This document shows positions 1 to 64,000 of a stretch of DNA of 64,000 nucleotides, piece after piece (positions within the stretch are counted from its first letter, which is position 1; the number at the start of each line of letters is the position of its first letter). A model generated the notes under the pieces. The model ran no database searches. It was not told the origin of the DNA and saw only the letters and a list, made by a program, of their open reading frames with translations. A program made the position numbers and the translations under genes. The stretch is from contig CM119371.1 in assembly GCA_051294905.1 (NCBI GenBank), forward strand, positions 20,338,001 through 20,402,000, in the 5' to 3' direction. The DNA comes from Botryllus schlosseri. Its lineage: Eukaryota.

Positions 1-1293
1 GAAGAATGTAAAGCCCGTGTGCTGGCAAATGCCGAGCGTTGTCGTGACCCTGTCGGTGGATTAGAAATTAAATTAGCGCATTTTGATCACATTCATTACG
101 ATACGGAAAATGGAGCTTTGAGATTTCCTGGGCCACCGCTGATGATCAAGGGTCACGGTAGGAGTGAAATGCGTGGCATACAGTCTTCCAAACGTACTAA
201 ATCTCGAAAGAAAAGGTTCTTGTTTTTTGCATTAATAATGGTTTTTTCGTCAATTTTTACATTAACTGCCGCATCAACATTACAGAGTGAGTTTAATGCT
301 AGGACGAAAGATCTTACTGACCAGTTGAACACTAGGTTTACATTGTTAGAGAGTGATCTTAAGGAAGTGGCCGACAAAGTTAACCAACTCGCAGCGGTAA
401 CGGTGTCCCAGGGTCAAAATCTAAATCAAGTAATCATAGGAATGTTAGAACATGAGCGAACGCGCGACGCCCAACTTGAGGCCATTATTGCCCAAGTTCA
501 TGAAAACAAGAATATGATAATAGCTCAAGCAGACTTGTATTTTTCTACTATTCAAACTGTGCACTCTATGACGATCGCAGAAGTGGCTGTAAATGATTTG
601 ATTATTTCAAAGTTACAAAATAGCACGGGAAAAGCTATTTTTGATTCAACCAAAGCTTATTTAGTGCGAATTAAAAATGGACTAATACATTTGAAAGAGC
701 ATGGCCAATTGATAACCGCGTATCAGTTGGATTATCGGAATTTTTCTAATCATCAAGGTCAAATTTTAAAGGCGGCGCGTGAAAAATTGAATGACACCAT
801 GGCAGAGACTGAATATAGGGTTAAGGTTTACCAACAAGGGGTGAATAGCACCTTAGTTTTGAACACTACCGAGTTTAGCCACGATAACATAACCTTCATT
901 TCCTTGAACGGCTCGATAGGAAAAGAACTATTCCAAGATATAGGATATGGCATAAAAACTGTAGCTGAGGGCACCGGCCATGTGATTAGTGAAATTTTGC
1001 AAGATACGGGAACTCTAATTAAGACAGGTGTCGATGGAGTTGGAGATATGATTGGTACCGGGCTAGGATCTATTTTTGGGGGATTAGGAAAATTTCTAAT
1101 TCCGATTGGCATAGTATTGGGTGCATTAATAATAATTTATTGTCTGATAAAATTCTCCCCAGGTTGTAAAAGTCGAAAAACTACGATAGCTGAAAGGAAT
1201 AATCATACTGAAATGGCTACTTTTGTCACAACCGTTGTACCACGCCGAAATATCGTTAAAAAAGTAGTGCGGCGATCTGAGTATAATGTATAA
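1..1293 (+). CDS. env: Envelope/fusion glycoprotein, class I-like (probably 5'-partial)
   Basis: Frame is open from base 1. Furin-type site RKKR (205-216) is followed by a hydrophobic segment FLFFALIMVFSSIFTLTAAS, long heptad-like helices (LTDQLNTRFTLLESDLKEVADKVNQL...), N-glycosylation sequons (NST, NFS, NDT, NTT, NIT, NGS), a Gly-rich membrane-proximal region, a TM helix FLIPIGIVLGALIIIYCLI and a basic cytoplasmic tail. Confidence 0.75.
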   Translation, partial: EECKARVLANAERCRDPVGGLEIKLAHFDHIHYDTENGALRFPGPPLMIKGHGRSEMRGIQSSKRTKSRKKRFLFFALIMVFSSIFTLTAASTLQSEFNARTKDLTDQLNTRFTLLESDLKEVADKVNQLAAVTVSQGQNLNQVIIGMLEHERTRDAQLEAIIAQVHENKNMIIAQADLYFSTIQTVHSMTIAEVAVNDLIISKLQNSTGKAIFDSTKAYLVRIKNGLIHLKEHGQLITAYQLDYRNFSNHQGQILKAAREKLNDTMAETEYRVKVYQQGVNSTLVLNTTEFSHDNITFISLNGSIGKELFQDIGYGIKTVAEGTGHVISEILQDTGTLIKTGVDGVGDMIGTGLGSIFGGLGKFLIPIGIVLGALIIIYCLIKFSPGCKSRKTTIAERNNHTEMATFVTTVVPRRNIVKKVVRRSEYNV

Positions 1294-1371
1294 ATTTTGT
1301 GCGATCTTACTTATAGTTGCAAATATTTAGAAATAGACTTAACCTATACATATTGTATTGAGGATATCATT

Positions 1372-3513
1372 ATGAAGCCAAGTGTCTGTCTTAATTTCGG
1401 GATGTGTTTCGTAACATGTGCCCTGTTCGCGCGGGGTGAAAAAGATAATTGGACATTGGCTGACTTGAAGATTCAACCAATCACGAGGCTGAATTACGAC
1501 CTATGGATAAATACTACGACGCGGTTGTCGGAACGAATAGCTCTGCAAGATTTGTTCCAATTGCCGAAGCTTGAGGGATCCTTGAATTCAACAAAATGGG
1601 AATCAAGACGATATGGTATGATTTCATCGAAAAATCGTACAATTAGCGAAAATCTCCAACCCCGTGGTAAATACTGGACCGATCCTGTAGCGTTAGAGCA
1701 ACAATGTCTGTGTGTTCGATCATTGGCTTTGGTTAGGCCGAGTTTGCAATACAGTAATCTATTCAAAAATGTCACCTATCATAGGAAACCACAATCCGAT
1801 TTAAGACATATGTTAGTTTGGGCGGAAACACCTGATTCATTAAGGCGGAATAATAATTTAAATGTATATAATGGCGTTATGACAATTTATAAATTTCTGC
1901 TCATTAAGTTACTACAGCGGCATTTGGTTGTTCAGGCCTCTTGTGAAAACACTGATGAGAATGATTTGGCTGGATCCACAGATTTCCCGATGAATATATT
2001 AAGAGAGTGTATACGAAGGCGTTACCGAGTAACGGTGTGTATATCTTGTGCTTTTTCCGGTTATCAGCAAATATTAGAACCGATCCCTAGAGGTTTCTTA
2101 ATTCAAGAATTTGACGATACCTTGGATAAGTTTTTATCTCGTGATACCACTGAGACAAATAACTTAGAGAGTCGATACCAATGGGCCGCGTCGGAGAATT
2201 ATTGGCCTTTGAAAGGAACCCGACCGATATTTGATGAAAATATTCGCTGGATTAAAGCGACGGTGAGACACACTGGGCGGGTTTATCGTGATGGTGACAT
2301 TAGGTTGCAATCTGGTAAGTTACCAGTCTATTCGTCGTTTCCGTCTATGCTACATGGGGACGGGTTCTGTAGAAATAGGACTCGGATAGTTGAGTGTGGA
2401 AATGTGTTCGTTGGAGTGAGGGCTAAAATCGCATTGCGTAACCATGTGAGATACGATCCGGCCCACAATAAGTCGGTATTCGCTGATATGAATGATGGGA
2501 TAATATTAGGTCGCCCTATAGAAGGCAAGGTTAAACGATCCATGGAAGTGAATAATACCTTTTTGATATTACCACCGGATCATTTGGGATTAACTTTTCA
2601 ACAATACTTGGACAATATGACTAATCAATTACTTGTTGCTATTCAACAAAATCTCGATCAATTAGCTGGACCAATCAGCAAAACCGGATTGCTAATCGAT
2701 AATCAGAGGGGAAAAAATGTTTCGAATCTACAGATACATTCTTATAGTGAAATAGTAAGTGAATATGAACGGCGATCCCAAGACATAGCGAGGTTGAATG
2801 ATTGTTTTATACAAAAAATGATATTAAAATTGTTGGGAAAAATGGATAAGAGGTTTGCAAGTTGGTATATTTCTGGAATGTGGTATGCAGCGTCATGGGA
2901 CAATGCGAACCTTATAGTCACACCGGTGGGTTATTATTCTCGCGATTTTGAACCAGCAACAATGTTAGAGCGAGTTATAAGAACTGGCGAAAAGTTGCCG
3001 GAATTGGGTGGTAATGGATCACGTGAAATGATACTAACTAGAACAACAGTTCGACCTACTATGAATTCTCAGGAGGCCACCAGAATAACTACAAGTATTG
3101 ACATTGGACTTCACGACCCTAGAACAACGGACATTTCTCTGGACACTGCAGAACCCGAGAACTCGCTGGAAACCGAAGTTGCCTTTCGGACTGACCTGGA
3201 TCCCAAAATAACATTAAAGCAGAGGTTGGAGAATTTATCGCGCGATGAACAAAATTATACGCGTAAAGGTTATAATGCACCGATATTGACCTTTAAAAAG
3301 ATTATGACATTGCTCGTCACTACAGAACCTGGAATAATTGCCGTAGTGGTAGGATTATTGGTGATATCGGGAATAATTATTGGCTATATTAATTACCGAT
3401 GCGTGAAAAAACAAGTAAAATACCGAATTGCCAAACGAAATAGAGATCATTGGATTACTATGATGCCAAGAAATGAGGATTTAGAGGATAATGATAATCC
3501 GTGGTACGACTAG
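1372..3513 (+). CDS. Second type I membrane glycoprotein (~713 aa), possibly class III fusogen-like (GP64/gB-like)
   Basis: First ATG at 1372 gives a signal-peptide-like MKPSVCLNFGMCFVTCALFARG. More than 10 N-x-S/T sequons, several Cys, C-terminal TM GIIAVVVGLLVISGIIIGYI and a basic tail. Segment RLNDCFIQKMILKLLGKMDKRF...NLIVTP loosely recalls the GP64/gB central-helix region (by eye). Confidence 0.7.
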   Translation: MKPSVCLNFGMCFVTCALFARGEKDNWTLADLKIQPITRLNYDLWINTTTRLSERIALQDLFQLPKLEGSLNSTKWESRRYGMISSKNRTISENLQPRGKYWTDPVALEQQCLCVRSLALVRPSLQYSNLFKNVTYHRKPQSDLRHMLVWAETPDSLRRNNNLNVYNGVMTIYKFLLIKLLQRHLVVQASCENTDENDLAGSTDFPMNILRECIRRRYRVTVCISCAFSGYQQILEPIPRGFLIQEFDDTLDKFLSRDTTETNNLESRYQWAASENYWPLKGTRPIFDENIRWIKATVRHTGRVYRDGDIRLQSGKLPVYSSFPSMLHGDGFCRNRTRIVECGNVFVGVRAKIALRNHVRYDPAHNKSVFADMNDGIILGRPIEGKVKRSMEVNNTFLILPPDHLGLTFQQYLDNMTNQLLVAIQQNLDQLAGPISKTGLLIDNQRGKNVSNLQIHSYSEIVSEYERRSQDIARLNDCFIQKMILKLLGKMDKRFASWYISGMWYAASWDNANLIVTPVGYYSRDFEPATMLERVIRTGEKLPELGGNGSREMILTRTTVRPTMNSQEATRITTSIDIGLHDPRTTDISLDTAEPENSLETEVAFRTDLDPKITLKQRLENLSRDEQNYTRKGYNAPILTFKKIMTLLVTTEPGIIAVVVGLLVISGIIIGYINYRCVKKQVKYRIAKRNRDHWITMMPRNEDLEDNDNPWYD

Positions 3514-4196
3514 TAAGGTTTTAAATTCAACAACAAGGAAAATAATTTCAATCAATATTGTGTAACTAGAGAAATCAGAATGTGAGAATATTGGATGTCA
3601 TATTTAATTGTGTAGGGTTAGCCTGTAAATTTAGTTCGTTGATTTTAAAATTCGTTGCTGTCTTGCACAATGACCATATGGTCGTTTTGATGGACGGAAA
3701 TGACCGGATATGGGTAGCATGAATAAGATATTCCAGGAAAATTTATGACGTTAGTTGATCACGACAATCGTTGAATCGGGCTCGATTATTAGATTAGGAG
3801 AGGGTTTAAAAAAACCGGAATCGGGTCATCATATTTTAACGGATATGGGCAAGCTGGGGTTTACGGATACCATATGTTGGGGTCTAACGTTGAATTGGTG
3901 GCACTCTGACGTATAAGTTTCCGATCTTAACTATCCTATGATGCTCGTTTCTTTTGGGCAAGGCGTGAGGCCTATTTCCGGTTGCCACTAGAAGAGAAAA
4001 TGATATATAGGATACATCGAAATATGGTTTAAGTCAAATAGATCGTGAGGGTCACGAGTGAAGGTTAGCGTAGTTAGGGTGATTGGGAATTTAAGAATAA
4101 ATGACCAATAACTATTAATGCTTATATCTGATTGTAGTGGCAGAGGAATTGCGAGAAATTAATTAATAGTTCTTAGTCGAGGCGGATCGGTTTAAG

Positions 4197-4883
4197 ATGG
4201 AAGGAATGAATTTGGAAATGATGAATGTTTATAGGAATCTACATGGGAATTGCCTTGCGCAATGTGGCTGCCTGGGATATTGTCCTCAGTTTTTCTGTAC
4301 CGAAGCCAAATTAACGTCGGCGCAGATAACCTGTCAATGGCAAACAATATTAAATAGTCGAGCATACCTTCAGATAAAAAATAAGAGTACGAGAATGAAA
4401 GATTATCTTCACTATTTTATATCAAAAAATTCAGATTTCACGAAACCACTTTTTGGCACTGATTACAGAGTGGAACGATGGTCTAGGAAATATAATGTGG
4501 CGCATTTCGTGGGATGTGAACTAGATCCGTTTAAGAATACGGGACTTTCGGACGAAATGTGGGAGGAGATCTATTGTATTCCATATTTGGGCAATGATTT
4601 GTGGATTACACGCATAATTGGAATATGTGCGAAAATGTTCCATAAATGTTTTAGGGAGCTTCTGCGTAGCATTTTCCCTGCCATGCCAAATCCAGAAGAG
4701 GGAATTAAAGATTTTATAATTTGGGTTTTGTACCCGGAAGCGATAATATTTGGACTGTCTAGTAATGAGGAGGGTGTTTTGGAGGAGAAAAGCATGTTAA
4801 TTTCGGAAACACATTATTTGGCTTGTCGTGATAAGAAGGCATTTAGTCTGAGGAGTTACTGTGATCGCTTTACCGGATTGTAA
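4197..4883 (+). CDS. Accessory protein 1, PWWP3A/MUM1 C-terminal-domain-like
   Basis: 228-aa intact ORF. Motif IKDFIIWVLYPEAIIFGLS...SETHYL (PEAII at 4734) is shared with the next two ORFs. Confidence 0.65.
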   Translation: MEGMNLEMMNVYRNLHGNCLAQCGCLGYCPQFFCTEAKLTSAQITCQWQTILNSRAYLQIKNKSTRMKDYLHYFISKNSDFTKPLFGTDYRVERWSRKYNVAHFVGCELDPFKNTGLSDEMWEEIYCIPYLGNDLWITRIIGICAKMFHKCFRELLRSIFPAMPNPEEGIKDFIIWVLYPEAIIFGLSSNEEGVLEEKSMLISETHYLACRDKKAFSLRSYCDRFTGL

Positions 4884-5039
4884 GATGATTGAAATTGAGA
4901 CCGTGATATCATGATAAGATGATGGTGTTGATCCTTGGTGTAACAAACAAAACAGAGAACTTGATATTAATAAATTGTGGTTTCCGTTAAGACGATATTA
5001 AAGTAATTTTGATATAAATAATAGGCTTCCTTACCAGCG

Positions 5040-5954
5040 ATGTGCGGCAATGGAATCTATTGTAATGAAGTCCACAGTACCAATTTTAGAAGAGAAAACG
5101 TGTTTTCAGTAATATGTGAGTGTGAAATGGTGGCAATCTTTATTGAAAGAAATACCACTGTAGATTGGGTAGCCACCATTTTGAGTCAAAACCAGCATTT
5201 GGGTATGAAGCATTTCAATAATCATCCAGGTCACCCCAATATTGACGCGTGGATACAGCGATATCGTAGAGAATATTTTCACTATTCAGACCAGCGGGAC
5301 CGTGTGTATACCGTTTTGGACGTAGCTTTGAGCTCCTATTTACGAAGTACCAATCAAGCTATGATCCCCAAAAGAAAGACAAAATTGATTCGCGGAGTTT
5401 TGGTCCCAGAGAAGGTTATATCGGCCATATCTGTCATAGACCGTGTTACATTGGCTAGCGCGGAATATAAATATTTGACATCGAACCTAGTCATTTTAGA
5501 AATTGCCTCCGAGCTTCTATGCGCCAATGATAATCACGCGGGTAGGAACTCGCAGGCCGAAATTGAGGGAGACGAAAGTAATGTATGGTCGGTAACTGAG
5601 GAGTCTATGGAAGCTACCACGACAGGAACAGCTGATGAGAGGGAACTTTATCTTCATCCAATAAAAAGGGAGGAATCGCCGTTAGTGGTCGGAGGCTCAG
5701 AATGTGAAGAGGACAACATGGATATCACAATTACACGCGTGGTGTCCCTTGCTCACCAACAGGAAGTCCGGGGGAAAAGGCGCGGATCTCGTCGAAGGCG
5801 ATTTTGGTGGAATCATGAACGGAATGTTGGACAACACCGTAGTCATGATCGATGTGCTCGGACCAGTCGATACGACGTCAGTCAGAACAGGTCGGAATTA
5901 GAGTTTGGGGAAGCGGGAAGTAGTAAATCGAGAATGGGATACTACCCTTATTGA
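5040..5954 (+). CDS. Accessory protein 2, PWWP3A/MUM1 C-terminal-domain-like, with acidic and Arg-rich (NLS-like) tail
   Basis: 304-aa ORF. YFHYSDQRDRVYTVL...KLIRGVLVPEKVISAISVIDRVTLASAEYKYL; tail has RGKRRGSRRRR. A pyrimidine tract plus CAG (cttccttaccag, ending 5037) lies just before the ATG. Confidence 0.7.
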   Translation: MCGNGIYCNEVHSTNFRRENVFSVICECEMVAIFIERNTTVDWVATILSQNQHLGMKHFNNHPGHPNIDAWIQRYRREYFHYSDQRDRVYTVLDVALSSYLRSTNQAMIPKRKTKLIRGVLVPEKVISAISVIDRVTLASAEYKYLTSNLVILEIASELLCANDNHAGRNSQAEIEGDESNVWSVTEESMEATTTGTADERELYLHPIKREESPLVVGGSECEEDNMDITITRVVSLAHQQEVRGKRRGSRRRRFWWNHERNVGQHRSHDRCARTSRYDVSQNRSELEFGEAGSSKSRMGYYPY

Positions 5955-6875
5955 AAAGTAGTTTTGACGTTAATGGCCGTAAGAACAGTCAGCCAAATGT
6001 ATGGTTTGGTGACAGACATGGAGTAGGCGTTGTATCATTGGAAATTTCATTTAGAGGTGTTTATTATATTAGAAGTGAAGTACGGATTTATTTTATTAGA
6101 TGTGGGTGGTGATTTAAGCATAATTACGAGATATGTAATTCTTTATATTATTTTAGATGTGTAATTTTACGAAAGGCGTTTAACCGATCCTTGCGCGGTT
6201 AAGGGTATTTCCTAATATTATTGATGGATGATATAGTATAATTAAATTTAATATTATTATGGTGGGCTTGACAATAGTGTTTCGAGTAATTTCAAAAAGA
6301 ATAGATGTAGGCTACCTTTTCCAAAGGTCATAGTGGAGCAGTAATAAGCAATTGAATATTACGAGAAATTATGTAATGGTTTAATGCGTAAGGCAGGAGT
6401 GGTTATATGATTGAAAGACTATGACATGGTTCGTATCGACGGCTTTGTAAATATTGTGAAATTAAAGTCGTATATGAGGATTATACCGGAAGGAATAAGG
6501 AAGTTATTAGATGATGGATAGAGGGATTTAAACTTATGGCCCTATGGCGTAGTTATCTAATTCATTAAATACTGTGTAAAATCTTAATAATCGAACGGCC
6601 CTAACAGTAGATAGTATGTCATGTAATTTACACGAAATGAGGTCATAAAATTGGAATTTTGTGAGTTATTACCCTTCAAAACAATGCCCGGCTGATCCAT
6701 ATGAAGCCATGTAATTGTGACCCTGACCCTTCATTAGTGTTTAGAACTGGACCTAGAACGTCAAAAATACTCATTTGTAATAGGCTCATGTGGTTATGTG
6801 TGATGTATAAATATTGTTTTAATTGAAATTTTATGGTTATGTATGATGTGATACAGTTTATGATATATTGGTTTA

Positions 6876-7466
6876 ATGCTCACGTGTAAGATACATTTAC
6901 CAGTTAATGTTGTTAAAGCATGCGCCATGTGCAAAGCGTTGTATTGCGAGTTTTCACGAACTGTTCATGCGGCTTGGTCTCCGACTGAAGAAGAATTTAT
7001 GGAGCAGGCCAAGAAAGAAATAGAATTTTTGACATCATCAGCCGAACCGCTGGTACACTTATGCGAAGTCCTTACCAACCAACTCCATCCCAGAGTAATG
7101 TGCGTCCTTGGAGACTTATGGGAGATATATTTCGACGATTATGAAGGTTTTTCATTGAAATACGTCCCTGAATATTATTGTTTCCATGGGTTGAAAGACG
7201 AAATCGGCAAATTTCTTGCGCACGTGGTGGACTGGATGTGCATAATCGACCCAGAAATCCCGCAACTGTGGCATGGTGATGAACAATTAAAAATCAAAGT
7301 GATTTATGATCTACTGTTGCCAGAAGCTATCATATTTTGCCATTCAAAATGTATGGGAATATCATTGGCTGATGCGGAAAACCATTATCTTAGAGATGGA
7401 AAGAATCAGTTGATTGCGGGTGGATGGAAGACTGCGAAGGGTAAACTGAATGATCCAGCCAGGTGA
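6876..7466 (+). CDS. Accessory protein 3, PWWP3A/MUM1 C-terminal-domain-like
   Basis: 196-aa ORF. KIKVIYDLLLPEAIIFCHSKCMGISLADAENHYL (PEAII at 7320); N-terminal CxxC...C. Confidence 0.65.
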   Translation: MLTCKIHLPVNVVKACAMCKALYCEFSRTVHAAWSPTEEEFMEQAKKEIEFLTSSAEPLVHLCEVLTNQLHPRVMCVLGDLWEIYFDDYEGFSLKYVPEYYCFHGLKDEIGKFLAHVVDWMCIIDPEIPQLWHGDEQLKIKVIYDLLLPEAIIFCHSKCMGISLADAENHYLRDGKNQLIAGGWKTAKGKLNDPAR

Positions 7467-8252
7467 GCTACGGGTTATTCGATGAAAGACAAAAAAGAGA
7501 CTGAATTATTGTATTATGTTCGGCATCAGGCGTTGTCTCAACCCGAAATGATTGGACAATATTGTTGATGAGTGGGTGCTCGCATGAGCATATGGCGTGC
7601 TTTAACATTTTATGTAATCGATTTAATTAGATTGTCCGATGGAGAGTGCTGATAATAAGTTTGAATTATTGGAGTGGTATAGTTAGATTTTATGTATATC
7701 AAGGAATTTGTTAGAGAGTGCTTATGGGCGGAAATTTTCAATATTGCTTTTGAAATATGTGTTTGTATTATGTTCTTGGAGATATTCCGTATGCATATAT
7801 ATTTGCGTATTGATTTAAATGAGAGTCGCGGATTGTTTATATATAATGGTATAGGACGTAATGGTAGCGTAATTCATATATGTACTTATCTTATCAGGTT
7901 GAAACAGAGGTTATAATTAACGATAAAAGGTTATAACGTTTTGTATTGTGGGTAGAATGACCCTAGAAGGTTGAATCATTTAGATATTTAGTGTACGGGA
8001 TGCTAAATATAGATGTTTTGCTTTCTAGTCCCCAAAAAATGGTGAATAAAATCACGCCCAACCCTATTTAGGTTACATGATTGTGTAGATATGTGGAGTA
8101 ATTATTTCATTTTTTTTTGGATCAATGTATATTGAAAATTGTGTGATTTTGTGTGAATTATTTAGTATGCGTTGTAACTAGTCCACGCCCCAGCGACTAG
8201 AACCCCTACACTTGAGTGAGGCTGGACGGTGATAAAACCAAGACAAGTTGCT

Positions 8253-8260
8253 GGGGAGAA
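8253..8260 (+). promoter_or_regulatory. Polypurine tract (plus-strand priming site)
   Basis: GGGGAGAA followed by C and then TGT (8262), a typical gypsy PPT/LTR junction. Confidence 0.55.
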
Positions 8261-8261
8261 C

Positions 8262-8774
8262 TGTCATAAAATTAGATAAGTAACACCCTAGTATACTCGA
8301 GATTATACAAATACACAAAAACCTTGATCAGCCTTAAACGATAAAATGAAGATGTAACAAGCCCTTCACCAGAATGCTTTGGCCCTAGGTCAATTATGAA
8401 TACATGAAATAGACTATAGGATATGTGGAGATGCTATTGAAATATGGTCTTGATCGCATATGTGTTGAATTGCATGATTTTAGAAGACTAAGTAACAGTT
8501 GGATGCATTTTACGAATGATTGTTGCTATGGTAACATTGCTACTTGAATGTAAAGTCTAATATTGGAGTATTTGGTTGTATTAAGGTACCAAGGTCAAGT
8601 GCGTACAAATATGTTAGCTAAGACTGGACCCTAAGGTCATTGAAAGTTCAAGACACTTCGAAGGCTGCGCCACCTGCAACAGTGATTCACCAAAATTGGA
8701 TTACAAGCAAAAGAACCAGGCAAACACAATATCTTCCTACTAACAAGATTGGAGGCAAGATATTTCTACAAACA
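8262..8774 (+). repeat. Putative single LTR (~513 bp), TGT...ACA
   Basis: Starts TGTCATAAA directly after the PPT and ends TACAAACA two bases before the PBS. Inferred from boundary signals only, as there is no second copy in the window. Confidence 0.55.
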
Positions 8775-8776
8775 TT

Positions 8777-8786
8777 TGGAGGCACC
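8777..8786 (+). promoter_or_regulatory. Primer binding site, tRNA-Thr type
   Basis: CA-TT-TGGAGGCACC is complementary to the 3' end (...GGTGCCTCCA) of eukaryotic tRNA-Thr(AGT) as recalled. It lies ~240 bp upstream of gag. Confidence 0.7.
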
Positions 8787-8833
8787 CTGAGGAATTGTAT
8801 TTCAAGGCGCCTGGTAATCATTGTTCTTGCTGG

Positions 8834-8998
8834 ATGATTTCGTCTTCAGAGGCTACTGGACGGCCACGATCAAGCAGCCGGATCGCAATTTTTATTAGCG
8901 TTTGCAGTATAATAGCGTTCTCGGTCGCTTGCTACGTCATAAAGTCATTGGACCATGCGCAATTCATAATGACGGCGAATGTGTCAAATATTCAGTAA
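8834..8998 (+). CDS. Leader uORF, 54-aa putative single-pass membrane peptide
   Basis: ATG at 8834. Basic residues, then the hydrophobic stretch IAIFISVCSIIAFSVACYVI, then an NVS sequon. Lies between PBS and gag. Confidence 0.3.
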   Translation: MISSSEATGRPRSSSRIAIFISVCSIIAFSVACYVIKSLDHAQFIMTANVSNIQ

Positions 8999-9022
8999 AT
9001 AGGGGGTGATTCTAAAGCAATT

Positions 9023-11413
9023 ATGAGTTTTTTTTGGCAGAAAAAGAAAAAAAATGACGCTTCTGCACTACAAAAGAATATTGCATTGATGAAAAACACT
9101 CAGCAGCGACATCTCGCGACTCAAACTAGAAAAGACCATTTAGTATCGGAGGTTCAGGACCAAGCAAAACTTTTGAAGGAGGTAAAATCTATGCTACCTA
9201 AAACTGTTAAAGATTTGAAACAGGCTAGAAAAGATGTCAAACAGGCGGAAATTGATTTGAACGCGGTACAAAAGGCCACCGAAAAAGCCTGCACCAAGAT
9301 ATCCGCTGAAACGCTGGACCAGGTTTTGAGTAGACAATTTCAAGCGGGGGTGGATTTTGAAAAAACGGAGGGAGTGTCAAAAATACTTTCTATGCCTACA
9401 TTGGCGAACCCAAGACCGTCCGCTCCACCGCCGGATTATCGTGCAACTCAAACCATTCCGGTATTTACGAAGGCTTTGCTTCCAAGTTCTAGTGATTCCA
9501 CGCTACCAAAAAAAATTCTGAAGCAACCCGGGGCAGCGCCGACTATAACAAATCCTAGTGTTATGCAAATGTCATCATTTCCCGTGGGAGTGGCTGGATT
9601 AGATGTGATTCCAGACCACCATGTCATCAGAGGATCAATTATTGGACCACCGGATTCGGAAGGCGTGCCACGATTGCTAGCATCGCAACGTTCACGTTTA
9701 ATTGCGAAGCCGTTATTCACCCCACAAAACACACAGCGCCAAGGGCGGATTGTGGTGCCCCGGCCAGGGAAAAGAACCAGAGTTACCTGGTACGATGATG
9801 ATAAGGGGGACGAGGGTGATAATGAGGACGATGACGCAGAGTCTGATCTTATTGACCTGGATGACCATAGTAGTGATTCGGGTCAGAGTCATGTTGATGT
9901 ACCAAATACGAAGCCCATGACGATGCAAGAAATTTTAGCCATCATGAAATCGCCCGGAAGTATGCCTCTGTTGCGATTTATCGAGGATATACTTAGATGT
10001 GTACCACACGGCGATGGTGATACGATAGCGGACCGAATCTTGGCCAACGCTATACAGCATAAATTAATCATGGCAAAGAGATCGGATGAGGCGGAGCAAT
10101 TGGCAGATATACTTAGCGTTGACAATCCAAAGTGGCAAGACGCTTTGGAAATATTGTCATTGGCCAACCCAATTGAGACGTGTAATAAGGATGCGTTGAT
10201 TCGTGAATTTGCCGAGTCATTCAATTGGACAAAGACACCTATATTGGAAATTCATCGAGTTCTCAGAAAGATGGACCTGCCCCTCGATCAGATAGTAATG
10301 GGCGACCCAGATGGTATTAGACTCTTTCGAAATCTGAGGTCACTATTGCCCCCCACCCTGAGAACCCTGCTACAGGGCTATGAATTTTTGTCATGGCAAA
10401 AAATCGCCAAATTGTTGCAGGAATTTTGGAATAGTGAGAAAATGGATCGTCAAGCCGCGATAAAACCGTACGCAACTCCGGCATCTTATCCAGTGCATAA
10501 GCAAATACCGACAGCCGTTAATACACCGAATTCCGTGTCTTATCCGGTAGCCACGCCCACGCCAGTGACGATATATAATTGTCAAACTCCGAGAGATATG
10601 CCGTGCTGCCCTACTAGGAGCTCGGAAGGCGTGAGAAGTCAAACGCTGTATCAAGGAGCTGGGGTCGCTTACACGGTGGAACCCACACGGCGGAATCCTG
10701 AACGACAAGCAAAGAAGAATCGTTTTCAGCTGAATCGGAATCAGCCAACCTTGAGAGGTAGGACCGATGTGCCTAGCGATAAAAGAGACTCCACTCCAGC
10801 GGACAGTTATGAAGCAAGAAGAATAGCTCAAGAACAAGGTAGATCTTATAATTTTCTTGAGAACCCAAACGTCTTTGAAAAGCTTGGATTGTATACGCAT
10901 CCTTCTAATGGCCAGAAGTTAATGGTGTGTTACCTATGTAAAAGTATAGGGCATTCTGTCAGCCAATGTTTATGCAAAGTAATCCTCTGGATTAACCAAC
11001 TAGTACTTACTAAAGATGAGGAGGGTGAATGGATTGTCCGCCCTCGCTCGAAACCCCTTCCAAGCCCATTGTTTGAAGAAGTAAAATCTAAGTGGGAATC
11101 TTTCCTCCGAGGTGAAAATCCGGAGGGCAGAAAGCTAATGACAATCCAAGATTTAAACCAATATTTCGCTGATCAGGGGTCCCCCAGTTTGCAAGAGAGA
11201 GCGCGGTTATGCGAATTGTATTTTGACGAGCGCCCAAAACGACGTGATCCATTAAATTGGCAACATAGACCAATTTTTGAACCGCCAAATATCGAGGCGC
11301 CAATGGCTAGTGCTAATCCTGTGGTTTGTCGTCCAAATGTCGTCCAACGGCCCTTTCCTCATTGGTCGGATTCAGAATTGTTAACTGGGGTGAATTTGTC
11401 AAAAAACGGTTAG
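9023..11413 (+). CDS. gag: Gag-like polyprotein (796 aa)
   Basis: Basic N-terminus (MSFFWQKKKK), coiled-coil, PSAPPPDY late-domain motif (9416-9439), acidic linker, helical CA-like region, and zinc knuckle CYLCKSIGHSVSQC (10928-10969). Overlaps pol in the -1 frame. Confidence 0.85.
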   Translation: MSFFWQKKKKNDASALQKNIALMKNTQQRHLATQTRKDHLVSEVQDQAKLLKEVKSMLPKTVKDLKQARKDVKQAEIDLNAVQKATEKACTKISAETLDQVLSRQFQAGVDFEKTEGVSKILSMPTLANPRPSAPPPDYRATQTIPVFTKALLPSSSDSTLPKKILKQPGAAPTITNPSVMQMSSFPVGVAGLDVIPDHHVIRGSIIGPPDSEGVPRLLASQRSRLIAKPLFTPQNTQRQGRIVVPRPGKRTRVTWYDDDKGDEGDNEDDDAESDLIDLDDHSSDSGQSHVDVPNTKPMTMQEILAIMKSPGSMPLLRFIEDILRCVPHGDGDTIADRILANAIQHKLIMAKRSDEAEQLADILSVDNPKWQDALEILSLANPIETCNKDALIREFAESFNWTKTPILEIHRVLRKMDLPLDQIVMGDPDGIRLFRNLRSLLPPTLRTLLQGYEFLSWQKIAKLLQEFWNSEKMDRQAAIKPYATPASYPVHKQIPTAVNTPNSVSYPVATPTPVTIYNCQTPRDMPCCPTRSSEGVRSQTLYQGAGVAYTVEPTRRNPERQAKKNRFQLNRNQPTLRGRTDVPSDKRDSTPADSYEARRIAQEQGRSYNFLENPNVFEKLGLYTHPSNGQKLMVCYLCKSIGHSVSQCLCKVILWINQLVLTKDEEGEWIVRPRSKPLPSPLFEEVKSKWESFLRGENPEGRKLMTIQDLNQYFADQGSPSLQERARLCELYFDERPKRRDPLNWQHRPIFEPPNIEAPMASANPVVCRPNVVQRPFPHWSDSELLTGVNLSKNG

Positions 11414-14400
11414 CTACACTGGCTCATTTTGTGAACCAGTGTGCAGACGAACTATTACCACATAGAACCGCGAGAATAATAAATAATTTGTCATTGCCGT
11501 TATTTAGTATGTTCGGGGAAATTAAAGATTCTGATGATTGTAATTTCGCAAAGCTTTTTGGGGGTGAATTGATGTACCTAGTCGATATGAACACTAATGT
11601 AAATTTTTTAGCAGACACAGGAAGCGTGCCAAATTTGATGATGTCGTCGACGGCGAAATTGGTTTATCCCTATAGTTGGCGAAGGCGGTGTTCATTGCGT
11701 ATGAATTTACAAGGTATAGGTGGGTCGTCACAGGTTGAGTCATTAATATATATAGAAATTGATGGGGTTTCAATTCCTTTTGCGTGTGGTAATGTCCCGT
11801 TAAATATTATCGGATATCATTGGATAGACAAGGTTATATCGCTGCCTTCAATTGATGCGGTGTTAAAAAGCCCGTCAATTGCAAGTCACGAGCTGGCTCA
11901 GTCCGAAATAGGTGTTCCGTGTTCATTGTCGACATATGCCGTGATAGAATATGATGACGAAGGGCGGGAAATAAAAACTTTGGCCAAACAAAGAAATAAC
12001 GTGAAGAACAGCAATCGCGAAGCTGTTTCGGATGTTAGGTCGTTAGAAATTGGAAAGTCGCACCCGTGCCAATTTAATAGTGACAGCGCTGTTAGTATAT
12101 GCGCTGAAAATATTGGTGAAATGCAGGCACGAAATTTGGTCACATTCGGTGTAAAATGTGAGTGCGACGGGTTGAAAAGTTTTAGGGCGCAAGATCTTTT
12201 CAATCCAATAGGCCCCGAAGTGGATGTTGACGTAAGCGTACCGAAGCATCAAAAATCTCATAGTGGAGAGTTATTTGCCTCGTTTCTAACGACAAATAAA
12301 AGGCCAAAATATTTCCCGCGAAAAGTATTCGATGGTCCAATAACGGAATATGTGTTGCAAAATGAATCGGATATAGAGGTTAGATTGGAATTGGAAGAAC
12401 TTCGTAAGCAATCCGTATTGCTGTCAAAAACGCCATTCCAACAGCCCGATCTAAATGACGACGCCAATGCTATTATAGACGAAAAAACATGGAGAGCGGT
12501 GTATGAGCCGTTCGCCGCGGAATTAGAAGATCTCGTCGGGCATCTACAGGGAAAGCAGGCCATGATGTATCCATGTAAAATAGAACTAAAAGATGAGTCG
12601 ACTACTCCTTTTGTGTCTTCGCCTTATAATTTAAGGGGTAAAGAACAATCGACTGCTTTGGAAGAAGCAATTGACAAATTTTTGCATCTTGGTATTGCAG
12701 AAGTTGGGTTTGCGGATTGGATGTTGCCTATATTTGTGGTTCCGCAAAAGGTGAACAGCGCCCAAATGAAATCTGGGGGCTGGACCCAGAAATGGCGTGT
12801 AGTGCAGAATTTACAGCCGTTAAACTCGAAAATCCGAATAATGGAAATAAATATGCCTTTAGTAAGCGATATGAAGCAATTGGCTCAAGGTTGCGAAGTC
12901 CTCTCATTGATCGATTTACAGAAGGCTTATTTTCATATTGACGTGGCCGAAGAATCAAGACATTTCCTGGGTATTGCGGTAAAAGGGCATTATATAAGAT
13001 ATCGGAAATTACCCATGGGGCTAATATTTAGCGGGGCTTTATTTACTATTAACATTTTAGAGGGGGTTATACAACCAGTTCTTAAAAAATATAAGGCTTA
13101 TATGGAATCCCAAGGTAGAAAGGACGAATTACTTTCAAACCCAATTGAGGCTTATATTGACGATATCTTTTTATGTACAAAAAATGTGAATGATCATTTA
13201 TTCCTTCTTAAAATTGTATTCGAGCAACTTGCACTAATGAAATTGACAGTCAGTGTACATAAGTGTTATTTTGGTAAACGAAAAATCGAACTGCTGGGTT
13301 CTACAATAACCGGCCGCAATATTGAAATCCAACCTCAACGCTTGTTTGCGTTGAAAACTATGGCACCCCCAAGAAATATTTACGAATTGCGTGGGTGGAT
13401 AGGATCTATACGGTATATTTCTGATCACGTACCAAAACTAAGCGTAAAACTAGCGAACTTTGATTCGCTCACGGGCAATGTGCCTGCGACGAGGGCAAAA
13501 TTAACGCCCGTATTTTGGACAAGGCAACTTTTAGAAGATTTTAAAATAATCCAGCATAGTCTTGATGATCCTCAGATTTTGTTTCATTTTGATCCCAAAT
13601 TGCCATTGTTCGTGGAAACTGATGCTTCAGACGTTGGGTTTGGGGCAGTAATGTTCCAAACAGAACTGGGAGCCACACACCCTTTCGACACGGTGTATCC
13701 TCTTGCGTATTATAGCCATAAGTGGGTCACTTCTACCGCGCGGGCGTATAACGCTTGTACTAAAGAATTGAAGGCACTTCGTGATTCGGTTGAAAAATGG
13801 CAAACTACCTTACGATGTACTCCTTTTACAATAATCACAGATAACGCTGGAGTATATGGACTACTTCAGAGGATGACCAGCCGGGGAAAGCATCCTAGCC
13901 CTGATCTGTTATTACAACGATGGTTGAGTTATTTGTCCGGTTTTCAGATAAAACGAGTTATTAATTTGAAAACAGATGAAGTGTTCACATCGGATGGTCT
14001 GTCTCGATCTTATTGGATGCAGTTCGCGGCGGACGACCAAGACCCAGGCGTGTGGACGGTGGTCGCTGATAATCAAGGGGGCGATACAACTGGGGGTGAA
14101 GTGAGTTCAAAAAAAATTGCAGAAAAAATATGTCGACGGGTACTACAACATTGTAGGCATGAGTCTTGTAAATATGTGCAAAATGGCTACCACCCATGGA
14201 AACAAGTTCAATTAATATTGCTTGAAAGTCTCGACATCAATTTTCCGATTGACGAATTGAAAAAGGTGTTATTAAATTGCAGACGTGCAATTTTAAACGA
14301 GACGGGGGTAGCAGCGGCACATGGGCATACTCTTGGACAGACGCCTAAATATGATGAATATGAAGGTAACGACGCTTTATTCCACATAACTAAACAAGAA

Positions 14401-14625
14401 AATTTGAAGTCCATAATACAGGGCGAATTAAAATCAATGAATCGCCGCTATATACATTTCACAAATAGGCGTGCTGAGATTAAAGATAGACATCGACAGA
14501 AGGTGGTGAGCGCACAACCTCAAGTATTGCGAAGATTGGGATATCATTTTTGGCAATCACCGAACCCGGAAGTTATTTTGTGTAAAGAATCGATCCCAGG
14601 GGTATTATTAAGAGTGGAGGAATGA
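11326..14625 (+). CDS. pol: Pol polyprotein: aspartic protease, reverse transcriptase, RNase H; no integrase DDE core recognised
   Basis: FLADTGS (DTG 11614-11622); RT motifs WRVVQNLQPLN, LIDLQKAYFHI, LPMGL, YIDD (13153-13164), LLG; RNase H VETDASDVGFGAV, KELKAL, IITDN, SDGLSR. About 200 aa follow without a D,D(35)E pattern. Confidence 0.92.
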   Translation: MSSKCRPTALSSLVGFRIVNWGEFVKKRLATLAHFVNQCADELLPHRTARIINNLSLPLFSMFGEIKDSDDCNFAKLFGGELMYLVDMNTNVNFLADTGSVPNLMMSSTAKLVYPYSWRRRCSLRMNLQGIGGSSQVESLIYIEIDGVSIPFACGNVPLNIIGYHWIDKVISLPSIDAVLKSPSIASHELAQSEIGVPCSLSTYAVIEYDDEGREIKTLAKQRNNVKNSNREAVSDVRSLEIGKSHPCQFNSDSAVSICAENIGEMQARNLVTFGVKCECDGLKSFRAQDLFNPIGPEVDVDVSVPKHQKSHSGELFASFLTTNKRPKYFPRKVFDGPITEYVLQNESDIEVRLELEELRKQSVLLSKTPFQQPDLNDDANAIIDEKTWRAVYEPFAAELEDLVGHLQGKQAMMYPCKIELKDESTTPFVSSPYNLRGKEQSTALEEAIDKFLHLGIAEVGFADWMLPIFVVPQKVNSAQMKSGGWTQKWRVVQNLQPLNSKIRIMEINMPLVSDMKQLAQGCEVLSLIDLQKAYFHIDVAEESRHFLGIAVKGHYIRYRKLPMGLIFSGALFTINILEGVIQPVLKKYKAYMESQGRKDELLSNPIEAYIDDIFLCTKNVNDHLFLLKIVFEQLALMKLTVSVHKCYFGKRKIELLGSTITGRNIEIQPQRLFALKTMAPPRNIYELRGWIGSIRYISDHVPKLSVKLANFDSLTGNVPATRAKLTPVFWTRQLLEDFKIIQHSLDDPQILFHFDPKLPLFVETDASDVGFGAVMFQTELGATHPFDTVYPLAYYSHKWVTSTARAYNACTKELKALRDSVEKWQTTLRCTPFTIITDNAGVYGLLQRMTSRGKHPSPDLLLQRWLSYLSGFQIKRVINLKTDEVFTSDGLSRSYWMQFAADDQDPGVWTVVADNQGGDTTGGEVSSKKIAEKICRRVLQHCRHESCKYVQNGYHPWKQVQLILLESLDINFPIDELKKVLLNCRRAILNETGVAAAHGHTLGQTPKYDEYEGNDALFHITKQENLKSIIQGELKSMNRRYIHFTNRRAEIKDRHRQKVVSAQPQVLRRLGYHFWQSPNPEVILCKESIPGVLLRVEE
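11401..11444 (+). promoter_or_regulatory. -1 programmed ribosomal frameshift signal (gag-pol)
   Basis: Slippery heptamer A AAA AAC (11401-11407) is in the correct gag phase, with a single codon (GGT) between it and the gag TAG. A hairpin follows: ACACTGG (11416-11422) pairs with CCAGTGT (11436-11442), with extra GC/GC and TCA/TGA pairs. pol is in the -1 frame. Confidence 0.8.
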
Positions 14626-17600
14626 AATAAGGTGATATTTACTTAGTAGAAAATGGCCTGAGAATTAATAAAGTAAATAATCGCAAGATGAAGCCTTGGT
14701 TGTTGTCATTATATACCAGGCTACAGTTTAATTGGTTTAAAGGCGGGTGTATAATATAGTTATCGGTGAGCCACATGTTTCAGATTTGAAGAATGAAAAT
14801 TGATGTAATCCTAAAAAGCTAATATTCGGTGGATCGTTTCTCTGAAATAGCGGGAAGATTGCCGGAAAGAATACCCATAAGGCCTGTGATTAACAGTCGG
14901 AAATATGAGTCATATGAGGCTTCGGTCATACGATCATTTGTATGGTATTGTCGTCATGGGCTAGAGTGTGCACCATGACAACAGATATGCGGGCGGAAAA
15001 TGCGCATGCTCCTATGTCCTTGGCCTTGCATTTCTACGAGTTACGTTGCTTCGTGCATCAGCCCCACACATTGCATAAGTTATTATTGTTTCCATCCAGA
15101 AACTTGCTTGTTGTATGTATATTTCTCAGATATAAAGGTAATATTGATGTAACACTTATTATCGATATCTCTCACTGCAAATTGCAAGTACGATGAAAGT
15201 TGCGAAAAGTTATCACAAAAGTGGTATCGGATATTATCTTGTTTCAACTGATACCAACGTTGGGAATACATTTTCACAAAATGGACCTATTACTATGTTG
15301 AATGTCATCAGGATAATGGGATATATTCCGTTATGATCATGAACTTGCTGGAAAAATCAGGATAGCTAAAGGTTGTACCATAGGGAAGCCCCGCTGTATG
15401 TTGCTGATTGTAAATGTTTCGCACAATTACTGGGGTGGCATGAAAATCAGTCACCAAACAAATACGAAAGGAGGAATGTGACTTTAGAAAACTGCAACGT
15501 GGAAGATTCTGGAGATCTTATCTCATAATATGGTGACATTCAGCTGTGGATTCACAGACTGCATCTCAAGGCAGGGAGCAAATGATGCACTGCGAATGAT
15601 ATTGGGCGCCTTTAATTTTGTGAACTACAGACACTGCTCAACGAAAATGCCTTGCTAGATCACTAGGTTACTCTCCAGTCTCCAATTACAGTGCAGATGG
15701 CTGTTTTTTATGCACTTGGCAATCATTTTTGCATGTTACCCGTCATATTACAACTTTGCAAGGTGTCAGCTGTCTGTGTTTTGGTTTGTAGTCAATAGTG
15801 TCTTCTGGTTAGAGCTATCGAAAGATATCGGGGGCAAAACTTAGAACACTCCGGAAAACTCCGGATAAATATCTGCTGTAAACTCCGAGCCCACTCCGAG
15901 TATCACAAAATTGGCAAAACTCCGCTCCGGAAACACTCCGACTCCGCTCCGATGCTCATCACTGGTGCTTGAAGGGTCAGGTCTTTATAAGAACCCTCCA
16001 GCACTCCTATGCAAAATACAGCATATTTTATGTGATTGAAAAATGCTTGATCGCAGGAGTTTTTTTTAGAGTATGGCACAAATGACCCATGAGGTCCCAG
16101 TTTGTCGAAGATGTGCGAATCCACATGTTTGTTTTGATGTTTTTGCCTGATGGTTTGGAAAAAAAAGCTTCAAAGCTCTCAAGGAGAATAGTCATATTAG
16201 AGCTCGCTGACTTATGATAGGCTGCTCCAACTTGTGCTTAGTTATTTTCTTTCAATTTTCCATTTTCTGTGTTTCGAGTAAATGAGAGGAGCAGAGAAAG
16301 TCAAGATGCCGTGTGTTCGGCTTTTTAGCGCAATCCATCTTGAAAGTTCATAACAGTTCAATAACCATGTAGCAGCGGTTGTTAAACTTTTTAAACAGCG
16401 ACAAAATTCTGAGGCTTAGTGACATCACGCGACCCAAGCCTTTCACATCAGAAATAATGCATTTTTATCATTAGCATGCTACCATTTTACGGGCATGTGA
16501 GACGCAGAGAACCCGCATACACTATTTATAAGAAATACAGCTCTACGAAACATGTCTGATACACGCGATTTCAAATTGGAGAGATTTACACGCCTCTGTG
16601 CGACGCATTTGTACTACTGTCTAGTCAGATTGCAAGGACGGGATTATTCGGTGCTGACTGACTGCCAAGCAGCGACGGTAATTGTAGGCCGAGGTTTTGT
16701 TACTGCTGATCTTTCTGCCACCGCACTTTCCCAGCAGTAGGTTGGCCAAACCTTCACATCTTAATGTGTCCCGACGACCTCGACCTCAAAAGAAATTAGT
16801 CTCATTGGCCCGCACCCGCTCGTTGTACACCCATACACTGAAGAATCGCAGAGGTCTTAGACGGTGTTTTCTAGAGAAATCAGTTGGACAGTCGTGAATT
16901 CAAACTAATTTATGTAACGCAAATGTTGGGACATTTTCATGGTCAAGCCATATTTTCTGCATGTCTCGCATATTGGCTATCGTTCCCTCCACATTTAATT
17001 TTTCAAAAACTACCACAAGTCGTTACGACACCTTCCTATCTTTTCATTGTCTCGCAGTTTTATGGTGATTTGAAATGATGATAATATTATTAAACTGATT
17101 CAGTGACCTTGAGTATAAAAAAACTAACCACGTGCAATCGCGCCCAGCGCGAAGGAATTTGTCGCAACAAATTTAACGAATATTATATACATCATAAAGG
17201 GGCACTGCACTCTAAAGTCTAAATACGATGTGGTCTCAAATTAAACATGAAATCGGGAAAATGTTTTTGTCCGAGGCCATTTTCTTGGGAAAGCCACCGT
17301 GATGGAGAGGTAGCTAAATGAAAATTCAAACTATCCTCATTCCTCGCTATTTGAATTAATAGTCATCAATAGTGGCGCGGCTGCGAGTCTACGGCTGCTT
17401 AACCCCTGCTTAATCTCCACTTGCACTTGCTCGACGCGGCCACCATATTCTATTCACTTCATTTCTTTAAGTCAGTGGTTTTCAACGTTTTTGTCTTAGC
17501 AGAACCGTTTTGGACCGTCATGGACCCCCGCGGACCCCAAAAGGTTTAGTTCAATTTTAGCTCTATCACCGTGCAACCGTCGTCGTCTGTCCTGAAATGT

Positions 17601-19015
17601 CGGCTGTAGGCTAGTGATAAACAACAACAAGATGACCGTTATTAAAAATAACATCACAGCCAATCTATTTATGTTGGAAGTGGGAATAAGTTTATTACTT
17701 CAAAGCTGATTCTGTATCTTAACTTCTTGAAATATGCGGTCGTGCCTTGAAAATCCGCGACGTCTGTTTAATATGAACAAGTGCCGAAAATCGATTTGCG
17801 CAAAGATAGCTAGTGGCGGATGTAATAACAACGCATGACACTTTCGACGACACCTTTGGGTATCATCGCGGCATGTATGATAGAAAAAGCGATTTTTAGT
17901 TAACATATAACGTCCAGCATAGTGATTGATATCTAGCAGTTCATCTTGAAATTGTTCTGGAATAGCGGTAATGCATACCACAGGAGAAAACGGATTTTAC
18001 AAACATTTCTATTCTAAAACGTCAACAAAACATCTTTAAACAGCATTGTTTGTAATGATAGGCTATGAGCAATTTGGCAATTAAAATGAGTTTGCACAGT
18101 GGAATATTTCATCTCCGACGGCCGTTCTGTTTATGTGAGTTATTAAGTTTCAGCGGTCATGAAGAGAAACGGCCACGTGATTTCTCTAATTAAAAAAGTA
18201 CGGATTAGGAGGTTTTGTGAACCCGCTGATAGTCCTTCGCGAACCCGTGATTAAGGAACACTGTTAACCGATAACTGGCACGCTGGGTTTTACTGACGCC
18301 CCATTAATTATTATTACAATCAAAATTACAATATGACAATCCTTTCTGGGATGCATCGAGCAGAAAAAGCGATGATTTACTTCAAAAACTAAGATATCGG
18401 ATTCTCCGCATTATTATTATATGTGATGAGTCAAATATACAAGATTTGATGAATCTAGAAGTTTTCGAGTGCATGTATCTATTCCAATGCGGTTACTACC
18501 CTGGAAAATTCAATGGCTTGACAAATTCTCGGCAGATAATGAGTATTGCTGTACCTTGTGAGTCACCAAATAGTTTTGAGGGGTCCGTGAAACATCAATC
18601 AATATCACGAGGAATATGCTAAAAACCGGGTATTAAATCCTGACTTTACCGCTAATACGACAATTCATCATTCACACGATTACAAAGTAGACGACTTTCA
18701 GGCCGGAATTGGGATAATCAATAGATATCAGCAGAATTTGAAATGAGTGAAGGAGAGACCTGATCTGTACATTTGGCATAATGATTATGCATTTTCCTGT
18801 AGTCAAGTCACAGGCATGATTCTGAAAGATTCAGCCCATTTTCTGGGCGTGTTTTTTCCGAGTGGATGTTTGATTATTGCATTGGCTTGAATAAAGGTTT
18901 ACCTCATATCAACTGCTGTAACGATGGTAATAGATATGCCATGAATGATATAAGTAAGAATTTTATGCTTTCGGGTCCGTCAAGGCCGTGCTAAGTAAAA
19001 GTGTGAGAACTCCTC

Positions 19016-22000
19016 AGTAGTGAGGGTGGATCAAATATACGCAGGCCAATCAGAGAGCGCCACGTCATCCTAATTGCCACGCCCATTTTCACACCCGAAG
19101 GGTATATTCATCTGCTACGTCATCTGTGCCACATCATCAAGCGCCACGCCTATAGTGCCACATCATCAATCCATTGCTATATCATCACTGCATTGATTGC
19201 CGCATCTTGATACTTTTCTCAGATATTCTATTTTGTGTATTTAGGACTAATGTCATCCGTCCATATTTTTAGACTTGATTTTATCTGTACAAGTTACGGT
19301 TTCTGCAGTGTCCACATTTTACGACTTATGATTTCCACGTCAAAACTTACCTTGGCTAGAATCGACGGCATGATTTTTGTGATAAGGACCTAGGTAACAT
19401 TCAGAGTCTGCAACGATTGTTTGGATATACATTATAGCAATACCGCACCAAACTATAGGCGGTTATATTACTCTATTGGTCAGAGATAACTCATCCGTCC
19501 ACATTTTTAAACTTGATTTTATGTATACAAGTTACGGTCTCTGCAACCGAACTTCAACGTAACGATTTTTCAGTAAGCAGTTATGTTTCCATGCTACTTT
19601 TACTTCTATTTAACGGGTTTTCATAGCGATTTTGAGTGCAGGCAGATAGCGGTTTCGATTTCCGAGGTCTCCACATTTTAAGCCTTATTATCAGTTCGCA
19701 GTACAACCGCTACCCGTATAATGTTTGCATGTCGAGTATAAGGGTATTTAACTCAGCACTAAAATGCCAACGGACTAGCCGCAGGGCCCGGTTCTCGTCG
19801 CTATAATTAAACGAACACCTTCGCCGCAGGTACGCGATCCCCGACGTTATAATGATAGGGCCAAATTAGCCGCATGAAAGCGAGTCTAATGAATATAACG
19901 ACAGACACCAAGTTAGTTGAAAAGTAAAACTAATCGTGACCGATGCAAGACGGATTGAAACAGCGCTTTCGCTCGATTCTTGTAGTGACCACATTTCATA
20001 CGATTCAGTCCTTTTCATGTCACTAGAATAAGGGTGATTAAACCGACAGTGAAACGCCGCCGGCATCTTATAACGTAATAATGTAAGCTGCGTCGGATGC
20101 TGCTATAATGTTAGGAGCGAATATAGTAGAAAGTCCACGTCTACGCATACTACCGTAGTAGAACGCAATTCACGCAAAAGTCGATATTGCTTTGTGATGA
20201 TTTTGATGTTGTTCCATACCGATTGGGAAGATAGGACTCCTAATTCCTTAACTAACTACATAATCTTTAGTAACGTAGTCAGAAGCATAACGGAATTTAC
20301 GCAAAATCGGTATTGCTCTGCGATAATTTTTACCACTATGTTTTGATAATAACTTGCTTCCGAGAAATAGATAACATTCATTATACGTTAGATGATACTT
20401 TTCCTTTATATTCTATTATGTGTATTTAGGGCTAATGCGACATCACTATGTTGGCGACAGGCCTGATTTGAACACACTAATTTTGCAAATTAAACTTATC
20501 ACCCACCACGAACACTCAGTGAAGAGCATACCCTGGAGCACCCTCATAAATGCTCTACAATTCGTGACGTATAATATATACTGAGCATATAATAAGCTGA
20601 CAAAACTGATACTTGAGTACTCCGAAATGTTCCATTGTCATAATGTCCTACACCTGTGAACCAATCTTCAAGTTGCGCATTCAATGTTTAGCTCGGTAAT
20701 TCCGTTATTAAAGTTGAGTATGCATAGGTACGTGCTACGCTCCCGCAAAAGTCGGTATGGAACTGCGTTAGTTTAAAATTTGTTCAATCATGAAATGCGT
20801 AACAAAATTTGACATGGTGCATTGTCATAATAATGTCTTACAACTGCGTACCGAGTTTCAAGGTGGGGAGTCGAATATTAACATGGTAATTCCGCTATTA
20901 AAGTTGACTATGTATCGTGCTACGCTACGGAAAAAGAGATTTAGCCAAAATTCTGTATCGAACTGCTTTGGTTTTAAAGGTGTTACATCATGAAATGTCT
21001 GACGAAATTTGGTATGGTGCATTGTTATTATGTCCTACAACTGTGTACTAACGTTCAAGGTGAGAATTTAATGTTTAGCATACTAATTCTGTTATTGAAA
21101 TTGACTATGTATGGGTATATGCTATGTTCACGAAAATCAGATATGCGTAAAAGTCGGCATTCGACTGCGATAGTTTCAAAGGTGTTCCATCATTAGATGT
21201 GTGATGAAATTTAGCATGGTGCATTGCCATAAGGCTCTACAACTACGTATCAAGTTTAGAGTTGGTATTCAATGTTAAGCATGGTAATTCCGTTATTAAA
21301 GTTGGCTATGTATGGATACGTGCAATACGCTCCCGCAAAACAGATGTATGCAAAAAGTCGATGTAAAGCCGCGTTAGTGTTAAAGTTGTTCCATCATGAA
21401 ATGTGTGATGGGATTTGGTATGGTGCATTTTTATAATGTCCTATAACCGCGTACCAACTTTCAAGGTGGGAATTCAATGTTTAACACGGTAATTCTGCTA
21501 TTGAAATTGACTATGTATAGGTATATGCTATGTTCACGCAAAACAGATATGCGTAAAAGTCGGTATTCGACTGCGTTAGTTTTAAAGGTGTTCCTTGATT
21601 AGATGTGTGATGAAATTTAGCATGGTGCAACAAAAGTCTGTATCGAACTGCTTTAGTTTTAAAGGTGTTACATCATGAAATGTCTGACGAAATTTGGTAT
21701 GGTGCATTGTTATTATGTCCTACAACTGTGTACTAACGTTCAATGTGAGAATTTAATGTCTAGCATACTAATTCTGTTATTGAAATTGACTATGTATTGG
21801 TATATGCTATGTTCACGAAAATCAAATATGCGTAAAAGTCGGTATTCGACTGCGATAGTTTCAAAGGTGTTCCATCATTAGATGTGTGATGAAATTTAGC
21901 ATGGTGCATTGCCATAAGGCTCTAACTACGTATCAAGTTTCGAGTTGGGATTCAATGTTAAGCATGCTAATTCCGGTTTTAAAGTTGGCTATGTATGGGT

Positions 22001-22763
22001 ACGTGCTATACGCTCGCGTAAAACAGATGTACGCAAAAAGTCGATGTAGAGCCGCGTTTAGTTTTAAAGTTGTTCCATCATGAAATGTGTGATGGGATTT
22101 GGTATGGTGCATTGTTAAAACGACCTATAACCGCGTACCAACTTTCACGTTGGGAATTCTATGTTTAACACGGTCATTCTGCTATTAAAATTGACTATGT
22201 ATAGATATATGCTATGTTCACGCAAAACAGATATGCGCAAAAGTCGGTATTCGACTGCGTTAGTTTTAAAGGTGTTCCATCATTAGATGTGTGATGAAAT
22301 TTAGCATGGTGCATTGCCCTAATGTCCTACAACTACGTATCAAGTTTAGAGTTGGGATTCGATGTTAAGCATGGTAGTTCCGTTATTAGAGTTGACTATG
22401 TATATATGTACACGCTACCGAAAACAGATTTAGGCAAAAGTTGCTATGGAACTGCGTTAGTTTTAAAGTTGTTCCATCATGAAATGTGTGATGAAATTTG
22501 GTATGCTGCATAATCACAATGTTCTACAACTACGTACCAAGTTTCAAGGTGAGGAGTCACATATTAGCATGGTAATTCTGTTATTAAAGCTGACTATGTA
22601 TATGTACACGCTACCGAAAACAGATTTAGGCAAAAGTTACTACAGAACTGCGTTAGTTTTAAAGTTGTTCCATCATGAAATGTGTGATGAAATTTGGTAT
22701 GCTGCATAATCACAATGCCCTGGAGCTCATTTAGATACGTTTTTAAATGTAGTTACACATTCT
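19016..22763 (+). repeat. Left terminal inverted arm (~3.75 kb)
   Basis: Reverse complement of 25208-28079, near-identical. Mirror ORFs are identical (19866-20066 vs 27029-27229; 20790-21196 vs 25899-26305). It is longer because of extra tandem units. Confidence 0.95.
20630..22730 (+). repeat. Diverged ~200-bp tandem repeat array inside the left arm
   Basis: Recurring core CATCATGAAATGTGTGATGAAATTTGGTATGGTGCATTG near 20787, 20987, 21190, 21393, 21672, 21874, 22076, 22278, 22475 and 22672. Includes a higher-order ~685-bp duplication. Confidence 0.9.
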
Positions 22764-22949
22764 TGAATACTAATTAAAAAATAAAAAATAAAGAGCGAAA
22801 AATTACATTTTATCCCGGGACGTAACAAGAAAAATCGTATGAATTTGTAAACTACTTATTCGGTAAACTACTCTTTACTTCACAAAACAAAGTTACAAAA
22901 GTAAGCAGATTTATATGAAAACCCGTTAATTAGAAGTAAAAGTAATAAC

Positions 22950-23500
22950 AATGCATCATACCACATTTGATCACAATTTCATGATACAATACCTTTAAAA
23001 CTAACGCAGTTCTCTACACACTTTTGCGTAAATCTGTGTTTCGCTAGCGTAGCACGTACCTATACATAGTAAGCTTCAATAACGGAATTACCATGCTAAT
23101 AATCAAATCCTCACCCTGAAACTTGGTACGCGGTTATAGGACATTATGAAAATACAACATACCAAAATTTCGTCAGACATTTCATGATGTAACACCTTTA
23201 AAACCAACGCAGTTCTATGCCGACTTTTGGCTAAATCTGTTATCCATAGCGCAGCACGTACCTATACATAGTCACCTTTAAAACGGAATTACCGTGTTAA
23301 TAATCGGCTCCTCACCTTGAAACTCGGTACGCAGTTGTAATACATTATGACAATGTACCATGTAAAATTTTGTTACGCATTTCATGATTGAACAACTTGA
23401 AAACTAACGCAGTTCTATACCGACATTTGCGTGAAACTGTTTTGCGGGAGCTTAGCACATACCTATGCGTAGTCAACTTTAATGACGGAATTACAGATGT
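22950..23500 (-). repeat. About three further units of the ~200-bp repeat, in reverse orientation, in the spacer
   Basis: Reverse-complement cores (ATACCAAA..TCAGACATTTCATGAT) near 22960, 23160 and 23360. Confidence 0.8.
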
Positions 23501-23858
23501 AATTAGGTTTCAGCACTTTTACAACGATTCTTCTTGCTTCCTATAACATCCCACTCGAAGCCCTCGTTATTAGGCTATGATCTCAGCCTATGAGCTATGT
23601 CTTGAAGCCTAATGGGACTTTGCAAACTGTTTCGATTTATTCTACCCGTTTTAATTTAAGGAAGCCCATTTCACTCAATGTATCGATGCCTACAGTATAG
23701 AGTATACTCTACAAAATTTTCTGATTAATTCTCCCTATGTTAATTTACCATAAGACAATTTGACTCCTAAAGTCCGAAATACTCGTTCGCTTGAGCTAAA
23801 CCGCAGCGCCAGGAGTGGAATTTTATAGTTCTTGTAAAAAGTTGTTTGTACACAATAT

Positions 23859-24927
23859 ATGTTTAAGGTAAGTCCTACGCATTCATGATTTCGTCCGAGT
23901 TTGTATTTTAGTAATATATACTAATTTACGATACCGCGTTTGTAACTTGTGCAAGTATAGGCCTACAGAAATAGCATAGTTCTTGAACCGTGCTCAATGC
24001 TCAATAGACCATTTTTGCTATTTTTCATCGCCATAAGTCATTCTGGATCGCGTAAACGCATCGTACGATATAGATGAAAGTTATGCAAATTCTAGGATCC
24101 TCATTTTCAAAGTAGCTTAGATCTCGAAATAAGCTCCGACTCGCTATTTTCCTCAAAGCATGGAATTACACGAGTATCACCTTCGATCGCTGAAGAAAAG
24201 GATGAGATTATATCCGAAGCATATTCCTTGACCAGGAATTTTATCATGTACGAACTCGATGGCTCATGCGTTAAGGTAAATACGAAAGCAGAGAGAACCT
24301 TACGTCGAGTTGGGGATGAAATGTTCGAGCGACATCGAACTGTCCTAAACGCAGTCTCCAAACGTCTCCGCTATAGCGATGTAGAAGTCAATGAAAAATA
24401 TAAAGAATATTTACCCGATGAGCGAATGTTCCAGATGATAGCTGATGAAATTTGCAAAGATACCAAAGAAAATTGGGGTAGGATTGTCTCCCTTTTTGTG
24501 CTCGGTAGCATTCTTGCTCGCAAGAACGAGGATGAACATCATGGGGAGCATATAGAAGCTATCATACAGACAGTCGGAAATTACATTGCTAGCAGAAGAC
24601 TAAAGTGGATAGTGCGAAATGGAGGATGGGTGGGTGATTTACATGCTTTGCTTAGGATTTATAAATTATCTTTTAGCTTGAGATATATAGTGTATCCGCT
24701 CCCCAGAGCCCATATCATCTCTCGATGATGAAACTCAGCTTTACCTTCCAATTCGGTTCCCGATACGATAACTTTCATCCGTATGATCATTAAAGCTTCT
24801 ATTTTTGTTGTAGGATGGCTTTGTAGGATTCTTTGACAATACCGCTCTCGACTACAATAAAGTTTGGAAGGGACTCGTGTTTGTCGGAATCGGACTGACA
24901 TCTATAGCAATGGCATTATCAAGATAA
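23859..24927 (+). CDS. Bcl-2 family anti-apoptotic-type protein (MCL1/Bcl-2-like), 3 exons: 23859-23867, 24096-24629, 24814-24927 (218 aa)
   Basis: BH3 TLRRVGDEMF, BH1 ENWGRIVSLF, and BH2 WIVRNGGW|DGFVGFF joined across a phase-0 GT..AG intron (24630-24813) at the position conserved in Bcl-2-family genes. BH4-like ISEAYSLTRNFIMYEL; C-terminal TM anchor VWKGLVFVGIGLTSIAMAL; AATAAA at 24966. Exon 1 (ATG TTT AAG|GTAAGT) is in phase with the acceptor at 24095 but is less certain. Confidence 0.9.
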
Positions 24928-25207
24928 TGGATGCTCGCATGTTTTGTCTCATGTAATATTTTAAGAATAAAATTTACTTATTCATGACATATTAATAATT
25001 CTACTTGTACATTTTTTCACATTTTATAACACTTCAAATAGTACTTAACAGTTTCAGTTTTAATTAAAATACGGAATATAAACTAATCGAAAAATTCGGT
25101 AACCAATTTCATGTAGGCTATGCATACAAATGAGGAAATTACATCAACTCGTGTTACACTAGTTGTATCGAGTTATCGAATGATTTTTTCCTTGCACCAA
25201 AACAACT

Positions 25208-28079
25208 AGAATGTGTAACTACATTTAAAAAAAAAGTATCTAAATGAGCTCCAGGGCATTGTGATTATGCAGCATACCAAATTTCATCACACATTTCATG
25301 ATGGAACAACTTTAAAACTAACGCAGTTCCATAGCAACTTTTGCCTAAATCTGTTTTCGGTAGCGTGTACATATATACATAGTCAACTCTAATAACGGAA
25401 CTACCATGCTTAACATCGAATCCCAACTCTAAACTTGATACGTAGTTGTAGGACATTAGGGCAATGCACCATGCTAAATTTCATCACACATCTAATGATG
25501 GAACACCTTTAAAACTAACGCAGTCGAATACCGACTTTTGCGCATATCTGTTTTGCGTGAACATAGCATATATCTATACATAGTCAATTTTAATAGCAGA
25601 ATGACCGTGTTAAACATAGAATTCCCAACGTGAAAGTTGGTACGCGGTTATAGGTCGTTTTAACAATGCACCATACCAAATCCCATCACACATTTCATGA
25701 TGGAACAACTTTAAAACTAAACGCGGCTCTACATCGACTTTTTGCGTACATCTGTTTTACGCGAGCGTATAGCACGTACCCATACATAGCCAACTTTAAT
25801 AACGGAATTACCATGCTTAACATTGAATACCAACTCTAAACTTGATACGTAGTTGTAGAGCCTTATGGCAATGCACCATGCTAAATTTCATCACACATCT
25901 AATGATGGAACACCTTTGAAACTATCGCAGTCGAATGCCGACTTTTACGCATATCTGATTTTCGTGAACATAGCATATACCCATACATAGTCAATTTCAA
26001 TAACAGAATTAGTATGCTAAACATTAAATTCTCACCTTGAACGTTAGTACACAGTTGTAGGACATAATAACAATGCACCATACCAAATTTCGTCAGACAT
26101 TTCATGATGTAACACCTTTAAAACCAAAGCAGTTCGATACAGAATTTTGGCTAAATCTCTTTTTCCGTAGCGTAGCACGATACATAGTCAACTTTAATAG
26201 CGGAATTACCATGTTAATATTCGACTCCCCACCTTGAAACTCGGTACGCAGTTGTAAGACATTATTATGACAATGCACCATGTCAAATTTTGTTACGCAT
26301 TTCATGATTGAACAAATTTTAAACTAACGCAGTTCCATACCGACTTTTGCGGGAGCGTAGCACGTACCTATGCATACTCAACTTTAATAACGGAATTACC
26401 GAGCTAAACATTGAATGCGCAACTTGAAGATTGGTTCACAGGTGTAGGACATTATGACAATGGAACATTTCGGAGTACTCAAGTATCAGTTTTGTCAGCT
26501 TATTATATGCTCAGTATATATTATACGTCACGAATTGTAGAGCATTTATGAGGGTGCTCCAGGGTATGCTCTTCACTGAGTGTTCGTGGTGGGTGATAAG
26601 TTTAATTTGCAAAATTAGTGTGTTCAAATCAGGCCTGTCGCCAACATAGTGATGTCGCATTAGCCCTAAATACACATAATAGAATATAAAGGAAAAGTAT
26701 CATCTAACGTATAATGAATGTTATCTATTTCTCGGAAGCAAGTTATTATCAAAACATAGTGGTAAAAATTATCGCAGAGCAATACCGATTTTGCGTAAAT
26801 TCCGTTATGCTTCTGACTACGTTACTAAAGATTATGTAGTTAGTTAAGGAATTAGGAGTCCTATCTTCCCAATCGGTATGGAACAACATCAAAATCATCA
26901 CAAAGCAATATCGACTTTTGCGTGAATTGCGTTCTACTACGGTAGTATGCGTAGACGTGGACTTTCTACTATATTCGCTCCTAACATTATAGCAGCATCC
27001 GACGCAGCTTACATTATTACGTTATAAGATGCCGGCGGCGTTTCACTGTCGGTTTAATCACCCTTATTCTAGTGACATGAAAAGGACTGAATCGTATGAA
27101 ATGTGGTCACTACAAGAATCGAGCGAAAGCGCTGTTTCAATCCGTCTTGCATCGGTCACGATTAGTTTTACTTTTCAACTAACTTGGTGTCTGTCGTTAT
27201 ATTCATTAGACTCGCTTTCATGCGGCTAATTTGGCCCTATCATTATAACGTCGGGGATCGCGTACCTGCGGCGAAGGTGTTCGTTTAATTATAGCGACGA
27301 GAACCGGGCCCTGCGGCTAGTCCGTTGGCATTTTAGTGCTGAGTTAAATACCCTTATACTCGACATGCAAACATTATACGGGTAGCGGTTGTACTGCGAA
27401 CTGATAATAAGGCTTAAAATGTGGAGACCTCGGAAATCGAAACCGCTATCTGCCTGCACTCAAAATCGCTATGAAAACCCGTTAAATAGAAGTAAAAGTA
27501 GCATGGAAACATAACTGCTTACTGAAAAATCGTTACGTTGAAGTTCGGTTGCAGAGACCGTAACTTGTATACATAAAATCAAGTTTAAAAATGTGGACGG
27601 ATGAGTTATCTCTGACCAATAGAGTAATATAACCGCCTATAGTTTGGTGCGGTATTGCTATAATGTATATCCAAACAATCGTTGCAGACTCTGAATGTTA
27701 CCTAGGTCCTTATCACAAAAATCATGCCGTCGATTCTAGCCAAGGTAAGTTTTGACGTGGAAATCATAAGTCGTAAAATGTGGAAACTGCAGAAACCATA
27801 ACTTGTACACATAAAATCAAGTCTAAAAATATGGACGGATGACATTAGTCCTAAATACACAAAATAGAATATCTGAGAAAAGTATCAAGATGCGGCAATC
27901 AATGCAGTGATGATATAGCAATGGATTGATGATGTGGCACTATAGGCGTGGCGCTTGATGATGTGGCACAGATGACGTAGCAGATGAATATACCCTTCGG
28001 GTGTGAAAATGGGCGTGGCAATTAGGATGACGTGGCGCTCTCTGATTGGCCTGCGTATATTTGATCCACCCTCACTACT
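25208..28079 (-). repeat. Right terminal inverted arm (~2.87 kb)
   Basis: See left arm. Inner junction AGAATGTGTAACTAC (25208) mirrors GTAGTTACACATTCT (ends 22763). Confidence 0.95.
25250..26465 (-). repeat. ~200-bp tandem repeat array inside the right arm (fewer units)
   Basis: Reverse complement of the left-arm array, lacking ~0.9 kb of units. Confidence 0.9.
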
Positions 28080-28962
28080 CCCCTCCTCCCTAAATCAAAT
28101 AAATATTTCAGTTGTCCATCCTTGTATAGTGTGTCAGGATTGGTTGGCGAATTGAAGGAGAAATTGAAACATTCATCGCAATAGCATAAAAATATTGTCA
28201 GTCTCCTATATGTAACAATAACGGGATATTCATTCTGGATCATGGATTACAAATACCTCGCACGTTTCCATTCGATTACGCAATCGAGTACATTTCTTGC
28301 TCCTAAAACTCGGACTCCCACAGGCTCCAAGCCGTTTTCTTATCCTTATGCATTTTCTGAATCTCTCAGTTATACTGAAAAATAATATTAGACTCGGTAA
28401 AACCAAACCTTACAATCGTGCAATGACAGTAGTTGCTCTCGTCGATCAAACCACCCGTCGCGAAGATGAACAAATCGTACAATGTACACTCTACAGATCC
28501 AGCGATTTTGTCTCTATACCGACTAGTTACTGATATGTCATTTGACTCGAAAATTTCACTTCCAGTCACGAATCTCACGGGAGTAAAGTCATGTCTTAGA
28601 TTGGAGCGGTTCTCAATAGCCACTCCGCGGACCGGTACCGGTTCGTGAAGTCTCCTGCCGGTCCGCCAAAGATAATTAGACTTCTCTATTTGAATTCGAA
28701 ATTTCTAGACATTTTAAGAGACAAATAAAACATCAAAGTGTAAATTGATTTAGAAGTATGGCATGAATTTCTGCATGGTCATGGTCTGCTTTCAGCGTAC
28801 ATCTCAATGGTGCAAGTATCTCACGAAACTGTTCAAAAGTTGCCCACAACTCGTGTCGTACAAGTTTTATACGTGGAGTCTACGGAGACGTTTACGAAAA
28901 CTTAATTCGTTAATTCTGATAGTGCGAATAATCGACACAGAGGTTTATAATAGAGACTATAG

Positions 28963-29344
28963 CAGTGGTTCGCAACGTGGGCGATTTTGTTAAAAAGGAG
29001 TTAAAGATAACAAACGGGCGATTTAGGGCTACATGCTAGAACGTCCAGTCAGATATATTTAATTACCCGGCAACCGGATACCGGCACAAGATATAGGCTA
29101 CACGTGAGAAATTGTTATTCCGGAACTGCCGCGAAAGTCGACTAAAAAAGAAGTGAACTCGCCACATCATATCCACAGATACCGGGATTGCAGCGACAAT
29201 TTGGCCTTTTTAGTCAACCTACTAGCGATCAGAGTTCACTGTGTTTATATGTCCTCTTTCTCCGATCAGAAAATATTGGAGGTGATAGATATATGTCGAG
29301 CTTAATAAGGGGGAGATGAGTCGAAAAAAGGTCGGGAACCACTG
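28963..29344. mobile_element. hAT-type MITE
   Basis: CAGTGGTTCGCAAC...GGGAACCACTG; flanks GACTATAG/GCCTGTAG (degenerate 8-bp TSD). Confidence 0.55.
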
Positions 29345-30476
29345 GCCTGTAGTAGACAGCAAAGTCGAGTTCATTTCAAAAGACCCAAACAATCACAGTG
29401 GCATTATTGATGTCAGTTGACTTCGCTAGCTTCTCGCAGAAACATCAAGAGAATCACGTACAAATATATGATATCAAAAGGGCAGCGCATAATGAAATTT
29501 CCATTATTACATTTGAGTTGCATACATTTGTAGCCTTTAAGTTTAGGATTAATTTGAACATTTTAAGGTACACCAGTCCGCAACATTTGTTTGGATGTTT
29601 TACCAGTCCGCGTGGTCAAAAAGATCGACAACCACGGACTTTAAGTCGTCATTTCACTGGTATGTGAATATGTGCACGGCCGAGGTGGCCGTCGCATTCC
29701 GCAGCCCTCATTATGCAGGAGATGGTTGAAAATGACTTGTGGTATTTTGCTTATTTACGTTCCATTTCGTTCCATGCAATTTCACTTGCTTTGTACTGCT
29801 CATTAAACCGCGACACGCGGGGCAGAGAGGGATTGTCCACACTGAGTTCATCTGGTAACTATATGATTGGTTTATCAATTTGACAGGACGTATCAGGGTG
29901 ATTCAAATTTTAGAGAATATTTAATGTTGCATATTTGCTTACAGATACATGTTCATAACTTCTTTTACGTTAGAGTCGTACCATTATCACGCATCGTTTC
30001 TCACAGAATCGACGATAGAAATTTCAATAGAGGTACTGTACATGGGCTTATTGGAACGAGATTTGAAAAGGATTAGTTTATCAATGTATCGATTTCGACA
30101 AATTTTGAAACTTAAAAAGTAAACTTGGATTGAAGTTTACAGTAATCTACAGCAGACTACAGACGTAGAAAATTGAATAACCCAAGATAATTTCGTTTCG
30201 GCTCGATGCTTCGCAAAAACTTTAACAACATCGTTAACTTATTATATGCTAAATATGTAAATTTCTTCATGGCATGGTATGGTAATGTGGCTAGATTCGT
30301 GAAAATTTGCATATTTTGGACATTTGTCGTAGAGCAATAACTTTATGTGGTCGAAGAAAACCAGCGCCATTTTTAGAATCAGGATACCAAAATTAGCCCA
30401 ATGCTAATGCAAAATCAAATTCAACAATTTTTTCGTTCAAAATTGTTGTCCAGTGTAATTGATAAACATAAGAAAA

Positions 30477-30700
30477 TAGGCGAGTGAATGCTTTCGCTTG
30501 CTGCAAACATCAAAAGCGAATTAGTTCCGAGTTCAGAGTCCGAGTCCGGCCAATGAGGAGTATGGAATTCCTACCTACAAGTGATGGAGGTTTATCCTTG
30601 CTACCATACGTAATTTTATCCCACAAGCGATGCCTTACATAAGTTTACAATGAATATGAGCAGCGCTACAAGTCGGCATTTCCGCATTCATAATTAAGAA
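30477..30700 (+). mobile_element. Degenerate SINE copy (same family as 37086-37300)
   Basis: Shares GAATTCCTACCTA..AGTG..GGTTTATC and GCTACAAGTCGGCA with the copy at 37086. Confidence 0.45.
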
Positions 30701-30737
30701 TATTGACTTGTTATGAAAGGCCCGATGTCATCTAGAC

Positions 30738-31130
30738 CAGTGGTTCCCAACCTTTTTCGACCCATCGCCCCCTTTTCAAGGTCAATACCGATCATCGCCC
30801 CCCAAATTTTGTGCACCGACAATTGGGCATACAGACTGTAATGACCGGCGGGTTGACTAAAAAAAAAAAAAAAAAAAAGTCATCTTTCTCCGCCCAGAGC
30901 TGAAAATAACGTTTTTTCGCTCCACATTGCTAGGTGGATGACTAAAAAAAAAAAAAACAAAAAAAAAAAGGTCAGCCGTTTTTACGCGTCATCGCCCCCC
31001 TATCGCCCCCTTCGCTATTTTCGCCCCCCGTCGCCCCCTTTGTCCATTTTCGCCCCCTTCGTCATTTTCGCCCCCCTAGCTCGCCAAATCGCCCCCTGGG
31101 GGGCGATATCGCCCACGTTGGGAACCACTG
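30738..31130. mobile_element. hAT (Charlie-like) MITE
   Basis: TIRs CAGTGGTTCCCAAC/GTTGGGAACCACTG; TSD ATCTAGAC/ATCCAGAC; internal TCGCCCCC repeats. Confidence 0.85.
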
Positions 31131-31939
31131 ATCCAGACACTATGAACAGCGCAAGAACGATAACAATACCAACAAAAAAATTATAGATCCGGTGACGAGT
31201 TAGCTTTCGGAGAAAATCTTGGCATGAACTTCAAAATGTGCAAGCCCAAATTGCGATTTTCAGTACTTTAGATCCCGCATCGAGGACTCCCGATTACATT
31301 CGGTGATATTTATATTTCTTTCATAGTATATACAATACATACGTGAGTCCTTTCATAAATCGAGCATATCTGCGACCTGCGCTAGTGCCGCGTATGCTTG
31401 AGCAGATAACCACACAAACGAACAGGGCGATAAGTATAGCGGTCTTCATGTCTTAGTGTGTATACCTATAAATTCAATATCATGTTATTATACTTGACAA
31501 TTCCTACGCCTCTCGTTTCAGAATAGTTCAATAACCTGAAAAAACCTCTAGACACAAAGGTACACAGAAGTGAAGATGCATTCTTATGCAAAATATATGT
31601 CATTGAGACAACATGCATGATCAATTACCCGTCAATATGTGTGTCGAGTACGAACGCGAGCTCTCTAAGTTACAGTTATTACTGCCTCATAAAACTAATG
31701 CCATATAATTTGGGTGCGACGAAATCATTACAGAGCTCCATCACACTTTTTGTTTTACTGCAAATCATTTTCCTAAGCTCAGCCGTATGGGCCCAGCAGG
31801 TTGATTTTTCGGCCTGATTTGAGCTGGAAACTGGTACAAAATCTGTATTGATAATAAGCCGAGCGCCCTATTTCGTCCCACTCATGCCAGAAATATTTTC
31901 TAGTCACGAAACATCGGAGCCCGACGCGAATTTTATCAC

Positions 31940-34280
31940 TCATGCAAAATGTTACCCGGCAGGTATAGGCGCCAACCCCCGCGTAAACAAATGCATTGGA
32001 GCCGAAGAGAAAACTCGGCCTTGAAACGACTGTGTATCTATATTGGCCATTGCATCATTTGCATATAGGCTACTCGGTTTACAGTTTACACGAATGTGAT
32101 GTCTGTGCGGAATACAGTGTGCCGAGGACGGTGAACCCTTTCGTTTTGTTTTGCAGTGAATATTTTGGAGAACGGCCCCATCTGAGCACAGACGCACAGA
32201 CGTTTCTAAAGTCAAGTGCAATGCTTTTACTCCTAGTTGACCGGGAAACTGTTCATATTTACTTGACGTTATCATATTGACTGGAAGGGACACACGGCAT
32301 ATGATTTCCTGGTCACGCAATAAACACGTTCCATATGCACAAGTCATAGCAGCTAAGCACCATTTCGCATAAATACCCATCCATCCCACATATGACAAAT
32401 TTTAAAATATGCATCAAAACGCTACAATGTCAAAAAACAGTTTTTCCCTTCGAAATATTCTAATCGACATCCGAAATTTAAATCTTGCATGACTATGCCC
32501 CTGTGACTGATGCTGTTGCTACTGCTAAAAGGCGCTTTTGTCGGCTGATTAGGCTCGCGAAATAGTTTCCCAGTTTTTCAACATTATACAAAACTATTAT
32601 TATAGGGGTGCGTTTTGCATAGACATTGTCGCATATTTTCCAACGGGAAATATAAAATGAAAATAATTTCAATGATATGAGTAGACCTGTTCAAAATGTA
32701 TAATATGAAGGCCTGATCTCGTACCAACTGGACAGTGTAAATTCAGCTAAACGCTATACTCTTACCCCACAAGATTAAGTGACAGTAGTATCAGAAATGC
32801 AGCAGCCAACGTACTGATTATTGAAAACACTCAGCATCCTGTCAGCTTGAGAAAGGATATCCTACAAATATATAAGTATATTCTCAATATCACTACTATA
32901 TCCTAAATATTCATAGGTGGTCATACGAAAAATACTTCTACGAAAGTACTCCGAGCAGGTTTCGCCTCATTGAATTACTTGGCTATCACAATTCCAACCT
33001 GATATTTGACAGTTCATTCTACCTTTCATCATTTCAGAAAAGCAACATATTTATGTATTTCTATTAATGATCGGGCTCATATAACGCGTGCTATTCCCAT
33101 AGGCTTAGAAACAACGCCTTTCATTTTTCTGCATCAACATCAAAAACCTTTTCAAACAGTATTGGGTCTGAGGCTTATTTCGACGTCGGGAATGTCTTTT
33201 CTATCACGCGTACAGGTATTTATAGCAGTGCAAATTGCACAATATCCAATTCGAGAGAACTGCTTCAAATTTTAAAAAAGTGGATTTTGTTTGAGAACGC
33301 GACCAGCAGAACTATATCTGTGGTTTTCCACTCACTCAGCAATGAATTCAGCTGTCTTATCATACATATGCACGTAAATGTAGGCGTTGAAAGTTCTCGA
33401 TTTAGTGATATTTGCTGGACTCCACGTATGCCTTCCGACAGACGACCTATAGTTGATATAAACTAGAGGCATAGAACCTCTTCAATCACGTATTTATCTA
33501 CCCATATAAAACATAATTGAATTTTAATGTAAACTTCAAGTTTAAAGCATATATAGACCAAAATAGTCTTCACCGTATTTACCAACGTAGTGTACCTCAA
33601 TATCTGCTGATGTCATTGAGACACATGTGGTCCATCGAAGTTGTGAACAAGTTTTTTGAACTCTGGCTACATGTCAGACGTAAAAATGGAAAAGCCCTTT
33701 GTGACGGAGCATGACATAGGCCTACTTGTTACGCGACCAAAAACCGAAAACAAAGAATCGAAGAACAAAAATAACCTAAGAATAAGCTACTACGGTCACT
33801 ATAATTCGAAGTAGTAAGCAAGAAGGGGGGATTTCGTCAGACTGTGAAGTATCGTCGGCGATGGAACTTTAGCCACTGATCGCGCATGGTGGCCCTTTCC
33901 TTACATTTAGGGTCCTACGACAATATGCGACCAGCAGAGCGAAATTATGCGCCCCGTGAATAAACGCAAACCAGGAATAGCGCGCGGCCCAACAAAGAAG
34001 TTTTTCTATTACTTGGTTGTGGTACGTGTGAGCGATCTTTTGAGTAGTGACAACTATCTTTGGAGGCAATGAAATAACAGAATAATCAAACTAAGAAATT
34101 ACTGACAATTGGCGAGTTCGACCCTCACCCTCGAGAAACCTATGAATGTCTCACCGTATGGGATGAACTTCAACAATGAACATAATATATAGCTCAAAGT
34201 GTGTAATTTCGTTTGTTTTTATCAGCTCTACGGGTAAATCTGATAATGATAACGTAGCCTGTATACAACATGCAAGTAAC
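31940..34280 (-). pseudogene. Decayed RNase H-bearing non-LTR retrotransposon (LINE), copy A; 3' segment (31940-32390) inverted
   Basis: Colinear with 54640-57330. The + strand 31996-32280 encodes a LINE C-terminal-like segment and ends in a CCATCCATCC-like tail; the minus strand carries frameshifted RT-like motifs. Confidence 0.5.
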
Positions 34281-35077
34281 AATAGTATTGACCAATTTTA
34301 TTATTTACCTTTAAAACTTTTCGCGCTTGGCGCGGAAGTGCGGATCCTGTGAGTTTCCGTAGCATCATTATTCTAACATACCATAACGTCTGTGCGTGAA
34401 ATGTAAGTGTAAATATCTCCCATAAGTTGAGTTAATCATCGAAGAAGGATCAAAGACGATCGTTTAACTGCGTTTTTCATAAATCTTCAAACGGCGAAAC
34501 ACGCGGGCTGTATGTCTCCTGCTCCTGATATAAATCATGTGCTTTATGGCTGCGGTAAAAGCGTTTTCATACAAACCACATACTGGGGCAAACATTCTCT
34601 CCGTTATTCGTTTATACTGTCGTTTCGTCATGAGTAAAATATATCATGCTTACTACAATGGTAGCTCTAGTAGCCTAGTCAGCCAGTCTCGCCAGTTGCT
34701 TTGGTGTCTTTGTTGTAAATCTGGTGTAACTCAAAGACACCGATTTTAAATGGATGAACAGCTCAAATATTATATTTTTATCATATATTTGCAGTCGTTT
34801 TAGCGCTGCAAAGGCCAACAAATCTTCAATTAAATACACATAATACAGCCAGCTCTTCGAGTACTTATTTTAAAAGCACTCTGGTACCCACTAGTGGTCG
34901 GCTTAGCACAGTTCTAATGGCATTGCGTCTGATGGTGTATTTGTCGAGTAGATTGCAGAATTGACGCTTGCGCTCTCTTAAGTACAATACCTTCGTACGA
35001 AATTCATTCACTGAATTTTCGCGCTCTGCTGCAACATTAACGAAGGCTATATTTCATCAATACATTCGGAATGTGAG

Positions 35078-36569
35078 CAATGTTCCCTCTAATATTTCAC
35101 GAGTCTGCGCAAACAGGTTAACTTACTGCGCAGGCCCTTGGACAATAGTGCGCAATCAGCCCCCAACATAAGGTGATAAACTGAACTTCTGGGGGGATTC
35201 GCCCCCCAGACCCCCCTATCGGACTCTGCGCTTTTTGCCAATACTTATCCTCTACATCGGGGGCCGGTTGGGAGGTTGTCTCGCCTGAACGCGCGAGGCG
35301 CGAAAATTTTATACGATTCATGATTGAATCGGTCAATATGATCGGGAATTGCACATATCTATTGCTATCCATTTTTATCCTCGCTCTGCTCACATAATCA
35401 AATTTACCGGTAAAGCTGATCGAGTGAGGTGTGTTAGAAAAGGTAGGTCCTCTAAATATTAATTAAACATCTTCGGGTGCACCCGTTGGTATAATGACTT
35501 CGTTACATGATGCTATTTCGTGACCTCCTATTGGCTATGTCAAAAGACATTGAAATCGCTCAAACGTACTAAACTAAAACACGAACACGATTTAAAATTG
35601 GTATTTCTCTACTCGCAAATAATGTTCCCTCGACATGGCATTTGTCTTGTTGTGGGACTCGGATCGCCAGCACATAAACATTCAGCGCCAGCCATTTACG
35701 CGCCTATGGACAATTAAACTTATATGTATGAATCGAAGTTTTTGGTCAGCATATAGGGCAGTCCTTTTCGGCCAAGGTTTTCTAGCTGCTGATCGTTTTG
35801 GCGCACTTCTCGGAGTCGCATGTCACATGGCCTATAACTTCATATGTCTTGGTGCGTCGTGGCAAAGTAATGGCCGACGCCCAAGTGCCCATTTCTCATC
35901 ACGCGTATTTTTTGTTGTGGGAAGGGTACCCAATAATCAAGATATTTGACAAAATTAATTCGCGCGCGCGCGAAAAATATTTTGAAAAATTCCGAAAAAA
36001 TACACCATGATATGTGTTAATTCACGAAATAATTTTGGGCTTCCTTCGATCTCGGTCCCCTAATTGATGGTTTTGGGTGCGGCAGTTACGGTCCTGAGGA
36101 AATCTTACGCAATGTTCATGACACGCGAAGTAGACTATGCGCTAGTTTCTCGCAGATTAACTTCGAGCTAGCCCATTGTTATTTATAACTTTGTTAAACC
36201 ATGTTATTTCGCCATACCCAGAAAATAATGCGCTAATCGCTCAAGCGTACGAGACCATACTAAAAAAAAACATTTTTCGTTGGGCGCTCGTTATTGCAAA
36301 TTCTCATTTCTTAACGGAGCGCAATATTTACTTTTGCGGGCCGCACTTGTACCGCGGTGTAAGACTTCAGCGATAACACTATTTGCCCCTGGCAATGTTC
36401 CCTCTAATTTTTCACGAGTTTGCGCGCCTGCGTGGTCCCTTGGACAACAGTGCGCAACGACTTAAAAAAACGTCACTTCGGATTTTTGTGCGCAACTTAG
36501 ATTTTCTGTGCGCAGAGACCGCTTCAGCACTGCGCATTTGCGCACGTGTGCAACATAGAGGGAACATTG
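35078..36569. mobile_element. hAT-type non-autonomous element with a duplicated left end at 36393
   Basis: TIRs CAATGTTCCCTCTA/TAGAGGGAACATTG; TSD AATGTGAG/AATGTGAA. Confidence 0.7.
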
Positions 36570-36849
36570 AATGTGAAGCTCTGAGCTCAGTTTTATTCAG
36601 ACACATTTATCCCGTTCGATACGGCCTCAGTGGTGAATGAATATCGCAATTGTATAATGCTGCGGCCAGCTGCGTCTATCCGTACTAGGAAATGCTACCA
36701 GTGTCGATTGCTCATATCGTTGCTTGGTTGCAGTCAGATTGGCATCATGTTTATTCAGTAGTGAATTCCGTTTTAAGTCTCATGCGATTGTGCAATTGTA
36801 ATAATATTGGAGTGTATACTGGTAAGAATTTTAGAACTACACTATAGAT

Positions 36850-38010
36850 CAGGGGCGGGCAACATACGGCCCGCGGGCTGGATCTGACCCGCGAAGGGAT
36901 TTTGTCCGGCCCGCGGACAGTTTTCCATCTTACATGATAATGTGACCCGCGGCCCCAGTCTGCCTACATTCCCCACTATTTGCTCAGTACGTCAAAATCT
37001 AGTGACTGTATGTTATTATATACGTGTATGCGCAGCGTGCGAGAGTGGAGCGTACGCTCGTCGAAGCGAGAAGACTTGCATTATCTGTGGCGAGATAGCG
37101 TAGGGGTATAATCCCCTGCTACAACATCAATGGGTTGTGGGTTCGAGTCCGACCGCGGTCGACTCCAGAATTCCTACCTAAGTGTTGCAGGTTTATCTAG
37201 GCTTCTCCTCGCCATCTCATTCGCGTAATCGGTGTCTTACAAAAAGCCTAGAAGTGGGCGGTGCTACAAGTCGGCAGATACGGAATCAAAAACAAGGAAT
37301 ATCGGGCTGGTTTAAATGACCACAGTAGTCGACGAACACCACAGGTACCACAAACAACCACAACTTGCATTATTGGTATTTACGATGTACTCAAACCTAA
37401 TGTCATTTGTTTTAATCGCGGTGTTTGTCGACTACAATGGCTATTTACACCAGGCTGATATTTCTTATCTTTAATTCCGTGACCGCCGACTTGTAGCACG
37501 GCACATTTCTATAGACTTTTGTGAGACACCGCTCATGCCAGGGGTTGCTAACTCAAAACGGGTCGAGGGCCACTTTTCAAATTTCGTAGAGGACGCGGGC
37601 ATTCATTCAATATCAAGATTAATTAGGCCATACAGTTGAACAACGGCGCTATCTCGTCACCTACTCAACCTTAATGAATTGATACCTTGATAAATTTGGG
37701 GTACCGGTCTTAACGAACGCCTTGAAATCCTAATTGAGGATTGCACCGTGTGTTGATTGATCATATAGAAACAGACACGGCGGAGCCTGTATGTCAATGC
37801 TATTCTCAAATCCACATTGTCTTCGTCATTATAGGCGAGAAATTGCTTTGAAGTGACATTGCTGTCGTTAAAATGCATTAATTAAATACGATTTATTCCT
37901 TGTATATGTGGATTAAACGGGCGAATAATGTATCGATTTAGCAATCCGGCCCGCCAAGTACTTAATTTTCCTACATCCGGCCCGCCGACTGCAGAAGTTG
38001 CCCGCCCCTG
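36850..38010. mobile_element. hAT (Charlie-like) non-autonomous element with nested SINE
   Basis: TIRs CAGGGGCGGGCAAC/GTTGCCCGCCCCTG; TSD CTATAGAT/CTATAGAC; subterminal CGGCCCGC motifs. Confidence 0.85.
37086..37300 (+). mobile_element. tRNA-derived SINE
   Basis: Box A-like TGGCGAGATAGCG and box B GGTTCGAGTCC (37140-37150). Body is shared with 30477-30700 and with an inverted fragment at ~37460-37535. Confidence 0.55.
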
Positions 38011-39467
38011 CTATAGACTTTCCATGACGCTATAAGAATCAGCCACACGAGCGAATAGCACACGTGAGATTTTATCAAGCCATTCATGGTATATGGAAAT
38101 ACTGTACCTGTACCTGTATCCGACAGGATAGCGTAATGGTGAAGCGGGTTCGATCAAAAGCCGGGACACCCCAAAGATCCGAATAAAAACACTGATATCC
38201 ATGACCTCTCTGCTTGACGCTCTTGCATTACTGGGATAGCATTGGAGGGGGGTGCAAGACTTAGAGAGCCGTCAAAGGCTATATCTGCTCCTTGCTTGTC
38301 CAGCGGCATATGCACATCGTGCACTCATGGTATACATACACACAGATCGTGTGTATGTGTATCATCATACGTTGTTAATGCCGCAAAAACATCAAGGACA
38401 AAAATATACTACGTCCTTTCCGTATTGGTATCTCATCGATAAGTCGAAATCAATGCCTTCAGTGTGTGATCCAACTGTCATACTGGTAGTGGAAGATGAC
38501 CGTGGAGTAGATAGGTCTACAATTCACTCCAAGGCAGTATTACATGGTATAAGCGAGGTAAATGGTGTCGTTATCTATTTCAATATTGAGAAAATGCTAT
38601 GGGTCATTGACCATACGATTTAAAATGCGAACAGCATCCTTGTGACGGTATTCACGAGCTATTCACTTAATTCACGCTCTACCTGTGTATACCTGCACAG
38701 TTATTCCTTCTATATAGTGTTCTATGTACAGTCCTAACATATCCTCCTAAAATTTGTTTTATAACGGCCTAAACTTGGGTTCTAACTCAACTATCAGCGG
38801 CAAATATTTGCTTGCGAATTTTATGATCATATACCACGTAGAGAAAAACCATTAGGCCCTGTCCAGTCGCATGTTAAAACGGCTAGATGACGTCAGATTT
38901 GCGATGGATTAGGATTTGCGATGATATTCAAACGGTGGTTAAATGTGGACTTTCGATGATACATCACGGTTCGACCGAAAAAGCGTGATCATGATCACGT
39001 AACGCCGATTCTTTGATCCGGAATAAGTACCATGTCGTGCTTTCTAGCTCGTTTCCCAATAACCACCAAAATCTGTACGAATACAATGTGCGGCACGAGA
39101 ACACCTGACAATAGCGACATTCTGCCATCCGCATAACGGCTTGAACACCAAGTCAAATCGAACATGAAACCAGCAGGCCATCTGTTACGTCAGAATGGTA
39201 CAAATGACCGAACTGGTGACGTTCTCAATCAGATTGAAGTTTGATGTTTTAATTCTCTTATCAAAGGAAATTACATCTTGCATTTTGAACTTGAGGTATA
39301 AAATTCTGATATATCTAGCGGACCGGCAGATAAGTCACCGCGTACCAGCGTTTAGAAACCGCCGATCTAGATGGAAGTATTGAGCCTGCTGAACATGTTA
39401 ATTCACCCGTGTGTGTAAAAGAAAATGTCCTCATTTTCAATTTCGTAGCATAGACACCAATCTAGTG

Positions 39468-39675
39468 CAGTGGTTTCGCAACTTTGTGGACTCAACGCAC
39501 CCTTATCACGCTCAACATGTCATTATCTCCATCCTAGAATAAGTATAGATGCCATCAGTAATATTATCCTTCTATTTTTCCGTATGATTCGAAAAAGTTG
39601 AATCCACTCAAGTAGTTTTGATTGTGTTCGTCTTCCCAACTATGGGGCGATATTGCCCACTTTTAGGAACCACTG
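39468..39675. mobile_element. hAT-type MITE
   Basis: CAGTGGTTTC...GGAACCACTG; TSD ATCTAGTG/ATCTAGTA. Confidence 0.7.
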
Positions 39676-41869
39676 ATCTAGTACTTTGTTGTGAACTTTG
39701 AGTATCAACCCTGCTTCAGACATGTAGACGACCAGTACTGTTGCAGAAAGAACCTTTTATTTAGAGGTAGCCTAAACGACAGATGACAAATATTTATGTG
39801 CTTTTGCCTATTCCGGGGAGATTACCAAATGACGTGCGAAGCAGTGACCTGATCGTTTGTCATATAACACGAGAATTGGGTAATCCTATCTCGAGTGAGC
39901 AAGAATTCATACGCTGTATTTCTGCATTCCGTGACAACGGGATCGTTCAATCCACTTCGGGTCAAAACGAAATCAGATATACATCGTATCTGTTAGAGTG
40001 GTTCCGACTGGCAAGCAGCACCGTGACGAAACATTCGACAACCCGTCAGCGATGTACGACAACGAAGGGCTCTTAGATTGTGTCAATATCGAACCATGAT
40101 TTTGAATTATTATGTAAAAATGTGTTTTTCTTGGAACTAATGGCAGAGATCCGTTGCTGCCACATATCAACTGCCACATATCAAATACCAATATCAAATA
40201 TGAAACTGAAACACCGATGTCGACAACATATTTGTCAATGACTTTACGCTAGGTGGGAGTGTTGGCTGGTGATTCCCAAGCGTCGCTGGAATGAAAAAGG
40301 GCGAAAAACTACGGATGGATATTTTCACGACATATTGTAAAAGATGTGTTAATAGCAGCGCGAAAATTTCAGGTCTATTTTCAGCCAATAATCCGAACAG
40401 GTCATCAACAAATATCTCTACCCAATTTCCATGTCACACATCTTTCGGTGCGAGCACCTGCCATCGTTTCTTACGATTCCATATTATTTAACATTTCTTG
40501 TTAATTTTTGTTAGATCTCGCTGACTCGAGTTGTCATAGTAAATTTCCATGTCGTATAGTTACATTGCTGAAAGAAAAAAGAACAGGGATGCTCGCAACA
40601 ACGTTGTTGGCCGTCGGAATTCGTTTTTCCGATATTTACCGCTGCGAAGAACGGTAGATATTGAACCATAATCTCGCAAGGTCGAAGACTGTGGGACATA
40701 TTTTTTGGTTATTTAATTTATATCTGGATGCTCTATCCACAAGTCGTTTCCCTCCCTTACATTGCCTTTGGCATTTGTCGATTCTTTGAATTACTAATAT
40801 CGTTACTAGGGCAAGTTTTTGTTGCACTAAAATCGCGAGAAAGTATAGCATTAAATTTTACCAAAAGTTGAATTTGTAATATTTGTTGAATTATTAGGGT
40901 ATGATATGCTCGAAACGTTCCGTTGTATAAACTATTACCAGCAGAGATGTCAAATTCGTTACCATGCCAGATATTACATTTTTCCCCGACACACATGAAG
41001 AAAATTACGCAATGCGGGAATAATTTTCCACAAAAGCCAAACAGCATAGCGATAACCACCTCCCCCTATTTAAAGCAAGTAGAATAACACACCCGAAACC
41101 CCCTAGTTCTGCAAATTCGACCCAAGGCATTACAGAAAGACTCACTCTTGGCGACTTTAACAAAATCAATAGCCTGAAAAAGGGGATTCAGAGAAAATGT
41201 AATCTTCGGCGGTCTTGCCTGGGCATTTGTGAAATATGTAGGCCGGGATTATATTCGTATACTGTCCGGATATTTTTATCTTGGCATTGTACATTGTATG
41301 TAGGGTTGCATTTAAAACAAAAACCAAATTAACACTAATATATTGAGAACGGGACCCTTGTTTAAGACATGATTTTATTGATTTTTCTGTAGCCATGACG
41401 TCACAATCTTTATTTGGGACGCCACATTGGATTGGCATACACAATTGAAAATGCAGGATAAATATGACTCCTTCGGCGAAGTGGGCTTTTGATCACTGTC
41501 AATAACAGAACAAAAATATCTTTAACAAGGACCAAATCGGTATGCATCATTTTACGGTAGCTGGTCATCATCATCAAAACACCCATTCCTTACTAATGAT
41601 CGTTATCTATACTTGCTATAACTGTTGAGCCGACGACGATGTCCCGGGTTCCAGCAACTCCACATCGTATTCGCCACCTATGTCTTGTTTAAATCGTCCG
41701 TAAGCTCATACTACAAGTTTTTCGAAATTATTTACGCAATTATGGCATAAATATACAACGTTCTATGAAACATAAATTCTATCTTCAAAAAGGCACTTGT
41801 TTAAAATACTTTTCGAAATATGATTTAATCAAAGTGTTCAAAAATGCCGTTTATTTGAAATGCAACCCT

Positions 41870-44230
41870 AATTGCATGTCATGAGAGGATGGAATGACTA
41901 CTTCATATGGCTTATGTCCAGTGCTTTCTCCAATATAAATCATGTGAAAATCTCATGACGACATGAGCACGTGAACAGAGTCCTGGAAGCGCCACAGTTG
42001 AATTAGTTGTGGGTTGCTAATGTAGTATGATTTTTGTTGTCAGGTACTTTGGAATTGGATGCCAGGGAGGTCATCACTTGGCGCTTAGCAGAACCATCTC
42101 AAACTAGACTAACACCCTACAATAATTCATGATGTTACATAGTTTATAGTCGGGATCACTTTATTTTGCAGCAAGCAATTTTCACATGAAACATTTTAGT
42201 GTAGACATGTATAAATTTTCCAAGGAAGACACTGCGAAATGAAGGTCCAAGCCAAGACGGCAGCAATTTGTCACCGCATCGTATAGGCTGGGTTTCAAGC
42301 TCTATATTAATTTGTAAAGGATGTCACTTATTTGAGTCTTCGACATACGTAGTGATTATCGGATGAGTCGGATAGGAACCAAGGTTGACGATATTGTAAT
42401 TATAGTAAACATAATATGTAGTAAACAATGAATTTACAAACAAGGAAAGGTGCGAAAACCTAATCCAGAGTATGGACCAGGGGTGGCCAACCTGCGGCCA
42501 TAGAAGGAAATTTGTGCGGCCGTGGACACGTAATTCAATTAGTGTCTATGGGCGGCCGTCGACATGCAATTTGAATTTACGAATTCACTCCCGATTTCTG
42601 GGAAGATTTTCATTTATAGTTTTGAAATTTTCTTCGCGCTTCGCGCAATTCAATGTGACATTTTTCAATTTTAAAATAGTTGCGCTTTTTGGAATTGGAG
42701 CCCCACAGTACAGATGCGAACAGCAGATGATATTGGTGCGCTTCATATAGAAATATCTACTTGGAATCGTGTGCTCCTCACTATACCGACAATTCTGATA
42801 GTAGGCCAAGAAATAACAGCACGAAACAAAGTGTTTAATAACAATTGGCCCGCCCGAACATGCATCATCATTTATAATTTTGCCAAATTCTCGAAAACAC
42901 CCCCTCCATCAACTCTACCGTTGAATCTGATCACATGGGCTGAGAATGGGTAGAGTTTGATAGTAATATCTAAAACTACTAATATTAATGACGAAATTCA
43001 TTAGTGAATCTGCAAAAAAAAATTTCGCGCTCTGCGCGACTATTAACTTTCCCTTAACGTTTCCAGTCCCCACAAGCGCTTTCGGCTCGTATAGTCAGCC
43101 TATATAATTAAATAGATTACTCCGGAGTTCACCGGAAATGGCCATAGACACTTTAGCATGAGTATTTGGCGCCCGACTCGTTCATTACGACTATGCCCTG
43201 GAATGCGGCAGTATGCCACATGAGTAGTCGAAATGCGGCCGTGCGTGACAACAAAACTGGCCACGCCTGGTATAGACCTACATATATCGTAAACATATCA
43301 AAGTGACGGTAGTACAGTACAGCTTATGCCAAGTATTTATACATAACCATTGAACACACTACAGAAGCGCTGCAGCATCATGTATCACTGGTGGTCACTG
43401 GTCATGCTCAAGAACGAGGTACTTCTACTCCATCAGAGTGCTCAGGTATATGTTTTACAACTTGCGCTGCCTACTCAAGTAATTTTGTTCTAGTTCCACT
43501 AGTTCCACTTCCACACCAATAGTGTTTTTTTATGCTGAAGTAAACTACATTGCAATTCTTCAATGTTACCAAAAAGAAACTAGATCGTGGGGGTACGTGA
43601 ACAACTCTCATCAAGGAAATTCTCATAACAACTGATCTATCACGATAGCAGTGTACCAGTTTGAAAAGTTTGACCGATAAACGGCGCCGTCATTTATTCA
43701 TCATGAGTCACAAAAATGCATCATGAAAGTTTGAAAGGTTTCCCGGCGATTGACTTAAATGAGTCTTCAACGATTCACACAAATCCACATTACAAATACT
43801 CAATTTTCAAATATTTTGTACTTTTTATTACCTGTCAACTTATACTTCCACTCCATGTATTGTATCGCTCTAATTCTACGGTTATTTTATTACTAGTCAT
43901 GTGACATTATTGCTACGAGTACTTGGATAAGCGTGGAATAAACTTTAACCACCTGCGACATGTTAGTAGCTACTATGAAAAATCTCTCACCACTACATTC
44001 ATACAAACCGATAAGACAGCATAATTGAAAACATAGCGAATGCTAATATAATCACTTCTGGTCTATTACATTCCACCAAAACCAATATTTACATTGAAGA
44101 TGTCCTTGACATTGCACAGAAGCTCAATGTAAACCACAAATACCGAATCTTGTCAAATTGGTCATTTACTCTCTCGTAGACATGGCCTTAGAAGGCCTGT
44201 TCGCCAGGAAGTGCCGCACAAATTCCTGAA
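41870..44230. repeat. Duplicated block Y (copy A), unidentified decayed sequence
   Basis: Colinear similarity to 59240-60750 (e.g. TTTCTCCAATATAAATCA.GTGAAAATCTCATGA; CCACAAATACCGAATCTTGTCAAATTGGTCATTTACTCT). Confidence 0.8.
42478..43269. mobile_element. hAT MITE inserted in block Y
   Basis: CAGGGGTGGCCAAC...CTGGCCACGCCTG; TSD GTATGGAC/GTATAGAC. The empty site is visible in the paralogous block near 59831. Confidence 0.85.
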
Positions 44231-45713
44231 AAAAGGCCAGACCGACAATTAACTTCATCCGACAGCATGAGTTAATGCATATTGATACAAGCACTCTATT
44301 ATATTGTTACATATGCCGTGTATATGACGCGTACATGTGAACAGGTTAGATCGGGAACAATTGATATAGCCAATGTAGAAGTGCGGGGCCGATTGACAAA
44401 TTCTATGGTCTGATTCCGATCCCGTTTCTTCAACGCTCTGGTCCGACTATAAGCCGACCCCTATAGGCCGGATTACTGAAATGATCCGAGATCCGAGCCG
44501 ACAAAACTCCGATACTGATCATCTACGATTATCTATTGCTAAAAAATTACAAAAACATGAGATCTTAGTGTACGGGTTCATGTTATATATTTAGTATTGC
44601 AACAAATGAAGCGTGGCAATAAAACCTATGGGACTGTATTTAACTATAGATAACTAACCTACGGATAGATACGCAACACCCATCGTCACGCATTCTTGCC
44701 CGGAGGGAATGACTGCGCCGCAATATGAACGCAACATAATCGCCAATCACATACCTGACGACCTGCGTGCTTAAATTCAACAAAGTTGATCTTATCTGAA
44801 AGCTACTGTCGCACTGATTCCGAAAATATACCTTAAAATCCAATCAGGGCAATGGAACTCCCTTGAAATACACCTCAAAGTCTGAGAATCGGCATTGTTC
44901 TGAACATACGCAACCGCGCAAGGGCCATTGTTATGGTCATTGTACTACGTCGATGCGATTGTTTTGAACAATGCCTCAAAAGCGATTCTGACTCTATCAA
45001 AATAGTGATAATCCTGCTCCGAGAGTGACTCCGGCCTTATCAGAAAAAAATATGTAACCGGCTTTGATTCGGCTTCGGTCACAAATGAAAAGATATCCGG
45101 CAAAATGTCTAGTCCGGCTCCTATCCCTACCCGATTCTAAAATATAGAGACGCACACTCCAATAACAGGCCTGGTTTGCCGTAGCGCATGTGCCATTCGA
45201 GCTATTCCGTCCGAGCAAACCATATTAGCGCTCTTGGTTGATACAATGGTCACCGAAACGAAAATGTATGGAGGAACATCTATGAATATTTTGTTGGTGG
45301 TTTTAAGGTTGCTGATTAGGAGAATGAACTTACTTTTGGCAAGTTGTCACTGGTTTAGATAATACATATACCGATAAAAAGCCTACATTACTGCATTCAC
45401 CCCCTAAATATTTCAGCTGATGGAAAATAAATCGTAGTTTTTTTTTTACCATTATTCCCGCATCAATAGATAACACTGGGCAACAATTTTGAATGAAGAA
45501 TTTGTTGACTTCGATTTTGCACTTGATTGAGGCGAGAATATTGGTATGCTGATTACAAAAATGTCGCTGGTTTTCTTCTGTCACGTAAGTTTTTGTTGTA
45601 CAACATATATGCCCAAAATATGCAAATTTTCACGAATTTAGCCAAATTGCTTCTTCATACCTTATAGAAATCCACTATTTAATCATATAGCCTAATAAGT
45701 TTTATATCTAGGG

Positions 45714-47042
45714 CAGACCTGGGCCAAATGCGGCCCGCGGGCCAAATGCAGCCCGCGAAGCCATTCCGCGAAAGGTTGCTTGAATTTCATAACGTTAAAC
45801 CTGCTTTTTGAATGTTGATGCGTGGACTAAAACCATAGGCTGTATCAACTAAACAGGAATTTATTTTACGTTGGAGCCTGTTCATTAATATACCACGATT
45901 ACGCTGCCTACGTACCTCACATGCGTAATCCAGATATAAAATACAGGTAATGTGGTAAAGTATGAGTAGTAATTAAATTCACAAGAAATCACTCTTTTTA
46001 TATAGCTTAGGTCAAACCTTCTTTGTTGCCATTGTCACATTACGCATCATACGGTGAGTGTTTCAAATTGTTACGTGAGACGCTTCCAAATCCGTAATTC
46101 GTAAAACATGTCAATCAGTGCTCACGATTACTATATGACTCATCATATCTACCACCCATAAAAGATGAACGGACATGTCAAAAAGAGAAAGCCGAAAGCT
46201 GAAATTCAAAGAAAGTTTAGAGCACTAAATATTTGCATACTGGAGTTAGGAGTAAACCCGTCATTTTATTTTTTTTTCCGAGCATGTCGCCGAGATTAAG
46301 GATTTTAATTATGACAAAAACACGAAACACTCGGTCAAGGGATGGTGCATTTCAGAAAAACTGCAAGATTCGCTCAACATCAAGGCTATTTGAGCTGCAC
46401 AGTGCACACTGCACGGAATGCAGCGACCAAGACAATAAGTCTTGTACTATCCCACATACATTTCAGGCAGTGGTTCTCGTACTGGGGGGCGTGAAAGCAC
46501 CTGAAGGGACGCGCGAAGCCGAAGTTGAATGAAATTTTTTTTCGCGTTCCGCGCGATTTACCTCCAGTGTATATATTGCCAGTGTATTGCCCGAACTTGA
46601 TATTATATAATTCTCTCATCAACAATCATAACCTTCCGCGCCATGCCATCAAACAATTTGTCGGGATTGCTAGCATTCTGGTTGCTTTTTTAAATATGTT
46701 GTGATATCATGATAGGGGGTTGGGCGCGGAATTTTTGACTATCATAAAGGTGGGGCATGCCTAGAAAGTTTGAGAACCACTGTTTTAGTGTCTTAATGGA
46801 AGAACGTGGATAGGGGTTTAAAGAGAGTTTAAAATGCGTCATAATTACCATTGTTTCGAATCATGATTGCAAATAGATATTTTTAATTAACCGCCTATTT
46901 CTCATTGCCTACATCAACACATTCCCTGAGCAGCATTTAATAACAATGTAATTTAGAGATAAAATGAAAATGCAGGCCCGTCAACGTATGTTCTAGGCTA
47001 CTTTTCATTCGGCCTGCGGAGGAAAATAATTGCCCAACCCTG
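45714..47042. mobile_element. hAT non-autonomous element with nested MITE (46468-46782)
   Basis: CAGACCTGGGC...GCCCAACCCTG; perfect TSD ATCTAGGG; nested CAGTGGTTCTC...GAGAACCACTG. Confidence 0.8.
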
Positions 47043-48710
47043 ATCTAGGGGTCAATTGAATTATTAGGCAAAAATGTTCTGGTAGCAATCCAGGCCGATG
47101 CTTTAGTCCATTTTTGTTTGAGGATGTAATCATCCAAGGAAATTTTGGTCAAAACTGCAGGTTGTAACAAGAAAAATAAATATTACATTTACTGTCAGCT
47201 ATACGCCCAATGCCTCATTCTGCTAATCCAGTGCACCTCAACTCCTATATACATGAATCCAAAAATGAGGACTGTCGAAAATTTTGATTAGAATTAAAAT
47301 GAGTTTTTGTACATACTTTGTATATATACGAGCCTTGGCATATCACATTCCATACTTTGCGCAAGAAATAATCTGTTCCAGCACCTCCTCGTTATTAGAA
47401 AGTGCTTTATGGGTCTCACGACAGCTTAGGTATAGGTTTACCTGTAATTGTAGCTGGAATTTCAATTAAATTCAATTTATTACTAAAAATTTCATCATTT
47501 CAATACGCAACAAGACTGCGATACAATGAAAGATAGGAAGGTGTCGAAACGACTTCGAGCAGTCTCTAAAATCATGCGTTCACCTGGCCTACGCGTTGTA
47601 GAATAGGAGGAATGCACACTGACTGAAAAGTAAAAGATATTATAAACGGAAAGGTGACATGTATCGTGCTTTTCGATCACTCACTGCCCTATCATGTGGT
47701 GTGTACGCCACGGGAGTCCCTTTCATTTATGATGTCATAAAATCTCGACGCAAAAGCATAATTTTAGAATAGTATGAAACACAGATACCAGAGGGAAACG
47801 ATCGGAGTTCTATAGTTGTTGAAAACAAGTTAAAATAAGGACGCAAGTCGAAAATAACGACATTTCTTTTAAATAAGGCCAGTTGAGTTTTCTAAGACCT
47901 TGCCCTTCAAAATAAGGACAAATCTTATAAATAAGGACGCTACAGCAACCCTGCCTATACGTTTGTATATTTCGATCAAGATGATGATCTTAGAGATAGC
48001 TGGCGTAATGATGAAGATTTAGAAATTGACGCGTCATCAACGCAAGTTAATGATCTGACAAAGGCTTTGGGACTTGGAATAGAAATATTTGGAACTTTTA
48101 CCATCCTAACGAAGTGAGAAAAGATGACGTGGCAAGGTAGAAAATGTATCTCACTTTCGATCAGGAAAAACAGCATTTTTATCGTAGTTTTGCATAATTG
48201 GCATGATACTGATAGCATGGGCTAGTGGAGGTATCTGAAATTCTGACTTACAACGAACGTGAATGGCAAATGTCCATTGACAGCTCAAAAATGATCCCAA
48301 ATTGTAGCATTCTTCGAAATGGCAACCTTCACGGTGCAGTAACAATTGCACACTCACTTTGTCCTCGTGAGAAATATAGAAACATTGAATTGTTGCAATA
48401 TCACAAGCTCCATTGGATCATTTGTGAAGACTGAAATATAGTGTTTTCTGTGTGGTCAGACACCCTGGATACGCATGTAGCCTAATTAGGGTATCATTTA
48501 AAACAAACAGTGTTTTTAACAAATGCCTTTTTACATTTTTTTTTTCAAACATTGTATCATCATGCCATAATTGTTTTATTACTTCCGGAAAAGATGTAGA
48601 ATGAGCCTACGGGCGATTTGCACCCAATATGGTCGACGTATACAATATATGGAGTGACTGGATCCCTCGAAACCGTCGTTGGTTCGACAGTTATAGCAAG
48701 TTGATATAAT

Positions 48711-49217
48711 TAGGGCTGGGCAAAATCGAGTACCTGAGTGATTCGATTCTGAATCACGCAATATACTTCGAGTCGAGTCGAGTAATCGAGTATCACTCAT
48801 TATGACGTCATAACGGAGTGTAATACGTTAATGTTCAAATAGGTACCGTTTATGCCACCACAAAGAATATAATGCCTGTTATCCATCTCATAAAAGATAC
48901 TTTGTAAGTTTTCGACCATACCGATTTCATTCCACTCGGTGACAATGTTGTGGGATCATCATGACTTCGGAAATGTGTTACGTCCAGTAACATTCGTAGC
49001 TCTGTACTATATGTTTCGTATGCTACAATAACGCCAAGCAAGGTTTCAAGGCTTCAACGGTGAAAATTAGTATCGAAACTATAATTATCGTTGATAAATT
49101 AACTTTCACTGGTGAGAAGCGTATAATTTCAGTACTCGAAAAAATCGTCTTTTACTACTCGACTCGAATCATTAAAATTAATACTCGAGAGTACTCGAAT
49201 CATTGTGCCCAGCCCTA
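48711..49217. mobile_element. MITE with TAGGGCTGGGCA termini
   Basis: TAGGGCTGGGCA.../...TGCCCAGCCCTA; subterminal TCGAGT/ACTCGA repeats. Confidence 0.75.
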
Positions 49218-49749
49218 AAAATAATTAGTACGAAATGAGTGTTATGATAATGATGACCTTCGACCGTAAAAATGCTGCATAACGATGTGGTCCTGGTCAA
49301 AGAAATTTTTGGTCTGTTTGTGACGGTGGTCGGAAGCCCTTTTCGTCGAAGGAGCCGTGTTTACCTAATATTTTCAATTGACAATGCCAATCCAATGTGA
49401 TGTCACAATTAAATATTCCTGACGTCATGGCTGAAAAAAAGCAAAAAACAATAAAAAAAAACATGTTTTATAGAAGAAACGTGTTTGAAACATGTTCGTT
49501 TTAATTTTAAATGCAACCCTACATGTTCTAATGTTTTATTTGTATGTGGGACAGCAGACATCGAAAACAGCACTAGGTCTAGAGGACCTATAGCCTCCGA
49601 GATTATACCTTGAATCTGTTGATCGCAATATTTTACCAGAGCCCATAGTTGAAAGAAAATAAATATTTTCCATCCCGATGCCTAAAGTTTGGCCAAAGGA
49701 AAATATCCAGTAAAGAGTTGTCAATTGGGAGCAAGTGTTCCGTCTATAA

Positions 49750-52276
49750 CAGGGGTGGCCAACCTTTTTTCTACTCACGGCCGCATTTCGATTAGTCATG
49801 AAGCCTACGGCCGCATTCCAGGTAATAGTTCGTCATGAACAAACTGGACGCCAAATACCCATTTTAAACTGCACCATGTCCATTTTCGGTGAGCTAATGT
49901 AGTTATTGATATCGTTTAACTATACGCACAGAGATCGCGAGTGGCCATGTTATGAATAGATCCTTGGATTCGCCATGATCGTTCTCAGATTCACGAATGA
50001 ATTTCGTCATTTATATTAGTAGTTTCCCATATTCCGATCAAACATTTATCCTTTCTAAGCCCATGTGATCAGATTTCTCGGCAGTGTTGAGGGAGAGTGT
50101 GTTTTGAAAACTTAGGGCAAGTTATAAATGATAATGCATCTTCGGATAGGCCAGTTGTAGTTAGTTACTTTGCTGCATGCTGTTATTTCTTGACCTCCCA
50201 TCCAGACTTGCACAACTAGAAAATTCTAGTTGTATAATTTCACTAAATTAGAGCGAAATGCCAGTTATCTAATTCTAATCTAAATTGTGAGATGTTTCTA
50301 TGCTCTAATTCTAATTCTAATCTAATTTGTCAAATGTTCCTATGCTATAATTTTAGTTCTGATCTAATTTGTTGTTTTCCTGAAAATCCCTCTTTGTCCG
50401 CGGCATTTTGCAGCGAGTTAACAAGAATATCCGTCTCACACCGGGAAATCCAGGGCCAAGCAGCCAACGCATTATTTACATACATCGTATATAGTTATTG
50501 TGACGAATAATAGCCATGCTGGTATAATAGCGTGTCGTCTATGAACAACATTCTAGTTTCGATCACAAACATAACAGCAGCGAAGAAAGAGAGATAGTTA
50601 GCACATGCTTGTTCACTTTCATACCCGTAACCACATCAAGACAAAAGATCGCTTTAGATCTAACCAATGAAAATATATTAGGGAATGAAGTGCAAAGAGA
50701 TCGAAGCAGAGCGTTAGAGCATGGACTGCGATGTTTTGAGTTACTGGAAAGGAGAAAACCGTTTTCCTCATGTTAAGGCATCTGCTCAAGAACTTGTAGG
50801 CATGACTGCAACATAATATCCACCGGAACGAATTTTCAGCCATGCCGGAGAACTGCAGGGGTCGCCAACTCAAAACGGGTCGCGGGCCACTTTCAAAATT
50901 TCGTAGAGGCCGCGGGCCGCACTCATGCAATATTGAGAAGAAAAAAATAGCCAACCATGCTACTAAACTTTGCGTTAGTACAACGCCGTGCTCGCTAACA
51001 TGGGCGATTGGCATGGTTACCACAAAAGGAGTAATGTTATATTAATGAAGTACATATAAAACACGAAATATCACGATCATTAACTTGATTTAAATTTTAA
51101 ATATGAGCTGCGCACGGTACCTGGTCAGACTTTTCAGTGACTAACGAATCGATATTAGGGATAGGCAGACATGTTACTATATCTGAAAGACTATCTCATC
51201 CTAAAAATTGATCTTGTAGGAAATCCCTAGCCCGTTTTCTGAACGTCACTGTCTCGGTAGTGTCTGGGCCATTGTACGTCAAAGCAATATGCGCATATCA
51301 GCTTACTCTTTATATATGTATCCATGGCCGAAGTCTTTTCAGCTAGTGAGGAATCGTGTTGTTGGGTACACGCAAAGAGCTTATTTTGAAACAATTACAC
51401 TAATTTGACACTGAAATCGATTTCAGATTTCAAAATGCTTCATCGCATTCTTCCAAAATCACAAACCAGATCGTCGGTCGCATGTGGCTGCATGTAGGTG
51501 ACCCCAGGTATAGTGCAAAACGAGACAAGCTTGATGTACAGACGTTAACTATTCTCATGCTTATAGGAATGCACTGTGGCTTGATATGAACTGAGCTTGA
51601 TTTTTGCCGTATTTATTTTTCATTCACAATTTCATTCAGTTTCCAAGTTTTTGGAAATTCGGAAATTTTAATTCTAATTCTAATCTAATTTGGAAAAACT
51701 GTGTATCTCTAATTCTAATTCTAATTTAATTTGGAAAAAGCTGTGTAGCTCTAATTCTAATTCTAATCTAATTTGGAAAAATTGTGTAGCTCTAATTCTA
51801 ATTCTAATCTAATTTGGAAAAATTGTGTAGCTCTAATTCTAATTCTAATCTAATTTTGAAAAACTGTGTAGCTCTAATTCTAATTCTAATCTAATTTGGA
51901 AAAGCTGAAAATCTTCTAGTTGTCCAAGTCTGCTCCCATGAGGTTTGTCGGTATGGTGGAAAAATATTGAAATCGCCCAAACGCAACAGAAACAAATTTC
52001 TTTCGTGCGGAAGACACGATTCCGGGTTGGCATTTCTAAATGGGGCCAATTATTTTTCTCTGCTGGTCACATCTGTACTCCGGTGCTCAGATTGCAAAGG
52101 ACGCTACTACTTCAACGTCGAAAAAAGGAGACGCATTGAAATTTCAAGGTTGATTAAAATATCTAAAAATTAGGGAGTCGATTCCTAAGTTGTATTTTCA
52201 TGCCAACACATACTAATTGAATACGTTTCCACGGCCGCACAAATTTCCCTCTACGGCCGCAGGTTGGCCACCCTTG
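49750..52276. mobile_element. hAT non-autonomous element (family of 42478-43269, opposite orientation) with a nested hAT-like element from 50856
   Basis: CAGGGGTGGCCAACC/GGTTGGCCACCCTTG; TSD GTCTATAA/GTCCATAC. Subterminal sequence is the reverse complement of 43190-43260. Confidence 0.75.
51665..51905 (+). repeat. 41-bp minisatellite, ~6 units
   Basis: CTCTAATTCTAATTCTAATCTAATTTGGAAAAATTGTGTAG repeated; related units at ~50268-50370. Confidence 0.9.
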
Positions 52277-53689
52277 GTCCATACCATCACTTTGACTTTT
52301 GTTGACCTATCGTTACAAAATTTATGGCTGGTGAATTTGTTGGTTCATATATTGTGCAACTCATCAAGGATTAGCGTTTCAGTGGGTCAATCTCCGATTT
52401 CGAAGGAATGCTTGGTTGTCATTTGAAAATGTTGTCATGAGATTACTTGGGATAACACGGATTTGGGATTGCATCAAAATTGCTCAGAAGCTATATTAAA
52501 AGCTTCAGCGAACTCATCTGCTACATATGCAAGCATCAAAATACAAAGTATTTCGCCAAAGCCATCTCGCTAATTTCTCGGAAAACGTTGGCGTAGTCAG
52601 CGATAAGCAAGGAGAAAGTTTCCACCAATATCTGAAGATGATGGGGGAAAGATACCAGAGTATATTGGACCTTGAATATGTTAGCAGGCTATATTGCTGG
52701 AGTATCAAGCGAGACAACCCTCTCAGTTAAGAGTCATTAGCATAAATCGGTACCCTAAAATTCGCACTTTATTCGTTCTTCAGACGCAATGTCAGTTGCA
52801 CCATTTTCCTTCCAGCTCTCCCTTTCGAAAATCAAGGTTATCATAACAACCGTCAGGTACGGGCTCATACCATCTGGGTAAATAATTTTACCATTAATGT
52901 ATTCCAAACAAAGCAATCCTTATGATACAACTTTCATGTAAGGTTGCGGGTCACGCCACTAAACAGTACCATCCTTTATGATACGATGAAGAAATAATCT
53001 GAAGATTTAATTTTGTAGCTCTCGAATACAAATATATTTGGTTAATCATTTTGACCAAAAAGCTCCAAAGCATCTTTAATGTACAACGGGCGTCGCTATC
53101 GCTCATAACAGTGGTACAGTGCCACTTCATTCGACTTCGACATGCTGTTCGCTGAGAGAAAAAATACCTAGTTCGAAACATATTGCTGTAAATAACCCGC
53201 GGTAGCGTGGTGGTAGTATTTTAACGGAAATTGGCGATCTAAATGTACGCACAATTCATTTTACATCTATCATAATAAACCACTGCATACATGGAAACAT
53301 ATTGCAAACATGGCCGGCATATATTTCGCGCGCAGTGCGACGAAAAATTTCGAGATTACACATATTTGGTCAAATGTTAATTTGCAATGAGAACTCAGAG
53401 ATATACACAACTGTTGTTGCACGATGTCCCTGCTGGACCCTCTACTGCGACGCCATTTTTCTTCAGCGCATCCCATATATACCATGAGCCTAGCGCCCCC
53501 CACTTTGCCCCCCATTTCATCTCCTGAGCGTTTCCACCCCGTTCAATCTTCAAAACGCCCTTTGGGGCAATTTGGGGCAAAAATTGTGTTGCCCGGTGAT
53601 AATTGACTATGGGGGTTACCCATGTGGTGCTCAGTTATACAATCAATACAACCTTGACTTGAAATCTTCGTCATAAAGCAGTTTGTCAT

Positions 53690-53900
53690 ACCTGGAAAGT
53701 GGACTTTTGCACAGCTGAAATATATTGTCTCATGTACCAATTGGTCCTTATACCAAGATGGAAGAGAAATATAAAGCCAACTAATTTGTTCTACATTACT
53801 CGTATGCGTCTCATATCTGCTGATTTATTGATTGATTTTTGCTGAGCCAAGAAAATGCGGATATACCAAACATCCCTATCGGACGAGAAGCTTAAAGCCG
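53690..53900 (+). pseudogene. Chapaev-like transposase fragment
   Basis: Paralogous to 61400-61640; contains CGYTKHPY. Confidence 0.4.
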
Positions 53901-54639
53901 GCATCTTTTATGGTTCTCATATTAGAATACAGGGGACGCAGACTAGATGACCTCACGGCCGTATCGCAACTCCGTCGTCAAAGGATCTCGGTGGTCCAGG
54001 CGAAAAAGAATATCATATCTCCCTCTCTTTTAAAAAAATCACAAATTATCCAACTACTTGGTTGATTGATTGATTTATCGGATTTTCTCAGACGATTCTC
54101 AAGTTAAAATTAGGATATTCAATAGTTTTCAGCAGACTTTGAAATGAGTGAATGAGTGAGCTGATCTGTACATTTTGCATGATGATTATGCATTTCCCTG
54201 TTGACATGGACATGATTCTGAAAGATTCAGACCATTGCTGAACGTTTTATTTTCGAGTTGATATTTATTTCATAATATACTGGAAACTGAATCCCACGAG
54301 GTTGGACAGTAAAGGCTACGAGCTATAAACGTATCAGCAACTCTTAGATAAGGAGTTTAGAATTACGATGCGCGCATGTCGGTAATCAGGACTTCAATTG
54401 CCTCACCCAAAACTAGCAACTTATGACGTCAGTCAATTTCTTCCCTGGATACATCAAAATTCGTGACCATGTACTATATTCGGAAAACACCTAGTTTGAA
54501 GAAGTCAGGTCAAAATATTGTTTTTAAGCACACAAAATGTCAAAATTTTGATTTTATAGGCCAGAATCTTCCGATTTTTTGGTAAAAAAATCGCCCCAGT
54601 AATCACCAACCAGTGGAGCCCATCTCGAACTCTATCGCT

Positions 54640-57330
54640 CACACAAAATGTTACATAGCAGGTGGCAGGCAACAACCCTCGCATAAACGATGGCATTGGA
54701 GCAGAAGAGAGAACTCGGACTTGCAACGTGTGCCCTGTGCATCTATACTGGCCATTGCAAACTTAACCATCTTTTGCATAGACTCGGTTTACACGAAGGT
54801 GATATCTGTGCGGAATACAGTGTTAGGGAAACGGTCAATCATTTAGTTTTGTTCTATAGAAGATATTTTGCAGAGCGGCTTCATCTGAGCAGATACGCAC
54901 AGTAGTTTCGAACGTCAAGTACAATGCCTTCACTCCTATTTGATCGGGAACGGTCCAGCATATACTTGGTTTTGTCATATTGACTGAACATATTACTTAT
55001 GAATTACTGGCCAAGCAATCACACACGTTATTTGTGCACAAAGTCATAGCAGCTAAGCACCATTCGTCATAAATACCCCCCGCCCCCTCCGCATATTTCG
55101 AATCATACATTTCTCATCAATACGCTACAATGGATCGTCACAGCACGTATTTGTTGATAACAGTTTTCCCCATTCCAAGTTTCAAATGAGCATCTTGCAT
55201 GACTATGCCTCTAGGGCGGCTTAGTGCTCCTAGTTCTGCCTATATGACACTGTCGACGGACGATTAAAGTCGCAAAAACACATGGTTAAAGCTTTGCATT
55301 GAAAATGTCGCAGAATTCTCCGCATGAACTGTCAAATCGACATATATTCGGTGATATGGTTAGGCCTATTCCACATGTAAAATACGACTTTCGATTTTGA
55401 AATGACATGGTGCAAAAAACCATTTGCAGTTATACGCACGATTTCTAATTATACATACATACGTACGGATATACGACCGGATCTTGTACCAACTGGACGA
55501 TGTAAATTCAGCTTAGAGCTGATCTAACGTAACAACACTCAGAGGTAATATTATAGAAGATGCAGCAGCCAACGTAAATATTAATAAAAATTACTAACTT
55601 CTTGCCAGCTTAAGAAAGGATATCTAGCATACTGTATGATCCCAATATCACTATTGTAACTTAAACAATCAGAGGTGGTCATACAAAAATACTTCTACGG
55701 AAGTATTCCAAGTAGATTTCACCTCCTTGAACTACTTGGTCACGTGGTCACGATCTCATACTACTTATACTTGTATTTTGCAGTGTTTTGTTTATTCATG
55801 CAACCCAGTCCTAGAATACTTGGAATAACTACTACTTCTTGTTCCGTATCAGAAATTTACAACATTAAGTCTACTTCTACTTGCGTATGGATGATGGCCA
55901 TTCTTTGACCACCTCTTCACCACATTGGCATAGGCGACCTAAACGCCATCACGATTCCCACCTGATAATTAACAGTTCATTAAACCGTTCATCATTTCAG
56001 CACAACAACATAATGATGTATTTCTATTATTCATCGTTATCATATAAGGCGTGCTATTCCTACAGGCCTAGTAACAATGCTTTTCATTTTTCTGCATCAA
56101 CATCACAGCCTTTTGCCACAGTATCCCGTCTAAGGCTTATCACAACGTCTGGAATGTATTTCCCATCATGGATACATGTATTTATAGCAGAGAAAATTAC
56201 ACAATATGCACTTCGAGAGAGCAGCGTCAAATTGTTTTAAAAAAATTGATTTTGTTTGACTGCACGACCAGAACTATATCTGTATTTTCATACTCACTCA
56301 GCAATAAATTCAACTGCCTTATCATATATTTGCACTTAAATGTCGACATTGAAAGCGATTGTGTTGGTATTATTTTCTTACCCTGCCGTATGCCTTCTGA
56401 TGGATGACATTATATAGTTGATATGAACCAGTGGCATGGAACTTCTCCAGCCGGCGTGTATGATTTGGAAAATAAGCTACTTGGAGGGCCGGATTACTGA
56501 ATAGATACATTAATCACGTAATTATCCATCAATACAAGGGATAAATCAAATTTAATGTCAACTTTAAGTTTAAACCATATATAGACCAATATAGTATTTA
56601 CTGGCTTCAACAACGTAATGTACTTCAACATCTGTTGATGTCAATGAGACATATGTGGTCGATCTAAATTGTCAACAAGTTTTTTGAACACTGGCTGCAT
56701 GTATGATGAAAAGAAATGGAAGCCACCTTTGTGACGGAACATCACATACTTTTCACGTGACTAAAAACCGAAAACAAAGAATCAATGAACACAAACAACA
56801 TAAAGAATCAACGAATCAACTCCTTCGATGACTATAATTGGACGTAGTAAGCAAGAATTGGGAGATATCGGCAGACTGTGATGTTACAAAAATATCGTCT
56901 GCTATGGCCGATCGAACTTTGTCACGGATCGCGCATGATGGCTCTTTCCTCACAATCTGAGTCTCACGGCGAAAATGCGACCAGCAGATGGAAATAATGT
57001 CCCCCGAGAATAAACGCAAATTGGGAATCCCGCACGGCCCACCAGAGAAGTTTCTCTATTACTTGGTTGTGCTATGTGTAAGCGATCTTTGGATCTGCGA
57101 CATCTATATTTGTAGGACTCGAAATAACAGAATGATTAAACTATGGTGTTAATGACAATTGGTCCGCCCGAAGCTCGGCCTCGAGAAATCTATAAATGGT
57201 CTCACCACGTGGCATGAACAATAATCATAATAAATATCTCAAGATGTGAAATTACGTGCCCACCGCTTCTACCAGTTCTGGCGGTATATCTGATAATAAT
57301 AAAGTATATACGTCATGCAAGTAACACCAC
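54640..57330 (-). pseudogene. Decayed RNase H-bearing LINE, copy B; 3' segment (54640-55090) inverted
   Basis: + strand 54690-54905 TGHCKLNHLLHRLG...ETVNHLVLFYRRYFAER is typical of LINE ORF2 C-terminal zinc-finger regions. Minus strand has frameshifted RT-like (D..K...D..W; LGIL) and RNase H-like (SVI*AELGAL, ~55220-55255) motifs. Confidence 0.55.
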
Positions 57331-59239
57331 CTACATCATTGGCACTGCAATTTTTTTCATTCGCACAAGTGCGAACCGTCAACGGGTTGAAAAACACTGT
57401 TATGGACAAATGGACTGAAACCTGAATATTCACAGAAACGAAAACGCCAATACGAAACCGTTATATGCAGCATATTTAGAGAATATATTCGTTACACATA
57501 AGTATAAATCCAATATATGTGGTTGCACTGCTGTATCACTTCTGACTCAAAAGGTCACCGGCCCCCAGAGAAACCAGAATCGCGATTTAATAATATATTA
57601 CGGTATTCAAATGTCTAATCGCCGTGTTTCTCATGGCAAATCTGCTGTTTGCGATACAGGTGTTGCTGTAATTGAACCAGGTTTGTAATATAAAGTAATA
57701 TTCTAATATATGCTTGATTATTAAGTATTTAATGAAAATCAAGGGTACGGATTTTGAGGTAACATTTTGGTCCGGGCCGCGAGAGATCTTCAGGTTTGAA
57801 TCCGTCCCGCGACGCATGTTGAGTTTGACATCCCCGACCTCGACCGAAAGATCTCTAAGTTGAATGACAATGCGCGAAAATTCGTAGGGCCTTAATGCAT
57901 TCTGTGGACCCAGTTCTACACATACAAGTCAAGGAAAGGCTGGTAATTTGTGTGCTCGCTACTACCAAAGCGCCTGTAGAAACTATCACCAGCGCAACGT
58001 TTCTCGGTGACGTGATTGCACTTCGAAACGCAAAATCATTGCCCATTGCCGCAATGCCAGCTGTGCACTCACTCTCGCCGCGCAACCATCATTTGATCCT
58101 GACCTACGCTTTCGTTTTGCCAGATAGCATTTCCGCGTCACTATGCCACTTTCCACAACAATGAAAAATTCGAGGCTGATTGTTTCGGTTCCAAGGCCAC
58201 GAGCGAAATAAAATTTATATTTTCGTAATCAGTACAGCGGCAGCTTTCGATTGATACCCGTTTTATCAAATTTGATGCTCGGCAAGTTGGCCAAAAATTA
58301 CCGTCAAATCGCCTTCAGGCAAATGGAAAGTGTGACGTGGACCAATTTCACTGAGCCGAGAGATTTGCTTGTGTCGACACATATATGACACTATGGTTTC
58401 ATTATCAAATGTTTAATTCGATACTTACATCGTGCATTCGCTCTGGTGTAATCTACACGAAAGGACAGAAAATTATGGACTAAATACAATAAACAATTTA
58501 AAACTTTTCGTGTACCACTTCAATACGTCTCGCATACACGTATCAGAGTTTGAGTATCACTGCCAAAATAGTAACGAGATGCAGCCTGGAATGCTGACAA
58601 CTTATTCTTCTTTAGTGATTGATATTGTTATGGCTGTCCGATATTGGTGGTTCTACATTGTAACTTTTATTTGTATACTTTTAGTTGATGAATGATATTG
58701 TCCCAATTGCCCCAGACTGATGCGATAGGGCATTGTTCCAGGCATAGAACAATCGTAATACTTTTGAGACAATGTTTAAACCAAATTATTATATGATCAA
58801 TTGAATTTCATTTTTGTTCCTATATTACTTATTCCAATATCGTTTCTTCAATAAAATTGAATTTCCTTGGAATACCAATATTTCGATGAAAATGTGAGCA
58901 TGGTTACAATTCACCCAGCTTCCTATTATGACATATGTGCAATGAACCTTTCTCTAATATGAGGGAATATTCATTTGAAAATATTTCTCAGAGATCTGGA
59001 AATCTACTGGATAAAACAAGCATTTTTTTTACTTACTCAGCATTGCATCGCGGGTCGGGTCCATTGCAGCGTGGGGATGGCGCTCTATACCATTTTACCG
59101 TCTAATTTCATTTCAATACCTTCGATTTACTACTTTTATATTAAATGCATCCAAACATTTCCCGAGTCGAGAAGTAGTATGAAACATGTAGGCCGTGACC
59201 ATATTCGTATATTTTGCGGAACTTTTTATCTTCGCATTT

Positions 59240-60750
59240 TCCATTGTATGTCTTGAGAGGACAGAAAGACTACTACATTTGGTTTATGCCCGATGATTTC
59301 TCCAATATAAATCAAGTGAAAATCTCATGACCGTAAAAGCACCTGCTTGCAAAACAGATGATTTCAGTTGCGGGTTGCTAATGTAATATAACTGTTGTTG
59401 TCCGGTCATTCAAATCGGAAACCAGAGAGGTCATCACTCGGCGCTTAGCGGGACCATATCAAACTAGGCTTACGCCCTACGAAAACACATCATTTTACAC
59501 AGTTTATAATCGGGATCATTTTATTTTACAGCAAGCAATTTCACATAAAACATTTTAGCATAGACGTGTAAAACTGTTTGGAGAATGGCACTGCGAAATG
59601 AAGTTCCAAACCACTATTTTACAGGTGGCAGCAATGTGTAATCGCATCGTATAGAATGGATTCCAGACTCAATACTATTTTGCAAAGAATGGCCATGTAA
59701 CTTCGATATACGTAGTGATTATCCGATGAGCCAGAGAGACACAAGGTGAGGATGTTGTATTTAAAGTAAAAATAATATGTGGTAAACAAGGAATTTACAA
59801 ACAAGGAAAGATGCGAAAACCTAATCCAGCGTATAGGCCTACCCCTACATATATATCGGGAACATGTAAAAATTACAGTACACTGCAGCTTACGTATAAT
59901 ATCTATACATAACTATTGAAAACAATACAAAAGCTCTGCAGCATCATATACCACAGCTGGTCATGCTCAAGAATGAGATACGTCCACTCCATCAGAATTC
60001 TCAAGTATGTTTTACCACTTGCATTGCTTACTCAAATGATTTTGTTTTAGACTAGTTCCACTTTCACATCAATAGTGTTTCTTAAGCTGAAGTAAACTAC
60101 ATTTCAATTCTTCAATGTGGGCAAAAAGAAACCAGAACGTGGGGGTACGTGAACAACTGATCGATCACGATAACGCAGTACCAATTTGAAAAGTTTTTCC
60201 TATAAAAGGCGCCGTCATTCATTCATCATCAGTAACAAAAATATATCATGACAGTTCCAGAGGTTCCTCCAGCGACTGACAGAGACGACTTTCCACTGAT
60301 TCACACAAATCTACATTTCAAATTACTCAATTTTCAATTAGTTTATACTTTTATAACCTGTCGACTTATACTACCACCTCATGTAGTTTTTGCTTCGCGC
60401 CAAATCTACTAGTATTCTATCACTAACAATGTGACATTAATTTCTACTCCTTCATGCATGACAGTTGAATCTGCTGCATGTTAGAAGTTACTATGAAAAT
60501 ATCTTCACAATTCTTATCACTATACAAACCGATGATACAGCAAAATTAAAACAGTCGATACTAATATGATAAGTTCTGCCCTCTTCCCTTTCCCCAAAAC
60601 CTATATGTACATTGAAGATGTCCCTGACACTGCACCGAAGCTCAAAGTGATCCACAAATACCGAATCTTGTCAAATTGGTCATTTACTCTTGCAAAAGCG
60701 TGATCTTTGATACACGATTCCACCAAGATATCTGAAAAAGGCCAGAGCGA
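59240..60750. repeat. Duplicated block Y (copy B)
   Basis: Colinear with 41870-44230 and lacks the MITE present there. Confidence 0.8.
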
Positions 60751-61399
60751 CATTTAGCTTAGACGAGGGGTTCTCGAACTGTGAGCGGTGGCCCACTAGT
60801 GGGCTACATGAGCATTGAACATTTTGATGTTGGCCACAGACATTTAGACACAGACACAGCCATTTGGAAAATTGTAGAAATAGTGAATGTTTAGTTATTT
60901 TGGAGTTATTCGTTTAAAAATGTATTTATATTATCGAACTATATGTAGATAACATAAAGCATATTTTTTTTAGCTGATTCCAATAATATGAATAAAAATA
61001 TGGTCACGCTCCAGTCTTGACGTAAAATCACCCTCAACATCTGAAATGTGCATTGTTCAGAACAATCGGATAACCGCGACACAATGGCCATAACAATGAC
61101 CCGTTGCGACTCTCCGATTGTTCGAACAATGCCGACATTTCAGACTTGGAGGACAGATTCTAAGTGGATCAATGCCAGATCAATATTTTAATGTATATTT
61201 TCGGAATCTGTGAAACAGTAGCTTTCGATCAAGACCAGATTCAGTAAATTCTGCGATCTGGAAGATAGCTTTTGGATTGCCAGAAATCCTACAGTCGCTT
61301 ACGCAAAACAATTCTCTACTCCAGCCTTAGCGAAGCGGAACAAAGCTGCTAATTCGGTCGTTGCCGTTCCATGTTTACATTCTAAAGATATACAATCAA

Positions 61400-61640
61400 T
61401 ATGAGCTTGACTAGAAATCTTGGTGAAAAAGCAGTCTGTCAATTTTTTTTGCTCGACGGAGATATATTGTCTCCTGTACCAATTGGTCATTCTACCATGA
61501 TGGGAGAGAAATACGAAGCAATCAAATTTGTTCTTGATATGCTCAACTACAATACTCGCATGCGTCCAACTGAACCAACAAGGTGCGGATGCACCAAACA
61601 TCCCTATCGAACGAGACGCTTTAGCTTGTATATTTATGGA
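61400..61640 (+). pseudogene. Chapaev-like transposase fragment
   Basis: SPVPIGHSTMMGEKYEAIKFVLDMLNY...CGCTKHPY resembles the family segment PIAHS..LKE.YE....L..I.Y...GYTK.PC. Confidence 0.5.
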
Positions 61641-61859
61641 CCTCATATTCGAATATAGATGAAAAATACTAATTTCACATGAAAAAAGGAGCTTACCGCG
61701 TGGATTTCCTGTGGTGAAATGGACTTAAAAACACATATTTCCTAGCTACTAGGACGGAGCATAGACCGAAGCCGGATAGGATGAGCCGGATTTTCTCAGA
61801 CTATTCTCAAGGTAAAATTAGTCTATTCATAGCTCATCCAATGATCTACCGGTACGTAG

Positions 61860-62370
61860 ATATCAAAAGCTGTGATATAGCAGTACTTGATTATTGCATT
61901 GACTTGAATCATGGATTACCTGAGATCAACAGTCGTACCAAAGGTAATAGATGTGCCATGGATTATATAAGTATGAATTTTTGCTCTGGGTCCGCTATGA
62001 CTAACAAAAAAATTAGGCGGCCGTGCTAAAGAACAGTGTAAGAACCCCTCCTCTAAATCAGATAAATAATTCAATTATCCTCTTTGTATAGCGAATGGGG
62101 ATTGGTAGGCGAATTTAAAGAGAAATTAAAACATTCATCGAATCAGCATAAAAATATCGTCGTCGGCCTATATTATCTGTAACAATAATAGGATTTTCAT
62201 GGATGGATCGTGCGTTACAAATACCTTGCAGGCTCTCCAGCGATTACTCAATCGATTGCAGTACCTGCTCCTAAAAGGCGGATTTCCACACACCATAGAT
62301 CGTATTCTTATCATTGTGCATTCTCTGAATGCCTCCGGTTTTCTAAAAAATAATGTTAGTATTAATGCAG
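61860..62370. repeat. Duplicated block Z, uninterrupted paralog of the sequence split by the Polinton-like element
   Basis: Matches ~18870-19015 joined to 28086-28390. Confidence 0.8.
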
Positions 62371-64000
62371 TGAAGAATTAGCGATTGACACTCGATTTAG
62401 GATTAATATAGAACAGTAGTTCCAAAGTGGGTGCCAGAGCACCCTAGGAGCGTTCGCGGGAGTATAGGAGGCACTGGCCGTGAAATGGGCGATTAGGGGC
62501 GCTGACTATAAAACTGGGTGGTAGGGGGGGGGGGCGCTGATACGAAATGGGAGCGGTGTAGGTTTAGAAGGCAACTGCTGCGTAGGGTTTAAAAGATTGA
62601 TAAAGCCGCTAAATTAGCAGAATGATGGAGAATCGTTTCAGTCAGGGCAATTTAGGCTCGTCCGTCTATTTGTTTAGCTGTACCGGAAGTGTCCATAGCT
62701 ACCTGACAATGTTGATCCTGCCCATCAATAGACTAATTTAGCAGTCGGCTGTATCCCTGAAAAGCGTGGTTCATTGTGTGCTGTGAGAACTACGAAGTAT
62801 TTGAGCAGTTATTGCTCACTACAAGGTGTGATGGCTTTTTAAGGGAAGCTGTCTTGCGTGATTTTATTCTCTGTTTCCAACGATCGTGGAATTTCCATAG
62901 CGCAGCGACTGTGGCCTTCGACACGGCGTTCTGGTTGCGAGAAATGATATCGCTTCTACTTGAAGAGCATATTTTCCAAATGTTTTCAGTAGATTATATA
63001 TCCGTTGTTGGTAATGATGGATCCTGATAAAGGTGAAAATGACACTGTCCGGATTCAATGATAAGTAGGGCGATTTGTTTGACAAGTCAAAATAAGTCAA
63101 TATTTTGTCAAAATTGTTTACTAAGTCAAAAAATTTTTGCAACCTGTATTTCGTTTGTACTTTGTACCGTAGATGATTGCACAGTCGATGAACCGTAGCC
63201 TATATAATAAACGTTATGGATGAACTTCTGATTTTTCAATTTACAGCTTGTGACCTATTTTATAGGCATACCGTTGTACACGGCCCATTGTCTGCTCATT
63301 GTGAATCATAAACGGTCAAATGAAACAAATAGGTCGACATGATGTTATGTTCATTGTTCAATGTATCGCAATATCCTAACTGAAACAAGACTGCGTGTGC
63401 ATTGGCTCTTATATCAAGAAGCGCATGATGAAAAATTGTGATGTAGACAACATTGTCAGAATGAAGGGTTCTGTCTATTGTGCTAAAAATAAAATTAGAA
63501 ATTGCAATATGAAGATTATAGCGTGATCACTATCATGATGAAATACATTTAAAAAAGTGTAATCAGACTGCTCTAGCAGGCCTAATTAAATATTTTTCTG
63601 CGCATTTTGGATCAATATTTACATTATATTTTTCGATGCCGTCGCGGGCGTCAGGCCGTAGATTGCCTTAGCCCTAATCCAAGTGAATAAAAGCAACTGA
63701 ACTCGGATAAATTCGGGTTACCATACGCCCACCTTTATGATGATTTGTCCTTTTTTTACTTTTTTGAAAGTGTCCTCGGAGGACATCCAAATGTTCTCTT
63801 TTTGAGAATTTGTCCTCTTTTTTGAAAATTAATTATGGTTAAATGTGTGTGAAAATTTACCTGAGATACATGAAATCAGCACTCTAGTAACGGTCCGGCG
63901 GGCCTTTCGGTACTTGAGCCAAAAAGACGAAGTTTTTTCATATTGCAGTCAACACAATAAAATTTACAGAAAAAGTTGGTAATTCGGGAGTCGAATTGAA

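Follow-up and report, generated by a model that had tools for sequence, protein, structure and literature searches.

A young, multi-copy, retrovirus-like mobile element without LTRs and without a retroviral integrase ends at position 15065 of the stretch of Botryllus schlosseri DNA analysed here (contig CM119371.1, positions 20,338,001 to 20,402,000; 64,000 nucleotides, hereafter the window). Its genes are arranged in the order transposase, env1, env2, three accessory ORFs, gag and a -1-frameshifted PR-RT-RNase H pol. Our preferred explanation, to which we assign a probability of roughly 0.6, is that it represents a new type of retrovirus-like element whose integrase has been replaced by a Merlin/IS1595 transposase of the cut-and-paste kind.

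Ends and integrated copies

The element measures 17,780 bp; it begins 2,715 bp before the first base of the window (L012:7286) and runs to window position 15065. Both ends were defined by comparison with a 95%-identical copy whose flanks differ and with an empty paralogous site. The window copy and the C15 copy give an unbroken alignment of 17,823 columns (95.3% identity) and have unrelated flanks, and at the empty site, a 100%-identical paralogous repeat (C1:21108768-21109280), the sequences that flank the window copy adjoin each other and overlap by 8 bp. The 3' end falls at the same base in all four integrated copies (4/4), and 8-bp target-site duplications (TSDs) are present at three insertions, that of C15 being GGCTTGAG. 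The original prediction had bounded the unit at 1..14978, which copy alignment, TSD and empty site replace with the ends given here; the unit is larger than it had described. The upstream sequence and other copies that it had recommended retrieving supplied the 5' end, the transposase gene and the full unit.

The terminal inverted repeats (TIRs) are short (15 nt) and imperfect: in the A type the 3' end matches the 5' end at 12/15 positions in register, and when the 120-nt arms of the A copy are freely aligned by a local method, the score is not above shuffles, 66/500 of which reached it. A complete D-type element of 24,662 bp, nested in the C16 copy, has the same gene order, a TIR matching at 17/22 positions in register and the TSD GATGTTTG. 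As for LTRs, self-BLAST of the element revealed no direct repeat, and there is no direct repeat of at least 40 nt within window positions 1-15065. TATA-like boxes lie ~300 nt inside the 5' end and an AATAAA ~400 nt before the 3' end. The features are as follows.

L012:7278-7285 and 15066..15073: perfect 8-bp TSD of the window copy, ACACATTG
L012:7286-7300, upstream of the window: 5' TIR, GGAGCTTGTGCACGA
L012:7679-8641, upstream of the window: first gene of the element, an intact 320-codon ORF for a DDE_Tnp_IS1595 (Merlin-type) transposase (Pfam E 2.3e-16)
1..1293, + strand: env1, putative fusion-type glycoprotein, C-terminal 430 codons, in a frame contiguous with L012:8897-10000
1372..3513, + strand: env2, paralogue of env1, C-terminal TM anchor at 3334-3390
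4170..4883, + strand: accessory ORF 1 (dN/dS 0.13)
5025..5954, + strand: accessory ORF 2, PWP3A-B_C-like domain (Pfam PF20886, E 6.8e-9, above cut-off; dN/dS 0.22)
6864..7466, + strand: accessory ORF 3, PWP3A-B_C-like domain (Pfam PF20886, E 5.2e-6, 26.9 bits against a cut-off of 27; dN/dS 0.32)
8562..8595, + strand: leader identical to the host spliced leader, then a GT splice donor, ~430 nt upstream of the gag ATG
8999..11413, + strand: gag, ATG at 9023, with PSAP, PPPDY and CCHC motifs (dN/dS 0.24)
11401..11442, + strand: predicted -1 ribosomal frameshift site, A_AAA_AAC plus a 7-bp stem (ACACTGG/CCAGTGT), as read from the sequence
11317..14625, + strand: pol, with PR, RT, RNase H and a Tpt1/KptA-like domain (dN/dS 0.17)
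11614-11625, + strand: PR motif DTGS of pol
about 12784-13308, + strand: RT of pol (Pfam RVT_1, E 2.2e-18), YIDD at 13153-13164
about 13516-13944, + strand: RNase H of pol (Pfam RT_RNaseH_2 / RT_RNaseH, E 4.5e-18 / 5.5e-16)
about 14128-14622, + strand: Tpt1/KptA-like domain at the pol C-terminus (Pfam PTS_2-RNA, PF01885, 3e-7, 31.1 bits against a cut-off of 26)
14667..14672, + strand: AATAAA, 42 nt downstream of the pol stop
15051..15065, + strand: 3' TIR, ending in …TCGTGCATCAGCCCC

Genes and their products

The co-oriented reading frames of the original prediction are real: seven + strand ORFs were found (1-1293, open at the window start, 1294-3513, 4170-4883, 5025-5954, 6864-7466, 8999-11413 and 11317-14625), and the catalytic motifs of all the enzymes are intact. 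Upstream of them, the transposase scores 60.6 bits against a Pfam cut-off of 27, its D153/D222/E262 triad and its four Cys are unchanged in 5/5 family members, and the atlas clusters nearest to it are eukaryotic ISXO2-like transposases (score 0.97). Having its own intact DDE_Tnp_IS1595 transposase, the element is therefore not integrase-less. What survives of the proposal that it was is the lack of the two enzymes searched for, rve (PF00665) and tyrosine recombinase (Phage_integrase-type), which had zero matches in the 72 stop-to-stop ORFs of at least 60 aa across the element in six frames (7 + 3 + 62 in three scans).

Gag was rightly described as intact with a late domain and CCHC: PSAP lies at 9416-9427, PPPDY at 9425-9439 and the CCHC knuckle at 10928-10969. 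It has no match in Pfam or in PDB sequences, and its features in the atlas place it closest to the zf-CCHC, Retrotrans_gag and PNMA clusters (0.89-0.92), which is a lead only. Pol is likewise the frameshifted PR-RT-RH that had been expected, in the -1 frame, with the slippery heptamer (11401-11407) 6 nt ahead of the gag stop. In a quick tree (82/91 rows kept, without curated reference sequences) its RT-RH forms a clade of its own on a branch of ~2 substitutions per site (SH-aLRT 100), and a search of 5.8 billion proteins found only two with at least 37% identity; these results support the claim of an undescribed lineage, one that lies far from described families. The solved structure that best matches RT-RH in sequence is chain 8r0s_A, an 'Enzymatic polyprotein' (E 1.3e-15), only slightly ahead of foamy-virus (~1e-12) and Ty3 (5e-12) chains.

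The C-terminus of pol is, by its sequence, a predicted RNA 2'-phosphotransferase domain in which the catalytic tetrad is kept; this domain was absent from the original prediction. A family profile matched solved Tpt1 structures at E 1e-14 with both lobes aligned. The residues that we take, from the Arg-His-Arg-Arg tetrad numbering, to be the catalytic positions (R-H at 14155-14160, R at 14284-14286 and R at 14443-14445) are invariant in seven family members, as are the HxT and GH[ST] motifs. By counting, Arg64 and Arg119 of chain 7kw8_A are the counterparts of invariant R118 and R171, and the R75-H76 pair falls before the aligned part, on its N-terminal side. The likeness to Tpt1/KptA RNA 2'-phosphotransferases, enzymes that remove an RNA 2'-phosphate with the help of NAD, comprises the two-lobe fold, the tetrad, the GH[ST] motif and the NAD-binding HxT and R..[VI]H motifs, and the difference is the fusion to the C-terminus of a retroelement pol. 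P0001, P0002 and the metagenome contig L033 have the same fusion; none between a retroelement pol and Tpt1 turned up in the literature searched.

The two membrane glycoproteins and three accessory genes of the original prediction are all present, although the window holds only the C-terminal 430 of the ~797 codons of env1, which starts at L012:8939 and is broken in this copy by a single in-frame TAA (L012:9632-9634). Its sequence carries a signal peptide, an internal basic cleavage site before a hydrophobic segment (RKKR/F and the stretch following it, 205-258) and a C-terminal TM anchor (1099-1149). Class I viral fusion glycoproteins have these sequence features together with a helical hairpin. 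An AF2 model of env1 has long helices (448-541 and 593-636, moderate confidence), and its structure matches were only generic helical hairpins (Z up to 8.1). Env2 has neither a furin site nor a fusion-peptide-like segment and matched no Pfam family; an alignment revealed a Cys-rich N-domain common to both proteins. A word search with env2 found one relative and an env profile search 52 proteins among 1.84 billion representatives. Env1 and env2 are predicted to be paralogous glycoproteins without known relatives. Accessory ORF 1 has no Pfam match and is weakly similar to accessory ORF 3 around a PEAIIF motif (E 0.003).

Family, selection and known systems

Every coding segment is under purifying selection, dN/dS between two copies being 0.08-0.32 over all nine, with the transposase lowest (0.08) and env2 at 0.28. 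This selection and the collinearity of two copies over 17.8 kb bear out the original assumption that a single element comprises both gag-pol and the env/accessory block. At least 69 pol loci were scored in the genome, out of 1,308 first-look candidates, and transposase and pol are linked: a co-oriented DDE match lies within -50 to +10 kb of pol at 58 of the 69. Gene order is circularly permuted, A and D types having DDE-env1-env2-acc-gag-pol and B and C types ...acc-gag-pol-DDE-env1-env2. At 7/69 loci the DDE gene lies 2.0 kb past the start of the pol match, i.e. directly after pol and before env1-env2. In sister subfamilies there is a DDE gene directly between pol and env, which answers in spirit to the finding that the original prediction had named as its refutation, although the enzyme is not rve. 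Some members appear to exceed 31-40 kb; these carry cargo genes, for example one for an LRR-TM protein, and have two genes for the transposase. Internally deleted derivatives with a common 3' terminus are abundant; such derivatives arise from both DNA transposons and retroviruses.

Among known systems, Ty3/gypsy elements and env-bearing (errantivirus-like) Metaviridae share with the element a CCHC gag, a -1 frameshift to PR-RT-RH, a PF17917/PF17919-type RNase H directly after RT and envelope genes, and all pol sequence matches outside its own family belong here. Their RT-RH is, however, only about 21-27% identical to that of the element, which differs in having no LTRs and no rve but TIRs, 8-bp TSDs, a separate DDE_Tnp_IS1595 gene and the Tpt1 domain on pol. 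Merlin elements generate TSDs of 8-9 bp. With Merlin and IS1595 (IS1016) the element shares the DDE_Tnp_IS1595 domain, an N-terminal Cys4 motif, TIR bounds and the 8-bp TSD; Merlins, however, are small, single-gene, RT-free cut-and-paste elements, whereas this family ranges from 17.8 kb to >31 kb with gag, env, accessory genes and an intact, constrained RT. Published work ties the DDE_Tnp_IS1595 Pfam domain to Merlin elements with TIRs and gives a transposase CDS of ~880 bp (PMC4202319).

Teratorn, a piggyBac-herpesvirus fusion (PMC10175614) of ~180 kb, is similar in that one giant mobile unit holds both virus-like genes and a DDE transposase of the cut-and-paste kind, but there it is a DNA virus that is joined to piggyBac, here a reverse-transcribing gene set to a Merlin-type enzyme. 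DIRS, Ngaro and VIPER elements, for which circular intermediates have been proposed, combine a gypsy-like RT-RH with a non-rve recombinase and have no canonical LTR-IN system (PMC6681497); they differ in having a tyrosine recombinase and a methyltransferase, in contrast to the DDE transposase, 8-bp TSDs, PR, env and Tpt1 found here. Caulimoviridae and Hepadnaviridae resemble the element in an RT-RH without rve (compare the 'Enzymatic polyprotein' match), but they are episomal and have no integration enzyme, whereas the element encodes one and its copies are flanked by TSDs.

Retroelements are classified by the way in which their DNA copy gets into the genome: by an rve integrase (LTR elements and retroviruses), a tyrosine recombinase (DIRS) or endonucleases (LINEs and Penelope). 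We found no description of the element's gene combination in the literature. If our reading is true, a complete retrovirus-like gene set, two envelope proteins of unknown fold among its products, paired with a Merlin/IS1595 transposase and inverted ends would add a further class and would be a natural experiment in integrase replacement. It also raises the questions of how ends are regenerated without LTRs, what an RNA 2'-phosphotransferase does on a reverse transcriptase and why a host spliced leader is carried. The glycoproteins and accessory proteins have no known relatives. Being young, abundant and for the most part intact in this genome, the family is accessible to experiment.

Propagation and transcripts

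According to the reading that we favour, the element would be transcribed, particles would be built from gag and gag-pol, and RT-RNase H would copy element RNA into the DNA that is integrated; replication would thus be RT-dependent. Recognition of the inverted ends and insertion of this DNA with an 8-bp stagger would fall to the element's own transposase instead of an rve integrase. The glycoproteins may permit spread from cell to cell or from organism to organism, the leader and donor upstream of gag would supply a host-like 5' end to element mRNAs, and the pol-fused Tpt1 would strip a 2'-phosphate from, or otherwise modify, the RNA intermediate. Infectivity, the substrate of Tpt1 and the regeneration of ends without LTRs are parts of this scheme that we infer. 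Against it, no RNA or DNA intermediate of the element was seen. Since signals lie inside both ends, an ordinary transcript of an integrated copy would be without both termini, with nothing LTR-like to restore them, and members that appear to exceed 31-40 kb, with two transposases and cargo, would make a big RNA to package and look more like a DNA transposon. The short, imperfect TIRs, the abundant deleted derivatives, the near-absence of bulk RNA depth inside the element and the lack of end-joining reads (see below) also count against it.

It is possible, if unlikely, that the element is instead a giant Merlin-superfamily DNA transposon that captured gag-pol-env, in a fusion comparable to Teratorn, and moves within the genome only as DNA, by cut-and-paste, the retroviral genes serving, e.g., horizontal-transfer particles or coming from a co-travelling virus. 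The TIRs, the 8-bp TSDs, the strongly constrained transposase, the promoter-like and poly(A) signals inside the termini, the apparently very long members with two DDE genes and LRR-TM cargo, and the many deleted derivatives retaining the 3' terminus are all consistent with this. However, both env genes, like gag and pol, have remained intact, with dN/dS of 0.09-0.28 between copies for these genes, which are retained in every subfamily examined. No stop codon interrupts 61 of the 69 pol matches. An RT without a role in the propagation of the element itself would be expected to decay. Furthermore, among the 99 listed DDE matches no transposase-only member of this clade adjoining env was seen, although 17 of them have no pol match in range.

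More doubtful is the idea that the element founds a new order of reverse-transcribing elements or viruses, cycling via a joined-ends (circular) intermediate. Element RNA would be closed by a tRNA-ligase-type reaction leaving a 2'-phosphate at the junction, the pol-fused Tpt1 would take this ligation phosphate off, RT would copy over the junction, remaking abutted inverted ends without LTRs, and the Merlin-type transposase would insert the resulting DNA. The circularly permuted gene orders and the cis-encoded spliced-leader mimic would be traces of such a cycle.

That an enveloped virus without integrase, living as an episome in the manner of pararetroviruses as suggested in the original prediction, entered the genome by accident and was endogenised here is very improbable. 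The lack of rve and tyrosine recombinase in 72 ORFs, the first rank of 8r0s_A, only slightly ahead of foamy virus and Ty3, and the permuted gene orders would suit it, but it is contradicted by the element's own DDE transposase, the TIRs, identical ends in four integrated copies, perfect 8-bp TSDs and the empty site, as well as by the at least 69 related pol loci scored. Least credible is an artefact, i.e. a transposase-env block and a gag-pol that are two nested or adjacent elements or an assembly chimera: nested insertions are common here (20.6 kb in the gag of the C13 copy and 24.7 kb in that of the C16 copy), but the same collinear 17.8-kb layout recurs at two loci with different flanks and the same order in the 24.7-kb D-type relative at about 40-55% protein identity, internal ends are absent, GC skew is uniformly positive over 1-16000 and all coding segments are under selection.

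The leader upstream of gag is present with its donor in all four types, its first 24 nt and the GT being identical across A, B, C and D despite diverged flanks. Reads with a template-switch-oligo tail immediately before 8562 numbered 117 in X23 and 13 in X21, their sequences becoming diverse past 8591-8593, and 37 X23 reads have this leader joined to position 15128 of the flank. As to the expression that the original prediction had suggested looking for, bulk X23 reads (~6% of the run) have essentially no depth within the element outside this 31-nt leader. Of the circular-junction reads that it had also suggested looking for there was no sign: at a very low depth of coverage, no read joined the 3' end to the 5' end. 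Eleven X21 RNA reads cross 15065 into flanking sequence unlike that of any of the four assembled copies, which suggests recent activity.

Limits and gene content of the element

By its sequence, the element at the start of the window is retrovirus-like, with a Merlin/IS1595 transposase and inverted ends in place of an integrase and LTRs. The original prediction, an enveloped reverse-transcribing virus with two glycoproteins, three accessory genes and gag-pol but without integrase, rested on a real observation, which was incomplete in that the transposase, the 5' part of the element and the Tpt1 domain of pol had been missed. Its notion of an integrase-less, perhaps pararetrovirus-like agent was wrong in the key point because the element has this transposase and inverted ends, while no rve and no tyrosine recombinase was found in 72 ORFs of at least 60 aa scanned across the element.

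When the 495-Mb eukaryotic assembly, in which the window is C1:20338001-20402000, was searched with pol from RT to the C-terminus, 69 matches were scored from 1,308 first-look candidates; 61 of the 69 are without a stop codon. Three are close copies of the window element (pol 94-97% amino-acid identity), on assembly sequences C15, C13 and C16, and a search with the termini of this subfamily (the A type) recovered only four copies. The window and C15 copies form a single unbroken alignment of 17,823 columns with 95.3% identity between unrelated flanks, running from 2,715 bp 5' of window base 1 (L012:7286, in the stretch directly 5' of the window) to 15065. The C13 and C16 copies end on the same 3' base as the window copy, and each has a nested insertion in gag (20.6 and 24.7 kb, respectively). 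At an empty site, C1:21108768-21109280, in a repeat copy that is 100% identical, the two flanks of the window copy are contiguous with an 8-bp overlap. The collinearity with C15, the common 3' base in C13 and C16 and the empty paralogous site thus define an element of 17,780 bp that reads GGAGCTTGTGCACGA … TCGTGCATCAGCCCC. The inverted ends of the window copy (5' end GGAGCTTG…, 3' end …CATCAGCCCC) match in register at 12 of 15 positions, and are flanked by a perfect 8-bp target-site duplication, ACACATTG; that of the C15 copy is GGCTTGAG. Self-comparison and a repeat search found no LTRs or other long direct repeats in the element. The insertion target of the window copy is an abundant dispersed repeat (15066-15300 and L012:7000-7285; at least 40 matches per flank, 88-100% identity). 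The 20.6-kb insert of the C13 copy (12277-32931 of the joined stretches L017-L020, entering at about window position 10236) is bounded by terminal inverted repeats that are perfect over at least 52 bp, with a 6-bp duplication, GGTGTC; it is apparently a giant DNA transposon of another kind.

Seven co-oriented ORFs lie across 1-14625, and GC skew in the window is positive throughout to about 16000 and near zero beyond. The 5' part adds one gene:

L012:7679-8641, co-oriented with the window ORFs: transposase, DDE_Tnp_IS1595, 320 codons (E 2.3e-16, 60.6 bits, cut-off 27)

The closest atlas clusters of this protein are eukaryotic ISXO2-like transposases (0.97), and its Cys4 motif and residues D153, D222 and E262 are invariant in five of five family members. 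In PMC4202319 the DDE_Tnp_IS1595 domain of Pfam is linked to TIR-bearing DNA transposons of the Merlin superfamily.

The env1 frame, open at window base 1, extends back to an ATG at L012:8939; it has one in-frame TAA in the window copy (L012:9632-9634) and a frame change near the C-terminus in the C15 copy. Its product has a signal peptide, a basic cleavage site (RKKR|F) ahead of a hydrophobic segment, a TM anchor and, in a predicted model, long helices. The paralogous env2 shares its N-terminal domain, which is rich in Cys and some 300 residues long, lacks the cleavage site and fusion segment, and has long Ser/Thr-rich inserts in relatives. Neither protein has a Pfam family, and an exhaustive profile search of 1.84 billion representatives retrieved only 52 proteins. 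The full env1 model had no Foldseek match at E <=0.001 in PDB and BFVD, and with VIA-align wide nothing but helical hairpins matched it. The N-domain model (pLDDT 90.3, pTM 0.88) has no solved relative either (best VIA-align Z 3.6, no Foldseek match at E <=0.001), weak rows of SGNH/haemagglutinin-esterase type (Z about 3) being a lead only.

Two of the three accessory ORFs match the PWP3A-B_C domain (PF20886, E 6.8e-9 and 5.2e-6). Gag bears the late-domain motifs PSAP and PPPDY as well as a CCHC knuckle, and a -1 shift into pol is read from the sequence at A_AAA_AAC (11401-11407), 6 nt 5' of the gag stop and with a stem 9 nt downstream. Pol has DTGS, RVT_1 (with YIDD) and Ty3-type RNase H domains, followed at its C-terminus by a Tpt1/KptA domain (PF01885, E 3e-7). 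When seven family members are combined in a profile, it matches solved Tpt1 structures over both lobes (E 1e-14); the invariant Arg118 and Arg171 fall on Arg64 and Arg119 of chain 7kw8_A, and an invariant Arg-His pair stands at the expected place of the N-terminal pair of the catalytic tetrad.

Constraint, integration and the inserted DNA

Replacement changes are far rarer than silent ones in all nine coding segments compared, and it follows that the two copies, window and C15, diverged mostly while their lineages were replicating and needed all these genes.

dN/dS between the window and C15 copies
Transposase: 0.08
env1, N-terminal piece: 0.09
env1, C-terminal piece: 0.15
env2: 0.28
Accessory ORF 1: 0.13
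Accessory ORF 2: 0.22
Accessory ORF 3: 0.32
gag: 0.24
pol: 0.17

In accessory ORFs 1 and 2 (4170-5954) dS is 0.28-0.30, about 3-fold above the 0.07-0.12 of the other segments, which suggests that element lineages have recombined.

Integration by the element's own transposase is well supported, since the gene is intact and the most constrained, and since there are TIRs, 8-bp target-site duplications, an empty site and a family-wide linkage to pol: a co-oriented transposase hit lies within -50 to +10 kb of 58 of the 69 pol loci (two hits at 25). A duplication of 8 bp is Merlin-like. The main rival is that the element is a giant Merlin-type DNA transposon with a retrovirus-like passenger, a scenario favoured by very large relatives with two transposases and cargo and by transcription signals that are internal to the element ends. 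The TATA-like boxes are about 300 nt in from the 5' end and the AATAAA about 400 nt short of the 3' end, so that neither end would be contained in a transcript simply read off the integrated copy. That gag-PR-RT-RH is intact and selected in every subfamily argues for the other scenario, a retrovirus-like element in which the DNA inserted by the transposase would be made by RT. Such an element may pass through an intermediate with joined ends, to which three features point, namely the circularly permuted gene orders of the family, a leader upstream of gag that is mid-element in the A and D types, and the Tpt1 domain on pol. The textbook substrate of Tpt1 is the 2'-phosphate at a tRNA-ligase junction. 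No 3'-to-5' circle junction at 15065 was observed among read ends, at a depth too low to weigh against one and with the 5' end outside the mapped stretch.

Gene order in the wider family

The nested insertion in the C16 copy is a complete element of a sister type, D (24,662 bp, 8-bp duplication GATGTTTG, TIR matching at 17 of 22 positions in register), with the same order as the A type: transposase-env1-env2-small ORFs-gag-pol. Two further types, B (C1:8.88 Mb) and C (C1:24.29 Mb), have the order …accessory-gag-pol-transposase-env1-env2, in which the transposase ORF begins no more than a few dozen nt from the pol stop and the 3' end lies just past env2. Viewed as a circle, all types have one gene order and only the position of the ends varies. 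The 3' end of the C type is fixed by five copies (90-96% identity over the downstream part) and many deleted derivatives, all ending on one base. A subterminal 3' motif is common to A and D, and similar sequence occurs near the C-type 3' end. For B and C no 5' end was found; the C type reaches more than 10 kb further upstream.

In the C type, additional co-oriented ORFs lie 5' of gag (L029:4442-9691; C1:24281385-24286634). Two further products are PWP3-like, one is acidic and rich in Asp and Ser, and one is an LRR transmembrane protein with a signal peptide, which resembles captured cargo of host type. Derivatives with internal deletions number in the dozens (L028:4675-5991 and loci L030-L032; 82-89% identical to the C type). 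They retain some of pol, the C-terminus of env2 and the precise 3' terminus, and their deletion joints are not GT..AG. A 5' terminus seemingly offered by 2-kb derivatives was rejected, as longer copies place that sequence within pol.

Leader, reads and distance from known families

In two sequencing runs, 117 reads (X23) and 13 reads (X21) have a tail directly 5' of 8562, presumably the template-switch oligo, align from there up to about 8592 and diverge beyond it into many different sequences; in 37 reads this leader is joined to a position within the flanking repeat. The stretch at 8562 is therefore identical to the capped 5' leader of many RNAs of this organism, i.e. a spliced leader, and the host trans-splices. 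Within the element, the leader is followed by a consensus donor (…CCAAG|GTCAAGT), with the gag ATG about 430 nt downstream, and its first 24 nt and the GT are identical in types A, B, C and D amid diverged surroundings. In the window and in other stretches of the genome, it lies at:

Window 8562-8595: leader and GT donor
L015:5130: leader and GT donor
L027:6388: leader and GT donor
L026:3526-3556, minus strand: leader and GT donor
L023:9129: leader and GT donor

We infer that the leader is the element's own, with the major splice donor, so that its mRNAs would resemble those of the host at the 5' end. The reading as a structured SL RNA gene is unsupported: the four-type consensus fold (-2.15 kcal/mol) has no covarying pair, and no Rfam family was hit. 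Rfam searches at E up to 1 of window 1-17000 and L012 6500-10000, covering the ends and the leader, gave no ribozyme and no other known RNA.

Bulk RNA reads of X23 (about 6% of the run) have almost no depth inside the element. Contigs from runs X10 and X19, whose RNA nature is a guess, align to parts of gag and pol, and a single mismatch-free X19 contig joins 10836 to 13839, skipping 3,002 nt with GT..AG ends; by frame count this joint, a lead only, places gag in frame with the Tpt1-bearing pol C-terminus. Eleven X21 reads cross 15065 into a flank unlike those of all four assembled copies, suggesting an insertion missing from this assembly.

Among 5.8 billion proteins, only P0001 (42% identity) and P0002 (37%), both with a Tpt1-like tail, resemble pol over its full length; the remaining matches are Ty3/gypsy-like (21-27%). 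A first metagenome scan and one viral-contig scan found no relatives, and a second metagenome scan found a 4.8-kb contig (L033) encoding gag(CCHC)-PR-RT-RH-Tpt1 with 52% identity, which stops 77 nt past pol and is therefore uninformative on a transposase. In a quick ML tree of RT-RH, built without curated references from the 82 of 91 rows whose matched span lay within 300-650 aa, the nine sequences that carry Tpt1 cluster together (SH-aLRT 100), separated from the other 73 by a branch of about 2 substitutions per site. Against solved structures, RT-RH is roughly equally close to an 'Enzymatic polyprotein' (E 1.3e-15), foamy-virus Pr125Pol (about 1e-12) and Ty3 (5e-12). With its spliced-leader mimic, a Tpt1 domain carried by pol and envelope proteins that lack known relatives, the element is stranger than the original prediction had it. 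Full-text searches of the literature outside subscription journals and Repbase found no description of an RT with a Merlin/IS1595 transposase or of a Tpt1-RT fusion.

Around the element, about 17 kb 5' of the window, an 836-codon ORF with C2H2-like and Cys-rich motifs (L011:998-3508, minus strand) probably belongs to an unrelated element as its transposase-like protein. Further into the window, at 19016-28079, an inverted repeat with two arms of 2,360 bp, 100% complementary to each other, encloses a Bcl-2-family ORF (24096-24728; PF00452 on its relatives), which fits an animal host, and arrays of satellite units of about 200 bp each.

Follow-up and report, generated by a model that had tools for sequence, protein, structure and literature searches.

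PF20886 (PWP3A-B_C) is the Pfam family, with a curated cut-off of 27 bits, that describes the C-terminal domain of the vertebrate chromatin proteins PWWP3A and PWWP3B, also named MUM1/EXPAND1 and MUM1L1; PWWP3A, one of the proteins in which it occurs, is a regulator in DNA damage and innate immunity. In PWWP3A/B the domain is accompanied by PWP3A-B_N and MUM1-like PWWP modules, and the accessible part of the published mapping places the activity of PWWP3A in the PWWP domain and not in the tail (PMC12045991). A literature search found no paper naming PF20886 or PWP3A-B_C, its one match being an unrelated InterPro mention, and searches for a solved structure or a fold relative of the family found neither.

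Here we describe three open reading frames (ORFs), A, B and C, of a mobile element in a window of 64,000 nucleotides from Botryllus schlosseri, the window being the whole stretch of DNA analysed. Their products share with PWWP3A/B, from which alone it was otherwise known, a homologous helical domain of ~140–150 residues with a conserved LLPEAII...AEEKY helix pair. The element version differs in standing alone, in adding an N-terminal Cys pair, in occurring three times, in being encoded by a mobile element and in residing in a host in which PWWP3 has not been detected. In our reading A, B and C are probably ancient PF20886-homologous accessory paralogs of a composite element, with no recent capture from the host, that would act as non-enzymatic adaptors for nuclear steps.

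The carrier element and its gene complement

The carrier is a composite element of 17.8 kb that moves as a whole unit, with the three ORFs as working accessory genes. Three full copies share identical ends but differ in their flanks and in their 7-bp target duplications (3/3), the C13 and C15 copies being 99.6–99.7% alike. In the present copy the left end falls outside the window, 2,715 bases before its first position, at L006:7285. The features that fall within the window are collected in Table 1.

Table 1. Features of the composite element in window coordinates.
Feature	Position	Strand	Description
Mobile element, in-window part	1..15065	+	Three-copy blastn: sharp common ends, different flanks, 7-bp target duplications
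env-like glycoprotein 1, C-terminal part	1..1293	+	ORF start in L006 near 8897
env-like glycoprotein 2	1297..3513	+	738 aa; 13 NxS/T sites; C-terminal TM-like stretch aa 678–699
ORF A	4197–4883	+	228 aa; PF20886-like paralog; 27-aa N-terminal extension; conserved Cys pair aa 29 and 34
ORF B	5040–5954	+	304 aa; PF20886-like domain aa 1–155, then acidic tail
ORF C	6876–7466	+	196 aa; PF20886-like paralog
Leader-identical stretch	8562..8593	+	Same as 5' leader of many RNA reads continuing into unrelated sequences
gag-like ORF	9023..11413	+	796 aa; CCHC zinc knuckle 10928–10969
pol	11326..14625	+	-1 frame relative to gag; protease ADTGS 11611–11625; RT YIDD 13153–13164; RNase H
Tpt1/KptA-like (RNA 2'-phosphotransferase) domain	14302..14583	+	pol C-terminus, usual integrase site
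Right end of element and target duplication	15050..15072	.	~15 bases, imperfect inverse of left end; then ACACATT (15066–15072)

The gag and pol genes resemble those of Ty3/gypsy-type elements (Metaviridae) in the gag CCHC knuckle, the -1 frame of pol, the DTG protease, the YIDD reverse transcriptase (RT) and the RNase H, but differ in that the element has no LTRs, no rve integrase and a pol that ends in a Tpt1/KptA-like domain. This last domain is recognized by PF01885 (E 3e-7, 31.1 bits, cut-off 26) and by NCBIfam NF002013 (E 1.4e-11). The integrase (rve, PF00665) is absent from every large ORF of the element, and neither a repeat search nor a short-word blast of the element plus its 1.5-kb flanks against itself found a direct repeat at the ends. 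Only five close pol relatives were found among 5.8 billion proteins, none with an integrase, the nearest ordinary pol relatives being ~25% identical; in the ESM Atlas the pol part falls among generic RT/RNase H clusters (0.83).

The element also encodes a transposase of the DDE_Tnp_IS1595 type (PF12762, E 2.3e-16, 60.6 bits, cut-off 27), in which D142, D211 and E251 are invariant in 9/9 sequences and presumably form the catalytic triad. Such a transposase is shared with Merlin/IS1595 transposons, and the short inverted ends and target duplication may be comparable. Merlin elements, however, are small and carry a transposase only, and their target duplications are usually 8–9 bp, as against 7 bp here (3/3 copies), where the ends are imperfectly inverse over ~15 bases. 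The sequence-only reading had spoken of a retroelement, a term that the gag, protease, RT and RNase H justify but that sits poorly with the lack of LTRs and integrase and with the DDE transposase, the inverted ends and the 7-bp duplications. A literature search found no paper that describes an IS1595/Merlin transposase in an RT element. The two env-like glycoproteins are paralogs at 29–30% identity; the first has 8 NxS/T sites and a TM-like stretch (aa 354–385) in its window part and, in the C1 copy, an in-frame TAA at L006:9632–9634, and the second has no match in Pfam, PDB, NCBIfam or PHROGs.

Purifying selection is observed on all element genes (dN/dS 0.08–0.29). Among four copies at 86–94% identity the frame of A is open in two, and those of B and C in three each. 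The dN/dS among element copies is well under 1 for the three ORFs, at 0.12–0.14 for A, 0.20–0.23 for B (0.09–0.10 in the domain, 0.32–0.38 in the tail) and 0.27–0.29 for C, the corresponding values being 0.22 for gag, 0.17–0.19 for pol and 0.08–0.10 for the transposase. The same genome holds dozens of distant relatives, with pol 53–57% identical, that carry A-like and C-like ORFs (the latter at 25–28% identity). Genes of these two types are old components of a large family and occur throughout its diverged members, whereas only one 4-copy subfamily has B. There are also giant relatives of 35 kb and more, which have a second transposase gene immediately downstream of the C-like gene; no transposase gene adjoins C in the focal element. 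The D-, E-, F- and G-type ORFs of these giant relatives were considered as further paralogs and gave no match to the A/B/C profile.

Four RNA-seq runs under the same species label, of each of which 6–13 in 100 were read, gave zero depth over 4137–7755 and over nearly all of the element. The simplest explanation of the leader-identical stretch is the spliced leader of the host. The sequences flanking it recur elsewhere in the genome, no Rfam family matches the leader region, and the fold of that region is no better than that of shuffled sequences (z 0.42).

Relationship of ORFs A, B and C to the PWWP3A/B C-terminal domain

The sequence-only reading had singled out three ORFs by a common motif and likened them to a stand-alone PWWP3A C-terminal domain, and the ORFs are present on the plus strand with the strings quoted: LYPEAIIFGLS in A (aa 178–188), LVPEKVISAIS in B (aa 121–131) and LLPEAIIFCHS in C (aa 147–157). 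The shared domain spans ~150 residues, with a Cys-x(4-5)-Cys pair at its start and an hhxPE(A)IIxAxS...AExx(Y/F)L helix pair at its end; 13/13 sequences keep two Cys and one Glu, and conservation between element ORFs and PWWP3 is highest in one short helix. In C the Met-Cys that forms the conserved start of the family is at aa 18 (window 6927), and in B the acidic tail has an arginine-rich stretch at its end, RGKRRGSRRRRF (aa 244–255). AlphaFold models of B (pLDDT 85.8, pTM 0.83) and C (pLDDT 72.9, pTM 0.74) present an identical helix order. Enzyme motifs are absent from all three proteins, and Pfam finds neither the PWWP nor the N-terminal domain in any of them, so the stand-alone form is as had been described.

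Several profile comparisons support the homology of all three ORFs to PF20886, the domain at the C-terminus of PWWP3A/B in jawed vertebrates. ORF B matches the Pfam model with E 6.5e-9 and 36.3 bits (35.2–36.7 bits for its four genomic copies), while C is borderline to the cut-off (E 5e-6, 26.9 bits by hmmscan; 27.0–28.5 bits in the genome scan) and A alone gives no Pfam match at E<=1. Against a 32-sequence PWWP3 C-terminal profile, hhalign returned 96.6% for the A family (E 6.2e-10, 116 columns), 97.1% for B (E 5.6e-11, 66 columns) and 97.3% for C (E 2.5e-11, 110 columns). In the reciprocal direction a 13-sequence profile built from element ORFs only gave 39 matches at E<=1e-3 among 1.84 billion proteins, made up of seven short stand-alone ORFs and 32 longer PWWP3-type proteins. 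When 30 of the 39 were scanned with Pfam, 23/23 of those past the first seven carried PF20886 at 80–205 bits, and in most of these a MUM1-like PWWP domain was also present. The top PWWP3 match was PWWP3A of Callorhinchus (E 1.8e-7), and those named PWWP3 come from jawed vertebrates throughout. The PWWP3A C-terminal string given in the sequence-only reading proved close to real sequences such as this Callorhinchus protein (P0008). An ortholog of B from another source (P0006) is 57% identical.

Mutual homology of the three ORFs likewise extends far beyond the short motif from which it was proposed. Since single-sequence BLASTP among A, B and C is weak (E 0.003, E 0.009 and no match), paralogy is read from profile–profile alignments, which give 97.7% for A and C (146 columns), 83% for A and B and 74% for B and C; focal A against B alone falls below significance. 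Identity between the ORF families is 17–26%. A, B and C are old, diverged paralogs of one all-helical domain, and homologs of that domain rather than PWWP3 orthologs.

Searches elsewhere were largely silent. Of the PDB sequences only Abraxas matched the A/B/C profile, at E 0.024, which we take as noise, and fold searches against solved structures gave no credible match for A, B or C, a result that does not imply a new fold. A, B, C, env2 and gag were without a match in NCBIfam and PHROGs, and word-indexed protein searches found nothing for B (lengths near) or C (lengths longer). As a lead only, the ESM Atlas places ORF A, with a recognition value of 1821 that is under the tool's mark, nearest to named clusters that are transposase-related (RAG1 Zn regions, Plavaka, Transposase_21).

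Origin of the domain

The link to PWWP3 represents one ancient exchange, and its direction, capture by the element or domestication by the vertebrate, becomes a question that can be tested. In the tree, 32/32 PWWP3 sequences are split by one branch from every element ORF (support 92/88; unrooted). The nearest element lineage to PWWP3 is B (87/85), at a point where long branches meet and which the tree tool flagged as possibly false.

It is quite possible, if not our expectation, that, ahead of the diversification of jawed vertebrates, a B-like accessory gene of such an element was domesticated and joined to PWWP modules to become the tail domain of PWWP3A/B. The element ORFs, given their low identity between families, are far more diverse than the PWWP3 domains, all of which fit one Pfam model at the scores given above; PWWP3 forms one group adjoining a single element lineage; the midpoint root, which served the drawing alone, lies among the element ORFs; and in the elements the stand-alone form is the rule. 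The tree is, however, unrooted with long branches, the diversity of element ORFs is inflated by the fast evolution of mobile elements, and vertebrates and their near relatives have so far yielded no such element.

The sequence-only reading had proposed the opposite direction, in which the C-terminal domain of a host PWWP3 was taken up by the element, shed the PWWP module and was triplicated, the products perhaps serving as a decoy or anti-silencing factor. The homology and the paralogy that this account expects are both real, B is the nearest neighbour of PWWP3 in the tree, and a root on the PWWP3 branch, if that is where it lies, would fit a single capture followed by duplication. Against it, the host genome holds 24 PF20886 matches, all in copies of the element family, and no MUM1-like PWWP domain was found, a weak negative in that both searches were made exon by exon and could miss a split gene. 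As no PWWP3-type gene was detected, there is nothing in this host for a decoy to target. The named PWWP3 matches are all from jawed vertebrates. Host RNA reads show one shared leader in front of varied sequences, and spliced-leader trans-splicing is not known to occur in vertebrates. No element ORF is nested inside PWWP3, and the family-wide spread of A- and C-like genes beside a B restricted to one subfamily is the opposite of what would be expected were B the founder. Recent capture of A, B and C from this host is therefore not supported, and capture in the form proposed is unlikely overall.

Possible role of the three proteins and comparison with known elements

On our preferred reading, as ancient accessory paralogs of the element, A, B and C, which have no enzyme motifs, may be protein-binding adaptors for its nuclear steps. 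The invariant PE-AII helix would then provide a common binding face, the arginine-rich tail of B may direct that protein to the nucleus, and at least C may work with the transposase of the element, by analogy with the accessory proteins that aid some DNA transposases or the host tether that aids retroviral integrase. In favour of such a link is the position of the C-like gene next to a second transposase gene in the giant relatives, though not in the focal element. Complex prediction lends weak support to a contact between C and the transposase. The score was 0.50 (median of 0.00, 0.50 and 0.63) against 0.04 for the best control, a verdict of 'weak support' from the tool, which regards a score of this kind as more often wrong than right unless the pairing is likely beforehand. 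The mark for this score is reached by 51/78 solved complexes and 2/108 mismatched pairs, while scores <=0.60 take in only 5 of the 78 solved complexes but all 4 mismatches that passed. Contacts agree between runs in at least 0%, and the partner, with a pLDDT of at least 40, is of uncertain fold.

With gag and a pair of env-like glycoproteins among its genes, the element plausibly makes particles, of which A, B and C might be structural proteins of matrix- or tegument-like type with no chromatin or transposase dealings, their likeness to PWWP3 reflecting shared ancestry of a helical scaffold. Small helical proteins devoid of enzyme motifs would suit such a role, yet the arginine-rich stretch and acidic tail of B are, as read from sequence, typical of nuclear or regulatory proteins, conservation that peaks in one short helix suggests a binding face rather than a lattice, and the predicted C–transposase contact also points elsewhere, so that we regard this explanation as improbable. 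That the ORFs are chance frames or decayed remnants whose match is an artefact of composition, as the silence of the four RNA runs and the weak pairwise BLASTP might suggest, is scarcely credible in view of the frames kept open across copies, dN/dS well under 1, reciprocal searches significant against 1.84 billion proteins with profile homology to PWWP3 of 96.6–97.3%, and the confident models of B and C.

A functional parallel may be LEDGF/p75, in which a PWWP chromatin reader is joined to a small helical integrase-binding domain that holds the integration enzyme; this is an analogy only, as no sequence or fold match to A, B or C was seen. Complex retroviruses and LTR retrotransposons with extra ORFs, for example the bdelloid rotifer elements, likewise carry, in the accessible part of the account, small non-enzymatic genes beside gag, pol and env that are conserved with the element (PMC5408684), whereas the carrier here has neither LTRs nor integrase. 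A literature search found no PF20886-like cargo. Three copies of the domain, standing alone and under selection in a mobile element whose host has no detectable PWWP3, offer another, independent context for asking what PF20886 binds.

Teratorn, a fusion of piggyBac and a herpesvirus, also has virus-like genes carried between the inverted repeats of an element with a DDE transposase, but according to the accessible parts of the two reports it combines a DNA virus with piggyBac over ~180 kb (PMC10175614, PMC6431247), where the present element combines gag, PR-RT-RNase H and env with an IS1595-type transposase in 17.8 kb. The broadest interpretation is a speculative one that we hold to be doubtful: the element would typify an undescribed composite class of mobile element or endogenous virus, bounded by terminal inverted repeats, in which an IS1595-type transposase replaces the integrase and the PF20886-like proteins are its partners, and the tail of PWWP3A/B would be a domesticated B-like gene joined to PWWP modules that read chromatin, a LEDGF-like tether of viral origin. 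Were this so, an element with RT, gag and env that integrates by a transposase would blur the line between retroelement, DNA transposon and virus, as Teratorn did for the herpesviruses.

Homology of the three ORFs to PWWP3A/B tails

The sequence-only reading had taken three ORFs of the focal mobile element (A, B and C) for paralogues resembling the C-terminal domain of the chromatin protein PWWP3A, and the ORFs are present where it placed them, each with the motif strings it quoted. Single-sequence BLASTP among them is weak (A–C E 0.003, B–C E 0.009, no A–B match), so that the short motif alone is no proof of paralogy. Mutual homology beyond the motif was established by profile–profile comparison (hhalign) of family alignments built from the copies in this genome and their relatives, which scored 97.7% over 146 columns for A against C, 83% for A against B and 74% for B against C; a second comparison with thinner alignments gave 96.2% (A–C), 43% (A–B) and 23% (B–C). 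The combined alignment (n=13) includes no PWWP3 sequence; two cysteines and, in the PE-AII helix, the glutamate do not vary across the 13 sequences, while a proline and one isoleucine are nearly invariant.

The profile of these 13 sequences found 39 matches at E<=1e-3 among 1.84 billion representative proteins, the first seven being short stand-alone ORFs on 1–3 kb ENA or Logan contigs and the remaining 32 longer proteins aligned at their C-terminal end. A Pfam scan covered 30 of the 39, and all 23 scanned matches beyond the first seven carry PF20886, the C-terminal domain of PWWP3A/B (80–205 bits), most of them together with MUM1-like PWWP and PWP3A-B_N domains. The top PWWP3 match is Callorhinchus milii PWWP3A (E 1.8e-7, profile positions 22–167). 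Against an alignment of the 32 PWWP3 tails, hhalign gave 96.6% over 116 columns for the A family (E 6.2e-10), 97.1% over 66 columns at 36% identity for B (E 5.6e-11) and 97.3% over 110 columns for C (E 2.5e-11), with 89.9% for focal A by itself; the resemblance to PWWP3A proposed from the sequence is correct, and the reciprocal profile search also reaches PWWP3A/B.

Pfam itself places B in PF20886 (PWP3A-B_C; E 6.5e-9, 36.3 bits, curated cut-off 27) and scores C at 26.9 bits against the same cut-off, with no match for A at E<=1. Under Pfam's cut-off B qualifies as a member and C sits at the borderline, and A belongs only through profiles; as all three lack the PWWP modules, none counts as an ortholog of PWWP3. 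The cysteine pair (Cys-x(4-5)-Cys, directly after the family's start methionine) seems to be special to the element proteins, since the PWWP3 match begins downstream of it. B has in addition a tail of 150 residues, acidic and then arginine-rich (RGKRRGSRRRRF, aa 244–255). Run on the focal element, the family HMM picks out exactly three ORFs; in each of the relatives examined it picks out two, one A-like (~290 aa) and one C-like (~170 aa).

Features of the element and its leader-like stretch; positions are in the window except for L006, the locus to its left
Feature	Position	Strand	Length	Evidence
IS1595-type DDE transposase, first gene	L006:7679-8641 (given as 2.0-2.3 kb left of window start)			PF12762, E 2.3e-16, 60.6 bits
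ORF A	4197-4883	+	228 aa	
ORF B	5040-5954	+	304 aa	
ORF C	6876-7466	+	196 aa	
Stretch equal to 5' leader of many RNA reads	8562-8593, flanks ~8412-8790		30 bases	
Tpt1/KptA-like RNA 2'-phosphotransferase domain, pol C-terminus, in integrase's expected place	14302-14583			Pfam E 3e-7; NCBIfam E 1.4e-11

Direction of transfer

That the domain had been captured from a host chromatin protein, as also proposed from the sequence, is not supported. Exon-by-exon searches of this genome, which a split gene could escape, returned 24 PF20886 matches, only within the element family, and no MUM1-like PWWP domain; the named PWWP3 matches come from jawed vertebrates only (elephant shark, gar, coelacanth, frog, rodent and teleosts). 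In an unrooted maximum-likelihood tree of 51 rows and 167 columns, in which the program flags a meeting of long branches, a single branch separates the 32 PWWP3 tails from every element ORF (support 92/88). Their neighbour is B with its 57%-identical ortholog P0006 (87/85, long branches), with the A-like and C families farther out. No element ORF is nested within PWWP3 in this tree, so it gives no support to a capture from this host or from any vertebrate lineage now living. The sequences look like the outcome of one exchange predating the split between cartilaginous and bony vertebrates. As the tree is unrooted, the exchange could have gone either way; the element is slightly favoured as the domain's older home, because A-like and C-like genes span the whole element family and B is confined to one subfamily. 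In three short annotated proteins of cyprinid fish (P0024, P0026 and P0028), PF20886 is joined to the last part of a Ulp1 protease (Peptidase_C48); these may represent chimeric gene models or copies of the domain borne by transposons in vertebrates.

Copies, selection and a putative adaptor role

This genome holds four subfamily copies, on contigs C1 (the focal copy), C13, C15 and C16, and dozens of relatives with pol 53–57% identical. The C13 and C15 copies are 99.6–99.7% identical at different sites, and the unit has thus moved recently with A, B and C aboard. A is open in two of the four copies, B and C in three. Several genes are broken in the C16 copy, the C13 copy (C13:14915888-14953477, loci L012-L017) has a 20.6-kb insertion in gag, and env-like gene 1 of the C1 copy has an in-frame TAA (L006:9632-9634) where C13 and C15 are open. 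Between the C1 copy and those on C13 and C15, dN/dS is 0.12–0.14 for A, 0.20–0.23 for B (domain 0.09–0.10, tail 0.32–0.38) and 0.27–0.29 for C, in line with gag (0.22), pol (0.17–0.19), env2 (0.29) and the transposase (0.08–0.10). At the end of A and in B (window 4786–5785) identity between the C1 and C15 copies drops to 88–89%, against 93–98% elsewhere, and dS of A and B is 0.25–0.31, roughly threefold the value in the other genes, with dN/dS still low. The pattern is suggestive of recombination between lineages of the element. In four RNA-seq runs (species label matching, 6–13/100 of each read) A, B and C had zero reads and the element almost none, and the C1 copy is thus silent or very low in those samples; none of the sequencing runs listed is recorded as an RNA holder.

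AlphaFold2 with mixed alignments confidently predicts all-helical structures for B (aa 1–160, pLDDT 85.8, pTM 0.83) and C (aa 18–196, pLDDT 72.9, pTM 0.74), alike in helix order and lengths and resembling no fold among solved structures and viral predicted structures; enzyme motifs are absent from A, B and C. PWWP3A is described as a chromatin factor recruited by 53BP1 (PMC9162042) and as inhibiting MAVS signalling via its PWWP domain (PMC12045991); the literature searched yielded no statement on the role of its C-terminal domain. We infer that A, B and C would act as binding adaptors during nuclear steps of the element, since they are helical and free of enzyme motifs, share one strongly conserved helix with PWWP3, include in B a tail of nuclear type, and have in C a gene which pairs with a transposase gene in relatives and a product predicted to form a complex with the transposase. 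That complex scored 0.50 (runs 0.00, 0.50 and 0.63) against 0.04 for the best control, weakly reaching a mark that 51 of 78 solved complexes passed, as did 2 of 108 mismatched pairs; scores <=0.60 were given by only 5 of those 78 solved complexes and by all 4 mismatches that passed. The runs share at least 0% of contacts and partner pLDDT is at least 40, and the predicted contact is a lead, not a demonstration.

The carrier element

Within the 495-Mb assembly the element extends over 17.8 kb from L006:7285, 2,715 bases before the window start, to window 15065, with sharp ends common to the C1, C13 and C15 copies (blastn). These three copies have unrelated flanks and different 7-bp target duplications (ACACATT, GGCTTGA and GAAAATA); the ends are imperfect inverses of each other over ~15 bases, and a repeat search and a short-word self-blast of the element with 1.5-kb flanks found no LTRs. 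The gene order is transposase, two env-like genes, A, B, C, a 1.5-kb spacer, gag-like and pol. The acidic residues of the transposase are invariant in nine of nine homologs, and transposase homologs (126 matches in the genome) occur with every related element seen. Some relatives reach at least 35 kb; the giant ones have two transposase paralogs each, the second directly after the C-like gene. Giant relatives on C3, C7 and C1 (L031:8090-9139, L034:8098-9147 and L035:5511-6635) have, in the stretch from the A-like to the C-like gene, additional conserved ORFs. Among these are a leucine-rich-repeat protein that has a membrane anchor and begins with a signal-like segment, and ORFs that are highly acidic.

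The two env-like glycoproteins are paralogous, have numerous NxS/T sites and end in a membrane anchor at the C-terminus, the gag-like ORF has a CCHC knuckle, and pol, in the -1 frame relative to gag, contains ADTGS, RT (YIDD) and RNase H. Only five close pol relatives (36–43% identity) were found among 5.8 billion proteins; integrase is absent from all five, the Tpt1 domain is present in two, and the next matches are ordinary Ty3/gypsy pols at ~25% identity.

Many RNA reads carry a common 30-base leader right after the library template-switch adaptor, followed by varied sequences, most simply explained by spliced-leader trans-splicing, which is not known in vertebrates. The matching stretch in the element is probably the host's spliced leader, because it heads many reads running into unrelated sequences. 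The pattern has 55 genomic sites within 2 mismatches against 0 for its reverse, several of them upstream of gag in related elements, and at four dispersed sites the similarity to the element extends over ~150 bases upstream and 200 bases downstream. No Rfam family matched the region and its fold is not significant; it may represent an SL-RNA-like gene that the element carries, or else a small derivative element. Immediately to the right of the element, window 15066–15500 is transcribed (depth 2–23 in four runs) with highly polymorphic reads, some joining the leader at 15128, and looks like a repeated, expressed sequence. Further right, a Bcl-2-like open frame containing NWGRIV (24096–24728) lies between the arms of a perfect inverted duplication of 2,360 bases (19016–21375 and 25720–28079), which comes with arrays of a ~200-base repeat and may be an assembly artefact or a palindrome of recent origin.

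The freely accessible literature searched yielded no report of a reverse-transcriptase element with an IS1595/Merlin transposase, nor of PF20886-like genes in mobile elements. The carrier resembles retrovirus-type elements in its gag, pol and env genes, but is without LTRs and integrase, two of their defining features, and has instead the enzyme type and insertion footprint of DNA transposons. The closest parallel is Teratorn, in which a herpesvirus sits within a piggyBac transposon.

Follow-up and report, generated by a model that had tools for sequence, protein, structure and literature searches.

A gag/pol/env-like element of Botryllus schlosseri with a single internal LTR, no integrase in pol and a likely IS1016/Merlin-type right end

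The present analysis of a 64,000-nt stretch of Botryllus schlosseri DNA (the window) points to an integrase-less element that encodes gag, pol and env-like proteins and carries only one LTR, located internally. We propose, with moderate confidence, that this element copies itself as a 1-LTR circle and is inserted by a transposase of the Merlin/IS1595 type. A more precise version of this proposal, which we regard as tentative, is that of an enveloped reverse-transcribing (RT) virus of animals, whose permuted 1-LTR provirus would rely on a Merlin/IS1595 transposase, acting at its joined inverted ends, for both insertion and release and whose R repeat would be the host spliced leader. Temperate phages, inserted and released at attP, offer an analogue for the use of joined ends.

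The LTR module and the genes on its two sides

A polypurine tract, a TG...CA segment and a tRNA-type primer-binding site are present at 8253-8786, exactly at the coordinates given by the original prediction. The polypurine tract (GGGGAGAA, 8253-8260, plus strand), which is read from the sequence and is predicted to prime the plus strand, is separated by a C at 8261 from the TGT (8262-8264) that opens the segment. At the right edge, ACA (8772-8774) is followed by a 2-nt spacer (TT) and then by the primer-binding site (TGGAGGCACC, 8777-8786, plus strand), which starts with TGG two nucleotides past the LTR, presumably corresponds to the 3′ end of a eukaryotic tRNA-Thr and ends 237 nt before gag (ATG at 9023). 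Based on these motifs, on read depth and on the RNA profile, 8262-8774 (plus strand) was considered as a single internal LTR of 513 nt, with a putative U3 at 8262-8561 and a putative R-U5 at 8562-8774. The predicted order of genes around this LTR, with 3′ genes to the left and 5′ genes to the right, was also recovered: ORFs for glycoproteins and accessory proteins lie upstream and gag-pol lies downstream, all on the plus strand.

The bare motifs (polypurine tract, TG...CA and TGG) are weak evidence, since shuffled sequences frequently reproduce them. When the intergenic region (1556 nt) was shuffled 5000 times under a Markov model, 365 of the shuffled sequences contained the strict pattern (a GGGG-purine tract followed by TG and, 200-1500 nt further on, CA-N(1-3)-TGG) and 2687 the same pair of motifs with a lax tract. 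Within the actual intergenic region, a GGGG-type tract followed by TG occurs only once, at 8253-8260, and the 513-nt segment has a single occurrence in the window (blastn, self-match only). The primer-binding site is less expected by chance: given about 50 possible tRNA 3′ ends, 10-nt matches located after CA are expected roughly 0.0025 times. No tRNA gene was found within the window, and a literature search on the primer-site motif returned unrelated papers only. Rfam gave nothing real over 7400-9100 (three matches, all with E values of at least 1.8), and the predicted RNA folding of the leader region and of the region joining U5 to the primer site was no better than that of shuffles (z scores of 0.05, 0.42 and -0.70). 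AATAAA and ATTAAA are absent from the LTR, and one AATAAA located after pol, at 14667, could halt read-through; both observations count against the circle model. The TG...CA ends are a feature of integrase users and may have been inherited by this integrase-less element from an integrase-using ancestor.

The leftmost ORF (1..1293, plus strand), cut by the left edge of the window, translates into an env-like type I membrane protein with a cleavage-like RKKR motif followed by a hydrophobic stretch and with a C-terminal membrane segment. It gave no meaningful match in Pfam or in the PDB, and its sequence features suggest a role in fusion. The next ORF (1372..3513, plus strand) encodes a second predicted membrane glycoprotein with a signal-like start and a C-terminal membrane segment, and matches no Pfam family. 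Three accessory ORFs, identified from their translations, follow on the same strand (4197-4883, 5040-5954 and 6876-7466), two of which match PF20886 (E = 6.8e-9 and 5.2e-6).

To the right of the LTR, gag (9023..11413, plus strand) translates into a protein with a capsid-like helical region and a CCHC knuckle. An A AAA AAC slippery heptamer lies at 11401, just ahead of the gag stop, and a relative, L001, also has this heptamer before its own gag stop. The best matches of the gag core model (mean pLDDT of 76) are mostly retroviral or Ty3-type capsids (Z scores of 5-6.5), which is only suggestive of a retroviral/Ty3-like fold of the modelled capsid; Foldseek found no match for this capsid at E ≤ 0.001. 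One relative of this gag is named from Styela clava. The pol ORF (11317..14625, plus strand), in the -1 frame, carries a protease (DTG), an RT (YIDD), an RNase H and a Tpt1/KptA domain, according to motifs and to Pfam matches (PF00078, PF17919, PF17917 and PF01885). The RNase H is followed by Tpt1 and then by the stop, with no integrase. The absence of integrase noted in the original prediction was therefore corroborated for the window pol, both by Pfam and by tblastn. None was seen after pol or elsewhere in the window either. Moreover, Pfam scans of eight pol relatives, of which two are partial, found no integrase family in any of them, and a tblastn search for integrase remnants in the window with 18 integrase-bearing C-termini gave a best E value of 0.16.

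The association of RT, RNase H and Tpt1 is conserved among relatives that are only 33-39% identical. In a quick, midpoint-rooted tree built without named references, from which four of 37 integrase-bearing rows were dropped because of their short RT cover, the seven RTs with Tpt1 cluster together, separately from the 33 integrase-bearing ones (SH-aLRT of 98-100). The best PDB match of the RT-RNase H region is 8r0s ("Enzymatic polyprotein"; 147.6 bits compared to 126.9 for the Ty3 RT), which we take to be the RT of cauliflower mosaic virus; the ESM Atlas returned generic RT clusters only. Searches for related DNA found no locus in viral contigs or genome contigs and six loci in metagenome contigs. 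Only one of these, L001 from a marine metagenome, is a close relative; it starts inside gag, and its gag (1-2215) is split across two frames. One related pol (P0002 / P0055) has an Exo_endo_phos domain after Tpt1. Another, P0040, belongs to a cluster that comprises 215 sequences from long ENA contigs, and this lineage has therefore been amplified in one or more other data sets.

Copies of the LTR and the spliced leader that it contains

Reads from four of the 24 runs were mapped: two DNA runs, X1 (which may be the sample used for the assembly) and X5, and two RNA runs, X21 (single-cell 3′-tag) and X23 (bulk). Copies with two terminal LTRs would give a depth over the LTR equal to the sum of the depths of the left and right flanks. 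In X5, the depth is 9.3 at 8201 and 11.9 at 8800. Nine positions are listed within the LTR, six of which have depths of 7.8-13, and there is a fall to 0-2 at 8424-8518. The LTR depth is therefore close to that of each flank and not to their sum, which argues for one LTR per copy. The X1 coverage of the LTR is uneven: compared to 112.7 at 8201, it reaches 97-170 at 8345-8490, 563 at 8316 and 340-540 at 8518-8725 (the right half of the LTR being deeper than most of the left half), and it is only 20 at 8800, just past the LTR. Because of this unevenness, summed depths are noisy and additional partial copies may exist.

Depth rises abruptly across the LTR and the sequence directly adjoining it. 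Diverged copies in the two DNA runs span all 30 bins, with the LTR present together with both flanks, and the X1 interior depth is 30-60 in most bins compared to 13.5 for one flank contig. At the LTR end, four X1 contigs depart from the reference with the sequence CA-TA-TGGA; a variant family thus keeps the start of the primer site (CA-NN-TGGA). Varied flanks piled at either LTR edge were not found among the 24 loose ends listed (299 others), and no listed contig extends 31 letters to each side of an LTR edge; for comparison with these flanks, the end of a host repeat at 15964 has 14 contigs, with an agreement of 0.45. This loose-end test is weak, since other insertions would also be expected at 15065 and none is among those listed. 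A second increase in depth, at 11551-12650, amounts to about five times the interior depth in both DNA runs, and the variant copies of this region carry frameshifting indels. This suggests a non-coding derivative family that possibly also keeps the LTR module.

The LTR contains a copy of the host spliced-leader exon at 8562-8585 (plus strand). It is identical at 24 of 24 positions to the "Chordata 1" consensus given in Table 1 of PMC3795323, the match excluding the first G of this consensus, and a 24-nt match of this kind would arise by chance within 513 nt with a probability of about 5e-11. Furthermore, the template-switch oligo is joined at 8562 in 239 X23 reads and 20 X21 reads, which are indistinguishable from host mRNAs and do not show the start of the element. 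On the basis of this identity and of these oligo-joined reads, 8562-8585 is a copy of the chordate spliced leader, an exon that heads many capped mRNAs. The X23 reads depart into other RNAs at 8592-8598, and the identical leader is also found joined to an AG, at about 15129, that acts as acceptor within the host repeat flanking the element. The GT directly after the leader copy (8586-8587, plus strand) is a possible splice donor. Acceptor-like AGs precede all five ATGs checked, a feature that is too common to count.

The leader copy probably marks the R repeat, which would start at 8562. In X21, the LTR bin has 22.2 sense reads compared to 0.34 antisense, and the sense 3′-tag reads concentrate in the left half of the LTR, with a peak of 72 at 8424-8431 and only 2 at 8614. 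In the neighbouring host RNA, whose poly(A) is at 15768, the peak of reads lies about 155 nt upstream of the poly(A). Calibrated with this offset, the 3′ end of the LTR RNA would be located near 8580-8600, and R would thus be little more than the leader. These reads carry variants and therefore derive from other copies of the element. That an LTR contains a copy of the leader is a new observation, and such a copy would be one way for an LTR element to coexist with trans-splicing in its host. The leader could also be the head of a small SINE-like insert that is unrelated to R, an explanation that is compatible with all the other models discussed here and is in line with the recurrence of the first seven nucleotides of the leader at 8748 and with the greater X1 depth to its right. 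We consider it unlikely because none of the ten joints listed in X1 or X5 skips the segment and because this segment has neither an A-tail nor a duplication of its left flank. Moreover, the X5 depth is equal on both sides of the leader segment, no look-alike window was found, and the probable 3′ end of the RNA coincides with the leader.

The right end of the element and its proposed replication

One X5 contig joins the reference at 15066 and has other letters before it. Since this empty site starts at 15066, the element ends exactly at 15065. The right end (15045..15065), delimited by this empty site and by its sequence, starts with GGGGCTG when read inward. According to the available part of PMC12561309, the inverted repeat of ISApl4 (IS1016 group) also begins with GGGGCTG, this element generates 8-bp duplications and its circle was demonstrated by inverse PCR. 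The ends of Merlin elements start with GG and are associated with 8-9 bp duplications (PMC8101967, in part), and MTnSag1, from the IS1595 family, likewise forms a circle (PMC5704250, in part). The end at 15065 is likely, from its sequence, the start of an inverted repeat of the IS1016/Merlin type. The right end fits the 5′-GG terminal repeat of Merlin/IS1595 elements, and the left end lies beyond the window. By the 8-9 bp rule of these elements, 15066..15073 is a presumed 8-bp target duplication. No DDE_Tnp_IS1595 transposase was found within the window.

The layout is that of the permuted 1-LTR circle of the original prediction. The end at 15065 is exact and its GGGGCTG start is IS1016-like, and a random opening of the circle is therefore rejected. 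The predicted breakpoint at about 15 kb is a precise end. Similarly, the target duplication that had been predicted to be absent is, with terminal repeats, to be expected from a transposon-type end.

The element is inserted in a high-copy host repeat (15066-15964) that is transcribed on the plus strand and has its poly(A) at 15768. Elsewhere in the window, the 19016-28079 region is bounded by inverted arms of 2360 nt that are 100% complementary and contain subrepeats of about 200 nt; it may be a foldback-like element or an assembly artefact. A stop-to-stop frame located between these arms (24096-24728) matches Bcl-2 (E = 1.9e-21). A 41-bp minisatellite was also detected at 51648-51935, with related units at 50261-50371.

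In the integrated form, the LTR could terminate the transcripts of the left block and start those of gag-pol. It could not yield a genome-length RNA; the ends must therefore join, from which we infer a circle. Replication would thus begin with the joining of both ends of the element. Transcription would then start at the leader copy in the LTR, run through gag-pol and the joined ends, cross the predicted block of transposase, env and accessory genes and end in the same LTR. The result would be an R-to-R RNA, whose 3′ end near the leader is suggested by the reads and whose 5′ start is predicted. Whether this RNA is transcribed directly or trans-spliced at the final AG, the leader copy would likely make its 5′ end identical to the LTR, so that strand transfer would still work. 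The GT after the leader could serve as a donor for the env and accessory mRNAs. Gag-Pol, produced by -1 frameshifting, would package the RNA in putative particles, and its copying by the RT would be primed by a tRNA at the primer site and by the polypurine tract. Finally, the transposase would insert the circular product at the junction of the ends, with an 8-bp duplication. Such a joined-end junction was not found among the 24 loose ends listed (299 others).

Other explanations can be proposed for the same arrangement. The element could be only a cut-and-paste DNA transposon that has captured the retroviral block as cargo and uses the LTR as a terminator for the left genes and as a promoter for gag-pol. 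This would agree with the transposon-type end and its empty site, with the lack of any junction RNA seen, with the AATAAA after pol and with the precedent of Teratorn, a virus carried by a transposase (PMC5601938, in part). However, the primer site and the polypurine tract are intact, as are the frameshift site and the motifs of RT and RNase H. Moreover, the RT-RNase H-Tpt1 association is maintained despite the low identity of the relatives, and the deeper variant copies retain the LTR with both flanks; we thus regard this explanation as quite unlikely. An element that never excises appears improbable. Its end-to-end transcript would be primed internally, the RT would jump between the two ends, from left to right, and the transposase would insert the resulting circle, which accounts for a gain of copies without loss of the donor while using the same primer site and polypurine tract. 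Nevertheless, the sense 3′-tag reads suggest that the RNA ends inside the LTR, the mid-LTR leader is most simply explained as the fossil of an RNA 5′ end at this place, and the homology available for the jump is at most 8 bp.

Two ordinary proviruses in tandem that share one LTR, the right one being truncated, had also been envisaged in the original prediction and are now very improbable. Integrase users typically have TG...CA ends and a spacer of 2 nt, the left side lies beyond the window and the X1 depth over the LTR is uneven, but the right end is a sharp IS-type end with an empty site, the LTR depth is close to that of each flank rather than to their sum, and pol and its relatives are devoid of integrase. 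A one-off accident, in which a 1-LTR circle broken at random was captured by DNA repair, would fit the gene order and the absence of integrase but is hardly credible given that the breakpoint is a GGGGCTG-type end and that the diverged copies of two DNA runs span all 30 bins and carry the LTR with both flanks.

Comparison with known systems

The definition of LTR elements and retroviruses rests on a pair of terminal LTRs that are processed by the element's own integrase. If the element replicates as a circle inserted by a Merlin/IS1595-type transposase, as we propose, reverse transcription, which depends on the internal LTR, appears uncoupled from integration, which depends on transposon ends. 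If true, this would be a new combination of polymerase and integrase and possibly an intermediate between integrating retroviruses and integrase-less pararetroviruses that are transcribed from a circle. It would also account for LTR finders classing the family as devoid of LTRs.

The element shares with the env-carrying Ty3/gypsy elements (Metaviridae, errantiviruses and Tor from Oikopleura; PMC4402516, in part) the LTR, the polypurine tract, the tRNA site, a gag with a capsid-like fold and a CCHC knuckle, the protease-RT-RNase H order, the -1 frameshift and env-like genes. The gene set of Metaviridae (gag capsid/nucleocapsid, protease, RT and RNase H) is present, the capsid fold being suggestive only (Z up to 6.5). 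The element differs from Metaviridae by a single LTR placed internally, where Metaviridae have two terminal LTRs flanked by a short target duplication, a right end that is not an LTR and is of transposon type, the position of Tpt1 in place of the integrase, its permuted genes and an RT located on its own branch (in the quick tree without named references).

Caulimoviridae have no integrase, prime reverse transcription from a tRNA and polypurine tracts and produce a terminally redundant RNA from a circle; they are non-enveloped, infect plants and encode a plant movement protein. Like them, the element encodes protease, RT and RNase H without integrase, the synthesis of a redundant RNA from a circle being only predicted here. 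In contrast to them, it has an animal host, membrane glycoproteins, a Gag-Pol frameshift, a TG...CA LTR and a predicted programmed insertion at defined ends. Its assignment to Caulimoviridae, a family listed as an RT group in PMC5718144 (in part), is ruled out by the two predicted membrane proteins, the chordate leader and the gag relative from Styela clava. The element also resembles, as an RT element without retroviral integrase, the DIRS-type elements. In elements of this type, a circular intermediate is probably inserted by means of a borrowed enzyme, a tyrosine recombinase. Unlike them, the present element has a protease, a tRNA site, a polypurine tract, env-like genes and an end of the DDE-transposon type, and no tyrosine recombinase was detected by Pfam in the seven element ORFs scanned.

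Kuafuorterviruses, which have terminal LTRs, an integrase and IADD, VADD or LADD motifs in their RT (PMC11673190, in part), were rejected as a counterpart, since the element has YIDD, no integrase and an internal LTR. For Cer1, the available part of PMC3315495 describes the trans-splicing of a subgenomic RNA only. Further comparison was made with ta-TRIM (PMC4558846) and with PMC3691228 and PMC3074122, all in part. In the literature covered, whose scope excluded most subscription journals, Repbase and supplements, neither an RT element with Merlin/IS1595 ends nor a leader copy inside an LTR is described.

The GG end is shared with Merlin and with the IS1016 group of the IS1595 family, whose bacterial members circularise (PMC8101967, PMC12561309 and PMC5704250, each in part), but the element is at least 15 kb long and carries a full reverse-transcription module. 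Finally, Teratorn, which associates piggyBac and a herpesvirus (PMC5601938), also consists of a virus genome within transposon ends, with a proposed excision before replication. Teratorn belongs to the DNA viruses and encodes replication genes of its own, whereas the element described here is an RT element.

Follow-up and report, generated by a model that had tools for sequence, protein, structure and literature searches.

Descriptions of Polintons, or Mavericks, usually present them as low-copy and self-sufficient elements resembling viruses. Foldback (FB) elements have very long inverted repeats, built in part from tandem repeats, many copies without coding capacity and a target-site duplication (TSD) of 9 bp. 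Bcl-2 homologues are also found in viruses, and these include adenovirus E1B-19K and herpesvirus vBcl-2. The hallmarks given for Mavericks in the available parts of the published descriptions are a (AGT)2//(ACT)2 end motif and 6-bp TSDs (Kapitonov and Jurka 2006, as cited in PMC8097293; Barreat and Katzourakis 2021, PMC8097293), and the available excerpt of a vertebrate survey reports no non-autonomous Polinton/Maverick copies at all (PMC3014272). As regards cargo, nematode Mavericks are described, in the excerpt at hand, as moving host-type genes (bioRxiv 10.1101/2022.07.12.499685), and an excerpt on the planarian Burro elements presents them as giant Gypsy-like retrotransposons with BIR and BCL2-like motifs (PMC6431247). 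Searches of the literature on Polintons, Mavericks or adintoviruses in connection with Bcl-2 or apoptosis turned up no such cargo, the nearest case encountered being the BCL2-like motif of Burro.

The locus studied here lies in a stretch of 64,000 nucleotides of the Botryllus schlosseri genome (GCA_051294905.1, contig CM119371.1, positions 20,338,001 to 20,402,000; hereafter the window, to whose coordinates all positions refer). It is a mobile element of about 9 kb (19016-28079) that bears the end signature of Polintons/Mavericks without their genes, and it belongs to a large family. Unlike the autonomous Polintons, this family lacks the defining genes, has inverted arms of 2.4-7 kb (nearly the whole element) versus roughly 0.5-0.9 kb for terminal inverted repeats (TIRs) in the autonomous copies seen in the same genome, and includes arrays of 202-bp tandem repeats as well as a cargo gene that comes from the host. 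With Foldback elements it shares long, tandem-built inverted repeats, whereas its TSD is of 6 bp and not 9 bp and its ends read AGTAGTG. As in the case of the viral Bcl-2 homologues, virus-related mobile DNA harbors a Bcl-2-fold gene, presumably controlling the death of the carrier cell; unlike the viral carriers, the family has neither replication nor structural genes and reaches hundreds of copies per genome, and its gene, unlike viral Bcl-2, retains a cellular intron and clusters with genes of the host lineage. The (AGT)2…(ACT)2 ends, the 6-bp TSD and the long terminal inverted repeats are those of a Polinton/Maverick, as far as the available part of the description goes (PMC8097293). Burro is likewise a transposable element bearing an apoptosis-regulator domain, but the excerpt describes it as an autonomous LTR retrotransposon with the motif inside a polyprotein, whereas the gene studied here is separate, spliced and carried by a non-autonomous DNA element (PMC6431247). 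Similarly, the nematode Mavericks are Maverick-type elements moving host-type cargo, but in their excerpt they appear as virus-like and with their own genes, and it mentions neither a palindromic satellite nor a Bcl-2 cargo (bioRxiv 10.1101/2022.07.12.499685).

We propose, with a probability of roughly 0.7, that these elements constitute a non-autonomous palindrome family of the Polinton world that is inserted in trans, most of whose members carry a captured host Bcl-2 gene that is selected and transcribed, and that the copy in the window has decayed.

Organization of the Element and of Its Family

The features of the element are reported in Table 1. An earlier note on this DNA had described AGTAGT...ACTACT termini and multi-kb inverted arms, and both are present: the ends read AGTAGTG... 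and ...CACTACT, and the arms are 100% complementary over 2,360 nt each. They extend inward as tandem arrays of unequal copy number, which leave a spacer (22745-25229) containing the Bcl-2-family gene. The 6-bp TSD had been claimed on the basis of an empty paralogous site. The site itself is well founded, since the flanks of the element align to 61887-61994 (82.7%) and 62045-62359 (77.6%), where CCCCTC occurs a single time; the two copies in the window, however, match at only five of six bases (CTCCTC/CCCCTC). Identity between the two arms is 100%, yet it reaches only ~97-98% with the nearest other element, and this, together with the mismatch in the TSD, suggests that the arms were homogenized or that polishing of the assembly was involved. 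The 10-mer CYACRTCATC occurs four times per terminus and once in the remaining 54.9 kb of the window.

Table 1. Positions of the features of the element and of its empty site in the window.
Feature	Position	Strand	Remarks
TSD, left copy, CTCCTC	19010..19015	.	one base different from the right copy
Terminal inverted repeat, left arm (perfect)	19016..21375	+	starts AGTAGTG; 2360 nt, 100%
Block of ~23 nt, variable among family members, identical at both ends of each element	19023..19045	+	30 termini compared
Conserved subterminal 30-mer with CCAAT motif	19046..19075	+	family marker
Four direct copies of the 10-mer CYACRTCATC	19060..19167	+	
Left ~202-bp tandem repeat array	20627..22744	+	about 10 units
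3.2-kb gene module	22764..25936	+	single here, two inverted copies in the closest two-gene relative; 95.4-95.9% to L032 and L033
Partial 202-bp array	22976..23494	-	2.6 units, oriented like the right arm
Upstream region and 5' leader of the Bcl-2 gene	23500..24159	+	conserved among copies
Bcl-2 exon 1	24160..24629	+	family ATG 24160; 1-bp deletion after 24168; exon end ...NGGW
Intron, directly after the GGW codon of BH2	24630..24813	+	GT..AG, in 32/32 copies
Exon 2	24814..24927	+	end of BH2, hydrophobic tail, stop codon
AATAAA signal	24956..24961	+	
Right ~202-bp tandem repeat array	25230..26468	-	about 6 units
Terminal inverted repeat, right arm (perfect)	25720..28079	-	ends ...CACTACT
TSD, right copy, CCCCTC	28080..28085	.	
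Paralogous empty site	62045..62050	.	same old repeat, hexamer once, no insertion

Apart from the Bcl-2 frame, no ORF longer than 90 aa was detected in the window element, and none of the 10 further ORFs tested had a Pfam match. The absence of replication and capsid genes that the earlier note had pointed out is thereby borne out and, in the same ORF and Pfam scans, extends to integration (rve integrase), packaging ATPase and protease genes. Long ORFs are also missing in two fuller members of the family (16.8 and 25.7 kb).

The possibility that the element exists in a single copy is contradicted by the hundreds of family termini in the genome. The subterminal 30-mer gave 130 forward and 132 reverse matches at no more than two mismatches (0 for the reversed control), and the terminal 300 bp gave 48 scored matches from 1,045 candidates, many of which form +/- pairs 12-30 kb apart. 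All but one of the 30 termini examined start with AGTAGT, the remaining one with AGAAGT. Other TSD-flanked copies with the same cargo, for which the earlier note had proposed to search, do exist, the 6-bp TSD being perfect in 10 of 12 other end-pairs (the other 2 have no matching TSD). On the whole, the family has well over a hundred members, giant palindromes that measure about 7-36 kb each, with near-identical arms made up of a 1.6-kb terminal unit, the 202-bp arrays and, in most members, one inward-facing two-exon gene of the Bcl-2 family. Hence, the description of the gene as cargo of the spacer is valid for the window element, but in most members it sits in each arm, with two copies per element. 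The palindromes of the family are almost complete, their loops being tiny; in one example, the arms of 3,957 nt are 99.975% identical, the inner palindrome 99.5%, and the centre measures about 40 nt.

A fold-back chimera of long reads might account for arms that are 100% identical across 2,360 nt, but we regard an assembly artefact of this kind as extremely improbable, given the asymmetric spacer, the unequal copy number of the arrays, the TSD, the empty paralogous site and the more than 100 further loci that are built alike and flanked by TSDs of their own.

Relationship to Autonomous Polintons

The earlier note considered AG/AGT termini and 6-bp TSDs as Polinton hallmarks, and this is in agreement with the motif in the available part of PMC8097293 as well as with two autonomous Polintons of the same genome, both of which start with AGTAGT and have 6-bp TSDs. 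In the first one, the TIRs measure 887 nt, the termini read AGTAGTATAG… and the TSD is CACGGG, and there are a pPolB (PF03175, 31.2 bits, cut-off 25.8) and an integrase composed of rve plus chromo; the second one, belonging to a clade with 70% polB identity, has termini AGTAGTGTAA… and the TSD GACGGT. The ends of the window element and of the family conform to the 5'-AG…CT-3' / (AGT)2…(ACT)2 pattern and to the 6-bp TSD, and the terminal heptamer AGTAGTG adjoining a 6-bp TSD is common to the family and to these autonomous Polintons. Scoring of polB yielded 54 copies from 314 candidates, most of them open over 1,200-1,300 aa at 94-98% identity, and the co-resident autonomous Polintons are apparently young. 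The many TSD-flanked copies of the family are found, as expected for non-autonomous derivatives, in a genome that also harbors potentially active autonomous elements.

The search with the termini for an autonomous partner, also proposed in the earlier note, gave no element sharing more than 6-9 nt of the terminus in the two Polinton clades examined, that is, nothing beyond the generic end motif. In these two clades, the polB-bearing copy included, blastn revealed no further similarity to the family; CYACRTCATC occurs 0 times in the TIRs of either autonomous Polinton, and no autonomous element with the subterminal sequences of the family was found in either clade. Among the matches listed, 0 of 26 polB matches on contigs C1-C8 fall inside family end-pairs.

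The loss of similarity to the examined Polintons past the 6-9 terminal nt, as well as the very long inverted repeats made partly of tandem repeats, might also be expected of a Foldback-type cut-and-paste transposon of another superfamily, whose Polinton-like ends and TSD length would be only a resemblance. This appears quite unlikely to us, because AGTAGTG next to a 6-bp TSD is common to the autonomous Polintons of the same genome and to the Maverick motif in the available part of PMC8097293, and because no transposase-like ORF is present in three members.

Origin, Selection and Transcription of the Bcl-2 Gene

The gene of the window element matches PF00452 (E 1.2e-21, 77.6 bits versus a cut-off of 31.4). 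Its translation reads LRRVGDE, NWGR and GGW, which we take to be the BH3, BH1 and BH2 motifs and which are kept in 31 copies, and the translation of exon 2 ends in a C-terminal hydrophobic tail. The genome contains at least 150 copies of the gene. Of 402 candidates, 150 were scored, their identity being 79-100%, and 141 of these 150 are stop-free; a hand count of the scored matches gives about 53 (+,-) pairs, with the genes facing inward in all of them. The resemblance of most other copies to the window ends at 24974.

In cellular members of the Bcl-2 family, an intron lies directly after the BH2 tryptophan codon, and the intron position after GGW is common to the element copies (32/32) and to a solo gene on contig C14, embedded in unique DNA. 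In the phylogenetic tree, the 31 element-borne copies form a single clade (31/31; support 100/99), whose sister is this solo gene, and the two together nest among tunicate-type cellular Bcl-2-like genes; the closest named relative is the Styela clava bcl-2-like protein 2 (51%). Judging from this phylogeny, the cargo gene derives from a host gene lineage. The best 60 solved relatives shown were Bcl2l10, Mcl-1, Bcl-xL and A1, and by these relatives the cargo would be of the pro-survival type; a Bok-like cluster, on the other hand, is among the nearest in the Atlas, and sequence cannot separate pro-survival from pro-death activity.

A different possibility is that the capture of the Bcl-2 gene was a chance event and its amplification no more than a by-product of that of the element, the gene being a passive passenger with no effect on element, helper or host. 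At least one member (25.7 kb) has no Bcl-2 gene, so that the cargo is dispensable for mobility; the window copy and 3 of the 31 other copies are broken, and the dN/dS values within subfamilies lie at 0.29-0.62, the bootstrap limits being wide where the pairs are close. Against these points, dN/dS between subfamilies is 0.20-0.47 (Fisher p 0.03 to 1e-9), while the divergence of the intron (K2P 0.30-0.43) roughly equals dS and exceeds dN by far; 28 of the 31 other copies are fully open despite up to ~20% nucleotide divergence, and ATG, GT..AG splice sites (31/31 for both) and BH motifs are retained in every copy examined. We consider a mere passenger to be unlikely, and the substitution pattern indicates that the cargo is under purifying selection.

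The family Bcl-2 gene is transcribed, even though the RNA support is thin. In a bulk RNA-seq run, 33 reads fall on the exons and the 3' UTR, the depth being zero both for the intron bins (24659-24780) and for the unique flanks, and in a single-cell run the reads pile up at the 3' end of the gene. No splice joint appeared in the RNA data at the listing threshold. Of the bulk reads, 31/33 lie only partly on the window stretch and most are 95-99% alike, so that they derive from other copies of the family.

A Possible Scenario and Its Significance

According to the interpretation that we favor, a single capture of genomic, intron-bearing host Bcl-2-like DNA would have founded the cargo gene, which would then have been kept under purifying selection during the diversification of the family. 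The integrases of co-resident autonomous Polintons might recognize the common extreme termini and insert the elements in trans. The palindromic build suggests a snap-back (copy-back) origin, in which protein-primed replication of a single genome end would have produced the palindrome. Most likely, the cargo would act as a viral Bcl-2 homologue, favoring the survival of those cells where the helper and the satellite are multiplied. We infer, at present, the trans-mobilization, the inhibition of apoptosis and any benefit to helper or host. A bolder proposal, which we advance only tentatively, is that snap-back derivatives of Polinton viruses, devoid of genes, took over a pro-survival Bcl-2 from the host as their only gene and are selected for it; each satellite would then express an apoptosis inhibitor preserving the cells that replicate the helper, e.g., germline or stem cells.

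The same architecture might instead stem from defective snap-back genomes of a Polinton virus that itself encoded Bcl-2, with the gene near a terminus and one end duplicated by copy-back; such genomes, comparable to a defective interfering genome, would not only be moved by the integrase of a helper but would replicate from two identical origins, and the helper would perhaps package them. In adenovirus, E1B-19K is located near the left genome end, and slide-back priming, with which the terminal AGT repeat is compatible, is established for protein-primed replication. The almost complete palindromes with their tiny loops, the variable 23-nt terminal block, always identical at both ends of one element, and the inward-facing genes of all ~53 pairs speak in favor of this origin. 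We hold it to be possible but doubtful, since no Bcl-2-bearing Polinton was found (among the matches listed, no polB match lies within 15 kb of a Bcl-2 match), a viral contig collection contained no similar gene or terminus, and sizes of 7-36 kb are not restricted to a capsid-like length. This explanation overlaps the one we favor, from which it differs as to the origin and to what comes in trans.

In this genome, more than 100 Polinton-ended palindromic hitch-hikers have raised the copy number of a cellular apoptosis regulator to at least 150, most of the copies being open, and selection on them has been purifying. Should the cargo be functional, the family would represent a host-control gene carried by one parasite that exploits another, a tractable case of how viral Bcl-2 might first be acquired via the capture of intron-bearing genomic DNA, and a natural experiment in massive Bcl-2 gene dosage in an animal. 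If the cargo is moreover what maintains the satellite, this would be the first known case of a non-autonomous DNA element of eukaryotes that owes its maintenance to a cargo manipulating the host, and the host would have hundreds of intact extra Bcl-2 genes, which could reshape the control of cell death. The palindromic build is also relevant to the formation of defective genomes by protein-primed replicons.

Decay of the Window Copy

The window element is a deletion derivative with a single gene copy, because its gene module occurs twice, in inverted orientation, in the closest relative. Recombination between 202-bp arrays of the same orientation probably deleted the centre of the palindrome together with the second gene copy, and the remaining one carries a frameshift. 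The earlier note had assigned to the spacer an intact gene of the anti-apoptotic type: a PF00452 gene is indeed there, but it is not intact, since the window copy alone, compared with 31 other copies, lacks one base after the ninth coding base. With this frameshift in codon 4, the family ATG gives 23 codons, and an in-frame internal ATG is found only at 24246. The missing base may be an assembly error; the sole contig aligned across the site has the extra base and possibly derives from another copy.

A Family of Giant Palindromes in the Genome

The element at 19016..28079 of the window represents something far larger, of which it is itself a damaged derivative with a single gene: the finding is the family as a whole, made up of giant palindromic hitch-hikers of Polintons by which a selected Bcl-2 gene has been amplified. 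A search of the window's own 495.5-Mb assembly with the terminal 300 bp returned at least 48 scored matches from 1,045 first-look candidates, many of which form +/- pairs spaced 12-30 kb apart. Among the 30 termini that were fetched and oriented, 29 begin with AGTAGT and one with AGAAGT. Positions 8-30 of the terminus show mosaic differences between elements, which are identical at both ends within each element, and conservation resumes from position 31; because nt 8-30 vary among members, a 40-nt terminal pattern matched only four sites in the genome. The conserved subterminal 30-mer (19046..19075), searched genome-wide at up to two mismatches, was found 130 times in forward and 132 times in reverse orientation (0 for the reversed control), and the end-pairs listed from it lie 7-36 kb apart, mostly 12-18 kb. 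The existence of further copies with target-site duplications (TSDs) of their own, on which the interpretation proposed in the earlier note depended, was confirmed: a perfect 6-bp TSD flanks 10 of 12 other end-pairs (the chance expectation for a match being 1 in 4,096), the remaining two being without a match, and every hexamer is different. The family has undergone many independent insertions.

The block of about 23 nt lying between the heptamer AGTAGTG and the conserved 30-mer (19023-19045 and 28050-28072 in the window, and the fetched loci L001-L030) is patched together from a small set of alternative sub-blocks. Such an element-specific terminal block is the opposite of what is expected for the conserved core of a replication origin.

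The members differ in length and content. In a complete 16.8-kb member, the arms extend for 3,957 nt at 99.975% identity, and an inner palindrome (99.5%) surrounds a centre of about 40 nt; this member also has a 2.1-kb unique insert, and two copies of the Bcl-2 gene are its sole ORFs of note. The idea that its inner palindrome represents a nested AGTAGT-ended insertion was rejected on inspection of that palindrome. A 25.7-kb member, whose arms exceed 5 kb, has neither a long ORF nor the Bcl-2 gene, which shows that mobility does not depend on the cargo. In two regions (G000:C10:21036757-21057607 and G000:C9:13235413-13257052, on two contigs of the same genome), two gene pairs follow one another at a spacing of about 11.5-12.4 kb and with identical scores, suggesting tandem duplication of whole elements.

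Architecture and Insertion of the Window Element

The arms of the window element (19016-21375 and 25720-28079), the sole arm pair returned by the repeat finder, each measure 2,360 nt, and their complementarity is 100%. They run on inward as arrays of about 202-bp tandem repeats, the left one ending at about 22744 and the right one beginning at about 25230; the two arrays are 85-99% alike in shifted registers, with about four extra units on the left. The multi-kb inverted arms described previously are confirmed. The element begins with AGTAGTGAGGG and ends with its reverse complement. Both flanks consist of an old dispersed repeat, a second copy of which is present in the window at 61887-61994 (82.7% to the left flank) and 62045-62359 (77.6% to the right flank). 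Since this paralogous copy holds the hexamer CCCCTC once only (62045-62050), the insertion, its empty site, and the 6-bp duplication are all real, even though the two copies of the duplication, which had been presented as a plain 6-bp TSD, differ by one mismatch.

Positions of the target-site duplication and of the cargo gene in the window
Feature	Position	Sequence or remark
Left TSD copy	19010-19015	CTCCTC
Right TSD copy	28080-28085	CCCCTC
Exon 1	24160-24629	ends …RNGGW
Intron	24630-24813	GT..AG
Exon 2	24814-24927	starts DGFVGFF…, then hydrophobic tail, stop
AATAAA	24956-24961	

The Bcl-2 frame is the only ORF longer than 90 aa in the element, and a Pfam search of ten further ORFs (61-90 aa) assigned none of them to a family. 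This finding is in agreement with the idea that the Bcl-2 gene is the only cargo and that replication and capsid genes are missing; the element possesses no enzymes of its own.

The segment 22764-25936, in which part of an array is followed by the upstream region, the gene, and a further array, is colinear at 95.4-95.9% with each of the two inverted halves of the nearest relative that has two genes. Because the module matches both halves, the window element looks like a loss derivative, from which the centre of the palindrome would have disappeared together with one of two gene copies, most simply via recombination between 202-bp arrays in the same orientation. Arm-to-arm identity within one element is 99.9-100%; the window element shares about 97-98% identity with the nearest of the other elements, and the closest pair of different elements, among those compared, reaches 99.3%. 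The co-occurrence of perfect arms, a mismatched TSD, and a broken gene suggests that the arms may have been homogenised or, alternatively, that an effect of assembly polishing may be involved.

Relationship with Autonomous Polintons

Young and apparently coding-competent Polintons reside in the same genome and have the end signature of the family in common with it. One autonomous Polinton of about 15.8 kb has terminal inverted repeats (TIRs) of 887 nt at 99.2% identity, termini AGTAGTATAGTAG, and the TSD CACGGG; its intact-looking polymerase and integrase genes correspond to a frame of 844 aa matching DNA_pol_B_2 (PF03175; 31.2 bits vs. a cut-off of 25.8) and to a frame of 344 aa with rve (retroviral-type integrase) and chromo domains. 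The search of the genome for the polymerase gene (polB) yielded at least 54 scored copies from 314 candidates, most with open frames of 1,200-1,300 aa and 94-98% identity, in addition to a second clade at about 70%; one member of this clade, examined at its ends, has termini AGTAGTGTAATTG, TIRs of about 490 nt, and the TSD GACGGT. An earlier genome-wide search with the PF03175 profile gave no match, either here or in the control genomes, and is uninformative.

The passages on Maverick ends in PMC8097293 give (AGT)2//(ACT)2 or (AG)3//(CT)3 end motifs and perfect 6-bp TSDs as hallmarks, and a long TIR with a 6-bp TSD is described as typical of Polintons in the corresponding part of PMC3014272. 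As the termini and the 6-bp TSD agree with these hallmarks and with both resident Polintons, the family carries the exact Polinton end signature, as had been proposed. Since the window element lacks the gene content of an autonomous Polinton, it is to be regarded as a non-autonomous Polinton derivative.

The likeness of the family to the two autonomous Polintons is limited to the first 6-9 nt, and a blastn comparison of the whole window element with both of them gave no match. Moreover, the motif CYACRTCATC, which occurs as four direct repeats in nt 45-152 of each terminus of the window element, is absent from the TIRs of both Polintons, and none of the 26 polB matches listed (contigs C1-C8) falls inside the listed family end-pairs. 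A link to a specific helper clade was sought for two Polinton clades and found with neither.

Structure, Copies, and Expression of the Cargo Gene

The cargo is a two-exon gene whose frame matches PF00452 (E 1.2e-21). Among the best 60 of 176 matched structures, the solved relatives are Bcl2l10, Mcl-1, Bcl-xL, and A1, all pro-survival, and an Atlas look-up pointed to chordate Bcl-2 clusters, one of them Bok-like; the fold is settled by the Pfam and PDB sequence matches. The same cargo is present elsewhere in the genome, a point that the earlier note had suggested checking: exon 1 has at least 150 scored matches from 402 candidates (79-100% identity), 141 of the 150 being without a stop, and by hand count about 53 pairs (106 matches) lie + then − within 17 kb, with the copies facing each other. 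Therefore, the gene belongs to each arm in most members. In most other copies of the family, the likeness to the window gene module stops at 24974, 13 nt past AATAAA; the shared module therefore ends about where the transcript should end.

A further 31 copies were aligned, drawn from different elements as far as these could be told apart. All 31 have the ATG and the GT..AG intron, exon 1 is open in 30 (471 or 474 nt), exon 2 contains a stop in two, and 28 are open throughout; in nine diverged copies, reading runs beyond the usual stop of the family. The window copy, which had been taken to be intact, is not: alone among the aligned copies, its exon 1 measures 470 nt and lacks the base that should follow the ninth coding base, so that reading from the family ATG runs into a stop after 23 codons. 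Further on, the frame stays open only if it is read from an internal ATG at 24246, which would cost about 29 N-terminal residues. The missing base may be an assembly error.

The cargo is transcribed. A bulk RNA-seq run (12.9 million records) gave 33 reads on 23500-25300, with depth on exon 1 and on exon 2 plus the 3' UTR, and none over the unique flanks or the intron bins 24659-24780; in a single-cell run, 29 reads cluster at 24842-24963. Of the bulk reads, 31 of 33 lie only partly on this interval and most are 95-99% alike, for which reason most are attributed to other copies. No splice joint 24629/24814 appeared at the listing threshold among the 33 and 29 reads of these runs. A spliced-leader acceptor just upstream of the ATG was also considered and dropped, no loose end being listed there at the very low depth of these runs.

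Selection on the Cargo and Its Origin

The cargo is conserved. Nei-Gojobori dN/dS values for exon 1, obtained from pairwise comparisons in which the pairs are not independent, are 0.24-0.40 between three subfamilies and 0.29-0.62 within them. In six single between-subfamily pairs, omega is 0.20-0.47 (Fisher p from 0.03 to 1e-9), and for five of these pairs the upper bootstrap limit stays below 1. The K2P distance of the intron (0.30-0.43) is similar to dS (0.16-0.45) and far greater than dN (0.08-0.10).

Public protein relatives are few: a word-indexed search gave four matches (the best at 57%), and a full HMMER search gave 215, of which 12 at ≤1e-10. The closest named protein is the bcl-2-like protein 2 of Styela clava (51% identity), whose best match in the window genome is a solo gene on contig C14 (L080, G000:C14:19037185-19040688). 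This Bcl-2-like gene is 70.5% identical to the cargo and shares its intron position but not its ATG; over the 1.3 kb upstream, the sole non-unique sequence is a 263-bp dispersed repeat. This repeat (about 263 bp, L080 3018-3280, query 869-1131), with 3,533 first-look candidates at 96-99% identity, probably represents a very young family of SINEs or MITEs.

A maximum-likelihood tree of 44 rows, rooted at the midpoint and with several long outgroup branches, unites the 31 copies carried by elements in one clade (100/99) with the C14 gene as its sister (100/99); both lie within a larger clade that also includes the S. clava gene and two unnamed proteins derived from assemblies. The C14 gene is a candidate for the host progenitor. 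The tree fits a single event in which genomic DNA of a host gene was captured, the transfer running, as we infer, from host to element. Viral contigs scanned with the cargo protein and with a 25-nt TIR motif gave no match.

Possible Mechanism and Precedents

As regards the spreading of these elements, a Polinton integrase is presumed to act in trans on the extreme termini, which would lead to integration. The generation of palindromes by snap-back is a model derived from adenovirus defective genomes; the palindromes of this family might likewise arise as snap-back products of protein-primed replication. By analogy with viral Bcl-2 homologues, the role of the cargo would be pro-survival.

We found no report of a Bcl-2 cargo in Polintons, Mavericks, or adintoviruses, nothing relevant on adintovirus and apoptosis, and nothing pertinent on non-autonomous, palindromic Polintons among the matches listed. 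The nearest precedent found is that of the planarian Burro retrotransposons, in which, according to the relevant section of PMC6431247, a BCL2-like motif lies inside the polyprotein. Nematode Mavericks also carry cargo, but, in what is outlined in 10.1101/2022.07.12.499685, other than Bcl-2.

Other Open Frames in the Window

A frame of 1,102 aa (11317-14625, +) encodes a reverse transcriptase, an RNase H, and a C-terminal RNA 2'-phosphotransferase (Tpt1/KptA; PF01885, E 3e-07), the last being an unusual accessory for a retroelement. Two further frames (5025-5954 and 6864-7466, +) match PF20886, the C-terminal domain of PWWP domain-containing DNA repair factor 3A/B, and adjoin the large unannotated frames 1294-3513 and 8999-11413.

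Follow-up and report, generated by a model that had tools for sequence, protein, structure and literature searches.

Viral Bcl-2 genes are textbook cases of capture from a host, in which the capture step itself is rarely visible and the introns have usually been lost. The DNA analysed here, a stretch of 64,000 nucleotides from Botryllus schlosseri (hereafter the window), contains a Bcl-2 gene that lies with its introns inside a repetitive element, and raises the question of how the gene came to be there, what carries it, and whether it is a working gene or a remnant. The answer that we hold to be rather probable is that of an intron-bearing Bcl-2 gene in what is likely a non-autonomous Maverick, likely captured as genomic DNA from an ascidian host and likely kept for blocking apoptosis.

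The Bcl-2 gene and its relatives

The gene is read from the forward strand. Its exon 2 (24096-24629), open for 178 codons, consists of a likely 5' UTR followed by a Bcl-2 domain in the order BH4-BH3-BH1-BH2 (with TLRRVGDE, NWGR and GGW). The BH3, BH1 (NWGR) and BH2 (GGW) motifs are all present and the Pfam profile PF00452 matches the exon with an E-value of 1.2e-21 (77.6 bits, cut-off 31.4), which upholds the presence of a Bcl-2 gene at this locus as first proposed from the letters alone. Immediately 3' of GGW comes intron 2 (24630-24813; 184 nt, GT..AG, phase 0). Removing it, as the original prediction had it, does restore GGW-DGFVGFF and a hydrophobic tail: the coding part of exon 3 (24814-24927) encodes a C-terminal membrane anchor and a stop, its best 19-residue Kyte-Doolittle mean is 1.78, and the tail aligns over 37 residues with the C-terminus that Styela clava bcl-2-like protein 2 has after splicing (19 of them identical, E 3e-12). 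An anchor coded on a separate exon after GGW is the Bcl-2 family's arrangement, the splice here being predicted from sequence. The poly(A) signal that had been noticed is found too (AATAAA, 24966-24971), and no A-tract lies 3' of it.

That intron 2 is the conserved cellular one also holds up. According to the relevant part of PMC8998228, exon 1 of prosurvival Bcl-2 genes is as a rule untranslated and their coding part is divided at GGW into two exons, and in all eight of the unspliced relative ORFs that reach BH2 (two of which belong to one cluster) GGW is followed by a valine (GTN), as expected from a GT donor. At the level of structure, the closest solved entries by sequence (PDB) are Mcl-1 and BCL2L10, and the predicted model (pLDDT 76.8, with residues 1-28 under 50) adopts the all-helical Bcl-2 fold; Foldseek puts A1, Bax, Bcl-xL and Mcl-1 on top with a probability of 1.00, the TM-score to A1 being about 0.6.

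When 1.84 billion representatives were searched with a profile, four proteins came out below 1e-30, first among them the Styela clava gene (XP_039252627), the closest named protein, with 50% identity in exon 2, that is in the domain, and 51% in exon 3. A quick tree built from 70 rows puts the window protein into one clade with this gene, five unnamed Logan proteins and P0171, a further copy (SH-aLRT 99). The window gene has a stem of 0.92, against 0.2-0.45 for its sisters; the Styela gene differs from it in this shorter stem and in having one chromosomal record in its cluster. The link from the clade to vertebrate MCL1 and A1 has a support of 88 with long branches, and a Bcl-B/Mcl-1/Bfl-1 prosurvival clade is named in a section of PMC10959488. 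The label "MCL1-like" is thus an approximation: the protein groups with the Styela gene in an ascidian clade that may have a loose tie to the Bcl-B/Mcl-1/A1 group, the link to vertebrate MCL1 and A1 being weak, and strict MCL1 orthology was dropped. Matches in the ESM Atlas were to generic Bcl-2 clusters only. Among viral contigs, 34 candidate stretches found by protein gave no confirmed relative, as did 145 candidates among metagenome contigs, and the search for the terminal motifs yielded none in either. Judging from these sequences, the gene is likely host-derived, and the host in question likely a stolidobranch ascidian.

The carrier element and its surroundings

The claim that the gene is cargo proved right, for it sits inside a mobile element with a target-site duplication and an empty paralogous site. 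The insertion measures 9,064 bp (19016-28079) and has the Bcl-2 gene as its sole recognisable cargo. Its left inverted arm (19016-22763 on the forward strand, the inner end being approximate) begins with AGTAGT and carries extra duplicated satellite units, with tandem units of about 202 bp at 20627-22721 on the reverse strand; its right arm (25208-28079, reverse strand) ends with ACTACT and holds six 202-bp units at 25267-26468. Between them lies a unique central loop of 2.4 kb (22764-25207), in which the Bcl-2 gene is preceded upstream by a satellite block of 2.6 units, oriented as in the right arm (22946-23494, forward strand). The arms, 2.9-3.7 kb in length, pair at 99.1% identity over 2,615 bp (19016-21629 with 28079-25465) and again at 98.4% over 893 bp (21631-22521 with 26149-25257). 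Since their outer 2,300 bp show only three mismatches, the insertion must be recent. On its two sides stand CTCCTC (19010-19015) and CCCCTC (28080-28085), which match in 5 of 6 positions; both flanks continue an older repeat, with which a paralogous copy at 61887-62359, free of the insertion, is colinear, and this sets the length of the target duplication at 6 bp.

Mavericks, as far as the relevant part of PMC8097293 describes them, end in (AGT)2//(ACT)2 or (AG)3//(CT)3 and have terminal inverted repeats and a 6-bp duplication; in those of vertebrates, whose ends are (AGT)2//(ACT)2, the repeats measure 46-1,447 bp and eight intronless core ORFs are contained in 12.7-24.6 kb. The window element shares with them its (AGT)2//(ACT)2 ends, the 6-bp duplication and the presence of terminal inverted repeats, which are longer than the reported range. 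It differs in its size of 9.1 kb, its satellite-bearing arms, its spliced cargo and the lack of any core ORF: in 19016-28079 we found no pPolB, integrase, ATPase, protease or capsid gene, no ATG-started ORF of at least 100 aa besides the Bcl-2 gene, and no stop-free stretch of more than 90 codons except the Bcl-2 exon. This last result means that the element is not autonomous, and with its core genes missing it was rejected as a member of the autonomous Mavericks/Polintons. From its ends and duplication, the carrier is likely a non-autonomous Maverick/Polinton derivative with giant arms.

Some further traits of the element are recorded here in their own right. Within the left arm some 685 bp are duplicated (20946-22313, 94.9% identity); the right arm is without this duplication, which shows slippage of satellite units. 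A 31-bp piece of the loop (22914-22944) matches the outer arm at 97% (19595-19625 and 27470-27500), which suggests that the loop is the leftover of a longer arm. The terminal 200 bp (19016-19200) hold CCAAT, ACGTCA and GCCACGCCC-like words along with repeated CATCATC units, which together may recall the origin motifs of adenoviruses. In each arm there is a further perfect AGGTAAGT donor-like site (27743 on the forward and 19352 on the reverse strand), both facing outward, and no ORF was recognised at them.

Elsewhere in the window, a separate reverse-transcriptase element occupies 142-14625. It has a gag-like ORF and a pol that combines reverse transcriptase and RNase H with a Tpt1/KptA-type domain at the C-terminus (PF01885, E 2.7e-7), and in which no integrase match was obtained. 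Accessory ORFs at 5040-5954 (E 6.5e-9) and 6876-7466 (E 5e-6) have a PWWP3A/B domain at their C-terminus, and for two large ORFs in an envelope-like layout neither PDB nor Pfam offered a match of weight. An unclassified 2.5-kb repeat is present twice, in diverged form (73-83%), at 31901-34281 and 54600-57326; AT-rich tandem arrays with a 41-42-bp period lie at 50268-50372 and 51669-51907, and Rfam gave 0 matches in the 64 kb.

Start codon, copies and transcription

Whether this copy can make the protein depends on where translation starts. The original prediction had placed the start in a 9-nt first coding exon. The elements of that proposal exist: ATGTTTAAG|GTAAGT is found at 23859-23873, with candidate exon 1 (of which 23859-23867 would be the 3' end) closed by an AG|GTAAGT donor, and a candidate intron 1 of 228 nt (23868-24095, GT..AG, defined from sequence) brings it in phase with exon 2 in a frame of 218 codons that has no internal stop. 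The coding status of the exon was not borne out. In an independent database record, protein P0008 (94% identical), the first residue is the methionine of ATG 24160, and the frame reads on from there into the Bcl-2 domain without a break. This codon (24160-24162) bears A at -3 and G at +4; the ATG at 23859 bears neither. In the window copy, ATG 24160 stands in a different frame from the domain by reason of a one-base frameshift relative to sister copies (24167-24170), which is either a real mutation or an assembly error. An ungapped comparison with the N-terminal 11 residues of the relatives favours the frame of 24160 too weakly to be relied on (scores of 15 and 12 versus 11 and 7), and tblastn of the relatives gave no extension upstream of 24180 in any frame. 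On the sister sequences, the coding start of the gene is likely ATG 24160, exon 1 is likely untranslated and the window copy is either frameshifted or misassembled. As sister copies start at 24160, the in-phase 9-nt exon probably rests on the one-base indel, and the earlier judgement that the gene is probably functional finds no support in this copy, where the normal start lies in another frame than the domain.

Reads from 4 of 24 listed sequencing runs were compared with 23500-25400 at a cut-off of 88% identity, below which the introns of diverged copies may fall; one run (X21) contributed 0 reads. In X24, an RNA run of which about 6% was read, 119 reads were placed, of which 113 fit partly and 86 are under 95% identical. 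In two runs, X18 and X1, coverage extends over introns as well as exons, and their contigs range from less than 90% to more than 99% identity within single runs, so that several diverged copies must be present and the summed depth is not a copy number. X1, although supposed to be RNA, is treated as DNA-like because both introns are evenly covered. At about 24168 the one-base difference from the window is seen in both aligned RNA reads of X24 (2/2, with 8 more clipped at 24169), in all of the depth of X1 (20.7/20.7) and in 23.8 of 33 depth units of X18, the remainder being undecided.

Two readings of the frameshift would leave the window copy able to make its protein. One takes the indel for an assembly or read error in a copy that is really intact and starts at 24160, and we regard it as a serious possibility while leaning against it. 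All resolved records of other copies show the other state, among them the contig most similar to the window sequence (X18 record 9, which differs in 3 other letters out of 173 and one gap), in an element whose insertion is very recent; against this stand the roughly 9 of 33 undecided depth units in X18 and the fact that further copies of the gene are broken too. The other reading retains the start in exon 1 and a working 218-aa protein, whether by design or by a chance rescue of the frameshift. An ATG and a donor in phase without a stop, the rarity of AGGTAAGT (3 occurrences in the window on both strands) and an added N-terminus that is predicted to be disordered (pLDDT below 50 in residues 1-28) and would leave the domain unharmed all speak for it. 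It is nonetheless unlikely, given the use of 24160 by sister copies and the weak context of the upstream ATG; in addition, X24 shows no depth on exon 1 and 5 RNA reads covering 24091, inside the supposed intron 1, and in shuffled sequence about 5% of cases yield, by chance, 24 open codons in a row together with an upstream ATG in phase. For annotation this means that the start should likely be set at 24160 and that the window copy should not be scored as intact without read support.

The RNA data concern the family rather than this copy. Depth in X24 is 5.8-25.4 in the bins of exon 2, 13.3 in one bin of exon 3 and 0.42/0.38 in those of intron 2, for which X18 and X1 have 32/39 and 115/39, respectively. 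No junction at 23867/24096 or 24629/24814 rose above the listing threshold in X24, the sole RNA run with reads, at the 6% read. Exons of the family are transcribed, for the most part in diverged copies, and the pattern in X24 fits spliced mRNA from such copies or from a resident gene.

Copies differ in their protein by up to about 17%, and not all of them are whole. One copy in ENA seems to be represented by two ORFs, P0008 and P0172, whose contigs are equally long and which we infer to be a single broken copy, while both NWGR and GGW are preserved in P0171, which is 83% identical. Two observations in X18 indicate variants without the gene, namely a junction linking 23911 to 25168 in one contig and, in two contigs, loose ends at 24975 that match 22830-22852. 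The apparent joining site of the gene-less variant is a 9-bp direct repeat (22853-22861 and 24975-24983, forward strand), of a length at which such words also occur by chance. Gene-bearing and gene-less loops seem to differ by the segment between these repeats. The Bcl-2 cassette, together with the satellite block upstream, may thus be a presence/absence polymorphism. Among the 40 of 168 variants listed, 15 fall in exons 2-3; leaving aside 24137, which lies upstream of the frameshift, 8 of 14 coding variants are synonymous, versus 27% expected (p 0.016), and in this respect the family carries some purifying signal.

Probable capture and maintenance of the cargo, and its significance

The separate ingredients of this locus are known already: an intron-bearing viral Bcl-2 gene in the herpesvirus of turkeys (HVT), Bcl2 in adintoviruses and intron-bearing cargo in Mavericks, as reported in parts of the papers cited here. 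The HVT gene, vNr-13, codes for a prosurvival Bcl-2 homolog that inhibits apoptosis (PMC7199394). It too resides on a dsDNA element, has two coding exons and one intron in the cellular layout, and encodes all BH motifs and a TM anchor. It lies, moreover, within inverted repeat regions. Its carrier is a herpesvirus, and ours an integrated element of 9 kb that lacks replication genes, with the gene in the loop, single per element and frameshifted, and an anti-apoptotic role that is only predicted. Maverick-type elements with an anti-apoptotic Bcl2 homolog, and with IAP homologs, are known as well among adintoviruses and animal Mavericks, and possess the PolB, integrase and capsid genes that our element lacks (PMC8502044); introns in their Bcl2 genes are not mentioned in the passages at hand of that paper, whose Fig. 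S2 leaves the Bcl2 contigs uncertain. Nematode Mavericks share with the window element an intron-containing, host-derived cargo (wasp/krma; bioRxiv 10.1101/2022.07.12.499685). Theirs, a protease or a kinase, accompanies core genes in elements that are largely complete; ours regulates cell death and is carried by an element with giant arms and no core genes. A BCL-2 domain has also been described in a planarian retrotransposon, in the portion of PMC6431247 that we draw on. In a search that covered few subscription papers, we found no literature on a core-less or non-autonomous Maverick with Bcl-2, or on Mavericks of ascidians.

The course of events that we propose would begin in the nucleus, with the recombination of a host gene of the Bcl-B/Mcl-1/A1 group, introns and poly(A) signal included, into a Maverick. 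This capture would be old, because copies have diverged so far in protein. Derivatives, whether before or after the capture, would have lost the polymerase, integrase and capsid genes, and the core-less copies would arise through protein-primed copying that starts at the AGTAGT ends and would hold the arms near-identical, and would be integrated in trans by the integrase of a helper Maverick. Splicing by the host would yield a membrane-anchored protein which, by analogy with vNr-13, could block apoptosis by sequestering Bax/Bak-type BH3 motifs, so that the cell would survive while the element replicates. Once integrated, copies would decay, the one in the window being likely unable to use its normal start. 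Against this account can be set the mismatch in one of six positions of the target duplication and arms of 2.9-3.7 kb in place of the 46-1,447 bp of vertebrate Mavericks; moreover, the broken ENA copy (P0008/P0172) and the gene-less variants fit decay as well as function.

It is on this last point that the main rival differs, in which the gene was captured once, spread by the element alone and is now a neutral passenger of no benefit to it. A frameshift in the window, the apparent split of the ENA copy, the gene-less variants (the joint from 23911 to 25168 and the loose ends at 24975) and RNA that may stem from a resident gene all accord with such a history, which we nevertheless find somewhat improbable in view of the synonymous excess (8 of the 14 listed variants), the intact BH motifs and anchor, and the retention of NWGR and GGW in P0171 at 83% identity. 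The other rivals concern carrier and route. Foldback elements have very long arms, internal tandem repeats and a variable loop, a description that our core-less element resembles, and it could in principle be a cut-and-paste element of the Foldback/Galileo or Pack-MULE type with a captured host gene; these families make target duplications of 7-9 bp, though, and AGTAGT//ACTACT ends with a 6-bp duplication are the signature of Mavericks (as given in part of PMC8097293), which renders this origin very unlikely. As to the route, the prediction of capture as DNA and not as a retrocopy is supported by the retained introns. A processed retrocopy is excluded, since the GGW intron is kept and there is no poly(A) tract, while an unspliced RNA template would still be compatible with these introns taken by themselves. 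A resident host gene between chance repeats was likewise discarded, on the target duplication within an old repeat and the multicopy state. Reverse transcription of an unspliced pre-mRNA, or else a resident gene that happens to be flanked by inverted repeats, strikes us as most improbable, for both candidate introns and sequence upstream are present in the absence of a poly(A) tract, and the unit as a whole, which occurs in many copies, lies within an old repeat between the two copies of a target duplication. We retain a likely genomic capture by a Maverick-type element, likely maintained for an anti-apoptotic effect.

The significance of the locus lies in the survival of a cellular intron, an anchor exon and a poly(A) signal in a multicopy, polymorphic family of the Maverick type. 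With gene-bearing, broken and gene-less versions together, one genome could show the gain, the keeping and the loss of an anti-apoptotic gene, and such a family could show whether the cargo is selected for the element or for the host. A bolder view, which we think quite unlikely, is that of core-less, giant-armed Maverick satellites reduced to one host-derived, spliced inhibitor of apoptosis and spreading partly through the survival of the cells that carry them. In colonial ascidians, stem-cell lineages compete inside chimeras. If that view were true, the element would be a selfish survival cassette in a colonial ascidian, biasing which germ or stem cells persist.
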